Of a stretch of DNA of 32,052 nt, positions 1 through 32,052 are shown one piece after another. How positions within the stretch are numbered: position 1 is the first letter of the stretch; each line of letters begins with the position of its first letter. This stretch comes from Bacteroidota bacterium (lineage in GTDB: Bacteria > Bacteroidota > Bacteroidia > J057 > JADKCL01): positions 1 to 32,052 of the forward strand of contig JBCCQH010000095.1 of the NCBI GenBank assembly GCA_039024435.1. The letters run 5' to 3'. The notes under the pieces are model-generated. The model was not told the DNA's origin, did no database searches, and saw nothing but the letters and a program-made list of their open reading frames with translations. Both the position numbers and the translations under genes were made by a program.

Positions 1-3000
1 CCGTGGATCGTATGCGCAAAGTCCAGGCCCTGCACCTTCTCCTCCCCAATCTCCTGCCGCGCCCGCGAACCGTGCAAATAATAAAACGCCTTCTCGTCCC
101 GGTCCCAATTGACCGCATTGGTCGACGTTTGCACCAGCGCCAGCCGGTTCGCCGCATCGTAGAAATACCGGTGCAGCCATTGGTCCGCCTCTCCCTCCTG
201 GAAAGCGAAATAGTTTATATTTCCCGAAATCAAATCGTATTCGTAGCGCAGCCGCTTGTAGCCCTGCCCGTAAGCCTGCAACTCATGGAACGCGTGTACC
301 AACTCCGAAACATTGCCGTGCTCGTCGTAGGAATAATGACAGAGGTAATCGTACGGACCACTGCCTGAGTTGCGCCGCGCCGTCGCCGAAACCCGATTGC
401 GCAGATTGTCCGGCGCAAAAGCCGGGACCGCAAACGGACTCGCGTCGTACCAGGTATAGGTAATGTCCCGCGTGGCCGTTGCCGCGCCCAAGATCGTGTT
501 CCGATCCGCCGCATCCAGGATAAAACTGTGGCTGAACAAAGCGTTGCCCGAAGCAATCGCATTGTCCATCTCCCCCACTTCCGTGGGGCGGCTCAAGAAA
601 TCGTACTGGGTGTAGGTGTACTTTTGCTGCGCATCGTTCTGGCGGGCATCCTGGGCAAAAATCGCCCGGCCCAAGTGGTCGTACCACACCTGACTGCGCC
701 CCTTGTCCGGGGTCACACTCTCCCGTACCCCCAGCAGCGAATTGTACCGGTAGCGCGTGCGCAACCCGTGTCCCGGATCGACCGGCGTGCTCGGCTTCGC
801 CGAGCCACTCACGAAGTGCGCCGCGTAAGCCGTCCGGTAGGCGTCCGCCCCCGCGAGGGTCGACGGATCGCGGATCACTTCCGTTCCCTCCGGCGGAATC
901 GTCGCCTGCAAAGCCCCCGAATTGTCCCGGTAGTACAGCGTGTACTGGTATTCCGCCTCGTCGTGGATGCGTTCAAAACGCTCTCCCGGCGCTTCCAGGC
1001 ACCTCGCCACGTAGCGCTCCCGGAAATTGCGCCGCACCGAGTCCCGGTAAGCCTCGTACCGCACCTCCGCCCGGAAAACCGCCAGGTCCATTTGCTCCTG
1101 CGCACACGGATCCGGACCCGCAGGCTGCGGAATCCCGTTGCACAACCGGAGCTCCGCCGCATCTGCCGCAATCGGGCCCGCATCGACGATTTGCTGCAAG
1201 CGCACCGCCCAGGGCAAGGCAACCGTGTCGCCCACCGCAACCACAAACGTATCCACTTCCGGGGAAGCATCCTGATAGGTCCGGTACGTACCCGGCAATA
1301 CCGCCACCCGATTGGCATTGCCGGCCGAACAAGTCGCCTGAAAATCCGCGTACTGAACCGCGGTCAAACTGAAATTTTGTACCTCATTCGCGTAGGTCGC
1401 AAACAGATCCCAGAAATTGCCCGTCGCCGCCAGGGTATAAGGCGTCGCCGCCTCAAAATCGGTGACCAGGCCCGCCATCTGCGCACAATCGATGCAGCAA
1501 TCCTCACTCACCTCCCGGATCATGATCTGATCCAGCCCAAAATCATTGCCCGTTTCGCTGAGCATGTAGTTGCGGATGGTCAACTTGATCGCCCAAGGAT
1601 CCGCCGGATTGGCGCCCGGATCGGGATTGTTCGGAGCCGTCCAGAAGTACTCCACGTATTTCCAGCGGCCCGGATCTTTCGGGACAATCGCCGGCGCAAA
1701 AGCGTTCTGGTAATCGGGGGTCCCCCCCGTGGCCGTAAACGATTCCAGCAACACGTCGAGGGAAGGATCGTACTTGTTGCGGTGCTTGATCAGGTCCTTG
1801 CCTGCCACGTCCCACAGATTGATCACCCGGTAACTGATCTGATAGGTTTTGCCCGGGATTACCCCGCCCGGCACCACCGGACTGCCAAAGGAATACACGT
1901 CATAGGTAGCCCCCGAAGGCGGCGGCGTCTGCCCGTAAGTCGTGTAGCCCCCCGTGAGACCGTACTCGCCCCGCATGAGCAGGAAATGTCCATTGACGTC
2001 CGGGAACAACGCCGAACCCGTCACCGGAAACGCACTCGGATCCGCCATGCAGTCCGCCCCGTTGCCGATGCCCCACAGGCCATTGTCCTGGATATTCGGA
2101 GCCACGCAGGCAAAGTTGTAGGGGCAATTCGCCGTGCCGCAACTTCCATTGCAGAAATTGGGCGCAGCTTGCGCCACCTGATTCGTGCAACTACCGGGCA
2201 GATAAGCTTCCGTGGTTGCATTGAAAGCCCCACCAAAGTGCCGGTATTCACCCACCGCCCCCTGCGGCTCAAAATCGTCCCAATAAAGGGTGTCGCTCAC
2301 CCCGCCACAGCCCGCATCGGTAAAGGGAACCGGATCGTCAAACTGCATGGGCATCCCGAGCAGAAGGTGCGAGCACAAACCATTGGCCGTCACCACCGAG
2401 CCATAATAATGCGTGATGACGTCCGCGAAACTGAAGAAAGTTACCCCCTGGCTGGGGCTCAAATAGCCCGGTCCGGAGGGCGTATTGGCGGCGCCGAGTG
2501 GATTGTTGACGTCACAGCCGGCGGCGCAAACGCCCTGCAGATCGTCCAGGACATCTTGCTGGTTCACTCCGCTGGACAAAGCATCACAGTCCGCCAACTG
2601 GATCGCCCAGTAGTCGCGGTAAGCCGCACATTGCGTGCTGCAATTCTGCGTGAGCGCCCCATTTGCGAGGTTGCTGATGTCCTGGGCCAGGGTGCCCGAA
2701 TTGACATCGATTCCATTGACATTGCTGAAATCCGGGTGGAGCCGGTCTTTGGTGTCCCAATTCGTCGATCCGCAGATGATATTGCTGCCCGGCTTGCGCA
2801 CCTGGTTCACGCAGGGATGGTAGGCGTGGAAATAATAATCCAGCATCCGCTGGCGGAAGGAGAAAAACAGGCGCTTGTAATTGTCCCATTCCGCATCCTG
2901 GGTGGCCGGATTGCTCCCCAGCACCAAAGAAGGACAGCCCGCCGGATTCCCCGGACAGTTCGTCGCGATCACCGCCACCTGGGGCAAGTTGTAGGTCGTC

Positions 3001-5918
3001 CCCTGAATCGTGGCAAAATTCGTCCAGGCATTGTCCCAATAGGTCCGCTGGGGCGTGCCCGGGGCAAAGATGCCCCCCGTTTGCGACAGGGGATCGCTTG
3101 CCGCGGGATTGGTGTAGTCGAGCGGTACCGTTCCGCCCCCGTAAGTGTCAATGGCCAGCAGATTCTCCCCGTAACTGTGCTCGGCATCCAAACCGCTGCA
3201 CCATTGCCAGTAGCAATATTCCGGATGGTAGGGCACCAGCGCCTGGGCCCAGCTTGCCTCCCAGTTCTGAATGAAGTCCTCCAGCGACAGCAAAGCCGGC
3301 GATACACCGTTGACCTGGGCCGGATTCCCCAGGGCATCCACGTAGCCTCCAACCGGGGACTTGAAAGGGAAACTGAGCGTCGTGATGTTCCCGGTTGCCG
3401 GATTGACCTGCCCCAAACAAAGGTCTCCGGCAAACACATTGATTCCGTCGGTCGCCAAATAGTTGCCGCCCGCGATCTGCCAACCCGCGTACTGCCCGCC
3501 GGGCGAAACATCGTTCAGCATAGCATTGTACAACGCCTCGCACCAATCGGCCGCGCAATCGGCACGGCACAGCTCCTCCAAGTCAGGATCGGTGTACTGG
3601 GCCGGCGGCGGCGAAGGACAATCGGCACACCCCAAGTTGCAACCAGCCGTGTCCACATTTTCCATCTCCTCCAACAGGAAATCAGCAAGGCCTTTAAGAC
3701 AGATGTTGTTCGCCAAAAAATGCTCGGTGTACGCCGCGATGGCCGCTTCATTGACCTTGAGGCGCTTGATCGCAGTGTACTTGCCCACGGTCAGATCCCC
3801 AAAAAATTCGTCGTAGGTCGTATTGGGCAGCAGCAGGTCACCGTCGGGCGTACACTGCCCGTCCAGCTCCGGTCCACTGATCGTGATCGAAACCGGACCG
3901 TCCTTGAGCACATCGTTGCCGCAGTCGTCGAGGACCGTGATTTCCAAATCGTAGATGCAATCGTAGCAGCCCCCCGGCACACAGAGATCAAATAGCTGGT
4001 GGTCGTCCACCTGGTACTCAAAATTGTGGCGCCCCGCACTGGTCACCAGGAATTCAGTCACGCTGAGCAGCGTGCCTTCTTCCAGGTTTTTCTCATTGCG
4101 GCGCAGCAAGTCCTTGCGCAGAGCCGTCCGCACAATATTGCTGTCCAGCGCGATCAAGCTGGCCGGAGAAACACCGGCCAGTGCGGTCGCGATCACCTCC
4201 CCCGAGCCATCCAGGTAACTCACGCTCACCTGCCCGTTTGCGTCGACCACCAGGTTTTTGCGGTAATGCGCCGCAAATCCGACCTCCGAACCAAACAACT
4301 TGTCCAGGTCTTCCTGCTCGGCCGAACCGTAAAAATACCGGGTTTCGTGGCCGCTGCCCAGGTGGTGGTCCGGACCGACCGTGCTTTGGCTGGCGATCCG
4401 TCCGGTGGCGTCCGGGGTGAAAGTCGTCTGCACGAAGGGATAGCCTCCGGCGTCCGGCAGGTGCGCCTGGGCCGCCCAGTGCTGGTGCGTCGCGTCCACC
4501 GTGTAGTTCCCCCCACCAAAGTAACCGCTGTAAGAAGCAGAGCTGTAGTAATATCCTGCGCCCCGGGAACTGCCGAAAGCCTCGCTTTGGGTTGCGCACA
4601 CCCCGGGATTGTCCCGGTCAAAATCGTTGCGGTCGTACCGCCCCCCACCGGTATCCTCGTTGAAGAAGTCAAAGTAGCGCAGCTTGGGCGCGTGCAACAA
4701 TGCCGGCGCCGGCAATGCCTGCACCGCCGGCCGCCCCTGGTGATCGTAGTAAGATTCGCCCACCACCGCCGTGCTGTCCGCATTGTTTTTGCTGACCTGC
4801 TGGCGCTGGCGCAAAGTCCCGTCCAGGAACGCTACCGATCCCATGCGCACCCCGTCCTCCACGTAGGTCGCGCTGAACTGCCAGTTCAAGTCCCGTTCCT
4901 CCCCAAAAATCCGTTCCGCGTGCTCCCCGATTAAATTGCTGTCGTCGATAAAGCCGATGATGTCCGCAATGGTCCCCCGGCCGTCGCCGTCGGTATCGTA
5001 TTGGTCGCTGGTCCAGCGGGTGGGCACCCGGTGCAAGGTCAGCCCATCCCAGACGTGGCGGATCGCCCGGATGCGGTAGATGATGTAGCCCGCCTCGTAC
5101 ATCAGCGGGATCCGGTAAAAGTTAAACGGGGTCGCTACCCGCGTCGCATTGTTCCGGAAATCGTACGCCAAGGCTGTGCTGTAATTGAACAGCGGATCGT
5201 CCACCGCATTCACAAAAGTCCACTCCAACTCGTATTCTTCCGCCCCTTCCACAAATTCCCAGCGCACCTCCATTTCCCCGATGTCATTCATCCGCTTGTG
5301 CTCCAAATCGAGGTTTTCCGCCACTCCGCTCACCGGACTGAACATCCCATCGTCCTGGCGCTGCCGATCCACCACGATGCGGCTTTCCAGGTAGACGTGC
5401 TGCGGCGTGACCCCCACCGGAACATTCCCGGAAATGGTCACCTGCTGGATCTCCACGATGGCATAGTGTACGCCATCCCGAACCCGGAGGTCGCGGATCC
5501 GCTCGTTGCTGCTGCCGCCCGCCGGATCGTAATTGACCACCAGGGTTTCGGTCCCGGTGCTCTGGTTGAAAAACCGGTCAAATGCGGTGTAGCGGACCAC
5601 CACCGTGGCCGTAAAATCGCCTTCCACCACCAGGCTGCTCCGGTCGATCCCCAGTTCGAGTTCTCCCTGGCTTTGGCGGACCGCGTAGCCGTCCAGCCAG
5701 TTGGGATTGTTCAGGCCCGTAGGGAAGAGATCGTCCTGGGTGTAGACGAATGCATTGGGAGCAATCTGGCTGCCGGCCAGGCGGCTGTTGAACTCAATCC
5801 GGCCGGCCTGCAGGGAAAGTGCCAGCCCACAGAGCGCGAGCACAAACGCGGTTCCCCAGCGCAGCAAAGCGGAAAAATTGCGCGGAATATTCATGGTAAT
5901 CGGTGAATGCTTGGTCAT
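1..5918 (-). CDS. Giant RHS/YD-repeat protein with N-terminal signal peptide and Cys-rich region. The 5' start (ATG) is in the window, the 3' end runs beyond the left edge, and at least 1970 aa are encoded here. It is missing from the ORF track because there is no in-window stop.
   Basis: The minus frame with codon phase 3..5918 is open throughout, and every reported minus-strand ORF in 1..5900 lies in one of the other two frames. My own translation begins MTKHSPITMNIPRNFSALLRWGTAFVLALCGLALSLQA (signal-like) and contains Cys-rich stretches such as CNLGCADCPSPP...CRADCAADWCEALY. The C-terminal part is dense with YD repeats, which I spot-checked at 440-480 (TATRDITYTWYDA): VWYDHLGRAIFAQDARQ, CHYSYDEHGNVSEL, RYEYDLISGNINYFAFQEG, QYTLYYRDNSGALQATIPPEG. 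The ATG lies 10 bp downstream of the stop of the TcB-like gene. Confidence 0.8.
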   Translation of the reverse strand, partial: MTKHSPITMNIPRNFSALLRWGTAFVLALCGLALSLQAGRIEFNSRLAGSQIAPNAFVYTQDDLFPTGLNNPNWLDGYAVRQSQGELELGIDRSSLVVEGDFTATVVVRYTAFDRFFNQSTGTETLVVNYDPAGGSSNERIRDLRVRDGVHYAIVEIQQVTISGNVPVGVTPQHVYLESRIVVDRQRQDDGMFSPVSGVAENLDLEHKRMNDIGEMEVRWEFVEGAEEYELEWTFVNAVDDPLFNYSTALAYDFRNNATRVATPFNFYRIPLMYEAGYIIYRIRAIRHVWDGLTLHRVPTRWTSDQYDTDGDGRGTIADIIGFIDDSNLIGEHAERIFGEERDLNWQFSATYVEDGVRMGSVAFLDGTLRQRQQVSKNNADSTAVVGESYYDHQGRPAVQALPAPALLHAPKLRYFDFFNEDTGGGRYDRNDFDRDNPGVCATQSEAFGSSRGAGYYYSSASYSGYFGGGNYTVDATHQHWAAQAHLPDAGGYPFVQTTFTPDATGRIASQSTVGPDHHLGSGHETRYFYGSAEQEDLDKLFGSEVGFAAHYRKNLVVDANGQVSVSYLDGSGEVIATALAGVSPASLIALDSNIVRTALRKDLLRRNEKNLEEGTLLSVTEFLVTSAGRHNFEYQVDDHQLFDLCVPGGCYDCIYDLEITVLDDCGNDVLKDGPVSITISGPELDGQCTPDGDLLLPNTTYDEFFGDLTVGKYTAIKRLKVNEAAIAAYTEHFLANNICLKGLADFLLEEMENVDTAGCNLGCADCPSPPPAQYTDPDLEELCRADCAADWCEALYNAMLNDVSPGGQYAGWQIAGGNYLATDGINVFAGDLCLGQVNPATGNITTLSFPFKSPVGGYVDALGNPAQVNGVSPALLSLEDFIQNWEASWAQALVPYHPEYCYWQWCSGLDAEHSYGENLLAIDTYGGGTVPLDYTNPAASDPLSQTGGIFAPGTPQRTYWDNAWTNFATIQGTTYNLPQVAVIATNCPGNPAGCPSLVLGSNPATQDAEWDNYKRLFFSFRQRMLDYYFHAYHPCVNQVRKPGSNIICGSTNWDTKDRLHPDFSNVNGIDVNSGTLAQDISNLANGALTQNCSTQCAAYRDYWAIQLADCDALSSGVNQQDVLDDLQGVCAAGCDVNNPLGAANTPSGPGYLSPSQGVTFFSFADVITHYYGSVVTANGLCSHLLLGMPMQFDDPVPFTDAGCGGVSDTLYWDDFEPQGAVGEYRHFGGAFNATTEAYLPGSCTNQVAQAAPNFCNGSCGTANCPYNFACVAPNIQDNGLWGIGNGADCMADPSAFPVTGSALFPDVNGHFLLMRGEYGLTGGYTTYGQTPPPSGATYDVYSFGSPVVPGGVIPGKTYQISYRVINLWDVAGKDLIKHRNKYDPSLDVLLESFTATGGTPDYQNAFAPAIVPKDPGRWKYVEYFWTAPNNPDPGANPADPWAIKLTIRNYMLSETGNDFGLDQIMIREVSEDCCIDCAQMAGLVTDFEAATPYTLAATGNFWDLFATYANEVQNFSLTAVQYADFQATCSAGNANRVAVLPGTYRTYQDASPEVDTFVVAVGDTVALPWAVRLQQIVDAGPIAADAAELRLCNGIPQPAGPDPCAQEQMDLAVFRAEVRYEAYRDSVRRNFRERYVARCLEAPGERFERIHDEAEYQYTLYYRDNSGALQATIPPEGTEVIRDPSTLAGADAYRTAYAAHFVSGSAKPSTPVDPGHGLRTRYRYNSLLGVRESVTPDKGRSQVWYDHLGRAIFAQDARQNDAQQKYTYTQYDFLSRPTEVGEMDNAIASGNALFSHSFILDAADRNTILGAATATRDITYTWYDASPFAVPAFAPDNLRNRVSATARRNSGSGPYDYLCHYSYDEHGNVSELVHAFHELQAYGQGYKRLRYEYDLISGNINYFAFQEGEADQWLHRYFYDAANRLALVQTSTNAVNWDRDEKAFYYLHGSRARQEIGEEKVQGLDFAHTIH

Positions 5919-5928
5919 GGCCGTAAAA

Positions 5929-8900
5929 TCAATTGAAGCTTACTTTTCTCAGGCTGGTGCGGGATTCCTGTACCGTGTGGATCCCGCGCTCGGTTTCTTT
6001 CTTTACCCGGATCAACGCGCCATCCTCGTCGTACTCGTAGAAGGTGGCGTAGTGATTGGCGTCCAGTTCGGCCATCAGCCGACGGTTGTAGGGATGGTAC
6101 ACGTAGCTCTTCACGATGGCATCTTTCGGGGAAATGCGCACATCGTCGAAATAGACCGGGCCTTGCGCCGGACCGGTATTCGCAAAGCGCACGAATACAT
6201 TCAGGGGACCATTGGCCCCGAGCGGCAGATCCGGCACGGCAAATTCATGCTCTATGCGCTGCCAGCCGTCGATCATGGTGCCCTTGCTGCCGATGGTTTC
6301 CGTGGCTCCGACGGCGTTGCCGTCTCCATCGGTGAAGTAGAGCAGCATGCGGCTGCGGTCGGCCCGCAACGGAGGAATGTCGCTTCCGGTGTCCTCCTGC
6401 CGGGTCCAGGCCAGCAAGACGTAATCGCCCGCCGTCGGCTCAAATAGATCCAACCGATCATCCCAGCCGGTGACGTACTCCTGGTTGCCATTCAGGCCGC
6501 CCCCGCTGCTTTGCGCGAAAACCTCGCTGCGTACCGTCGGGAAGTTCCCCTCCACTTTCAGGCTGCGGAATCCAGAATGGGCGGCGTCGGTGGACATTTG
6601 CCCGGAATACTGAACGAAGTCCCAATGGAACAATTCACACTGATTCGCGGTGGCGTCCCGCAGTACGTAATCCTCAAACCCATCAAACGCCAGTTGCCGG
6701 TACTCCGCATTTTGGCCCATGGCTGCCACCAGGCTTTGGTCGTAGCCCAAGATGGCACCGGCGTAGGTCACGATGGGATCGCTGCTCTCCACTTCGAGGC
6801 CGCGGGGGTGGAATTCTTCCGCTTGCTGGGTGTATTGCCAGCGTGCATTGGGGGTTCCGGCAAATGGATTCCCCGCATCTTTATCGCCGTACCAGCGCTG
6901 GACCCCACTGCTGTACCGCCAAAACGGCACGAAATCCGCCAGGACGCCGTCCTCCCGCAGCCGCGGCCGATTCGCGTCCACGTAAGCGCGGTCCTCCAGG
7001 AAGGCGTGGGTGCGCAAGGCCCGCCAGTGGCCCCGCAACCCCTGTACCCAGGGATTGACCACATCGCCCACGCTATCACAAGCGGTTGTATTCGGAAAGC
7101 GGGTATTGCCGCTGGAACACAGGGCCGGATTGGGCCAGGAGATCGGCCCGTAAACCACCGGCGTGGGCATCGCCGGACAATTCAATTCGAAGCTCACCAA
7201 CGAACGGTTCGGATCGTTCGGATCCGGCACCACCGCCAGATTGCTCAGAAAAAGATTGCCATTCGGACAGGGCACGGTGAGGTTCAGCGGGATCGTCTGA
7301 TTGAAAAATAGGTTTCCGTCGCAGTCATAAAACTCCAGGATCAGCGCCGCACTCGCCGGTGGCGTAACCACCCCTTCGTAATTGTACCCGCAGCCCACGC
7401 CCACCGGATAGCCAAAGGTATTCGCGGAATTGGCCAGCGGACCCAACAGATCCAACCAACTGCACCCCGCCACGCCGGGATAATCCGGATTCAGGAGCAT
7501 CTTCCAATCATCGCTGAATTCCGCCGCCGCGCTGGACAGCACCCAATCTTTTTGCGCATTTACGTCTAGAACATTGTTGACCAGGGGCGAATTTTCCAGG
7601 AATTGCACCGAGCCGGCCGCGGTTCCCGCCAGATTGCGCTGGATCGAGCGGATGATCTTGAGGTCAAACTGGGCGCCAGTGGAATTTCCGCTGTTGACCT
7701 GATTGCCCGCGCGGTCCACCAGGTAGAGGTTATTGCCCGCAATATGGCTCACCCAGTACGGTCCCAGGTACAGCCCGATTCCGTTGCGCTTCAGCAGCAC
7801 CTCGTCCCCCACCGCGAAATGAACCGCATCGCTGCCCGCGTTGATCGCCGCACCATTTCCCGGATCAAACTCCAAGCCCGTTTTCTGGTATTCCAGCCGG
7901 GGATACGCCAGTCCCATCCCACCATAGATCCAGTGGGCGGGATAGATCAGGTCGTAAATCGGCTGTTTGTATTCGTTCCAGGTCCGGGAAAGCAGGACCT
8001 GTCCAGTTTCCGAATCGTAGGCCAAGTGCTCGGTCGGAATCTGGGCCTGGCGGTCGTACTGCACGATTTTTTCCAGGATGGCGGAGCGGTCGATGACTTT
8101 GGTGGCCACCGCCGAGCGGAAACGGGTCCGCTCCAAGGTCAGGCCCGGAATGCTCGACACGATGGGTGCCGGAGCATTGGGCTGAAAGTCGATCTGGGCC
8201 CGCAAGTCCACCGCCACCGAGGCGGTTTTGTATTCACGCATGTCGGTCACCATGTCCAGGGTCAGGCCCATCTCCGCTTCAGCCACGGTCCCATCCGGCC
8301 GGATCACCAGCACACGGTTGTCGAGGGTGTCCCGCAGCTCACCGCGGGTCCGGTAGAAGTAGCGGGTTCCGCTGATCTCCCGCGCCACCAGCTTGTGGGG
8401 CGGAGCATTCGGATCGGGTTCTGGATAGGCAAATATCGCCTTGGGCTTGCCGTGCATATCGTTGCGCTCCACCACAAAACCTTCGGCGGCGGTCATGAAG
8501 TCGGTCATGCCGGCTTTGAAGAAAGCGGGGATGAAGCGACTGGTCGAGCGCCGTTTGCGGGGTCCGGTATCGCGGACCCGAGTGGGAAAATCTTTGGCGG
8601 TATAGAACTCGTGGACCGCGTATCCGGTGGCATTTTTGCGCACGTTGGCGTGGGGGAGATTGCGCACAGTGATCTGGCGGTAACCCACGGTGGGGGCAGG
8701 AAACATGGATTCCCCCAACGGTTCTTCCTGCAGAAAACGCTCGTCGGCGGCCAGGAAATTGCTTTGCTCGTAGCGCACCGGCTGGCGGAAGGGATTTTCA
8801 TCGCCGCCAATGATGGGCTCGTAGGCCGCCACCCCGGAACTGATCCGGCGGGTCATATCTGCATCGGGTTGGTTCAGATCCGGAATCGCCTCGGCAACCG

Positions 8901-11900
8901 TGTACTCGTAGATCTTCCCGTAACGGAAATCGGTCCCGGTTGTCCCGGTCATTTCGTCCCAATTGTCGTACATCAGGATCCGCTTCACCCGGTGGCCTCC
9001 GCCGTACTTGACCCGATTGGGATCGGGTAGGCGAATGAAACTCTGCGTCTTGTCGATGTTCTGCCCGTATTTCTGCTGGTTGTACATCCAGCGGTTGCGG
9101 GAAGAAAAGACCAGAAAAATATCCCGGAAAAAGCCCAACATGCCCCGCATTGCGCCTTCAAAACCGGCTTGGGCTGGATCGTAGGCCGTGCTCCCCCGGT
9201 AGACCAGGTGATTTTGTTGCAGCACCATCTGGTCCCAGGTCGCCTTGGCGATGGGGTGGACCTGCAGGCCGCTGCCTTGGTCCTGGTCCTGCACCGATTC
9301 CAGGCGGACCTTGATCCAACCGCGGGTGTAGGCTCCGTTGCCATTCACCGAAGCATTGTCCAGACCAGCGACGATGCGGCCATCCGCCCGTTCCAGCTCG
9401 GCGTAACCCCGCACAAATTCCTCGTGCTCCCCGGGACGCGGGGCCCAGGCCAGGGCATTCCATTCTACCAGACAGCGGAAGTAGAGGTATTGGCCCAGAT
9501 CGTGGATGTAATCCTGGTAGAAGCGCTCATCGTCCCGGTCATCCCCCGTCCGCTGGGGGATCGGTTCCTCCAGGTCAAAGTACAAATAGGAATACTGCGC
9601 GTTGCTGGCCGGATCGTAGAGGATACTGCGTGCGCTGGCGGTGGCATCGTCAGGGAGATTGCTCAGTCCAGTGATGGTCATCATCCGCATGGCGCGCCGG
9701 TTCTGCACGTGGGCGTAGTCGTCGGCCTCGTATTCCACTTCCATGCGCCCTCCGCTGGGGAGGTCCACCGCAGTCAGGCACCAAGCCGAGGCATAGCTGT
9801 CCACCAATGCCTTGTCCTGAACCACGTAGGGATAGTCGACGTTTTTGAGTTCGTCCTGGTTGTTGCTCAGCGAAGGCGTGTACATTCCCCAGCGGTCATT
9901 TTCCTGGGGATTGTAGGCCGGATTCAACCCTCCGTAGTGGAAGACGTAGTTGTTCATCTTGCCCTTGGTGGAGTTGTAATGGGTAAAATAGATTCGCTTC
10001 AGCGTCAGTTTGCCGCCTTGATTTGCCAGTTCATTTTCCTGGGCACTGGCCGGGCTGTTGTCGTTGTTCGGGACACTCGGACACAGCGAGTAGTCGTACT
10101 CAAAATGGACCGACTGGATCGGGACCGGGGCCTGCCCGGTGGGCGGATTCAGGTATTCCCGCCGGGCAAACAGGTCGATGCGATTCAACTTGCGCAAGTT
10201 CATATTGGGATCGATTCCGCCGTGCTCCCCCATCACGCCGTGGCCATCCTTCCGATCCGAAAGCACAAAGAAGGCCACGTAATCGCGGGATTCAATCGAG
10301 TGCAGGTACCAAATTTCCTTTTCGCCGTAGCTGTAGCTGGCTTGGTCGTCGGTGGGATCGCCCCGCAGGCCGGGATTGTGCTTCGCCCGCCATTGCTCGT
10401 AAGGCGCCCGCCAGCGGTAGCTCGCCTGATCCCGGCTATAATTGAACTTGACGTAGCTGCCGATGTCATCTCCGCTGGGACCATCGCCGGTGCGGTCTTC
10501 GTAATCCGACGAAAGGTAGGCGGTGAGCAAATAGCTGTGGGCATACGGATCGACTTCAGTTTCATCGATAAAGCCGTCCTGCCCGGCGGGCTCAATCGCC
10601 TGCGCCGTAGCATTGTAATAGCTTACGTAATCGATCTCGCCCCCATTGTAGGGCAGGGCGGTGGCATTCAGGGCGGATTTTCCCACACTGAAGCTCACAT
10701 CCTTTTGCACCCGGTTGTAGGCAGGGATGCCGTAGACGTAGCGGTTGCCGCCCTCCCCGAGCACGGTAAATTCCGAGGGATGGTGGTCTTTGCGGCCCGC
10801 CGCCGCATCGGCACGATTCAAGGTTGTCGCACTGGCGAGATTGCCGTTCACCGCGTAGGATTGGAGGGTTTTTTCCAAACCGCCGACCGCCGCTTCCCGG
10901 GCGGCCAGGACCGAAATTGCCGCATTGCCGGGCCGGCGCTGGTCGCGCAGTACGGGCGCATTCACCGGAACTGCATCCGCCGCCGCGTCCGAGAGGCCGG
11001 TGGTCCAGGCCGCTTGGGCGCTCACCCCGAGGGCCCCGCTCAAGCGCGGGCGCACCGGATCCAGTCCCCCTCGCTCGGCGAAGAAATCCGAATCCATTTG
11101 CACCTGCTCCCCCAGCATACGGAAAGTCGCCGGCTGATAGAGCGCCGATGCGGGATTGGCCTCGACGTAGTTCACCTTAGGCAGGAGTTCGTTCTGGTCG
11201 ATCCACTTGCCATTGCCGCCCGACATGAGGGCGGGCATCCAGTCCAGTCCCACGACATTGTTGCTGCCGACATTGGTCTGCAGGCCCGCATTCAGTACAC
11301 CATTGCTGCTGATGGTATTCGCCCGATCAAAAACCGCTCCCACGTCGCCCCGGTAGGCCCGAAATGCCCCCGCGACGCCTTGCCCACTCACCGCGTAGGT
11401 ATCGTAGGTCAGATTGGTGAGCGGCAGATGCGGCGTTTCCTTGCGCAGTCCGCCGTCATTTTCCCGAACAAAATCGAGGGAAGCCTCCCGGTCATCCTTC
11501 CCCTTGTGGAGGTTCAAATAACCGTAGGCAGACGAGGTGATGTTGTTTTTTTGGAATTCTTGCTGGGAATAGAATCCCGTGATCACCAAATCATTGTTCG
11601 AGATCCATCCCGGCAAGCCTTTGAAACCCTGGACCCGAAAGCTGGTAGAAATCGTGCGCATCGGGAAGTCGGTGCCCGGTGTGTAGGTCGGATGGGCCAA
11701 CTGCACCCCCTGCGACCAGGAAGGCAAATTCAGGCGGCGGTCGCCGCTCTTAAAGGCTTGGTTTTTCGCGGCGGTGAGGTTCAGTTGCCGCAGGCCGCTG
11801 CGCGAGTTGATTGCGGTCGTCAGGCTTAAATTTTGTCCCAAAGCCAGCTTTTTGCGCTTTTCTCCCAGGCCGCTGAATCCGAATTGCGGACGCACCGCCG

Positions 11901-12543
11901 TCCCCTGGCGGGCGGAGACGTTGATTCCCAGACTGGCATTCCATTTCGTTTTGGCCAGGTCGGTGGACCCAATCGCGGGGTTCAGGCTCAAGCCCATGTC
12001 AAAACCGGTGTAGTTGTTGTGTTGCAACAGCATCGAAAAGCCTCCGTTCAAATACTGGTTGAATTCCGCCGCTTGGTTGGATCCGGCGGGCGGTTTGGTA
12101 TAGTTCAGGCCCGCAATCTCAAAATTGCGGCTCAGACTGACGCCCCAGGTGCGGTTGGGACGCATGTCCCGGTGGCGCTTGACCTGGTCCGTCCCGTTAA
12201 ATTCATCGGGCAATCCCCGCAAATTGCGCAGGATTGCCCCCACGTTGAGGTTCCAGCCCAGTCCCACCCAAGAAGCTTCCTGGTCCATCTGGATGCCCGC
12301 GTTGTAACTCAAGCTGACCGGATAACCCCCGACTTCCATCAGGGGCAAGTTGTACTTGAAATCTCCGGTGAAAAGGTCCACCATCTCACTGGTGGAGGCC
12401 GGACTGAAAGACTGGACTTCGGGCTGCGAAGGTCCGCTGGTGAGCGCGTAGGCGGTCAGCGGAAACAGAATTTGATTGAGGAGTGCGATCAGCAGCGTGA
12501 CCGCAAACAGTTTGAGAAATTGCGCTTTGGTGGTCATGTTCAT
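5929..12543 (-). CDS. TcB/TcaC-like toxin-complex component: signal peptide, SpvB-type N-terminal domain, a long middle region and a C-terminus ending in YD repeats (2204 aa).
   Basis: A 2204-aa ORF. The N-terminus MNMTTKAQFLKLFAVTLLIALLNQILFPLTAYA is signal-like. The motif PVSLSYNAGIQMDQEASWVGLGWNLNVGAILRNLRGLPDEFNGTD matches the SpvB/TcdB N-terminal signature (...SLTLNYNSGAGNSPFGLGWDCGV...GVPNYDETD). The C-terminus reads YATFYEYDEDGALIRVKKETERG (a YD repeat). The gene sits 6 bp after the upstream gene and 10 bp before the RHS gene. Confidence 0.8.
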   Translation of the reverse strand: MNMTTKAQFLKLFAVTLLIALLNQILFPLTAYALTSGPSQPEVQSFSPASTSEMVDLFTGDFKYNLPLMEVGGYPVSLSYNAGIQMDQEASWVGLGWNLNVGAILRNLRGLPDEFNGTDQVKRHRDMRPNRTWGVSLSRNFEIAGLNYTKPPAGSNQAAEFNQYLNGGFSMLLQHNNYTGFDMGLSLNPAIGSTDLAKTKWNASLGINVSARQGTAVRPQFGFSGLGEKRKKLALGQNLSLTTAINSRSGLRQLNLTAAKNQAFKSGDRRLNLPSWSQGVQLAHPTYTPGTDFPMRTISTSFRVQGFKGLPGWISNNDLVITGFYSQQEFQKNNITSSAYGYLNLHKGKDDREASLDFVRENDGGLRKETPHLPLTNLTYDTYAVSGQGVAGAFRAYRGDVGAVFDRANTISSNGVLNAGLQTNVGSNNVVGLDWMPALMSGGNGKWIDQNELLPKVNYVEANPASALYQPATFRMLGEQVQMDSDFFAERGGLDPVRPRLSGALGVSAQAAWTTGLSDAAADAVPVNAPVLRDQRRPGNAAISVLAAREAAVGGLEKTLQSYAVNGNLASATTLNRADAAAGRKDHHPSEFTVLGEGGNRYVYGIPAYNRVQKDVSFSVGKSALNATALPYNGGEIDYVSYYNATAQAIEPAGQDGFIDETEVDPYAHSYLLTAYLSSDYEDRTGDGPSGDDIGSYVKFNYSRDQASYRWRAPYEQWRAKHNPGLRGDPTDDQASYSYGEKEIWYLHSIESRDYVAFFVLSDRKDGHGVMGEHGGIDPNMNLRKLNRIDLFARREYLNPPTGQAPVPIQSVHFEYDYSLCPSVPNNDNSPASAQENELANQGGKLTLKRIYFTHYNSTKGKMNNYVFHYGGLNPAYNPQENDRWGMYTPSLSNNQDELKNVDYPYVVQDKALVDSYASAWCLTAVDLPSGGRMEVEYEADDYAHVQNRRAMRMMTITGLSNLPDDATASARSILYDPASNAQYSYLYFDLEEPIPQRTGDDRDDERFYQDYIHDLGQYLYFRCLVEWNALAWAPRPGEHEEFVRGYAELERADGRIVAGLDNASVNGNGAYTRGWIKVRLESVQDQDQGSGLQVHPIAKATWDQMVLQQNHLVYRGSTAYDPAQAGFEGAMRGMLGFFRDIFLVFSSRNRWMYNQQKYGQNIDKTQSFIRLPDPNRVKYGGGHRVKRILMYDNWDEMTGTTGTDFRYGKIYEYTVAEAIPDLNQPDADMTRRISSGVAAYEPIIGGDENPFRQPVRYEQSNFLAADERFLQEEPLGESMFPAPTVGYRQITVRNLPHANVRKNATGYAVHEFYTAKDFPTRVRDTGPRKRRSTSRFIPAFFKAGMTDFMTAAEGFVVERNDMHGKPKAIFAYPEPDPNAPPHKLVAREISGTRYFYRTRGELRDTLDNRVLVIRPDGTVAEAEMGLTLDMVTDMREYKTASVAVDLRAQIDFQPNAPAPIVSSIPGLTLERTRFRSAVATKVIDRSAILEKIVQYDRQAQIPTEHLAYDSETGQVLLSRTWNEYKQPIYDLIYPAHWIYGGMGLAYPRLEYQKTGLEFDPGNGAAINAGSDAVHFAVGDEVLLKRNGIGLYLGPYWVSHIAGNNLYLVDRAGNQVNSGNSTGAQFDLKIIRSIQRNLAGTAAGSVQFLENSPLVNNVLDVNAQKDWVLSSAAAEFSDDWKMLLNPDYPGVAGCSWLDLLGPLANSANTFGYPVGVGCGYNYEGVVTPPASAALILEFYDCDGNLFFNQTIPLNLTVPCPNGNLFLSNLAVVPDPNDPNRSLVSFELNCPAMPTPVVYGPISWPNPALCSSGNTRFPNTTACDSVGDVVNPWVQGLRGHWRALRTHAFLEDRAYVDANRPRLREDGVLADFVPFWRYSSGVQRWYGDKDAGNPFAGTPNARWQYTQQAEEFHPRGLEVESSDPIVTYAGAILGYDQSLVAAMGQNAEYRQLAFDGFEDYVLRDATANQCELFHWDFVQYSGQMSTDAAHSGFRSLKVEGNFPTVRSEVFAQSSGGGLNGNQEYVTGWDDRLDLFEPTAGDYVLLAWTRQEDTGSDIPPLRADRSRMLLYFTDGDGNAVGATETIGSKGTMIDGWQRIEHEFAVPDLPLGANGPLNVFVRFANTGPAQGPVYFDDVRISPKDAIVKSYVYHPYNRRLMAELDANHYATFYEYDEDGALIRVKKETERGIHTVQESRTSLRKVSFN
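12153..12415 (-). other. SpvB-like N-terminal domain region within the TcB-like protein (about residues 45-130).
   Basis: Motif match recalled from Photorhabdus TcdB/TcaC N-termini. No HMM was run. Confidence 0.55.
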
Positions 12544-12549
12544 CGGTAG

Positions 12550-14130
12550 TTAATTCTTCTCAAATCGGATGTAAAACGTCTCGTTCTTCTCATTGGTCAG
12601 TTCCAGGGTGTAGTGTCCGACCGCCAGGGAGCTGGTATTCACAGAAAACCGGTTCTCCCCGTAAGACTTTTGCAGGTTCAAAGCCGCCGCCGATTGCACG
12701 ATGTTTCGCCGCCAGTCCATGATTTGGACCTGCAACTGACCGGGATCGTATTCCCCTTCGTAGCGAAAGTGCAAGAAGCCATCCTGAATCTGGTACCAGG
12801 CCCCCGACGGTTTTCTATCCGGCACCGCGTAGACCTTCTCATACTTCGTTTTGGGACCGTCCGGGACATTGAAAATGACCAGAGCGGCCTGTCTCAACCA
12901 GGCATTTTCCGGCGGAAACTGGGCAAATGTCCCACTCGTCTGGTCCCCCACGTGATCTTTCCACTCCAGACGGGTCGCGAGTCCCCCCCGGAGATTGTCC
13001 AGGCGCAGGCGCCACTCCACGGCCACCTCCAACTCCCCCACCCGATTCCCTCGCAGCAAAAATTCTCCGGGAAGCAACTGGAACTCCGACGAATCCCCAT
13101 TCGGAATCGCCCCGTTTTCCCCCGCCAAGGTATCCAGCCTGCATTCGTACTCGCTCAACTGACTCAGGTCAAACCGCACGGCCATCCCCCGCAAGTTCAA
13201 GCTGTCCGTCCGCCGCGTGTAAAAGCGCCCGTGCAACTCACTTCCCACTTTCGCGGCGGTGCCCTCCGGCAAATGGTAGGTCCGCGCACTCCACCTTCCG
13301 CTCGCGTCGATCTGGGTGCGCAGCTCCGCCGACTGTCCGGCGATCCCAATGCGGTAGTCCCCGGGCAAAAGCGCCGCCGAAGCCCAACCGCTCCCCCCAA
13401 ATCCGTCCGGCCCATTCAACCAGTTCAACGCTTGATCGGTTTCCATCAGATTAAGGTATACGGTCCGGCCCGCGAGGTAGAGGGTGTCACTCCCGGAATA
13501 GATCAGGCCCGGCCCCAAAAGCATTTCCCCACGGCTCAAAGTCGAATCGCCGTCGGCAAAATAGACCGAATCGGACAGGCTGCCCGTGGCCGCCGGAAGT
13601 TGCAGGATAAAGTCGGCGGAGCGGTCCTTGCCGGTGCCGCTGGTCAGCCGGTAGGTTCCCGGAAACAGCGCCACGCTGCCGCCATTGGTCAGCGTGCGGT
13701 CCAGTTGGGGCAGGCGCAGGCTGTCATTGGCGACCGCGATCTCGGTATAAAAAGAGAGCGGCAACAACCGCAGGCGGCTTCCCTTGTTTTCCAATGCGTA
13801 GTAGGACGCGGGCAGGATCGAAGTGCTGGTGTCCGCGGGCAAGCGCCAGACCAGGTTGGAGATCGCCCCCTTGCTGCCGACGGCGAAGCGGATCACAGCA
13901 CTGATTTCCGTACTCACGTCCAGTTCCAAGGTGTAATCGCCCGCACTGATCCCGGTAAAGCCTTTCAAAGCGGGAATGACAAATACCGCGTCGGTTCCCG
14001 GCCCCACCAAACGGGCCGAAGTACTTTGCAGTAGCCTCAAATCCAGCTCAATATCGGCCGCTGGGAGCCAACTCCCCAAAAGCAGCAGCAATCCGATCCA
14101 GCCAATTCTCAATTTATAATTTGCGTTCAT
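12550..14130 (-). CDS. Secreted hypothetical protein, first gene of the Tc-like operon, with a possible T9SS C-terminal domain (527 aa from the preferred start; the ORF track extends to 14172).
   Basis: The ORF is 12550..14172. Internal Met15 begins MNANYKLRIGWIGLLLLLGSWLPAAD, a typical signal peptide. The C-terminus VGHYTLELTNEKNETFYIRFEKN resembles a T9SS sorting tail (weak). Its stop lies 6 bp upstream of the TcB-like start. Confidence 0.7.
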   Translation of the reverse strand: MNANYKLRIGWIGLLLLLGSWLPAADIELDLRLLQSTSARLVGPGTDAVFVIPALKGFTGISAGDYTLELDVSTEISAVIRFAVGSKGAISNLVWRLPADTSTSILPASYYALENKGSRLRLLPLSFYTEIAVANDSLRLPQLDRTLTNGGSVALFPGTYRLTSGTGKDRSADFILQLPAATGSLSDSVYFADGDSTLSRGEMLLGPGLIYSGSDTLYLAGRTVYLNLMETDQALNWLNGPDGFGGSGWASAALLPGDYRIGIAGQSAELRTQIDASGRWSARTYHLPEGTAAKVGSELHGRFYTRRTDSLNLRGMAVRFDLSQLSEYECRLDTLAGENGAIPNGDSSEFQLLPGEFLLRGNRVGELEVAVEWRLRLDNLRGGLATRLEWKDHVGDQTSGTFAQFPPENAWLRQAALVIFNVPDGPKTKYEKVYAVPDRKPSGAWYQIQDGFLHFRYEGEYDPGQLQVQIMDWRRNIVQSAAALNLQKSYGENRFSVNTSSLAVGHYTLELTNEKNETFYIRFEKN

Positions 14131-14817
14131 GGTCAACTCTTTGTAGTCAATAATTTTCCCTTCCGAAATCACACTTCTGTGACTTTCGGCGCATATCTCT
14201 CCCTCCCGATGCGGTCTACCGGTTGGAATGGGCGACGGCTCCGCCGATTTTCCCGGAATATCAACCAGGAAAGCCGCGCGGCCAAGCCGGCCTTAAATCA
14301 GCCTCGTCCGCGATTGGGGAGGCATTTTTTCAATGGAATGGTACTACTTAGATTTTTTCATAGGTTAATTTATGCTGTGGTCATTGGTCAGTATTCTCTC
14401 CGTGGGCGAAGCAATCACTTGTCCAACAAGGGCGTTGCGTGCTCCAACTGCACGGTTGCACACTTTGGGTAATTATTTGCTGACTTGTATTGTTTGTCGA
14501 GTATCTCTTTTGGCTCTCTATGACGATTATAAATATGCACAATTCACGGTAGATTGCAAAGCAATTTTTGACTTTCATCCCTAAATTTTACCGAATGGGG
14601 CGTTTGGGCGGATGTAACGGCCATTTTAGGGAACAATCCGCCGCACCTGCAAGGAAATTTGGATTGGGAATCATCGTTTTTCTGGATTGCTGATCGGGCG
14701 ATCAAACCGCGCCCATCGGAAACCGGTAATTGACCTCCACCGCGCGGTGTTCAAATTGATAAATTTGAATGCGGCTGCGGGAAGAACCTTGTTTTGGGTT
14801 GCTTGTAATTGAAGGGT

Positions 14818-14856
14818 GTGCGTCCAGGACGCGCGCATTGGAAATCGGAAATCAAG
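14818..14856 (-). repeat. Copy A (reverse orientation) of the dispersed intergenic element: ATTTCC(G/A)AT direct repeats plus a GC hairpin.
   Basis: gtgcgtccaggacgcgcgcattggaaatcggaaatc. Its reverse complement, GATTTCCGATTTCCAATGCGCGCGTCCTGGACGC, aligns to copies B and C. It lies about 40 bp upstream of the DUF4440 start, in the divergent region shared with the Tc-like operon. Confidence 0.6.
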
Positions 14857-14891
14857 CAACCAGAAATCACGCACAATGGCTATCTTTCCGC

Positions 14892-15347
14892 ATGCGTCGA
14901 TCCATTGTTTCTACCGTTTTGGGCGCCTGCGCCCTGTTCTTGTGGTTTTCCGGGGCGGCTTGGGCCCAACAAGCCCCCAAAGCCAAGGACCGCACCGCCG
15001 TCCTTGCCATCATGGACCAGCAGGAAAATGCCTGGAATTCCGGCGATCTAGTCGCTTTCATGAACGGATACTGGCGCAATGATTCGCTCAAATTTATCGG
15101 GAAAAGCGGCGTCACCTACGGCTGGGACGCGACGCTGGCCCGCTACCAAAAAGGCTATCCGGATCAGGCCGCCATGGGAAAGCTCACCTTTACCATTTTT
15201 CACGTGGAGGCCATCGGCAAAAAAGCGATGTTGGTGGTGGGCAAATGGTTCCTCCAGCGCGCCGAGGACACGCCCAACGGACATTTTTCCCTGCTCTGGA
15301 AAAAAATCAAAGGCGAATGGGTGATCGTCGCCGACCATTCAAGCTGA
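14892..15347 (+). CDS. DUF4440/SnoaL-like (NTF2-fold) protein with signal peptide.
   Basis: Within ORF 14769..15347, the internal in-frame Met (MRRSIVSTVLGACALFLWFSGAAWAQQ) gives a signal peptide. The body YWRNDSLKFIGKSGVTYGWDATLARYQKGYPD...GHFSLLWKKIKGEWVIVADHSS is typical of the DUF4440/SnoaL-like family. Confidence 0.7.
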   Translation: MRRSIVSTVLGACALFLWFSGAAWAQQAPKAKDRTAVLAIMDQQENAWNSGDLVAFMNGYWRNDSLKFIGKSGVTYGWDATLARYQKGYPDQAAMGKLTFTIFHVEAIGKKAMLVVGKWFLQRAEDTPNGHFSLLWKKIKGEWVIVADHSS

Positions 15348-15641
15348 CCCGTCCGACTTCGACTGTCCGCCGAACCAGCCCTTCATCCGCTTCCAGGTCT
15401 TTTTCTGCTTGTTCCGGAAAAAGGTATATTTTCCAAAAATAAAGGCGTAGCCGAGAATGATCACATTGTAGATGGGCAGCATCGCAAAGATCCACATCAA
15501 CCAGTACTCCAGCGAAAATCGCTCGAAACCCAGTGCCTCCACAATCTGCCGACCCAGCCAGGCCACGGTGAAACCGGTGCAGGTAAATACAGTGAGGACC
15601 AGCACCACGTGGAGCGTCTTATTTTGTCGCCAATTGCTCAT
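15339..15641 (-). CDS. Small two-TM membrane protein (100 aa), translationally coupled to the upstream zinc-ribbon gene.
   Basis: Hydrophobic segments HVVLVLTVFTCTGFTVAWL and WLMWIFAMLPIYNVIILGYAFIF. Its start overlaps the upstream gene's stop (ATGA-type overlap). Confidence 0.6.
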   Translation of the reverse strand: MSNWRQNKTLHVVLVLTVFTCTGFTVAWLGRQIVEALGFERFSLEYWLMWIFAMLPIYNVIILGYAFIFGKYTFFRNKQKKTWKRMKGWFGGQSKSDGSA

Positions 15642-16174
15642 TCCAGGGCCGCCTCCATTTCCGATTTAGCTTGGTCGAGTTCACGCTTTCCGCGCCACAG
15701 CAGGTAGCTCCAGCCCCCGACCGGCAGCAACAGCAGCAGCGTCACCGTGATGTCCCAGCCGAACAGCAGAGGAGCGATCGGAAACAAGGCCAGCAGGAAC
15801 AACACGATGGTATTCGCCCGGACCGTCTGCCGCAGCACCCCGACTTTGTAAGGCAATAACACGCCACGCGCCGCCCGAATGTAATTTTCCATCCCGGGAA
15901 TCTGCAAATTGGCCCGCAGCTTTTTGATGAGCTTAAACGCATTGTCGACCGGCTCGTAGGGATTTTGGTGCTTCACTTGGGGATCTTCCAATTCTCGCAG
16001 CAAACCCTCCAATTCGTCCACGTCGCCGATGACTTCTTCCAGTACATTCAGAGAGTCCTCGGTGAAAAAAGCATTGCCGCAATTGGTACAAGCCGGAATC
16101 AAAGATTCTTGGGTCTTGTAACAACTCTTGCATTTAGTACGCAAATACTTGCGCCGGTCTTTGTGCTTTTTCAT
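15638..16174 (-). CDS. Zinc-ribbon (CxxC...CxxC) protein with a C-terminal two-TM membrane domain (178 aa).
   Basis: KCKSCY and CTNCGN motifs lie within the first 35 aa. The C-terminal hydrophobic helices are IVLFLLALFPIAPLLFGW and VTLLLLLPVGGWSYLLW. Confidence 0.7.
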   Translation of the reverse strand: MKKHKDRRKYLRTKCKSCYKTQESLIPACTNCGNAFFTEDSLNVLEEVIGDVDELEGLLRELEDPQVKHQNPYEPVDNAFKLIKKLRANLQIPGMENYIRAARGVLLPYKVGVLRQTVRANTIVLFLLALFPIAPLLFGWDITVTLLLLLPVGGWSYLLWRGKRELDQAKSEMEAALE

Positions 16175-16235
16175 CCCAAAACAACTTCCCGCAAAAATAC
16201 GCTTTTAAAATTGAACGGGGGAATTTCTAACTGCT

Positions 16236-16278
16236 GATTTCCGATTTCTGATTGGCGCGTCCGGAACGCGCAACCTAC
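16236..16278 (+). repeat. Copy B1 of the dispersed element (direct repeats plus the GCGCGT-CCGGA-ACGCGC hairpin).
   Basis: gatttccgatttctgattggcgcgtccggaacgcgcaacctac. It aligns nearly base-for-base with copy C at 27537..27588, including the AACCTAC/ACCCTAC tail. Confidence 0.7.
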
Positions 16279-16286
16279 AAGGGGCC

Positions 16287-16376
16287 GATTTCCAATTGCT
16301 CAATTTCCAATGTACTGCCAGGGAGCAGTGAGCGAAACGCCTTTCATTGAAAATTGAGCATTGGAAATTGGAAATC
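16287..16376. repeat. Additional ATTTCCAAT direct and inverted repeat units (B2 gatttccaattgctcaatttccaatg; B3 cattggaaattggaaatc) in the same 225-bp gap.
   Basis: Two ATTTCCAAT units with 15-nt start-to-start spacing, then an inverted pair 70 bp further on. The same 15-nt spacing is seen in copy C. Confidence 0.55.
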
Positions 16377-16399
16377 TTCCCACCGGAAATTCTCAATCG

Positions 16400-19300
16400 T
16401 CATTTTTCCATCGCCTTGCGCATTCCTTCAATCCCGTCGACGAGGCTCCCGAGCTGCGCGATGACTTGGCCAAATTTGTCGCTGGCGTCCACGCCGAGCA
16501 AACGCTGCTTTTTCAAGAACGTAGCCTGGATCTCCTGCCAGCGGGCCTTTTCCTCCGGCTTGAGGAAACCGATCAGCTCTTTGAAACGGAGCAGATTCGC
16601 TTCCGCGTCGTTCGTGAGCGTCTGGGACTCGCTCTCGTAATGGGTCATGATCAAAGTCATCAATTCCTGCTCGTTCATAATCGGAATGATCTTCTCGGCG
16701 AGCTTGTTCATGTCCCGGTACGAACCCTGCAACTTGAAGGCCGGCAGCGTGCGAAACTCCTCGGACATACCGGCGGAGCGGATGTACTCCTGGTTGACCT
16801 TGAGGATGACATCCCGCACCACCAAGAGCTTTTGCAGGACGGCAACGATCTCATTGACATCTTCCGGGGCGTAATTGCCTTCCAACTCGATGCCCTCGCG
16901 GCGATTCGACTCGGCGATCTGGAGGAAACCGTGGATATCCTTGTGCGCCCGCTGGGTGACCTTTTGCAAGACCACATTCGAGCTGAGGCTGTTTTCGATC
17001 AGGGAAAGTTCAAAGAAATGCGCCGTATCCCCGATGATATCACCCAGATTATAGGTATCGGCCCGGTTTGCGAGCATATCCGGAATCTGAAACTTGTCCC
17101 CCGATTCCGTGTAGGGATTGCCTGCCATGACCACACAGACCCGCTTGCCCCGCAGGTCGTAGGTCTTGGGCTGATCCTTGTAGACGCCCTCGATCTTGCG
17201 CTGCGCGTCGCACAGGCTGATGAACTTCTGAAGGAATTCCGGGTTGCAGTGCTGGATGTCGTCCAGATAAAGCATGATGTTGTCCCCCATTTCCAGGGCC
17301 AAATTCAGCTTTTGCAGCTCTTCGCGCGCGGCCGCATTCGGCGCTTCTTCCGGATCCAATGACCGCACCGAGTGCCCAATCGCCGGCCCATTGACTTTCA
17401 TAAAGATCAGTCCCAGGCGGTTGGCGATGTACTCCATCAGCGTCGTCTTGCCGTAGCCCGGCGGCGAAATCAACAGCAACAGCCCTTGCCGGTCGGTGCG
17501 CTTGTTTTCGCCCACCGTCCCGATCTGCTTGGCCAGATTGTCCCCAAACAGCGGCAGGTAGACCTCGTCGATGAGCTTGTTCCGCACAAACGACGACAAC
17601 ACCCGGGGCTGGAATTCATTGAGGCGCAATTCCTGCCGGAACTCCTCGGTAAGGCGCTTTTTGAGCCCTTGGTACCGCTCGAAAGCCGGCACTTCCGTCG
17701 TGGTAAAATCGCCGAGTTCGTGCATGAAGTGATTGTAGTCCAGGCGGTAAGCGCCTTTCGGGCCGATCTTGGGGTGGTCGCCGGACAAGGCTTCCACTTC
17801 GCCGACCACACTGGCCACCGACAGACGCACTGCCTCCACCCCACCGCGGAACAGCACCATCGCCGCTTCATCGATGTAGTCCTCCCCATCGGGAACATTT
17901 TGCTGGTGGACGTAAGCGCTCACCCAGTTGCGCAGCAACTGGAATTGCTCGGCGATCCGGCCTTCGAGCCGCTTGAGCGATTGTTCAAAGGTCTTCCCCA
18001 TCGACTTTTGGTCCAGGTAAGCCAGAAAATCCTGCCCGATGCGCGTGCCCTCCGGCGAAGCCACAAACCGGTTCCCCGCCGAAATCTCGTGGAACAAATA
18101 CTCCGCCGCCGAACCCGCCAGTGCCTCCCGGAACAGGCCGGTTTCCACACAAAAAGCCGCCATTCCCGTGCGCAGATCACCGATCAGCGCCCCAAACTCG
18201 TCCGAGTCGGGAAAGACCTGCAAGATGAAGCCGACCCCCTGCAAACGGTGGTCAAACAGCTCACGCGCCGACGCATCCAGGAAATAATCCCACCACATCG
18301 CGGCGCAGGCCCGGGCCTCGGGCAGATAGCGCAAAAGCCCGATGGACCGGTGCAAGCCCACCAAGGTCCGCAGAATCCGCAGCGCATCTTGGTCGTGGAC
18401 CCCTTTTGCGTAGCCTTCCTGGTAGCGCGGCCCAGCAAATTGCTGCAAGCGCTGGCCCTGCTCCTCCGCCGAAAGCTCGGCAAATTCGCTCAGTCCTCGG
18501 CGGTTGCCGTCCTCGCGCAGCGCCGCAAAAAACAGGTACGCCAGGTATTCCGCCCGGTACACCGTACTATTTTCCGACACCAATTCCTGGTCCCAGACCG
18601 GCCGCGTCGCCTCGAACTCCGGATGGCGGATCAATTCGAAAAAGTTGGTTCCGGTCAGGTGAAAATACTGCTCGTCCTCCCGCCGGATGACGGTCAGGTC
18701 CAGCGATTGAACATTCACCGAAAACTTGTGGCGGCCCAGGCGAATGATATTTTCCCCGTCCACAAAGAGTTCCTGCCGGTCTTTGAGCTGGCGCAGCGCA
18801 TCCTCGCGAATGGTTTTGAGGCGCGATTGCAAGTCCTCCGCCTTGACATTGTCTTCCAGGGCGCGCAGCTTTTCCACTACGTCCCGCACCTTGTCGATCA
18901 TCAGATCACCGGCAAAGTAGCCGTTGATTTCCTGTGCCGTACCGAAGTTGTTTACCCGGTTCCGGATGCCGGACAGGATCCGCTCGGCGGACTTAAAGAG
19001 GGCCGCCGCTTTCTTGTTGCGGGCCTCGACGAGCTGCACTTTTCGGGACTCAAAGGCATTGTAGATTTCCTCCCGTTTCTCCGCGATCTGACCGATAAAC
19101 TCGTCAAATTCACTGAACTTGCCCTCCAATTCTTCGACCTGCACCATGAGTTTGGTCAGGTACTCGTCGACTTTTTCCGGCGTGTCGGCCACGTCCAGGA
19201 AATTGATGACCGCCTGGCTGAGGAGCTTGATTTGGCTGGCGAATTCTGCGACGGCTTCGGTAGAAACCAGCTCTTTGCGCCGGCGCCGCAGCGCCGCCCG

Positions 19301-21310
19301 CGCCTGATTCAACTCCGAATAGATGTTCGAGATGTGGTCGATGATCTTCGTCGTCTGGGTCGCATCCTCGATTTTGAGGTTGGATACGATTTCGACCAGC
19401 AGTTCCAGATCAGAGCCGGTCTGCTCGATGGCCGCTTCTAAGGTCGCCGCTTCCGCTGCAGTATTGACCTTTTCGATGGCCGCGCGGTGAGCAGCAACTT
19501 GCTGCTCGTAAGGTCGCAGCGCATCTTCGCGCAGCAAGAATTCCACGCAACGCTGGCTCAGCCGCTCCGATTGGGCGCTCAGATCTTCCTCCAGCGACTG
19601 CACCAATTCCAAGTCCACGTAGCGCAGTTCCTTCAGCCCGATGGCTTCGCCCCGCCAGTTGCGCAGTTCCGCGAGGAAGCGCACAAACTGATTTACCTCG
19701 TCAAAAATGCTCCGCTTGATCTCCGCAATCAGCTTTTGGGCAGCTTCGGATACCCGGCGGGATTCTTCGGCGGTGTGCCGGCGGATCCGCACGACTTTTT
19801 CAAACTCCTCGATGGCATTTTCCGCACTGCGGCGGATGCCCTTGAGCGGGTCATCCAGTTGGAACGACTCGTCGCGGTCCAGCCAGTAGTAGCTGTCGAG
19901 GATGTCGCCGGTCAGTTTGCCCAGGTCGAGGTAGAGATTTGCGTAGGTGTCTTCTTTGTTCAGCAAAATAAGCACCTCCTGGCATTCGGCCATCGCCCGG
20001 ACGATATCCCGGTTGCCGATCTTGAAGAGGTAGTTGTCCGCGTTGCCGGTCAGTTCAAAATCCGGCCCCACGTAGGGCGTCTGCCAAATCTGGATCGCGT
20101 GGTGTTTGCGCGGCTCGTCTTCCGCCTTGAAGTAGCAGAGCTCACCATTTTCGAAATGGCAGAACCCGTTGCACGTGATTGGGGTTTCTACCTGTTGGGC
20201 GATGATGTTGTAGCTCAACATCACGTAGGTTCCGGTCGGTGAATTGTAAAACACATACAGGTAGTCCTCCCCATTGGGGCTCTGAATGCGCTCTTCGAAG
20301 TGCATTTCGGTCAACCCCGATTCAAAGCGCTTATATTCGCCGGTCTGCAGGTAGTAGCCGTCGGCAAAAATGATTCCGTGGTCGTCCGGCAACAAGATGC
20401 AGGAGTGGGCAATCGAATCGATGCGGCGGGCTTGCTGCACCTTTTCGTTGTAGGCAAAGTAGCGGTACTGCTTTTCCTGGAAAGGCCGTACCCGCAGCAG
20501 GATAATGTTCCCCAGATCGGCAAAAAAGATCTCGGCATCGTCCAGGCTTTGCTCTTTGTGAGCGACTTCCTCTTCCAGTATGCCCCGACCGTGATCGGTA
20601 TTGTCTTCCACTTTGATGGTCAAAGTGCCACCGATTGTCTGCACAAACAGGCGATCAAGAATCGAAACGTGGGGAAATTCCCCGGAGCGCTGCATATCGC
20701 GGTGGGCCCTTTTCCAGGCAAATTCGTGCTGGGTCGGATAGCGCACATCCGCTTCACTGCGGCTGTCCACGTAGCGCAGTCCGCCTTCGCCCAATCGCCA
20801 CTTGAACGCCTTGATATCGGTTTCGCTCTTGCCGATCCGAAAGACCATGTACAGAAAGATCCCAATCACCTCGAACTTCACGAAGACGGTTTCGCGGTAA
20901 TACTTGTACAGATTTCCGAAGTCTTCCGCAAACTTTTCATTCTGGATCAGGTCCAGGGGCTCTTGGTGAAAGCGCCGGTCTTCGTAGCGGTAGATGCTGA
21001 ATACATCGCTGAGTTTGGTTTCGGTGCGCAGTCCCATGTGGACATTGTAACCGAAGATTGTGCGGTCCCCCACGGCGACGATGTCGCGGGCGGTGCAGTT
21101 GTTTTCCGTAGAAATGCGATCCGTCGACAGCAGGTTGAAATCGACCGAGCCGAAGACTTCCTTGCGGGCATGGTTGAGCTTGCCCAGGCGCGTGCGCAGT
21201 TCGGCCCCTTGGTTAAGCAGACGGTTGCGAATGATCTCGTAAGCGCCCCCTTCCAACTGGACGGTAGGCTCCGCCGCCGAGGATTCAAGATTGGGGTTTT
21301 CGTTTGCCAT
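16400..21310 (-). CDS. Giant (1636 aa) protein with a C-proximal MoxR/AAA_5-class AAA+ ATPase domain. The N-terminal ~1250 aa comprise a beta-rich repeat region and a ~450-aa helical/coiled-coil region that I cannot assign to a family.
   Basis: Walker A is LLLISPPGYGKTTL (around 17440-17475). Walker B/second region is LYLDDIQHCNPEFLQKF, and sensor-1 is VCVVMAGNPYTESGDKFQIPDMLANRA, matching MoxR/AAA_5 spacing. The long N-terminus shows no other recognizable catalytic motif. Confidence 0.9.
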   Translation of the reverse strand: MANENPNLESSAAEPTVQLEGGAYEIIRNRLLNQGAELRTRLGKLNHARKEVFGSVDFNLLSTDRISTENNCTARDIVAVGDRTIFGYNVHMGLRTETKLSDVFSIYRYEDRRFHQEPLDLIQNEKFAEDFGNLYKYYRETVFVKFEVIGIFLYMVFRIGKSETDIKAFKWRLGEGGLRYVDSRSEADVRYPTQHEFAWKRAHRDMQRSGEFPHVSILDRLFVQTIGGTLTIKVEDNTDHGRGILEEEVAHKEQSLDDAEIFFADLGNIILLRVRPFQEKQYRYFAYNEKVQQARRIDSIAHSCILLPDDHGIIFADGYYLQTGEYKRFESGLTEMHFEERIQSPNGEDYLYVFYNSPTGTYVMLSYNIIAQQVETPITCNGFCHFENGELCYFKAEDEPRKHHAIQIWQTPYVGPDFELTGNADNYLFKIGNRDIVRAMAECQEVLILLNKEDTYANLYLDLGKLTGDILDSYYWLDRDESFQLDDPLKGIRRSAENAIEEFEKVVRIRRHTAEESRRVSEAAQKLIAEIKRSIFDEVNQFVRFLAELRNWRGEAIGLKELRYVDLELVQSLEEDLSAQSERLSQRCVEFLLREDALRPYEQQVAAHRAAIEKVNTAAEAATLEAAIEQTGSDLELLVEIVSNLKIEDATQTTKIIDHISNIYSELNQARAALRRRRKELVSTEAVAEFASQIKLLSQAVINFLDVADTPEKVDEYLTKLMVQVEELEGKFSEFDEFIGQIAEKREEIYNAFESRKVQLVEARNKKAAALFKSAERILSGIRNRVNNFGTAQEINGYFAGDLMIDKVRDVVEKLRALEDNVKAEDLQSRLKTIREDALRQLKDRQELFVDGENIIRLGRHKFSVNVQSLDLTVIRREDEQYFHLTGTNFFELIRHPEFEATRPVWDQELVSENSTVYRAEYLAYLFFAALREDGNRRGLSEFAELSAEEQGQRLQQFAGPRYQEGYAKGVHDQDALRILRTLVGLHRSIGLLRYLPEARACAAMWWDYFLDASARELFDHRLQGVGFILQVFPDSDEFGALIGDLRTGMAAFCVETGLFREALAGSAAEYLFHEISAGNRFVASPEGTRIGQDFLAYLDQKSMGKTFEQSLKRLEGRIAEQFQLLRNWVSAYVHQQNVPDGEDYIDEAAMVLFRGGVEAVRLSVASVVGEVEALSGDHPKIGPKGAYRLDYNHFMHELGDFTTTEVPAFERYQGLKKRLTEEFRQELRLNEFQPRVLSSFVRNKLIDEVYLPLFGDNLAKQIGTVGENKRTDRQGLLLLISPPGYGKTTLMEYIANRLGLIFMKVNGPAIGHSVRSLDPEEAPNAAAREELQKLNLALEMGDNIMLYLDDIQHCNPEFLQKFISLCDAQRKIEGVYKDQPKTYDLRGKRVCVVMAGNPYTESGDKFQIPDMLANRADTYNLGDIIGDTAHFFELSLIENSLSSNVVLQKVTQRAHKDIHGFLQIAESNRREGIELEGNYAPEDVNEIVAVLQKLLVVRDVILKVNQEYIRSAGMSEEFRTLPAFKLQGSYRDMNKLAEKIIPIMNEQELMTLIMTHYESESQTLTNDAEANLLRFKELIGFLKPEEKARWQEIQATFLKKQRLLGVDASDKFGQVIAQLGSLVDGIEGMRKAMEK
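17020..17490 (-). other. AAA+ (MoxR/AAA_5-like) ATPase core of the giant protein (about residues 1275-1430).
   Basis: Walker A, Walker B and sensor-1 motifs as above. Coordinates are derived from residue positions. Confidence 0.7.
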
Positions 21311-21326
21311 TGAAGTAATTTGGTGA

Positions 21327-21341
21327 TGATCGGATCATCTT
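21327..21341. promoter_or_regulatory. Small inverted repeat GATGATC-CG-GATCATC about 20 bp upstream of the giant ATPase start codon.
   Basis: gatgatccgatcatc is a perfect 7-bp inverted repeat in the 161-bp gap between the flotillin and ATPase genes. Confidence 0.3.
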
Positions 21342-21380
21342 AAAATGGTGACCGGAGTCCGGTCTTGTTTCGGGGATGGA

Positions 21381-21434
21381 GGGTGCCCCGGGCACCCGGA
21401 GCGCATCCGCACGCCTTTCGGGGTGCGGATGCGC
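21381..21434 (-). promoter_or_regulatory. Two adjacent GC-rich stem-loops in the flotillin-to-ATPase intergenic gap: a 7-bp stem GGGTGCC/GGCACCC and a perfect 12-bp stem GCGCATCCGCAC/GTGCGGATGCGC with a 10-nt loop.
   Basis: gggtgccccgggcaccc followed by gcgcatccgcacgcctttcggggtgcggatgcgc. No U-tract follows on the transcribed strand, so this is not a canonical intrinsic terminator. A role as a partial attenuator, processing site or stability element is possible. Confidence 0.5.
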
Positions 21435-21471
21435 GGGGGAAGTACCCCGGTCGCGGGTTCAACCGGGCCGA

Positions 21472-23727
21472 TCAGAGTCCGAGGAGTTTGGCTGGTTGCT
21501 CGGCGATGCCGGTTTTCCAGGCGGCATTCATCAGCGTATTGAGCATGCCCTTCACGCCGGAGTCCTCGGTCGACTGGTTCATCTTGAGCAACAAGCTCGC
21601 AATGCTTAGGTTTTTGATGTCCTCCGATCCGATGCCGACCTGCTGGACGAGGTCGCGGATCTTGTCGATCAGATTGTGGTCGCCATCTTCGCCGCCGCCC
21701 AACAGATTTTGCTTCACGTCCTGCAGGGTTTGGCTGTTGCCAATCAGGCTGTCGATGGCCTTGCCCTGGGAAATGGACTGGATGATGCGGGAGAAGAACT
21801 CCTGCTCACCGCCGACGATGTCGATGTTGGCGGCCTTGAGGGCCTCGGCGAGGACGGCGGCCTGGGACTCGGCGATGGAAGCCTGGATGTTGATCTGGGC
21901 GAGTTCCACGTCGCGGTCTTTGGCGAGCTGGAGCTTGAATTCTTCGTGCTCCTTGCCCACTTCGTCGAGCTTCTTCATGGCGTCGGCTTTCTTCTCGATG
22001 CCTTTGGCTTCGGCAAACAGCTTCTCTTCGACGACTTTGGCTTCGGCAAGGCCTTCGCGCTCGATGGCTTCGGCATTGGCGGTTTTGCCTTTGGCTTCGG
22101 CGAGGGCGGTCTGCTCGAGGACGTTGGCCTGCTTGAGGCCTTCGACTTCGGTGGCCGAGGCTTTGAGTTCGATTTCTTTGGCTTCCGCGTCAGCCCGGAG
22201 AGCGATTTCTTTGGCCTGGGCTTCGGCGCGGGTCGAGATTTCGATGGCATTGGCCTGGGCGCGCAGTTCGATGACTTTGGCGTCGGCTTCCCCTTCGCGC
22301 TCTTTGGCCTGGGCCTTTGCTTCCATAACCTGGGCTTCGGAGATTCCGATGGCGGCTTGCTCGGCGGCGGTGGCTTCGGCCATTTTCTTTTTGGCCTGGG
22401 CTTCCAGCTCACTGGACTTCAGTTCCGCGTCGGCTTCGATGAGCTTCTGCTTGGCACGGACTTCAGCGGCTTCTTTTTCGGCTTCCGCCACGACGACCTG
22501 CTTGATTTTTGCCTGCTCGGCTTCTTTCTCGGCCTCGGTAATGGCAACTTGCTTCGATCGGTCCGCCGTGGCAAATTCCCGAGTGTCTTTGATCTTTTCT
22601 TCTTCGGCGACGGTCGCTTTTTCCACGACGACCCGCTCGCGGATCACTTCCTGGATGTTTTTGCGCTCTTCTTCGATCGATTTCTCTTTTTCAATCTGGG
22701 CCAGGCTCACGACGCGTTCCCGCTCGTTGATCTCCAACTGCTTGTCCTTTTCCACGCGCTCAGTTTCCACCGCGTCGGTGCGTTCTTTGGACTTTTCGGC
22801 GACGATGATCTGCCGGGACTTGTTTTCCTCAGCAATCGCCACTTCTTCTTCGGTTGCGATGCGGGCGCGCTCGGAGCGCAGCAATTCCTCTTGCTGGATT
22901 TTTTTGGTTTCGGCTTCTTCGCGGGCAGTGATCGCGGCGATTTCCCGCTGCTGCACCTGCTCTTTTTCTGCGAGTTGGCGGTTCAGTTCCAGGATTGCTT
23001 CCTGGGCCTCCACGTCCTGCTGCGTAATGACCTTTTTCTCCTCATTGCGGATATTGTTGGCCAGAATCCGCTGCTTCGCGGTCAGGTCAGTGATCTTTTT
23101 GATCCCCTCCGAGTCGAGAATGTTGTCGTCCTGCAAAAACTCAATTGGGGTCTGCTCCAGGTAGTCGATGGCGGCATCATCCAGCACGTAGCCATTTAAC
23201 TGAGTCCCGATCGTATTGAGGATCTCCTGGCGGAAGCGCTCCCGCGCATCGTACAGTTCGACAAAATCAAACCGCTTGCCCACGGTTTTGAGGGCTTCCG
23301 AGAATTTTGCCTCAAACAACTGGTTCAGCGTTTGTTCCCGCGATGCGCGCGCCACACCGATGGTCTGGGCGACGTTGATCACCGCATCGTCTTTGGGATT
23401 GACCCGGACGAAAAATACGACTTTGATGTCCGCGCGCATGTTGTCCTGGCAGATCAGCCCATCCTTGCCGGTCCGGCTGATTTCCACCTTTTTGACGGAG
23501 ATGTCCATCCATTCCATGCGGTGCAGAATGGGGACGACGGTCATACCGTTGAAGGTAACCTTGGTTCCCCCGACGCCGGTCCGAACGATGGCTTTGCCCT
23601 GGGGAACTTTTTTGTACCACGACAGGACCAGGGCGACGATCAGGAAAGTGAGCACCACGACGGCCACCGCCACGATCAGAATCGTGTTGCCAAACACGTC
23701 GCCGAGTAGATTGATGTTTCCTAGCAT
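21472..23727 (-). CDS. Flotillin-like SPFH/band-7 protein (YqiK/FloT family): N-terminal TM, SPFH domain and a long EA-repeat coiled coil (751 aa).
   Basis: N-terminal hydrophobic helix ILIVAVAVVVLTFLIVALVLSW, then the SPFH core (VKKVEISRTGKDGLICQDNMRADIKVVFFVRV...), then about 350 aa of Glu/Ala/Lys-rich heptad-like repeats (EAEAKEIELKASATE...), and a conserved flotillin C-terminal tail. Confidence 0.9.
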   Translation of the reverse strand: MLGNINLLGDVFGNTILIVAVAVVVLTFLIVALVLSWYKKVPQGKAIVRTGVGGTKVTFNGMTVVPILHRMEWMDISVKKVEISRTGKDGLICQDNMRADIKVVFFVRVNPKDDAVINVAQTIGVARASREQTLNQLFEAKFSEALKTVGKRFDFVELYDARERFRQEILNTIGTQLNGYVLDDAAIDYLEQTPIEFLQDDNILDSEGIKKITDLTAKQRILANNIRNEEKKVITQQDVEAQEAILELNRQLAEKEQVQQREIAAITAREEAETKKIQQEELLRSERARIATEEEVAIAEENKSRQIIVAEKSKERTDAVETERVEKDKQLEINERERVVSLAQIEKEKSIEEERKNIQEVIRERVVVEKATVAEEEKIKDTREFATADRSKQVAITEAEKEAEQAKIKQVVVAEAEKEAAEVRAKQKLIEADAELKSSELEAQAKKKMAEATAAEQAAIGISEAQVMEAKAQAKEREGEADAKVIELRAQANAIEISTRAEAQAKEIALRADAEAKEIELKASATEVEGLKQANVLEQTALAEAKGKTANAEAIEREGLAEAKVVEEKLFAEAKGIEKKADAMKKLDEVGKEHEEFKLQLAKDRDVELAQINIQASIAESQAAVLAEALKAANIDIVGGEQEFFSRIIQSISQGKAIDSLIGNSQTLQDVKQNLLGGGEDGDHNLIDKIRDLVQQVGIGSEDIKNLSIASLLLKMNQSTEDSGVKGMLNTLMNAAWKTGIAEQPAKLLGL
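21990..22700 (-). repeat. Low-complexity coding repeat (GCTTCGGC-type units) that encodes the flotillin EA-rich coiled coil.
   Basis: ggcttcggc / gccttcg units recur across about 700 nt and create long spurious off-frame ORFs on both strands. Confidence 0.6.
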
Positions 23728-23816
23728 TTTAGTTCAATAAGTATTAGAAGATGTTGAAATGGTTTTCCGATATGCGGTTGCTATGCTTGTTTTCGGCCAT
23801 AAATAACGAGGGGCAG

Positions 23817-24560
23817 TCAGGCCGATGCGGGCGATTCCAGCGCGATTTCTTCCGCGAATTCCTGCACGGAGAACACGCTGTTGCCTTCCCGGACTTCTCT
23901 TTCCAGAATGAGGCAGCGGGTGCCCGAGGTGATCTTTTCTCCATCAAATGAGCGCACGGTGATCCGCAGGTGCTTGTCCCGCACCACGACATCCGCTTGC
24001 CCCAAGCGCACCCCTTCTACCCCCAGTTCCAGCGTACACAGCTTTCCGATCAGGTTCACCGGGGCATCGCCTTTGCTCATTTCGCGGAACATCTTGCGCA
24101 GCGGCTGGGTAAACAGCTTGGCCACCAGCAGTCCAAACACGAAACCGCCCCCGAGAATTCCCGCGGTCAACCCAGGCTGACCGGCGGCAAAATAGTGGTT
24201 CCCGATGATGGAAGCTGCCCAGTAAAACAGCGCAAAAAAGCTGAAAAAGATCATAAAAGGCACGTCTCCCAGGTTCAAAAAGTAGAGTATCCGTGCGCCG
24301 AGTCCGGGCGATTTGCCCGCCAGGGCTTTCCCCATGTCCTTGCCGCCTTTGCTGCCCACCTCGGAATCCGCATCGACGTCGACATCCACGTCCACGTCGA
24401 CATCCACGTCCACGTCCAAATCGACATCTACGTAGAAGTCCATGAAACTCAGGTCGAGCATGCCAAATAGAAAGACCAGCCAATACAGCACCACAAAAAG
24501 GAGCAGTATAGTCGGAAATACATTGGCAGGGGAAAATGATAAGTCGAAGATTTCTTTCAT
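23817..24560 (-). CDS. NfeD-like (YqiJ-type) membrane protein with a C-terminal OB-fold, the canonical partner of SPFH proteins. It carries an internal (Asp-Val)n repeat (247 aa).
   Basis: N-terminal TM helices, then YVDVDLDVDVDVDVDVDVDVDVDADSE, further TM segments (FMIFFSFFALFYWAASIIG, GILGGGFVFGLLVAKLF), and a C-terminal beta-rich domain (LGQADVVVRDKHLRITVRSFDGEKITS). It lies 89 bp upstream of the flotillin gene, matching the yqiJ-yqiK / nfeD-floT arrangement. Confidence 0.8.
   Translation of the reverse strand: MKEIFDLSFSPANVFPTILLLFVVLYWLVFLFGMLDLSFMDFYVDVDLDVDVDVDVDVDVDVDADSEVGSKGGKDMGKALAGKSPGLGARILYFLNLGDVPFMIFFSFFALFYWAASIIGNHYFAAGQPGLTAGILGGGFVFGLLVAKLFTQPLRKMFREMSKGDAPVNLIGKLCTLELGVEGVRLGQADVVVRDKHLRITVRSFDGEKITSGTRCLILEREVREGNSVFSVQEFAEEIALESPASA
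24366..24435 (-). repeat. Imperfect tandem hexamer (GACGTS)n inside the NfeD-like gene, encoding alternating Asp-Val.
   Basis: catcgacgtcgacatccacgtccacgtcgacatccacgtccacgtccaaatcgacatctacgtag. Confidence 0.7.
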
Positions 24561-24574
24561 CGAAGTTCCGAATC

Positions 24575-24625
24575 CCGTATAGGTGTGCTAAAATCTAAAA
24601 AAATCGGGGTGCAAAAAAGCGTTCA
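24575..24625 (-). promoter_or_regulatory. Candidate Bacteroidota-type promoter (TTTG ... TAGATTTT) for the nfeD-flotillin operon.
   Basis: The minus-strand sequence cttttttgcaccccgatttttttagattttagcacacc lies 30-60 nt upstream of the ATG. It is only a partial match to the -33 TTTG / -7 TAnnTTTG consensus. Confidence 0.25.
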
Positions 24626-25020
24626 ACGCAATTTTTTTCGCCCCACTTATGCAGGTACGAAGTTGACGTTGGCAAGAATTTCAATTGGGGGGAAGTCCGG
24701 GGCGGTTGTTTGATTCTCGTCCCCAGCGGGACCGCACGGTCTACCAAGACAGCGCGTCGCAATCGGCTTGGGTCAGTTGGCCCCGGAAAGTGGAGTGGGT
24801 AATGGTGTTTACATAGATGGTAAGCTTAGCGATTTGTAGTAAATACGGAAAAGTAAATCGCCGGGTTGCAAGTATCACTACTATTTTTAATAGTTTTATT
24901 TTTAATACATGGATCTGTCAGAAAAACTGTACATTCAGCTCACGCCATTGTCGAGGACGGCACTAAGAATGCCGAATCGTTTGCTATATTGGCCCAACTT
25001 ATATACCAAAGCTGATTCAC

Positions 25021-25881
25021 ATGAAAAATATCTCCTTTTTCTTCCTGTTCATGGTGGCGGCGCTGTTGTTCGTTGGGTGTGAGCAAGCCGCCGAATCCAG
25101 CGGCGAAGAAGCTCCCCCAACCCAAGACGCTCCCGAAGCCACGCAGCCCGCTCCGCCAGAAACCTCCACAAAATTCAGCGCCGGTGGCTTGACGGTCTAC
25201 GCCATCGAAGATTCGCCACAATTTCCCGAGGCCAGCCTGGAAATGAACGAGCCGGTCATCGGAACCGATCTGGAACCAGGCGAAAACAGCTTCGATTTCA
25301 CCGTTTCCGGGTACGAATTGGGGGTACCGACGCCCGGGGCCGGCGACAACGGCCTCGCCAATTCTGGCAAAGGTCAGCACATCCACTTGATCATGAACAA
25401 TGGGCCGTACTCGGCGCACTACGAGCCCAGTTTCACCAAGGATTTAGAGGAAGGTCACTACGTTGCCCTCGCGTTCCTCTCGCGCAGCTTTCACGAAAGT
25501 GTCAAAGCCCCGAACGCCTTTGCGGTCAGCCAGTTTGTGGTCGGCACCCCGGCAAATATCAAAGAAGCCAATCTTTCCGCTCCGCACCTGTTTTACAGCC
25601 GCCCAAAAGGCAGTTATTACGGCGAAGACACAGAAAAACTGTTGCTGGACTTTTTCCTGGTCAATTGCAACCTGAGTCCGGACGGCTACAAAGTGCGCGC
25701 CACCATCAACGGCAACGAATTCACGTTTACCAAGTGGGTACCCTACGCCGTGGAGGGCCTGAAGTTCGGCGAGGTCACGGTCAAGCTTGAACTGCTGGAC
25801 AAAGCGGGAAACCTGGTCGAGAGCCCCTTCAATCCAGTAGAGCGTACGGTTACGCTGGCGGAAAAGCAGTCGGAAGGTTGA
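25021..25881 (+). CDS. Lipoprotein of unknown function (286 aa).
   Basis: MKNISFFFLFMVAALLFVGCEQ is a lipobox-type signal with Cys, followed by a low-complexity Pro/Glu/Ala linker and a globular domain with no recognizable motif. Confidence 0.75.
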   Translation: MKNISFFFLFMVAALLFVGCEQAAESSGEEAPPTQDAPEATQPAPPETSTKFSAGGLTVYAIEDSPQFPEASLEMNEPVIGTDLEPGENSFDFTVSGYELGVPTPGAGDNGLANSGKGQHIHLIMNNGPYSAHYEPSFTKDLEEGHYVALAFLSRSFHESVKAPNAFAVSQFVVGTPANIKEANLSAPHLFYSRPKGSYYGEDTEKLLLDFFLVNCNLSPDGYKVRATINGNEFTFTKWVPYAVEGLKFGEVTVKLELLDKAGNLVESPFNPVERTVTLAEKQSEG

Positions 25882-25911
25882 TTTAGCCCACGAACCAGCC
25901 CTGTACAAACT

Positions 25912-25964
25912 GCGCCGCACCGCTTGCCATCGATTGCGAGAGGCAAGCGGTGCGGCATTTTTAT
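25912..25964. terminator. Rho-independent terminator, probably bidirectional, between convergent genes.
   Basis: gcgccgcaccgcttgcc-atcgattgcgaga-ggcaagcggtgcggc followed by attttta. The GC stem is a perfect 15 bp with a T-run on the plus strand and a partial T-run on the minus side. Confidence 0.65.
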
Positions 25965-26030
25965 CGGTGGAGAAAACCTCAATTTTGATTGCAGGGGCCG
26001 TGAACGTAGCACAACCCTACAAACAAGCCC

Positions 26031-27119
26031 CTACAACTTCACCACCCGCTTCGAAGCCTGCTTGCCGCCGGTGCGGACAGTTGCAAAGTACACCCCGGCG
26101 GCAAAACGCCCCAGTTCCAGATTCACTTGATTGGTGCCCGCGCGGGCGACTTGCGATTGCTGCCATACCATTTGGCCGTGCAGATCGGTGATCGCGATCT
26201 CCGCCGTGCCCTCAACTTCGCAGTCAAACGCGATCGTGAGTGCATTCTGAAAAGGATTTGGAAATGCGGTGGTGATTCCGAAGTCTACCCCACCCTCCAA
26301 GGTAGCCGTAACCACGTCAGAAACGCTGCGCGATCCGTCCAAATCCACCTGAAAAATCCGGTAATAGTGCTGCCCGAAACCGGGCCCCACATCCTCAAAT
26401 TGGTAGCTTTGGAGGGTACTCGAATTGCCGATGGCCTCGACCATTCCGACAGCAGTAAAGTTTTCGCCGTCCGCCGAGCGCTGCACTTCAAAGTAATCGT
26501 TGTTGCTCTCCTCGGCAGTGGCCCAAGTGACATTGATCGCATCTTCGGTGGCCACCGCCCCGACGCTCGCCCAAACCACCGGGAGCGTCGTAAAATCGAC
26601 CATCATATCCGCGTCCGGATAGCAACCCGAGTAGGGATTGCCCGACCCTTCGATGCCGGCAAGGCGCACTGAATCGGGCATTTCGTTGACCCGAAAGACC
26701 ATTTGCCGGGTATCGGTGTGGACACTACCGCAAAGCGATGAGGAGGAGACACAGGTAAAGGGAATTCCATTGTAAATGTAAGCGATGGCAAATTTTGAAC
26801 CGAGGGCGTCCGCCATCTCGATCCCATTGTAAGTCGTATGGGTAGAATCGCTCGTCACCGCAGCCGGGTAGGAAATCGAGGACAGCGTTTCGCCGCCGTA
26901 GAAAAGAAAAGCAAAGGTTTGGGTTTCGGCACCGGCACCCTTCTTGGTACCGGTCACTCCCCCGCCGATGTTCATGGTGATGTAAATGTCGACGTAGGAA
27001 TCGCTGCGGACCACGCTGTCGAGCGCGATTTCTGAGCGGTCGCAGGCATAAGTATTTTGGGGAATGGCCAGGATCAAGGCCAGAATGAAGAGCAGTCCAG
27101 TAGTGTAGCGTTGGTTCAT
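26031..27119 (-). CDS. Secreted protein with a T9SS C-terminal sorting domain (362 aa).
   Basis: Signal peptide MNQRYTTGLLFILALILAIPQNTYA. The C-terminus NPFQNALTIAFDCEVEGTAEIAITDLHGQMVWQQSQVARAGTNQVNLELGRFAAGVYFATVRTGGKQASKRVVKL is a textbook type-A Por secretion CTD. Confidence 0.85.
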   Translation of the reverse strand: MNQRYTTGLLFILALILAIPQNTYACDRSEIALDSVVRSDSYVDIYITMNIGGGVTGTKKGAGAETQTFAFLFYGGETLSSISYPAAVTSDSTHTTYNGIEMADALGSKFAIAYIYNGIPFTCVSSSSLCGSVHTDTRQMVFRVNEMPDSVRLAGIEGSGNPYSGCYPDADMMVDFTTLPVVWASVGAVATEDAINVTWATAEESNNDYFEVQRSADGENFTAVGMVEAIGNSSTLQSYQFEDVGPGFGQHYYRIFQVDLDGSRSVSDVVTATLEGGVDFGITTAFPNPFQNALTIAFDCEVEGTAEIAITDLHGQMVWQQSQVARAGTNQVNLELGRFAAGVYFATVRTGGKQASKRVVKL

Positions 27120-27536
27120 GGGGTCAATGATATATTGGTCAAAAAACAGTAGTTAAAACGAAGTCTTGGTTGGAAATGACAATCGGGGACCAAAAGGTCC
27201 CCGACTGCTGCCTTTGAAAATGAAATGTTGGTGCTGGTAATTTAAAGAACGATGCTTGCCTAATGAATTGGAATACTATAATTTTTTATTTGCTGTCTAA
27301 GAACTTGGTTTTTAACGTTTGCTTCAGGTGAGCGTCTGCTGTTTTGTCTGCGGTTATCGTTTCGTTTACAATACCAAATACGCGCTTTTTTCGCCCCGGG
27401 ATTATCAATCCTGCACCAATAACTGATAAGATTGTCCCGGTTTTGCGGCATGGAACATTGACCTGTCATTCCACAATCCGCAACTATCAATGGCGTTGCG
27501 CAGACTGTGACAATTGTTCCAAAATGGGGGATGGGA

Positions 27537-27588
27537 GAATTTCCAATTGTCCGATTTCCAATTGGCGCGTTCCGGACGCGCACCCTAC
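27537..27588 (+). repeat. Copy C of the dispersed element (two ATTTCCAATTG units plus the GCGCGT-TCCGG-ACGCGC hairpin and ACCCTAC tail).
   Basis: gaatttccaattgtccgatttccaattggcgcgttccggacgcgcaccctac. Weaker partial copies occur at about 27808-27818 (ggaaattgaat), 31904-31917 (cattggaaattgag) and 24676-24690 (gaatttcaattgggg). Confidence 0.7.
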
Positions 27589-27627
27589 GATCATAAAAAA
27601 CAACCCATTTAGTCCCTTCAGCACGTG

Positions 27628-27663
27628 GATCGTAGCGGCCGACCATGATCGGCCGCTACGATC
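27628..27663. promoter_or_regulatory. Perfect 15-bp inverted repeat with a 6-nt spacer (GATCGTAGCGGCCGA-ccatga-TCGGCCGCTACGATC) in a 700-bp non-coding gap.
   Basis: Seen directly in the sequence. No flanking U-tract on either strand, so it is either a protein-binding palindrome or a structured RNA element rather than an intrinsic terminator. Confidence 0.5.
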
Positions 27664-27822
27664 TGATGAACCGACGGGTTGAACGCCGTGATCAAACAGC
27701 TCCATGATTGAATCCAAACGGAGATCAGTGCTTGAGATTTTCCAGTGATCCGCACCGCATCACCAACTACGGTGGAGCGGCGATTGAAAATTGCACATGG
27801 AAATTGAATATTCTCCGCCCTC

Positions 27823-29874
27823 CTAGGTGAGCGATTTTCGGACTTCGCGCGGGGTCAGGTTGAAATGCTCGGTAAAACACTTCGTAAAGTAAGACGGCGA
27901 ACTGAAGCCGACGTCGTAGGCGATCTCCGAAATATTGCCCGTATCCCGCCGCAGCATCTCCATCGCCGTTTCCAGGCGATACGTCCGAATCACGTACCCC
28001 GCCGAATTTCCGGTGAGCGCGGTCAACTTGCGGTGAACCTGGGTGCGGCTCATGCCCAACTCGGTGCAGAGCGCCTCCACCCCGAATTGCTCATCGCTGA
28101 GGTGTGCGTGGATGACTGACTTGACTTTGAGGAGAAATACTTCCTCCCGCGACTTGGCCTTGATTGGCTGGGGAGCGGTGAGAAATTGATTGCGGAAATA
28201 ATCCCGCAGACGTACGCGGCCCTGAATGAGGTTGCGCACCCGGACCCGAAGCTCCCGCCCTTCGAAGGGCTTGGTCAGGTAATCATCCGCTCCGAGTTCC
28301 AGGCCTTCCAATTTGTCTTCGATGGCAGCGCGCGCGGTGAGCATGATCACGGGGACGTGACTGGTGGCATCGTCTTGCTTGAGGATAGAACAAAACTCAA
28401 ATCCGTCCATTTCCGGCATCATCACGTCACAGACCACCAGGTCCGGAACCACTTCATTTGCGATGGTCAGCCCTTCCCGGCCATTTCCCGCGGTACGGAG
28501 GTTGTATTCCCCCGCCAATTCCGCTGCGACCAATTGCCGCATGTCCGGGTTGTCTTCCACGATCAAGACCGTAGGACGTGAGTCATCGATTGCGCGTTCG
28601 GCCTCTTGGGGAATCTCATCTTCGTCCGGAGCAATGTTCACTTCGCGGTCTTCGGGCAACTGAGGCTCCCACTCCCGCAATTCAAATACCTCAGTGGCAC
28701 CTTCTACGTGAGGCAAAGTGAAGAAAAACTCGGATCCCAGCCCTTCGATGCTGCGGACCGACATCTCGCCCGCGTGCAGTTCCACCAGCTCTTTGCTGAG
28801 CGACAGACCTATGCCCGTGCCCTTGCCCTGCCGGCCTTCTACGCGGAAAAACCGGTCAAATACGTGCGGCAGATCCGCCTGGGGAATGCCGACACCGGTA
28901 TCCTTGATCGAAACCGTAAATCGGTCCATCGCCTCGTCGACGGCCATGTCCACCAACACCCGTCCGCCTTCTGGGGTAAACTTGAGCGCATTTGAGAGGA
29001 GATTGTACAATATCTGCACGATGCGCTCGGGGTCCAGATCGGTAAAAAATTGCTCGGGCTGGCGTTGAATCCGCAACTCGATCTGCTTCCGGGCGGCGAG
29101 GTCGCGGAAGGAAGTGACCACTTCCCGCAGGAGGGCCGGCAAGTCCACCCGCTTTCGGTGCAACTTCATGCTGCCCGCTTCCACCCGTGATAGGTCCAGC
29201 AAGCGATTGATCAACTGCAACAACCGGCGGCTGTTGCTGTGGACGATTTTCAGGTTTTGTACGGTGTGGGCTTCCCGGGTCAATTCCAGAGTCCGCTCTA
29301 CCGGTCCCATAATCAGCGTCAGCGGGGTGCGCAATTCGTGGGTGATATTGGCGAAGAAATCCTCTTTGAGCTTTTCCGAAGCGCGTGCGAGTTCTTTTTC
29401 CCGAATCGCCGATTCCAAAGCCTGGGCCGCGGCCCGGCCTTCGTGCATTTTGTCCAGCTCATTGGCGGCTTTTTCCAGGGTCATCTTCAAGTCGTCGAAC
29501 TCGACGGGCTTGGTGATGAAGTCAAACGCCCCGCTGTTCATGGCGTGGCGGATGTTTTTCATATTGCCGAAAGCAGTCACCACGACCACCCGCAACAAAC
29601 GGTCCTGGAACTCCTCGGTTTCGAGTGTCCGCAAGAAAGTGATGCCATCCATCTCCGGCATATTTATATCGGTGAAGACAATCCCGATATCTGTGTGTTT
29701 GCGCAATAAGTCCAGCCCGTCCGCGCCGTTGTAGGCAAAGTACAGATCAATGTCCCCACTCCGAACCGCTTTCCGGAACCGCTGCCGAATGAGGGTCTCA
29801 AAATCTTGCTCATCGTCGATGAACAATACCTTGCGGGGGGGCATTTCTTCCACTGGTGCCTGAGCCTTATCCAT
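27823..29874 (-). CDS. Cytoplasmic hybrid two-component protein: REC, HisKA, HATPase_c, a second REC and an AraC-type HTH (683 aa).
   Basis: REC1 is VFTDINMPEMDG. The phospho-His box is ITHELRTPL. The ATPase has N/G boxes LSNALKFTPEGG and DTGVGIP...GTGIGLSL. REC2 is VVCDVMMPEMDG...LTARA...DDYLTKPF. The C-terminal AraC HTH is ...GNISEIAYDVGFSSPSYFTKCFTEHFNLTP. There is no TM or periplasmic sensor. Confidence 0.9.
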   Translation of the reverse strand: MDKAQAPVEEMPPRKVLFIDDEQDFETLIRQRFRKAVRSGDIDLYFAYNGADGLDLLRKHTDIGIVFTDINMPEMDGITFLRTLETEEFQDRLLRVVVVTAFGNMKNIRHAMNSGAFDFITKPVEFDDLKMTLEKAANELDKMHEGRAAAQALESAIREKELARASEKLKEDFFANITHELRTPLTLIMGPVERTLELTREAHTVQNLKIVHSNSRRLLQLINRLLDLSRVEAGSMKLHRKRVDLPALLREVVTSFRDLAARKQIELRIQRQPEQFFTDLDPERIVQILYNLLSNALKFTPEGGRVLVDMAVDEAMDRFTVSIKDTGVGIPQADLPHVFDRFFRVEGRQGKGTGIGLSLSKELVELHAGEMSVRSIEGLGSEFFFTLPHVEGATEVFELREWEPQLPEDREVNIAPDEDEIPQEAERAIDDSRPTVLIVEDNPDMRQLVAAELAGEYNLRTAGNGREGLTIANEVVPDLVVCDVMMPEMDGFEFCSILKQDDATSHVPVIMLTARAAIEDKLEGLELGADDYLTKPFEGRELRVRVRNLIQGRVRLRDYFRNQFLTAPQPIKAKSREEVFLLKVKSVIHAHLSDEQFGVEALCTELGMSRTQVHRKLTALTGNSAGYVIRTYRLETAMEMLRRDTGNISEIAYDVGFSSPSYFTKCFTEHFNLTPREVRKSLT

Positions 29875-30010
29875 GGTCGCTATCCAATCTGGGCCGGAGG
29901 GTGTTACCCGGAGGGGTTGGACCTTCCGTTTGCATTTCTTTTGTTCCGCAAAATTACACTATTTAAAGTAGAGAGGAAAGCCCGGAAGAACTCAGCCCTA
30001 ATTATCCGTC

Positions 30011-30550
30011 ATGTCTACTCCGCCCCCTTCAGAAAGGTCCTCGGGACCGCGCATCCTGATCATCGGCAGCCCGGGATCGGGCAAATCCACCCTCGCGACG
30101 CAACTGCATGCGGCGACCCAGCTCCCATTGATCCGGCTGGATCAGGAGTACTGGCAGCCCGGCTGGGTAGAACCGGACCGGGCGACCTGGCGCGCCCGGG
30201 TGGCCGAATTGGCGCAGCGGGAGCGCTGGATCATGGAGGGGAACTACGGCGGCACCTTTGATCTGCGGATACCGCGGGCCGATCTCGTGGTCTACCTCGA
30301 CTTGCCGACGAGGGTGACCCTCTTGCGGGTCATCCGGCGCGTATGGAAACACCGGGGCCATTCGCGACCGGACATGCCGGAGGGCTGCCCGGAACATTTC
30401 AGCCTAAAATTTTTGTTCTACGTGTTGCACTTTCGCGCTTCCCGGCGCGCGGGCATCTTGGCGCGGCTGGACAAACTGCGCCCGGACCAGGAAAGGGCCC
30501 ACCTCACCGGCAAAACGGCGGTGAAACAGTTCCTCCGCCAGTGGCAATGA
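30011..30550 (+). CDS. P-loop NTPase/kinase of the topology-modulation-protein (FlaR-like, adenylate-kinase fold) type (179 aa).
   Basis: RILIIGSPGSGKSTLA is the Walker A motif. DLVVYLDLP and the short overall length are consistent with the FlaR/AAA_33 family. Confidence 0.7.
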   Translation: MSTPPPSERSSGPRILIIGSPGSGKSTLATQLHAATQLPLIRLDQEYWQPGWVEPDRATWRARVAELAQRERWIMEGNYGGTFDLRIPRADLVVYLDLPTRVTLLRVIRRVWKHRGHSRPDMPEGCPEHFSLKFLFYVLHFRASRRAGILARLDKLRPDQERAHLTGKTAVKQFLRQWQ

Positions 30551-30640
30551 ACAAGTTTTCCCCCCCAGGCATTGCACGTCTCCCCTTATCTTGCGACATT
30601 GTGAGTCGATTATTGCAATACGGAATTATTTCTTAGTTCA

Positions 30641-31798
30641 ATGCCGAACAAAGCTTACTTCAAAGTAGACACGAAGTTAGCGGCTTTGCTGGGGGAGAGT
30701 TATCGCTCCACAGAGTACGCGCTCAAAGAACTCGTCGACAACGCCTGGGACGCCGATGCGGAAAATGTCTGGATTTATCTGCCCGATCCGCTGACCAATG
30801 ATCCCATCCTCGTGATCGACGACGGCCTGGGCATGACCGAAAAGGAAGTCAAGGAAGGCTACCTGAAAATCGCCAGCGACCGCCGCACCCGCAAAGGGGA
30901 ACGCACCGCGCGCTTCAACCGCCGGGTCAAAGGCCGCAAGGGAATCGGAAAGTTTGCCGGCCTGGTCTCCGCCAATCAAATGGAAATCGCCACCAAAGCC
31001 CGCGGCAAGAAAACCACGCTGCTCATCGCCAAGCATGCCCTCCTTTCCTCAAAAAAGGACTTGGAAAAAATCGACTTGCCGATTGCCATCGAGGCGTGCC
31101 CGGAGGATCAAAAGGGAACTGCCATAAAGTTGTCCGATCTCAACCAAAACCTCAGCTTCCCCGATCCCAATGTCCTGAAACAGTTGCTCTTCCTCGAGTA
31201 CGGCCGGCAAAGCAACTTCCGCATTTTTGTAAATGAAGAAGCCCTCGACGTAGAAGACCTCCCCGGTGAAACCTTCCAGGAAGAGGCCGAAGTGAGCCAC
31301 GTGGGCACCGTCCGCTTGAAATTTACCATTACCGAGCGCAAAGCGCCCAAGCAGAGCGGGGTGGCCGTCCGGGTAAACGGTAAAATTGTGGGCAAACCGC
31401 AGTTTTTCGGCCTGGACGAAAGCGAAGAAATCCCGTCGCGCATGCTGAACCGCGTCTACGGCGAAGTCGAAGCCGATGGATTGGAAGATGTCGTCACCGC
31501 CGATTGGGGAAACATCATCGAGAACAGCAAAGGCTGGCAAAAGCTGGAAGCATTTGTCCGCTTCAAACTCCTCAAGGCGCTCAAGGCCCGGCAAAAGCAA
31601 GAAATCAGCCTCACCCAGACCCGTTGGAAGCACGAAATCGCCCGCGAACTCGAAAAGCTTCCCCCGCACAAGCGTCCCTTTGCCGCGACCGCATTGGACA
31701 AAGTCCTCAAGAAATTTTACAACCAAAAGGACGAGAACATCCGCGCCGTCATCTCCGTCGTCTTCGATCTCCTCAAAGAGGTCAATGTACGGGTTTAG
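30641..31798 (+). CDS. GHKL/Bergerat-fold ATPase of the HATPase_c_3 (MORC-like) type (385 aa).
   Basis: ALKELVDNAWDA (N-box, ExxxNxxDA), VIDDGLGMTEKEV (DxGxG) and GRKGIGKFAG (G2 box). The C-terminal ~200 aa is helical and otherwise unassigned. Confidence 0.75.
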   Translation: MPNKAYFKVDTKLAALLGESYRSTEYALKELVDNAWDADAENVWIYLPDPLTNDPILVIDDGLGMTEKEVKEGYLKIASDRRTRKGERTARFNRRVKGRKGIGKFAGLVSANQMEIATKARGKKTTLLIAKHALLSSKKDLEKIDLPIAIEACPEDQKGTAIKLSDLNQNLSFPDPNVLKQLLFLEYGRQSNFRIFVNEEALDVEDLPGETFQEEAEVSHVGTVRLKFTITERKAPKQSGVAVRVNGKIVGKPQFFGLDESEEIPSRMLNRVYGEVEADGLEDVVTADWGNIIENSKGWQKLEAFVRFKLLKALKARQKQEISLTQTRWKHEIARELEKLPPHKRPFAATALDKVLKKFYNQKDENIRAVISVVFDLLKEVNVRV

Positions 31799-32052
31799 AA
31801 TATTTTTAACGGACGCTTCGCTCAAATCCCAATGGGGCGCTTCGCTTGATTTTCAATTGTGCCGCCTTCCCGCAAGTGGAAGTTCATTGGAAATTGAGAA
31901 TTAAAATTTCTTTAGAGGCTGTTTAAAATTGATTTGTGAAATTTGTTATCGCAGATTTTTTTGTCAATCGAAGCTCATTTTGGAGTGCGCAGCCCAAGCT
32001 GCGGACGAGAAAATAGCTGAAGAGTGGCAGAAAAAGGTGCCATAACAAAATC

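Follow-up and report, generated by a model that had tools for sequence, protein, structure and literature searches.

Three closely spaced genes on the minus strand of the window, the whole 32,052-nt stretch of Bacteroidota DNA analysed here, form one operon in which an unannotated giant protein (P1) precedes a giant RHS protein (P2). We consider it rather likely that the operon is a Sec-exported, TcA-independent RHS polymorphic-toxin cassette, specific to Bacteroidota and resembling the BC part of Tc toxins, with P1 a relative of TcB and the obligate partner of P2. All coordinates given for these genes refer to the minus strand.

The first gene, p0 (12550..14130), encodes 526 aa from its ATG, or 540 aa if translation begins at the upstream GTG at 14172; the original prediction described it correctly as a secreted-looking first gene, but the length of 527 aa needs correction. 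Its stop lies 6 nt from the ATG of P1 (5929..12543; 2204 aa from ATG), and 10 nt separate the P1 stop from the ATG of P2 (3..5918), in agreement with the ORFs, sizes and spacing reported before. No terminator-like sites were found in either gap, and counts of such sites are at chance level. Open over 1972 codons, the frame 1..5918 continues past the left edge, which leaves the first 1972 aa of P2 in the window. The ORF lister leaves out ORFs that run off an end, hence the earlier remark that P2 is missing from the ORF track; it is nevertheless annotated, as NCBI lists 'hypothetical protein AAF998_22665, partial'. P1 is listed as hypothetical protein AAF998_22670 with 2202 aa. The N-termini of all three proteins combine a charged n-region with a hydrophobic stretch, followed by an AxA-like site; these features were recognised in the sequence itself, and for P1 and P2 they bear out the predicted signal-like segments. 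The remaining ORFs of the window carry unrelated Pfam domains.

P1 and P2 represent a conserved and very widespread gene pair, beyond what a single window shows. P1 has more than 3959 relatives, all annotated as hypothetical. The family numbers 6026, 4050 and 3036 clusters at 50% identity for E-value limits of 1e-3, 1e-10 and 1e-30, respectively, and occurs in at least 582 species genomes of Bacteroidota. Of the genome loci whose downstream flank reaches 3 kb or more, all 64 have a DUF6443-RHS gene downstream of the P1 homolog on the same strand. The arrangement holds across orders of Bacteroidota, the genes being separated by very little sequence, and recurs in metagenome contigs as well as in two isolates, Mucilaginibacter mallensis and Chitinophaga sp. 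S165. The predicted lack of TcA was confirmed: tblastn with the TcA protein SepA gave no match, either in the window or in the 84 related loci searched together with 10 kb of flank, several of which sit on Mb-scale contigs. The constant position of P1 upstream of a giant RHS toxin without TcA points to an undescribed deployment of RHS toxins.

The sequence of P2 supports its assignment as a DUF6443-RHS polymorphic toxin that, as predicted, the window edge truncates. A signal-like N-terminus (aa 1-38; 5805..5918; …FVLALCGLALSLQA/GRIEF) is present, and a simple test for hydrophobic runs picks up a comparable segment in 91 of the 118 relatives. DUF6443 (aa 359-406; 4701..4844) matches Pfam PF20041 with an E-value of 1.2e-5, its 26.0 bits falling short of the cut-off (27.8), and the same family is precomputed for P2 and most relatives. 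The Cys-rich region noted earlier (aa 646-1640; 999..3983) contains 38 of the 42 cysteines of P2, many of them invariant in the family. It is followed by the start of the RHS/YD-repeat shell (aa 1656-1972; 3..953), whose YD-type repeats begin no earlier than about aa 1657 and run off the window, as had been described. YxYD/G columns are conserved in the family, and relatives P0123-P0125 have RHS_repeat Pfam matches at the equivalent place. Relatives of P2 are 2300-3400 aa long and combine DUF6443, RHS repeats and a TIGR03696 Rhs core (at ~aa 2514-2664 in those of 2830-2932 aa) with motifs of the DPSGL/DLDGLE type and C-terminal toxin domains that vary; a small ORF follows downstream. The family profile matches YenC2 (E 1.2e-9) and RHS2 (E 7.5e-8). 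About 850-960 residues of P2, comprising the rest of the shell, the Rhs core and the toxin, would thus lie beyond the left edge; because the gene is cut there, its toxin and immunity genes fall outside our view.

P1 appears to be a very distant and much diverged relative of the B subunit of Tc toxins, an assignment partly supported at the level of a motif and a modelled fold. The profile check that returned RHS repeats and the Rhs core for the P2 family gave none for P1, which matched nothing in Pfam or NCBIfam with E-values up to 10 allowed; the SpvB N-terminus, originally called diagnostic, is detected by no profile library, and the TcdB mid-N/mid-C propeller proposed for checking was not detected by them either. 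A search for PDB sequence matches was empty, and comparison of the full-length family profile with PDB sequences also fails. As Pfam and NCBIfam miss the SpvB N-terminus, remote-homology and fold evidence is needed. The N-terminus of P1 is hydrophobic and signal-like (aa 1-33; 12445..12543; ending AYA/LTSGPSQPE) and unusually conserved across the family (NQILFPLTAxALTGGPSQPE), with P28, A33, L34, T35, G37 and P38 invariant or nearly so. An SpvB/TcB-like motif follows (aa 58-126; 12166..12372; FxYNLPL...GGYPxxLSY...GLGWNLNxGAIxRxxRGLPDxF). With hhalign, ~65 residues of this motif align in register with TcB aa 33-109 in a 25-sequence TcB profile (probability 80.8%, P=1.3e-5, 31% identity), while reversed-profile controls give P of 0.35-0.43. 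A bona fide SpvB-domain protein of a related locus (L070) aligns in the same register with 38% identity (E 0.0065). The full-length hhalign comparison of P1 and TcB is not significant, and P1 585-900 against TcB 115-400 gives P=0.89; the homology therefore rests on the 65-residue motif and on predicted-structure comparisons. The TcB/SpvB family assignment made originally thus has partial support, from motif and fold but not from Pfam, NCBIfam or full-length profiles.

Models of P1 are of moderate confidence (pLDDT 75-78, with just 45-75 for aa 130-330). About ten long amphipathic β-strands at aa 130-340 (11524..12156) may form either a curved sheet of an SpvB-like domain or an OMP-like β-barrel; a barrel in P1 is possible, if weakly supported. 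P1 could then be mainly an outer-membrane translocator or anchor, with a barrel at aa ~130-450 inserted by BAM with the help of Skp/OmpH, in the manner of TpsB, inverse autotransporters or PorV, which exports or tethers the RHS toxin and in which the SpvB-like features are secondary. OMP barrels are the best Foldseek matches of P1 aa 1-1200 (OmpG with probability 0.98, FadL, porins), but with E>=3e-3. Some eight consecutive strands at aa 161-306 are strongly amphipathic, and the strand region is enriched in β-amphipathicity relative to the rest of P1 and to TcB 110-350, although by this metric a genuine usher barrel hardly stands out from the sequence on either side. OmpH/Skp-like and lipoprotein-like small genes upstream in many loci would fit such a role; against it, the candidate barrel has the lowest model confidence of P1, and no OMP family profile matches the protein. 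We regard this as a distinctly less probable account; it overlaps with the TcA-independent cassette and would specify its missing export step.

Beyond this region, P1 has a conserved β-rich family core with long β-hairpins and the highest pLDDT (aa 588-1680; 7504..10782), and a variable segment of low pLDDT with seven cysteines (aa 1690-1830; 7054..7476), the point at which alignments of the relatives covering only ~76% of P1 break off. A CBM-like β-sandwich (aa ~1975-2140; 6124..6621) is suggested both by the family profile, which finds CBM4 of laminarinase 16A in the PDB (E 0.01), and by Foldseek, which finds CBM22, CBM27 and CBM4 (probability 1.0, TMt 0.4-0.5). The protein ends in a conserved YD-type hairpin tail (aa 2145-2204; 5932..6111; SYVYxPxxxRLxAELDxNNYATFYEYDEEGxLxRVKKETERG) that aligns to the RHS repeats of SepC (E 0.035). 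By sequence, the description of P1 as ending in YD repeats holds for this tail of ~60 aa, which has a single canonical YxYDxxG (aa 2169), and not for the remainder. In the proposed structure comparison with TcB-TcC and teneurin shells, the model of aa 1005-2204 finds, besides the CBM-like domain, the RHS/YD shells of SGS1 (E 7e-11), TcB-TcC (TcdB2-TccC3, E 2e-7), T6SS Rhs proteins and teneurins, but with TM scores of just 0.06-0.13 to RHS shells, so that a closed cocoon for P1 is no more than a possibility.

The lineage has T9SS cargo, in keeping with the T9SS-bearing lineage proposed originally, for example at 26031..27119 (Por_Secre_tail, 2.8e-12). P1, P2 or both might be type IX cargo with an unrecognised sorting signal, making the operon a T9SS-dependent surface toxin with p0 as a co-secreted accessory. 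p0 has a conserved C-terminal stretch of ~100 aa with a weak likeness to a T9SS sorting domain, which scores under the curated Por_Secre_tail threshold (E=0.0025; 0.036 for counterparts). This stretch is also present in upstream proteins of the related loci L001, L002 and L003 and was found in 19 of the 80 genome loci; the closest relative (L090) has a p0 ortholog 40% identical. The conserved ~60-aa tail of P1 also terminates a separate protein in L004. Type A and type B CTD profiles, however, match neither P1 nor P2, the P1 tail resembles YD repeats rather than an Ig-like CTD, and P2 relatives end in a variable toxin, which makes this route unlikely. P1 might also be a giant surface protein or adhesin of unrelated origin that happens to neighbour RHS genes, its likeness to TcB reflecting generic β-sheet similarity, as the full-length comparison and the low TM scores would allow; the unbroken same-strand adjacency and the correctly placed, in-register motif with clean controls render this very improbable.

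Among known systems, the cassette is close to the BC components of Tc toxins (TcdB2-TccC3 of Photorhabdus, YenB-YenC2, SepB-SepC), likewise two adjacent genes, the first with an SpvB-type N-terminal motif and fold as well as RHS-like sheets, the second an RHS shell to which P2 relatives add an Rhs core, cleavage motif and variable toxin. The YD hairpins at the end of P1 are expected if, as in Tc BC, the two shells join. In contrast to Tc BC, the cassette has no nearby TcA, has signal-like N-termini and conserved cysteines, and shows no detectable TcB propeller or Pfam SpvB, midN or midC match in P1. The proteins are larger (2204 aa for P1 and about 2900 aa for P2-type proteins, against about 1430 and 970 for Tc B and C): P1 adds the amphipathic β-region and CBM-like domain, and P2 adds DUF6443 and a ~1000-aa Cys-rich region. 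Most relatives also have accessory genes, which encode OmpH-like, small lipoprotein-like and ~240-aa proteins. An ordinary ABC Tc toxin with cytoplasmic assembly of P1 as TcB and P2 as TcC and a TcA gene past the window edge or unlinked would explain the TcB-like fold of the model and the TcC-like Rhs core of the P2 family, but is hardly credible given the empty SepA searches, the signal-like N-termini, the conserved Cys-rich region of P2, the far greater protein sizes and a P1 in which the TcA-docking propeller is not detected.

Toxins of a 'TcdB/TcaC export pathway', in which a signal peptide and an SpvB domain are joined to RHS repeats and to polymorphic toxins at the C-terminus, were predicted in silico and reported in Bacteroidetes (Zhang et al. 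2012, PMC3482391). The cassette shares with them an SpvB-type module with RHS, a Sec signal and the lack of TcA; in the present case a protein of its own, 2200 aa long and unseen by profile libraries, carries the SpvB-like module, no propeller was found, and the toxin N-terminus is DUF6443. T6SS Rhs effectors (RhsA, Tse5, RhsP, Tre23-Rhs) have an RHS cocoon, Rhs core and encapsulated C-terminal toxin, match both P1 models structurally and match the P2 family by profile, but the window and related loci have signal-like N-termini instead of PAAR, VgrG or T6SS genes. Bacterial teneurin-like proteins (TLPs) are targeted to Sec and probably exposed at the surface; their YD shell surrounds a polymorphic toxin, and they have immunity genes. 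They are single polypeptides defined by FN-plug, NHL and YD-shell, from six phyla that do not include Bacteroidota (PMC13018210). Teneurins and TLPs give weak structural matches to the P1 models, but the present system has two proteins and no detected NHL domain, so the teneurin-like label applied originally does not fit. The best Foldseek match of P1 aa 1005-2204, mosquito SGS1 (PDB 8FJP), has an RHS/YD shell with inserted CBM and lectin domains and an Rhs core that matches P2 relatives (E 3.6e-7), yet is a eukaryotic single chain with two propellers and internal helical cargo; its very low TM score with P1 limits the likeness to the repeat level.

Surface display and Sec export of the cassette proteins are plausible predictions. 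Signal-like N-termini on p0, P1 and P2, the conserved P2 cysteines and, in 29 of 80 loci, an upstream gene for an OmpH/Skp-like chaperone point to an extracytoplasmic location. P2 would be the toxin, with a signal peptide, DUF6443 N-terminal region, disulfide-rich region and RHS shell and, by analogy with full-length relatives, a self-cleaving Rhs core, a shell-enclosed variable C-terminal toxin and a downstream immunity gene. P1, with its SpvB-like N-terminal domain, RHS-like β-sheets, variable Cys segment, CBM-like domain and terminal YD hairpin, would be its obligate partner, completing or docking onto the RHS shell through the YD tail, as TcB does with TcC. We infer that P1 may retain the toxin at the envelope or cell surface, or display it there, and that its variable and CBM-like portion could attach to target cells; P1 would thereby replace TcA in interbacterial antagonism. 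A gene of ~230-280 aa lies between the P1- and P2-type genes in 54 of 63 relatives and is absent from the window, so the module here may be incomplete. Small lipoprotein-like genes are kept upstream in many loci. In L004 and L088, the CBM-like module and YD tail are encoded as a separate protein, which indicates that the C-terminus of P1 is modular.

The window, a 32,052-nt MAG contig (G+C ~60%), carries three minus-strand genes that follow one another head to tail: p0 at 12550..14130 (526 aa from ATG), P1 at 5929..12543 (2204 aa) and P2 at 1..5918 (1972 codons, open up to the left edge). They are separated by intergenic gaps of 6 and 10 nt, neither of which contains a terminator-like site, and form one operon. 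Scans of the window for tandem repeats and for promoters and terminators gave nothing above chance. This layout agrees with the original prediction apart from small corrections to the length of p0 and to the status of P2, which NCBI already annotates as a partial hypothetical protein. P2 was absent from the ORF listing because ORF listers drop reading frames that run off an end. On inspection of the sequence only, a signal-like segment is seen at the N-terminus of all three proteins, as had been observed before for P1 and P2. Our general model, which we consider reasonably probable, is that P1 and P2 form a Sec-exported RHS toxin cassette that is independent of TcA.

By its sequence, P2 is an RHS polymorphic toxin. 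The Cys-rich region and the later part dense in YD repeats were both recovered: 38 of the 42 cysteines lie within aa 646-1640, many of them invariant among relatives, and YD-type repeats begin at ~aa 1657, with YD columns conserved in the family. No Pfam RHS match falls inside the window portion of P2; RHS_repeat matches occur at the homologous region of its relatives. The match of P2 to PF20041 (DUF6443; E 1.2e-5, 26.0 bits) lies under the gathering score of 27.8, and PF20041 is precomputed for P2 and nearly all its relatives. The latter are proteins of 2300-3400 aa, named RHS or YD, that carry PF20041 and PF05593 and have variable C-terminal ends (AHH, WHH, HNH, PT-HINT, GH108, lysozyme and others). 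The Rhs-associated core TIGR03696 is located at ~aa 2514-2664 in the three full-length relatives nearest to P2 (37-42% identity), with E-values of 2e-4 to 5e-14 in relatives P0123-P0125, which have DPSGL or DLDGLE, so that ~850-960 residues of P2 lie beyond the left edge. By analogy with the full-length relatives, this part would comprise the rest of the shell, the Rhs core and the toxin. Other relatives contain DPxGL-type motifs (YDPRLGRF…DPSGL or DLDGLE), and small ORFs are found downstream of the RHS gene. Against the PDB, the P2 family profile matches the core of the TcC-type protein YenC2 (E 1.2e-9) as well as RHS2, RhsA and Tse5, and P0125 matches the Rhs core of SGS1. Ahead of DUF6443, a conserved block (GAEEYDLEWTF … FRNNATRVT … YRVRA) occupies P2 aa ~205-300 (window ~5020-5300, minus strand). 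It looks FN3-like by eye, has no profile match and could be an analog of the FN-plug, which seals shells of the teneurin type.

P1 is highly divergent. Searches with Pfam and NCBIfam returned no match, even at E<=10, and this includes PF03534 (SpvB), which is present in all relatives of SepB, the B subunit encoded on plasmid pADAP, but is matched in only 1 of 22 P1 relatives (E 0.048). PF12256/PF12255 (TcdB mid-N/mid-C) gave no Pfam match in P1 or the 22 relatives, and hhalign windows of P1 against TcB 350-700 were not significant. RHS_repeat was matched in three of the 22 relatives, always at E>=0.036. P1 therefore fails sequence-defined membership of the SpvB, mid-N and mid-C families. A phmmer search of P1 against PDB sequences found nothing, and the sole PDB match of a 55-sequence family profile (hmmsearch) was a CBM4-like stretch near the C-terminus. 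For comparison with TcB, we used hhalign with SepB, the corresponding C subunit SepC and a 25-sequence TcB profile. None of the three full-length alignments to the P1 profile was significant. Restricting the comparison to the N-termini brought out an alignment of P1 aa 58-126 with TcB aa 33-109 (31% identity, probability 80.8%, P=1.3e-5; reversed-profile controls, P 0.35-0.43). Sliding 250-aa windows of P1 gave a signal in the first window only, and outside this N-terminal motif no sequence similarity to TcB is detectable; a by-eye match of P1 585-900 with TcB 115-400 was rejected (hhalign P=0.89). A bona fide SpvB protein from a related locus, L070 (Pfam SpvB E 8.6e-39), aligns in the same register with P1 aa 57-112 at 38% identity. 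This is a stand-alone 338-aa SpvB N-domain protein without a signal peptide, encoded at L070:8190-9206 (plus strand) of the Saprospiraceae MAG contig CAYTZS010000142.1. The position it occupies, two genes ahead of the P1 homolog, is the one where p0-like proteins are usually encoded; it seems to have been shortened internally and may be a remnant.

Two AlphaFold models of P1, each computed with a 55-sequence alignment, cover aa 1-1200 (pLDDT 74.8, pTM 0.72) and aa 1005-2204 (pLDDT 77.5, pTM 0.65). Both the SpvB N-terminal motif and the SpvB N-domain fold are found in P1. The diagnostic SpvB N-terminus of the original prediction is thus retained as motif and fold, but not as a Pfam or NCBIfam match. 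Searched against the PDB with Foldseek, the aa 1-1200 model gave no match at E<=0.001 and only weak matches to outer-membrane protein barrels. We do not claim a barrel: the beta-amphipathicity profile of the family is suggestive, but an usher-barrel control showed poor discrimination. The aa 1005-2204 model matches SGS1 (E 7e-11) and TcdB2-TccC3 (2e-7), and also T6SS Rhs proteins, a bacterial teneurin-like protein, teneurins and YenBC. These RHS-shell matches range from E 7e-11 to 1e-5, but their TM scores are only 0.06-0.13; they are therefore repeat-level and do not represent a superposable cocoon. The same search gave clean CBM22, CBM27 and CBM4 matches over ~170 residues. At the level of motif and predicted fold, P1 is a remote relative of TcB; a closed shell is unsupported by the TM scores. 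P1 was also said to end in YD repeats, and a single canonical YD motif is indeed present within its last 60 residues, but no other is clear. In two related loci, L004 and L088, the C-terminal CBM + YD-tail module is encoded by a separate gene, and the C-terminal end of P1 is therefore modular. In L088, the homolog is split in two, one protein of 1854 aa with a PA14 insertion and one of 1164 aa with the CBM + YD-tail module.

At P1 aa 1-33 (window 12445-12543, minus strand), the signal-like N-terminus is conserved in sequence (NQILFPLTAxALTGGPSQPE) in a family only 35% identical overall, with little or no variation at P28, A33, L34, T35, G37 and P38. Such conservation is uncommon in ordinary cleavable signal peptides, and the segment may be an anchor or sorting motif. 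The lineage bears a T9SS, as had been proposed: a 362-aa protein at 26031-27119 (minus strand) has a clear C-terminal sorting domain (Por_Secre_tail, E 2.8e-12). P1 and P2 could be cargo of this system, but the type A (PF18962/TIGR04183) and type B (TIGR04131) sorting domains are absent from both in Pfam and NCBIfam searches, and we regard this explanation as improbable and less likely than the general model. For p0, the Pfam and NCBIfam search gave a T9SS sorting-domain match only below threshold (18.5 bits against a cut-off of 27), and the ~100-aa C-terminal domain of the p0 type weakly resembles such a domain. A motif, LxPGxYxL, recurs in p0 at intervals of ~90-110 aa, a spacing suggestive of beta-sandwich domains in tandem. 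The N-terminal 420 aa of p0 had no tblastn match in 80 genome loci and matched only the upstream proteins of L001 and of L090, the closest relative of our locus.

The P1 family is large. When 1.84 billion representatives were scanned exhaustively, the relatives fell into 6026, 4050 and 3036 clusters at 50% identity (E<=1e-3, 1e-10 and 1e-30, respectively). At 90% clustering there are >3959 relatives, all of 1800-2600 aa, named hypothetical and without a Pfam domain. Relatives occur in at least 582 GTDB species genomes, and nearly all carrier records listed are labeled as Bacteroidota lineages, with three MAG titles otherwise named (L015, L033, L082). Isolates include Terrimonas ferruginea DSM 30193, Agriterribacter humi, Longitalea luteola and Mucilaginibacter phenanthrenivorans, and the genome of Chitinophaga sp. 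S165 (QGTG01000001.1; L088, L089) holds several cassettes, two of them in tandem. The family has no Pfam or NCBIfam model; in full-text literature searches, we found no paper describing it and no mention of DUF6443.

We fetched 80 genome loci and counted downstream genes in the 64 with >=3 kb of downstream sequence. A DUF6443-RHS gene follows the P1 homolog on the same strand in every one (64/64). The arrangement also holds on metagenome contigs and when RHS genes of isolates are taken as the starting point. In the loci examined, the P1 family gene is always upstream of a DUF6443-RHS gene and the pairing is strict; that the two are neighbors by chance is very improbable and less likely than the general model. 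A predicted secreted protein of ~230-280 aa is encoded between the two genes in 54 of 63 relatives; those of L001, L003 and L004 have no Pfam domain. Our window, with its 10-nt gap (5919-5928), belongs to the minority with direct adjacency, and L090 (63-67% identity) has an intervening gene at 14339-15091. Upstream of the P1 homologs are a small lipoprotein-like gene (~36/80 loci), an OmpH/Skp-like gene (29/80) and a protein ending in the ~100-aa domain of p0 (19/80). Clusters resembling T2SS/type IV pilus systems (secretin, T2SSE, T2SSF, prepilin peptidase, N-methyl pilin) are present at L001:1-6928 and L004:1-5444, and within 10 kb of P1 homologs also in L012, L026, L035, L045, L051 and L081. 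A link to these genes was rejected, as it holds in only ~6/80 loci and is probably coincidental, although they may yet serve as an export route.

Among known systems, the Tc BC subcomplex is closest to the P1-P2 pair in function and ancestry. Tc systems encode TcA together with B and C, whereas no TcA is found near the P1-P2 pair: tblastn with SepA, the pADAP A subunit, gave 0 matches in the window and 84 related loci, as had been observed for the window, and the listed neighborhoods contain no TcA-type Pfam domain. Tc B and C lack signal peptides and assemble in the cytoplasm, and TcB has a TcA-docking FG-GAP propeller (PF12256/PF12255). A classical ABC toxin is, given the missing TcA and the signal-like N-termini, the least probable explanation and less likely than the general model. 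[quoted passage not shown] 2012 (PMC3482391) predicted, in which a signal peptide, SpvB and propeller are fused to RHS toxins, including in Bacteroidetes. In contrast, the SpvB-like module of the P1-P2 pair is on a separate 2200-aa protein unseen by profile libraries and no propeller is detected in P1, while the P2 toxin has its own DUF6443 + Cys-rich N-terminal half and loci of this type have conserved accessory genes. Teneurin-like proteins combine FN-plug, NHL and YD-shell in one chain, whereas P1-P2 consists of two chains without an NHL or FN profile match, and a survey of teneurin-like proteins (PMC13018210) lists none in Bacteroidota. Overall, the RHS assignment of P2 and the lack of TcA in the window and related loci stand from the original interpretation; SpvB by profile and the teneurin-like label do not.

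In the general model, P1 and P2 would both be exported by Sec. P1 would bind P2, probably prolonging its beta sheet via the P1 YD tail as in TcB-TcC, and would stabilize or close the P2 shell and, at the envelope, anchor or present it. Target binding would fall to the variable Cys-containing and CBM-like end of P1, the Rhs core protease would free the C-terminal toxin, which would enter a competitor, and an immunity gene would shield kin. More tentatively, and in our view rather doubtful, the TcB-derived P1 family may have gained an outer-membrane beta barrel and a variable receptor-binding end and, with the Skp-like chaperone and small lipoproteins, move a Sec-exported DUF6443-RHS cocoon over the outer membrane and present it to targets. 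If true, this would be a new Bacteroidota-specific secretion route, replacing TcA, T6SS and T9SS.

RHS toxins are major weapons between bacteria. DUF6443-RHS proteins are very common in environmental Bacteroidota (Chitinophagaceae, Sphingobacteriales, Flavobacteriales, Saprospiraceae, Cytophagales), and P1 is a candidate for the missing factor in their export or delivery. As a remote TcB relative, the P1 family links a fourth mode of deployment, independent of TcA and apparently Sec-dependent, to the insecticidal Tc toxins, the T6SS Rhs effectors and the teneurin-type shells. This large family lacks annotation, is coupled strictly to RHS toxins and is open to experiment, with culturable carriers such as T. 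ferruginea DSM 30193, Mucilaginibacter mallensis and Chitinophaga sp. S165.

Elsewhere in the window, an operon at 16400-24560 (minus strand) encodes a 1636-aa DUF3686 + AAA ATPase, a 751-aa flotillin/SPFH-like protein and a 247-aa YqiJ_N/NfeD-like membrane protein, and has no PADLOC match. The flotillin/SPFH-like protein contains a long E/K/A-rich coiled coil, which probably explains why the AT skew is -0.52 at 22-23 kb. The PADLOC search of neighboring genes bears nothing on the P1-P2 finding. It matched the N-terminus of a 385-aa HATPase_c_3 protein at 30641-31798 (plus strand) to 'REase_II' models (E 8.8e-18), and this protein is possibly part of a restriction or defense gene.

Follow-up and report, generated by a model that had tools for sequence, protein, structure and literature searches.

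REP sequences are short (20-40 bp), GC-rich, imperfectly palindromic stem-loops, and in those tagged with GTAG this tetranucleotide precedes the hairpin and remains unpaired, at one end of the element, in over 90% of members (PMC3733652). REPs are dispersed over the genome in high copy number, together with a RAYT gene (TnpA-REP, a Y1 transposase), and in BIMEs they alternate in orientation, with conserved linker motifs between them, in recurring combinations. For Bacteroidetes, a 2013 survey reported only CGTC types and none of the GTAG type. MITEs are small (50-500 bp), non-coding, multicopy elements with inverted-repeat ends (TIRs) shared with an autonomous IS, target-site duplications and empty sites in relatives; 'BrickBuilt' from the Bacteroidota species Porphyromonas gingivalis is a species-specific intergenic MITE with tandem repeats (PMC4596501). 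Heptamer direct repeats, namely the cyanobacterial STRR and the TAACTGA repeats of Beggiatoaceae, Cyanobacteria and a few Bacteroidetes, are intergenic and can be missing in close relatives, and a cis-acting RNA role has been proposed for TAACTGA heptamers upstream of start codons (PMC4679880). According to Mrazek (2007), as summarised in PMC4679880, the heptamer is the commonest unit among the long simple-sequence repeats of bacteria.

The window analyzed here, a 32,052-nt contig of an uncultured Bacteroidota bacterium, harbors copies of what is probably a dispersed repeat of REP/BIME or MITE type, non-coding and specific to its lineage, built from two bricks. The first is an array of two to four 7-nt units TTGGAAA (ATTTCCA on the other strand), often with one unit degenerate, and the second is a GC-rich hairpin directly 5' of the heptad array. 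They are found combined as module M (GTAGG + GCGCGT-N5-ACGCGC + array + GAAATTCYCCC), conserved in three copies, and as unit P, in which inverted arrays surround a variable hairpin (three occurrences). Two full copies and at least two partial ones are present in the window, and the modules sit in unrelated gaps, in both orientations. The features are as follows.

14696-14730, plus strand: possible decayed M module, 110 nt upstream of copy A (GGGCG..CGCGCC CATCGGAAACCGGTAAT; weak covariance match, 14.7 bits, E 0.05).
14806-14875, plus strand: module M copy A (pattern, alignment, covariance model 83 bits), with GAAGG, hairpin GTGCGT-CCAGG-ACGCGC (14818-14834) and heptads TTGGAAA/TCGGAAA ... AGAAATC; ends about 20 nt 5' of the ATG at 14892 (DUF4440 gene).
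16212-16283, minus strand: module M copy B, the 3' part of el1 (pattern, alignment, covariance model 93 bits), with GTAGG, hairpin GCGCGT-TCCGG-ACGCGC (16255-16271) and heptads CAGAAA/TCGGAAA ... AGAAATTCCCCC; ends about 40 nt 5' of the ATG at 16174.
16286-16402, strand unassigned: palindromic unit P of el1 (sequence, fold, TRF period 7, array score), with array E (16288-16312, GGAAAT when read on the minus strand), hairpin ACTGC-CAGGGA-GCAGT (16314-16329) and array D (16344-16395, plus strand TTGAAAA/TTGAGCA/TTGGAAA/TTGGAAA ... GGAAATTCTC), which adjoins a stop codon at 16400.
16212-16399, minus strand: composite el1 (P + M, about 188 nt; RNA fold, both ends homologous to el2), occupying the whole gap from the stop of a 1636-aa DUF3686 ATPase gene to the promoter region of a 178-aa gene.
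24676-24690, plus strand: single degenerate unit (AAGAATTTCAATTGG), resembling the element terminus GAGAATTTCCAATTG.
27528-27593, minus strand: module M copy C, the 3' part of el2 (pattern, alignment, covariance model 78 bits), with GTAGG, hairpin GCGCGT-CCGGA-ACGCGC (27565-27581) and then TTGGAAA/TCGGACA/A/TTGGAAA/TTCTCCC.
27628-27663, strand unassigned: palindrome with a perfect 15-bp stem inside el2 (GATCGTAGCGGCCGA-CCATGA-TCGGCCGCTACGATC; sequence, fold).
27755-27815, plus strand: array G with an interrupted hairpin, CCGC-AT-CACC/GGTG-GA-GCGG (27755-27780), followed by heptads TTGAAAA/TTGCACA/TGGAAAT/TGAATAT/TCTC; the upstream end of el2 (sequence, el1/el2 comparison, array score).
27528-27822, minus strand: composite el2 (P-like + insert of about 130 nt + M, about 295 nt), beginning at the hybrid kinase gene's stop codon (fold, TIR alignment, relatives).
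31848-31917, plus strand: copy F, of unit P type, 50 nt beyond the stop of a HATPase_c_3 gene (repeat search, array score, hairpin scan), with GATTTTCAATTG, hairpin CTTCC-CGCAAGT-GGAAG (31866-31882) and then CATTGGAAATTGAGAATTAAAATTTC.

Next to copy F, the stretch 31922-31958 is similar (73%) to the outer el1 flank (16204-16240).

The three-module pattern, GCGTNNNNNACGCGCNNATNNGAAATCGGA, was tested on the window and on 100 shuffles, and matched only modules A, B, and C, with no match in the shuffles. A sequence-only reading of this DNA had placed near-identical long copies at these three sites, one of them inverted, and a repeat search bears this out with pairwise identities of 79-85% over 39-52 nt; in the alignment, mean column identity is 80% across about 70 nt, including the hairpin and both flanks. 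GTAGG/GAAGG, the GCGCGT-N5-ACGCGC hairpin and TTGGAAA-type heptads are common to all three modules, GTAGG being found 5' of the hairpin in B and C and GAAGG in A (n = 3 copies only). The motif ATTTCCAAT, with at most one mismatch, occurs 22 times in the window against 9.1 +/- 3.2 expected, and its exact matches (8/8) as well as 9 of the 11 matches to TTGGAAAT lie in non-coding DNA, which makes up about 9-10% of the window. As had also been claimed, the elements are confined to non-coding gaps: the heptad-array score marks 14 array windows at seven sites, all 14 intergenic, where shuffling yields 0.2 (whole window) or 0.065 (intergenic DNA only), and the module covariance model, run with filters off, has no significant match within coding sequence. 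In six of the seven arrays, a perfect hairpin (5 bp or longer) ends no more than 20 nt upstream, against a background of 0.10. The GCGCGT/ACGCGC hairpin described earlier as conserved is a feature of modules A-C; four arrays carry other hairpins at the equivalent relative position, and the hairpins of the P units differ in sequence, without conservation. Of the satellites noticed nearby, those at 27808-27818 and 31904-31917 are just the tail ends of longer arrays (27783-27815 and 31885-31910), and the one at 24676-24690 amounts to a single degenerate unit, matched neither by the array score nor by the covariance model, which could be chance or a relic.

The arrays consist of head-to-tail 7-nt units in intergenic DNA, as seen from the heptad score and from a TRF period of 7 at 16360-16375 and 27538-27563. 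Units are spaced by 7 nt at 14840/14847 and 16360/16367; the spacing of 15 nt at 16288/16303 and 27539/27554, initially taken as the regular one, corresponds to 7 + 8 with a degenerate middle heptad. These values bear on the reading preferred at first, namely that a winged-helix response regulator or a regulator of the AraC type, e.g., the REC-AraC hybrid kinase encoded at 27823-29874, binds the direct repeats as tandem half-sites, which define its regulon. A short motif does recur across several intergenic regions, copies A and B are found 20-50 nt from a start codon, and the AraC-domain hybrid kinase gene indeed adjoins copy C. In other systems, heptad arrays can serve as protein-binding sites, such as the heptads of the omega repressor. 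However, operator half-sites are spaced by 10-11 or 21 nt, and an operator would not be expected to contain a conserved GC hairpin flanked by a GTAGG head and a CYCCC tail. Moreover, the arrays are arranged as long inverted repeats, arrays D, G, and F lie directly 3' of stop codons, several arrays being directed into gene 3' ends, copy C is located 3' of the kinase gene and outside any promoter, and no array is found in the promoter region of the kinase (29875-30010). The repeats do not co-occur with the regulator either, as the relatives L017-L019 keep the orthologous kinase (L017 and L019 also the neighboring non-coding block) with no arrays nearby or anywhere in 31 kb. Altogether, the repeats are probably not a set of regulator binding sites, and it is very unlikely that they are half-sites of this kind.

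Beyond the single modules, el1 and el2 are homologous nested palindromes (188-295 nt) whose inverted-repeat ends consist of the heptads themselves. The stop codon of a minus-strand gene marks the start of each, both of their ends align, and P and M follow in the identical order P-hairpin-array-M, the P hairpins differing from the M hairpins. In el1, a stem of about 26 bp forms between arrays D and E, and array D gives a hairpin-less match to the covariance model (22 bits, E 3e-4). The ends of el2, GGAGAATATTCAATT... and ...AATTGGAAATTCTCC, are imperfect inverted repeats of each other (TIR) over about 30 nt, with 23 of 30 positions matching in the alignment. The predicted RNA folds reach -70.8 kcal/mol for el1 (z -5.3 vs shuffles) and -123 kcal/mol for el2 (z -5.8), and both show end-to-end pairing, the TIR being weaker in el1. 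The palindrome at 27628-27663, which el1 lacks, may be a nested second repeat. Independent slippage in AT-rich gaps, producing local simple-sequence repeats with no dispersal of elements, would suit the prevalence of heptamers among bacterial simple-sequence repeats summarized above; in an orthologous gap of Acidobacteriota, 95%-identical relatives (L025, L054, and L057) carry different heptads at the same site, a slippage-like turnover. Against this stand the conservation of A-C, which takes in a specific hairpin and both flanks, and the parts found in the same order at both ends of el1 and el2; such similarity among A, B, and C and between el1 and el2 requires copying between loci. As an account of the family, local slippage is thus highly improbable, and as the only origin of module M it is largely refuted, although slippage could be the source of array growth inside the copies.

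Comparison with relatives reveals one element, el2, as an insertion of about 278 nt that separates a stop codon from a conserved region downstream of it. In L017 and L019, whose kinase orthologues have 73-75% amino acid identity (i.e., about 25% divergence), the stop codon runs directly into the conserved downstream non-coding block, and the extra nucleotides found in the window between the kinase stop and this block correspond to el2, for which both relatives have an empty site. Loss in the L017/L019 lineage instead of insertion here would be less parsimonious. The elements are missing from the orthologous gaps of relatives, and neither arrays nor covariance-model matches were found at the loci L008, L009, and L017-L021. 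The module pattern has no match in the JGI metagenomes and viral contigs, and no similar sequence occurs in plasmids and viral contigs. Strains at 99.4-100% identity display no presence/absence polymorphism of the elements, and contigs in this range have neither indels within the elements nor variation in unit number (7-nt length). In comparison with L017 and L019, no flanking direct repeat indicating a target-site duplication was found at el1 or el2 for either plausible boundary, boundaries that are uncertain because these relatives are distant, and no transposase or RAYT gene is found on the 32-kb contig. The elements are thus repeated, confined to non-coding DNA, strongly self-complementary and absent from relatives. 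Since el1 and el2 are nested palindromes, el2 is missing in relatives and no copy occurs in the relatives' 31 kb, a lineage-specific mosaic repeat is the reading to be favored. It agrees with the REP/MITE-like family that the sequence-only reading had offered as an alternative, given modules in unrelated gaps, nested palindromes with TIR-like ends and one insertion relative to relatives.

A function at the RNA level also has to be considered, in which the hairpin and the (UUGGAAA)n array act as cis-acting transcript signals: 3'-end stabilizers or U-tract-less terminators, intercistronic insulators, or arrays for post-transcriptional regulators (S1, cold-shock-type). Consistent with this are the very stable folds of el1 and el2, the TAACTGA precedent (PMC4679880) and a consistent polarity, since el1, el2, and F begin just after a stop codon and modules A-C face the next start codon. 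Each of the three M modules is directed at the downstream gene's start, and the composites are all oriented alike with respect to the upstream gene, a uniformity that could hint at selection for function. A strain SNP in copy A (14833 G>A) converts a T.G pair of the stem into T-A and leaves the stem paired on the sense strand (G.U vs A-U). In addition, arrays of the same heptad are found at gene boundaries in Acidobacteriota contigs, abutting stop and start codons, the matches in L025 and L047 having been selected by the search pattern; they could reflect a shared function, not selfish spread. However, no T-run follows any element hairpin, the tails reading CAAUUGGAAAUC instead of the U-tract of an intrinsic terminator, and a terminator scan had no hits at these positions and showed no enrichment. 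Since the Bacteroidota-type -7 box of the next gene (TATTTTTG, 16196-16203) follows downstream of module B, the module would be outside that gene's 5' UTR. Orthologous gaps do without the elements, the hairpins of the P units are unconserved, and Rfam gives no match at gathering score in the window and none at E<=1 for 14150-16420 and 27100-27540. Such an RNA role is rather unlikely as the main explanation. It is unlikelier still that the hairpins with their arrays are recognition sites for a putative protein reading 7-nt repeats (a ribbon-helix-helix DNA binder or a single-strand/RNA binder), which would mark gene boundaries and insulate or tune the neighboring genes, the Acidobacteriota palindromes reflecting a shared undescribed mechanism.

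The favored dispersed repeat combines traits of the systems introduced above. With REP/BIME (PMC3733652, PMC2817692) it shares a short, GC-rich stem-loop (6-bp, up to 10-bp stem), as seen in A, B, and C, a GTAG(G) head (B and C only) a few bases off the stem, G.T pairs in the stem, a strictly extragenic location, often right after stop codons and in both orientations, mosaics with other conserved motifs and species specificity. Unlike REP/BIME, its hairpins are joined to a conserved AT-rich tail of 35-40 nt made of 7-nt repeats, GTAG is present in only two of three copies, and the other hairpins of the family are unrelated in sequence. Like BrickBuilt (PMC4596501), el1 and el2 (190-295 nt) are non-coding and always intergenic, with inverted-repeat ends, strong predicted secondary structure, short tandem repeats inside, full and partial copies and a restriction to one lineage, but the tandem unit, which also makes up the TIRs themselves, is 7 nt in 2-4 copies instead of 23 nt, and no target-site duplication of the MITE kind was found. 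As in STRR and TAACTGA repeats (PMC4679880), short tandem arrays of a 7-nt unit are found in intergenic DNA, often beside start or stop codons, with a sporadic phylogenetic distribution and the same gaps empty in close relatives. In contrast to these, the heptad is TTGGAAA, the arrays are very short and imperfect, coupled to hairpins and set as inverted pairs, and 7-nt length variation is absent among the strains compared here. Regarding its origin, this repeat may have spread as non-autonomous mobile DNA or through recombination, the mobilizing enzyme possibly being a transposase that reads the TIR-like ends or an IS200/RAYT-type enzyme that reads the GTAG-headed hairpin. Replication slippage would then let the heptad arrays grow and decay. 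Transcribed within 3' UTRs or intercistronic RNA, the elements would form very stable hairpins that could stabilize or end transcripts, such effects, if any, being a by-product of insertion.

With regards to annotation, the repeat explains several puzzling gaps, a spurious 128-aa ORF called across copy C, and a kinase gene ending two codons differently from its orthologues. Within the Bacteroidota, it would be an additional REP/MITE-like family whose GTAG-headed hairpin is fused to heptamer micro-arrays, a combination linking two repeat classes usually handled apart, i.e., palindromic elements on the one hand and heptamer simple-sequence repeats on the other. If complete genomes hold hundreds of copies, the family would provide a useful strain marker and a test case for mosaic mobilization.

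The window is one whole contig (32,052 nt) from an uncultured Bacteroidota MAG with AAGN35_ locus tags on its proteins, and the non-coding repeat family that it carries is real and statistically solid. The three long copies noticed by the sequence-only reading, one of them inverted, were confirmed at their positions by a repeat search of the window (79-85% pairwise identity). They share a module, M, designated copies A (14806-14875, plus), B (16212-16283, minus) and C (27528-27593, minus), and lie among the following genes.

Genes around the repeats
12550-14172, minus: secreted protein with a weak match to a type IX secretion (T9SS) sorting domain
14892-15347, plus: DUF4440 gene
15339-15641, minus: DUF6787 gene
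15638-16174, minus: 178-aa gene without Pfam match
16400-21310, minus: DUF3686/DUF7902/AAA ATPase, 1636 aa
21472-23727, minus: 751-aa protein with no or weak Pfam match; degenerate 27-33-nt periodic repeats at 21978-22407
23817-24560, minus: 247-aa YqiJ-like membrane protein with no or weak Pfam match; 18/24-nt tandem repeats at 24366-24442
25021-25881, plus: gene without Pfam match
26031-27119, minus: protein with a T9SS sorting domain
27823-29874, minus: REC-HisKA-HATPase-REC-AraC hybrid kinase
30011-30550, plus: P-loop kinase-like protein
30641-31798, plus: HATPase_c_3 (MORC-like) gene

The genes between 16400 and 24560 are three consecutive ones on the minus strand. Two giant genes without Pfam domain adjoin each other at 3-5939 (minus, >1979 aa, cut off by the end of the contig) and 5929-12543 (minus, 2204 aa); the plus-strand ORFs 528-3995, 3999-4934 and 5001-5906 are spurious, lying antisense to the minus-strand ORF 3-5939. 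Non-coding DNA has a GC content of 48% vs 57% for the whole window. Between two divergent genes, the non-coding region 14132-14891 is unusually long (~760 nt), and the only features recognised in it are copy A and what may be a decayed copy; Rfam search of 14150-16420 gave no match at E<=1. Positions 10352-32052 recur in GCA_038745175.1 at 99.4% identity and in Logan assemblies of SRR22824304 and SRR22824307 at 99.5-100%. The elements are fixed across these strains (99.4-100% identity); the sole SNP within an element (14833 G>A) turns a T.G pair of the copy A stem into T-A.

Module M spans ~70 nt in the alignment of A, B and C (mean column identity 80%) and reads, in order, (T/A)TTG-G(T/A)AGG-(G/T)T, a hairpin (6-bp stem, 5-nt loop), CAATTGGAAATCGGAAATC, 7-8 nt and RGAAATT-CYCCC. 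A pattern fitted to the three copies (GCGTNNNNNACGCGCNNATNNGAAATCGGA) matched those three only, and nothing in shuffles. With a covariance model of the module, run on the whole window with filters off, A, B and C scored 78-93 bits, a hairpin-less copy at 16344-16402 scored 22 bits and the possible decayed copy at 14696-14730 a marginal 14.7 bits. The non-coding placement proposed earlier also held, as this model had no significant coding match; in addition, every exact copy of ATTTCCAAT and 9 of the 11 copies of TTGGAAAT lie in non-coding DNA, which makes up ~10% of the window. The GCGCGT/ACGCGC hairpin, described as conserved, is found only in A, B and C, whereas the heptad arrays D/E (16344-16395 and 16288-16312), G (27755-27815) and F (31848-31917) have other hairpin sequences at the same position. 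A "loop flip" between the B and C hairpins was discarded, since their difference can equally well result from shifting by 1 nt around TCCGGA, which is itself palindromic.

Regarding the 11-mers to which a 15-nt spacing had been ascribed, the units are actually 7-nt periodic, and the 15-nt cases are 7+8, the heptad in the middle being degenerate (TCGGACA or TTGAGCA). Heptads can be read in copy A (TTGGAAA, TCGGAAA) and at 16347-16374 (TTGAAAA, TTGAGCA, TTGGAAA, TTGGAAA), and period 7 was called by TRF at two of the array sites. When each 21-nt window of sequence was scored against (TYGRAAA)3, 14 windows were found at seven sites (A, B, E, D, C, G and F), all 14 intergenic, with 0.2 expected from shuffles. 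Within 20 nt 5' of six of the seven arrays ends a perfect hairpin with a stem of 5 bp or more (background frequency 0.10); at the seventh, G, the stem is interrupted (4+4 bp). An origin of the arrays from purely local slippage would leave the shared hairpin and flanks unexplained and is highly improbable.

Alignment of 16195-16405 with 27515-27830 gave two homologous composites, el1 (16212-16399) and el2 (27528-27822). Read on the minus strand, on which the upstream genes also run, both have in order the stop codon, an inverted array (GAGAAT(T/A)TTC...AATTTTCAATSG), a hairpin, a forward array and module M, and end in GAAATTCYCCC of that module. The extra ~130 nt of el2 hold a perfect palindrome at 27628-27663 (15-bp stem, GATCGTAGCGGCCGA / TCGGCCGCTACGATC, GTAG on both arms) that is not in el1 and may be a second, nested repeat type. 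The ends of el2 form an imperfect TIR of ~30 nt (23/30 identities). F is a lone P unit, i.e., inverted heptad arrays around a variable hairpin, and A a lone M module. The family is thus a mosaic built from two bricks, P and M, which occur as P+M, as P+X+M and each alone.

The predicted RNA folds of el1 (-70.8 kcal/mol, z -5.3 vs shuffles) and el2 (-123 kcal/mol, z -5.8) both pair the element ends together, and a stem of ~26 bp joins arrays D and E of el1. While such very stable predicted structures, and a polarity toward the flanking genes that is the same throughout, speak for a function at the RNA level or at gene boundaries, this is unlikely, considering that the element hairpins have no U-tracts, that the elements have no Rfam matches and are not conserved at orthologous gaps, and that the -7 box of the next gene is downstream of module B.

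In two loci with orthologues of the 178-aa gene (L008 and L009, 52-61% aa identity), no element is found upstream; a Bacteroidota-type -7 box precedes this gene in L008 as in the window. The hybrid kinase has orthologues of 73-75% identity in L017, L018 and L019. In L017 and L019, the kinase stop codon is followed almost at once by a non-coding block that the window keeps too; the window has ~278 additional nt in between, matching el2. The kinase genes also differ in their last two codons (...SLT* in the window vs ...SLNN* and ...SLKS* in relatives). This empty site supports an insertion of el2. Neither array dimers nor model matches were found in seven non-self loci (L008, L009, L017-L021; ~58 kb). 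A 128-aa ORF over copy C is spurious and not homologous to the relatives' 130-aa gene at that site.

The conserved block itself (window 27125-27300, minus; L017 12275-12445; L019 3165-3340) comprises ~80 almost invariant nt followed by a 10-bp hairpin that varies in sequence by genome, both sides having changed in 7 of the pairs; in relatives, a second hairpin and a T-run come next. It has no Rfam match and is a candidate small RNA or leader. The HATPase_c_3 gene lies beside the kinase in the window and in L017 (8007-9164), with the P-loop kinase-like protein between them in the window vs a 109-aa protein in L017. Two DDE_Tnp_1 transposase fragments are present just upstream of the orthologous kinase gene in L018 (7275-8901).

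The paired repeats had been likened to binding sites of a winged-helix or AraC-type regulator, with reference to the AraC-domain kinase next to copy C. The hybrid kinase does adjoin this copy, but copy C is 3' of its gene, as many copies are 3' of genes, the unit spacing is wrong for operators, and there is no co-occurrence with the kinase in relatives; such a role is very unlikely. By eye, the units matched no sigma-54, sigma-70 or Bacteroidota -33/-7 promoter.

A genome-collection scan, with the source genome not among its entries, gave one chance match, in a Firmicutes MAG. The module M pattern had no match in JGI metagenomes or viral contigs, other viral-contig scans gave none or chance matches within coding sequence of AT-rich phages, and plasmid BLAST gave none. 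Kinase paralogue loci in other assemblies (P0010, P0045) had no elements, and a literature search for the motif strings returned primers only. With a looser two-heptad pattern, 32 metagenomic loci were obtained, ~30 of them chance or coding matches (e.g., L028). Among the 32, genuine array palindromes occur only in two soil contigs, L025 (100-225) and L047 (2270-2400), as intergenic inverted arrays (TTTCCRA)4-5 ... (TYGGMAA)4 that follow a stop codon and precede another gene; as their heptad identity was set by the search pattern itself, its likeness to the window heptad carries little weight. L025 is from Acidobacteriota (Terriglobales), judging by RarA homologues. The same SpoU-RarA gap has other heptads in L054/L056 (9905-10000; 95% identical to L025), namely TTTTAAA three times, TTTTCGA, TTTCCGA ... 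TCGTAAA and TCGACAA twice, and no arrays in an 87% relative, L057. Heptad-array palindromes at gene boundaries therefore extend beyond this MAG, with quick array turnover.

Of the readings considered, a lineage-specific mosaic repeat of REP/BIME or MITE type has the best support. The REP/MITE-like family, raised as an alternative by the sequence-only reading, is supported by copies alike across loci, the empty site in relatives and the TIR-like ends; A, B and C resemble one another, and el1 resembles el2, so closely that copying between loci is required. A GTAGG head beside a short GC hairpin, the hallmark of GTAG-tagged REPs (PMC3733652), is seen in copies B and C, while copy A has GAAGG, and MITEs such as BrickBuilt of P. 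gingivalis are alike in TIR-like ends, size and internal tandem repeats (PMC4596501). The heptads resemble the intergenic heptamer repeats of Cyanobacteria, Beggiatoaceae and a few Bacteroidetes, which are likewise missing from close relatives (PMC4679880). No target duplication was found at el1 or el2, which, with element boundaries uncertain, would be more in line with a mechanism of the IS200/RAYT type than of the DDE type. Candidate mobilisers would be a Y1 transposase/RAYT (PF01797) with GTAGG hairpin flanks, or an IS with ends starting GGAGAATTTCCAATTG.

Follow-up and report, generated by a model that had tools for sequence, protein, structure and literature searches.

An abbreviated NfeD-flotillin-AAA+ ATPase operon in a member of the Bacteroidota

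Gene arrangement at the locus

The stretch of DNA analysed here (32,052 nucleotides from a Bacteroidota bacterium, hereafter the window) carries five consecutive ORFs on the minus strand. The first gene encodes an NfeD/YqiJ-YuaF-type membrane protein of 247 aa (23817..24560) and is followed by genes for a YqiK-type (SPFH2) flotillin of 751 aa (21472..23727) and a cytoplasmic ATPase of the DUF3686 family with 1636 aa (16400..21310); these three genes are referred to as the cassette. Further downstream lie the genes for a 178-aa Zn-ribbon protein with a CxxC...CxxC pattern and two TM segments (15638..16174) and a small DUF6787 protein of 100 aa, also with two TM segments (15339..15641). The gaps from the first cassette gene to the Zn-ribbon gene measure 89, 161 and 225 bp, and the Zn-ribbon and DUF6787 genes share 4 bp. 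ORF calling recovered all five ORFs with the coordinates, gaps and overlap listed in a first-pass annotation made from the letters alone. The motifs named there were also found, namely GYGKTT, DDIQHC and MAGNPY...ANRA in the ATPase and the paired CxxC with two TM segments in the 178-aa protein. Identical gene calls are present in a public record of a Bacteroidota MAG (GCA_038745175.1, contig JBCDLP010000117.1). Since homologues of the ATPase fall into more than 5300 clusters, with ~56% full-length identity across phyla, the ORFs are not a product of chance.

Upstream, the cassette shares an intergenic region (24561..25020) with a divergent gene on the plus strand (25021..25881), which is called in the public record and encodes a lipoprotein with the corresponding signal peptide. 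This region presumably contains the promoter of the cassette; searches for sigma-70, Bacteroidetes -7 and CTAA-N5-TTAG elements gave no notable motif within it.

The intergenic region 3' of the ATPase stop codon (16175..16399, minus strand) contains an inverted repeat, a GC hairpin and a TATTTTTG box. The inverted repeat is long and imperfect (arms 16290-16312 and 16345-16367), and the RNA fold of the region reaches -70.8 kcal/mol (z = -4.8), a stability equalled by none of 200 shuffled sequences. A TAnnTTTG motif of the Bacteroidetes -7 type is located at 16192-16199 on the minus strand, 18 nt before the next ATG, although the window-wide count of this motif is that expected by chance. The region is likely the 3' boundary of the cassette. 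Beyond it, the DUF6787 protein matches its Pfam family (PF20584, E = 6e-21), and the Zn-ribbon protein had no family match in profile searches. None of the 80 related genome loci has a homologue of either protein. The gene after the ATPase is of the AraC family, or a pseudouridine synthase gene in convergent orientation, in relatives at 81-85% identity, and relatives at 69-71% identity have other genes again. We infer that the Zn-ribbon and DUF6787 genes form an unrelated neighbouring unit outside the cassette; the five-gene unit proposed at first does not hold.

Architecture of the cassette proteins

The NfeD protein contains three TM segments together with an acidic D-x-D loop, and its beta-rich C-terminal domain shows a conserved G..GQA...G..V.KG pattern. 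As a single sequence it scores slightly below the 23-bit cut-off of the Pfam model YqiJ_N (E = 3.7e-4, 21.1 bits); among 29 homologues, YqiJ_N was matched by 10 and the NfeD model by two. A profile built from these 29 homologues aligned with E. coli YqiJ in hhalign with a probability of 96.3% (E = 1.9e-9, 178 columns). The homology extends over the TM region as well as the C-terminal domain, placing the protein in the YqiJ/YuaF subgroup.

The flotillin is anchored by one N-terminal TM segment (residues 16-34), followed by a Band_7 domain (residues 40-181, E = 3.6e-11, 43.9 bits, cut-off 23.6) that was detected only when the N-terminal 257 aa were scanned alone, the full-length scan giving no match. 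Residues 17-452 align with residues 12-438 of E. coli YqiK at 30% identity (BLASTP, E = 2e-48), including the EA-rich helical region. According to the composition profile, residues ~225-560 constitute a charged helix of ~335 aa free of Pro and Gly. The C-terminal ~175 aa do not align with the C-terminus of YqiK; used alone, they find homologues in 67 of the 80 loci at about E = 1e-40. The anchor and Band_7 domain, the homology to YqiK and the NfeD-type gene immediately upstream, across the 89-bp gap, identify the protein as an SPFH2 flotillin. NfeD2-SPFH2 pairs are known from E. coli (YqiJ-YqiK) and B. subtilis (YuaF-FloT) (Hinderhofer et al. 2009, PMC2636767), where an NfeD-like gene precedes the flotillin gene as it does in the window. 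However, no ATPase gene follows yqiJK in E. coli, and the flotillin of the window is ~200 aa longer than YqiK.

In the ATPase, the first-pass annotation recognised only an AAA+ module, but Pfam also finds DUF3686 and DUF7902. The DUF3686 domain (residues 37-475, 19886..21202, minus strand; PF12458, E = 1e-184, 614.6 bits, cut-off 25) is confined almost entirely to the N-terminus of proteins 1600-1930 aa long. An AF2 model (pLDDT 86.7) predicts an N-terminal helix and then an all-beta, propeller-like domain of ~27 strands. Foldseek searches of the PDB with this model returned only beta-propellers (DCAF1 WD40, Elp1 and the prolyl-oligopeptidase propeller), with a probability of 1.0, yet with TM-scores of 0.2-0.4. 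The composition of residues ~477-870 (18701..19882, minus strand) indicates a long helical or coiled-coil region of ~400 aa, with 0-5% Pro and Gly, at least 40% charged residues and a 3.5-residue periodicity in several segments; DUF7902 lies inside it (residues 596-680, 19271..19525, minus strand; PF25472, E = 1e-28). Together, the N-terminal DUF3686, DUF7902 and C-terminal AAA domain define a large ATPase of the PF12458 type. The middle region (residues ~871-1244, 17579..18700, minus strand) has many invariant residues common to phyla, and no Pfam match at E ≤ 1, including VWA, was obtained for it.

The remainder of the protein (residues 1245-1636, 16403..17578, minus strand) comprises a MoxR-like AAA+ module with a helical lid and C-terminal helices. 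The Pfam models AAA (27.5 bits) and AAA_5 (26.3 bits) exceed their cut-offs and AAA_22 stays below threshold, while the MoxR-specific AAA_3 had no match in the ATPase at E ≤ 0.1. By fold, the nearest solved structures are the MoxR proteins CbbQ and NorQ, and the AF2 model (pLDDT 79.7) has a beta-hairpin between the Walker B and sensor-1 strands; the module was assigned to the MoxR fold. Walker A (GYGKTT, K1288), Walker B (hhhhDD, D1350-D1351), Sensor 1 (N1398) and an arginine in ANRAD (R1416) are invariant across 38 homologues, which argues that the protein is under selection as an enzyme. The pore-loop position is occupied by an invariant NGPAIGH without the aromatic residue that threading unfoldases usually have, which speaks against the remodeller reading discussed below. 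Identity between phyla amounts to ~50-57% over 1600 aa. No TM segment was found in the ATPase, its sole hydrophobic window corresponding to propeller strands, while both of its partners are membrane proteins, a division of features that fits this reading.

Conservation of the cassette and its PspA-linked form

Synteny was assessed from both sides. At 62 genome loci with at least 4.5 kb of sequence upstream of the ATPase gene, a flotillin gene lies directly upstream on the same strand in 59, from at least six phyla, and an NfeD gene precedes the flotillin in 55. Among 64 metagenome loci selected by flotillin, the ATPase gene is the next one downstream on the same strand in 60. The two genes are only 10-130 bp apart or overlap in many loci (-10 bp in L058 and L060), and the ATPase occurs with no flotillin nearby at three loci (L012, L022 and L027). 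The distance matrices of NfeD, flotillin and ATPase are correlated (r = 0.72-0.76, Mantel p ≤ 0.001), although shared ancestry alone could yield such a mirror-tree correlation. The lengths of ATPase and flotillin do not co-vary (rho = 0.03) and hence lend no support to a matched-length contact between them. The groups in which the cassette was found are Bacteroidota, Planctomycetota, Verrucomicrobiota, Desulfobacterota, Kiritimatiellota and Clostridia. Judged by these sequence comparisons, NfeD, flotillin and ATPase are a conserved three-gene membrane operon, inherited together across these groups. The coupling of flotillin and NfeD to a giant AAA+ protein, suggested in the first-pass annotation, is borne out by synteny in both directions and by the correlated matrices.

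The same annotation had regarded the system as undescribed. Comparative genomics of 2020/2024 had, however, already noted the operon (Ravi et al. 2024, mSystems, PMC11237479), describing a PspA-associated arrangement of a flotillin, a YqiJ-YuaF protein and a beta-propeller-coiled-coil-AAA+ protein, exemplified by Dokdonia donghaensis ANH61663.1. That study distinguished an extended CesT/Tir-PspA form from widespread abbreviated operons lacking CesT/Tir and PspA, and from context read the system as one of sub-membrane assembly and dynamics, which agrees with the interpretation favoured here. Its account is purely computational and occupies a few sentences. The window has the same three proteins, with the same order and architectures, the ATPase being equated by architecture and context. 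In our comparison, the extended operon was present in 21-23 of the 80 loci (about a quarter), all of them Bacteroidota. It consists of a divergent regulator with HTH and S24-like (CI/LexA-like) domains, then CesT_Tir_1, PspA, NfeD, flotillin and ATPase. Across the flanks of 37 loci, PspA (19/37) and CesT_Tir_1 (13/37) recur and nothing else appears in more than three loci. A Bacteroidetes LexA box, CTAA-N5-TTAG, is found in the promoter region of nine of 21 extended operons. HMMs built from the 21-23 loci carrying PspA, CesT/Tir and the regulator detected none of the three in the window, in which these parts of the extended form are all missing. The window locus therefore represents the abbreviated form, without PspA, of a three-gene operon that is widespread, and any stress link is borrowed from its relatives.

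Candidate function of the ATPase

SPFH scaffolds are paired with AAA+ machines elsewhere, in HflK/C-FtsH and in prohibitin with the m-AAA protease. There, an SPFH scaffold and an AAA+ machine meet at the same membrane, akin to the pairing proposed here. FtsH, an AAA+ protease of the classical clade, is embedded in the membrane and surrounded by the cage, whereas the ATPase of the window is a soluble, MoxR-like protein that lacks a protease domain and contains a propeller as well as a coiled coil. In S. aureus, FloA-NfeD stabilises unfolded membrane proteins in an explicitly ATP-independent manner (Ukleja et al. 2024, PMC11222466). This is also a flotillin and NfeD pair acting on membrane proteins under stress, but no ATPase is associated with it, and FloA belongs to a different SPFH subgroup.

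From the gene content and architectures, we consider the chances about even that the ATPase is an ATP-driven remodeller acting on a flotillin/NfeD scaffold in the service of envelope or membrane stress, with the Zn-ribbon and DUF6787 proteins unrelated to it. The flotillin, with its N-terminal TM anchor, and NfeD would form an SPFH-type oligomeric scaffold at the cytoplasmic face of the inner membrane, to which the propeller and the coiled-coil arm would recruit the ATPase, probably as a ring oligomer. ATP would be spent on remodelling the scaffold or the proteins held by it, through assembly, disassembly or client release, so that a flotillin/NfeD holdase otherwise independent of ATP would gain a step that consumes energy. 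A role in envelope or membrane stress is suggested by the quarter of loci that form one operon with CesT/Tir and PspA. Because Walker B reads DD instead of DE, the ATPase may be a slow switch and not a motor. We found no paper on DUF3686 (PF12458), and no interaction, expression or phenotype data for the cassette members.

A bolder version of the remodeller reading is tentative and clearly less probable. The trio could be a dedicated ATP-powered SPFH machine, in which a MoxR-like motor ring with propeller/coiled-coil arms assembles, opens or strips flotillin/NfeD cages and which, in Bacteroidota, is wired to ESCRT-III-like PspA and to the CI/LexA-like regulator with its SOS-box promoter. If true, no energy-dependent regulator of a flotillin scaffold would have been known before it, and it would tie a DNA-damage-type signal to membrane remodelling in Bacteroidota.

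The nearest solved folds, CbbQ and NorQ, together with an AAA_5 score over the cut-off, point to another option, namely a MoxR-type chaperone that matures a specific membrane enzyme complex by inserting a cofactor or assembling the complex, as in CbbQO, NorQD and RavA-ViaA. Flotillin and NfeD would then only concentrate the client, in line with the view that flotillins scaffold membrane complexes, and the propeller, a typical protein-binding adaptor, would replace the VWA adaptor. The ATPase indeed resembles the MoxR/VWA systems (CbbQ-CbbO, NorQ-NorD, RavA-ViaA) in its NP...R sensor-1/arginine region and the hairpin before the sensor-1 strand. However, it is five times larger, with a propeller and a coiled coil fused at the N-terminal side, Walker B reads DD and not DE, and AAA_3, the model for MoxR proper, is unmatched. 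The first-pass annotation rightly saw no VWA partner; none is present in the five proteins, the neighbouring genes or the ATPase middle region, and neither a VWA/MIDAS partner nor an enzyme gene recurs in the flanks of the 37 loci. We regard this option as unlikely.

Still less probable is the defence role that had been entertained for the locus, a membrane-associated anti-phage or abortive-infection system in which the ATPase senses infection and flotillin/NfeD execute membrane damage or exclusion. Defence systems commonly include large NTPases with repeat sensor domains, the distribution of the cassette over phyla is patchy and HGT-like, and in one relative at 71% identity the second gene downstream encodes a TIR_2 protein. 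Against this, PADLOC gave no meaningful match to the five proteins (best E = 0.002, P-loop only), defence-family matches among 148 flanking ORFs of the 37 loci were sporadic (at most two per family, generic enzymes included) and gave no sign of a defence island, and 2.9 million viral contigs held no relative. The proteins contain no effector domain, and the extreme sequence conservation is unlike that of fast-evolving defence sensors.

In NCBI and Pfam the family bears the names "DNA repair ATPase" and "ATPase involved in DNA repair", according to which it would be an SMC/Rad50/RecN-like repair enzyme with an incidental flotillin neighbourhood. The long coiled coil and the LexA box of the nine extended operons, a hint at DNA-damage-linked regulation, would suit this, but the single, C-terminal AAA+ domain is nearest to MoxR proteins and not to an ABC/SMC head, searches detected no ABC/SMC family match and neither a DNA-binding nor a nuclease domain, ~95% of loci pair the ATPase with membrane proteins, and no paper was found to support the name, leaving this explanation highly improbable. 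The name most likely arose from coiled-coil similarity; the widely propagated annotation is very probably wrong and unsuitable for inference. The least probable proposal makes the Zn-ribbon and DUF6787 proteins subunits of the flotillin-ATPase complex: both are membrane proteins encoded on the same strand at tight spacing, but the stable hairpin and -7-like box separate them from the ATPase gene, and relatives carry different genes in their place.

The remodeller reading bears on the assembly, opening and recycling of SPFH scaffolds, flotillin among them, in bacteria as well as eukaryotes. An ATPase that accompanies one flotillin subfamily in ~95% of loci, with ~50% identity over 1600 residues between phyla, is the obvious candidate to supply the energy-dependent step that is missing. 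The window locus is a clean minimal example of the cassette and nothing new beyond that. The cassette is also present in the tractable genera Flavobacterium, Bacteroides, Sphingobacterium and Hymenobacter, and is thus directly testable.

Conservation and limits of the flotillin–NfeD–ATPase operon

The cluster consists of five minus-strand ORFs, all of which were recovered exactly where the first-pass annotation had placed them, and the motifs it quoted were found in the translated proteins. The first gene encodes an NfeD/YqiJ-like protein of 247 aa (23817..24560) and is followed by genes for a flotillin of 751 aa (21472..23727), an ATPase of 1636 aa (16400..21310), a Zn-ribbon protein of 178 aa (15638..16174) and a Pfam DUF6787 protein of 100 aa (15339..15641). 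Gaps of 89, 161 and 225 bp separate the first four genes, and there is a 4-bp overlap between the Zn-ribbon and DUF6787 genes. A publicly deposited Bacteroidota MAG (GCA_038745175.1, contig JBCDLP010000117.1) has identical gene calls. Upstream of the NfeD gene lies a divergent lipoprotein gene. NCBIfam and PADLOC scans of the five cluster proteins yielded only P-loop noise.

Gene neighbourhoods were compared in a scan using one genome per species, which returned 80 ATPase loci spanning Bacteroidota, Planctomycetota, Verrucomicrobiota, Desulfobacterota, Kiritimatiellota and Clostridia. Upstream genes were counted in those 62 loci whose upstream sequence extended to at least 4.5 kb. A flotillin gene on the same strand immediately precedes the ATPase gene in 59 of these, and an NfeD-like gene is found upstream in 55. 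Intergenic gaps of 10-130 bp are common, and two loci have overlapping genes. The synteny was likewise kept when an independent collection was searched starting from the flotillin, the ATPase being the next gene in 60 of 64 metagenome loci, each with at least 1.5 kb downstream of the flotillin gene. The functional coupling of flotillin and NfeD to the ATPase that had been proposed is supported by conserved operon context. Pairwise distance matrices of the three proteins are correlated (r=0.72-0.76, Mantel p<=0.001), which fits inheritance of the trio as a unit, with shared phylogeny also contributing. Three loci (L012, L022 and L027) are exceptions to the synteny: they encode a full-length ATPase and offer 7-10 kb of upstream sequence, with neither flotillin nor NfeD nearby.

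In about 20 loci the junction between flotillin and ATPase carries unrelated inserts of 0.5-2.4 kb, several of them resembling selfish elements. These include DUF559-like genes (L023, L030, L009), IS200/REP-transposase-like genes (L007, L057) and lipoprotein genes (L002, L004, L040). The junction appears tolerant of insertions; a fourth conserved gene at this position was rejected because the inserts are heterogeneous.

The first-pass annotation had extended the system to five genes, a boundary that did not survive comparison. Homologues of the Zn-ribbon and DUF6787 genes were found in none of the 80 ATPase loci. The Zn-ribbon protein matches no Pfam family and shows no similarity to the products of genes downstream of the ATPase in close relatives. 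Where the ATPase is 81-85% identical, the downstream gene is of the AraC type or a convergent pseudouridine synthase gene, and relatives at 69-71% identity have different downstream genes again. One relative with 71% identity (L081) encodes a TIR_2-domain protein two genes downstream of the ATPase (13460-14407), which does not recur in other loci. We conclude that the conserved cassette comprises three genes and ends at 16400.

The 225-bp spacer beyond this end (16175-16399) is predicted to fold as a very stable imperfect hairpin (RNA fold, z=-4.8). After the ATPase stop codon it contains a long imperfect inverted repeat (16290-16367) with 23-nt arms, 83% complementary, adjoined by a GC hairpin. 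The element occurs once in the window and may serve as a terminator or represent a small repeat element. Ahead of the Zn-ribbon ATG, at a distance of 18 nt, is a Bacteroidetes-type -7 box, TATTTTTG; it is suggestive at most, since the motif count across the window equals chance. Scans for sigma-70 promoters and intrinsic terminators gave counts equal to those of shuffles and are uninformative for a Bacteroidota genome.

Domain structure of the three proteins

The flotillin begins with a TM segment and a Band_7 domain, the latter matched by Pfam when the N-terminal fragment was scanned alone (E=3.6e-11). A scan of the full-length protein gave no match, probably owing to its biased helical region. 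Residues 17-452 share 30% identity with E. coli YqiK (E=2e-48), whereas the C-terminal ~175 aa do not align with YqiK and are kept among relatives (about E=1e-40). In the NfeD-like protein, three TM segments are accompanied by an acidic D-x-D loop, and the C-terminus is beta-rich; a profile built from 29 homologues matched E. coli YqiJ with a probability of 96.3%. Its loop after TM1 carries an acidic (Asp-Val)n tract, DVDLDVDVDVDVDVDVDVDAD (24363-24434, residues ~43-66). Acidic D-x-D tracts of variable length occupy the same position in nearly all 29 aligned homologues, indicating a conserved feature rather than a local expansion, and this loop is possibly cation-binding.

The AAA+ domain had been regarded as the sole recognisable module of the ATPase. 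Pfam scans revealed two others, DUF3686 at residues 37-475 (E=1e-184) and DUF7902 at residues 596-680 (E=1e-28), in addition to AAA and AAA_5, both over threshold, at residues 1278-1401. DUF3686 is found essentially only N-terminally, in proteins of 1600-1930 aa. Residues 1-500 were modelled with AlphaFold2 (pLDDT 86.7) as an N-terminal helix followed by ~27 beta-strands. Foldseek searches with this model returned beta-propellers only, with high probability and low TM-scores, the latter indicating that there is no close solved relative. Residues ~477-870 are nearly devoid of Pro and Gly, strongly charged and in part of heptad periodicity. The region ~870-1240 has no match, a search of residues 860-1230 for VWA or any other family having found none, and no TM segment is predicted in the ATPase. 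A 'molecular ruler' was rejected, as the lengths of the ATPase coiled coil and the flotillin helix do not covary (rho=0.03); the length differences are chiefly C-terminal extensions.

When the PDB was searched by sequence, the Walker A region alone was matched, to p97/Cdc48. This match alone would have pointed to the classical AAA+ clade; fold comparison corrected that placement, and the MoxR-class assignment made from the sequence at the outset stands. The family is large, with >5300 clusters at 90% identity and ~56% full-length identity between phyla. All 38 homologues compared keep K1288, D1350-D1351, N1398 and R1416. The Walker B motif (17258-17263, D1350-D1351) reads hhhhDD instead of DE in 38/38 homologues, and NGPAIGH, without an aromatic residue, is invariant at the pore-loop position. 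The ATPase may act as a slow switch and not as a processive motor.

Extended operons and prior description

Clustering of flanking ORFs revealed that the operon is extended in 21-23 of the 80 loci, in Bacteroidota only. Here CesT_Tir_1 (PF22550, E=1e-56) and PspA (PF04012, E=2e-41) precede NfeD, flotillin and ATPase, and a regulator with HTH_3 and S24-like domains is encoded divergently. In 148 ORFs flanking 37 loci, just two families recur more than three times, PspA (19) and CesT_Tir_1 (13).

Of 21 extended operons, 9 carry the palindrome CTAA-N5-TTAG between regulator and operon, where shuffled sequences gave a mean of 0.27 (maximum 3 of 500). The nine loci, in which it lies between the regulator and CesT_Tir_1, are L017, L025, L028, L034, L035, L049, L050, L059 and L067; in L025 this intergenic region spans about 4906-5124. 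A second palindrome, TTGC-N11-GCAA, is present in 12 of the 21 promoter regions. CTAA-N5-TTAG is the operator, shown by EMSA, of a non-canonical Bacteroidetes LexA, in a paper that mentions neither PspA nor flotillin (PMC8565304). The operon-adjacent regulator carries NLEM at LexA's GDSM position and, hence, may be a non-cleaving paralogue. The two palindromes suggest SOS-type or CI-like control of the extended membrane operon. PspA, CesT, the regulator and the SOS box were each searched for in the window and none was found.

The association had been put forward as undescribed, a claim that cannot be maintained: Ravi et al. 2024 (mSystems, PMC11237479; preprint 2020) reported CesT/Tir–PspA operons with three further genes, one of which encodes a YqiJ/YuaF 3TM protein. 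Abbreviated operons (flotillin, YqiJ/YuaF and sometimes the ATPase) were stated by these authors to be the more widely distributed form (PMC11237479), and their Dokdonia example has the same architecture as the Flavobacteriia loci seen here. This published association is computational only. An earlier SPFH survey describes NfeD–SPFH2 pairs and does not contain the word 'ATPase' (PMC2636767). Literature searches on DUF3686/PF12458, flotillin with DNA repair ATPase, and MoxR with flotillin returned nothing relevant and no experimental work. The locus in the window is an ordinary, minimal member of a real and strongly conserved three-gene system.

Proposed role, alternatives and neighbouring genes

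The conserved operon encodes two scaffold-type membrane proteins, flotillin and NfeD, together with a soluble MoxR-like AAA+ protein that is enzymatically conserved and bears a propeller and a long helical arm. We propose that the ATPase would dock onto the cytoplasmic flotillin/NfeD assembly and use ATP for remodelling either the scaffold itself or proteins held by it. Such remodelling would belong to a response to envelope stress, in which PspA also takes part in many Bacteroidota. Two kinds of system lend this model support by analogy. SPFH cages pair with AAA+ machines elsewhere, as in HflK/C–FtsH and prohibitin–m-AAA. The FloA–NfeD holdase of S. aureus acts on unfolded membrane proteins independently of ATP (PMC11222466). 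The invariant non-aromatic NGPAIGH and the DD Walker B point against a classical threading motor.

The main rival to scaffold remodelling, that the ATPase is a client-specific maturation chaperone of the MoxR type, we consider unlikely. A defence system, as suggested by the first-pass annotation, is poorly supported: PADLOC matches among flanking ORFs are sporadic, and relatives of the ATPase were found in 0 of 2.9 million viral contigs (IMG/VR), which also discounts a viral origin of the protein. Equally, the database name 'DNA repair ATPase' gives poor grounds for a repair enzyme, as the fold is AAA+ and not SMC/ABC and no basis for the name was found in the literature.

Genes neighbouring the cluster encode T9SS sorting domains, which fit a Bacteroidota genome. 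ORFs of 1155, 311 and 301 aa (528-3995, 3999-4934 and 5001-5906, plus strand) and of 2204 aa (5929-12543, minus strand) are without any Pfam match; after the last comes a 540-aa protein (12550..14172) whose match to a T9SS sorting tail is weak. These may be large uncharacterised surface proteins. Near the other end of the window, a small P-loop kinase-like protein (AAA_33/AAA_18; 30011-30550, plus strand) is followed by a HATPase_c_3 protein of the MORC/GHKL type (30641-31798, plus strand).
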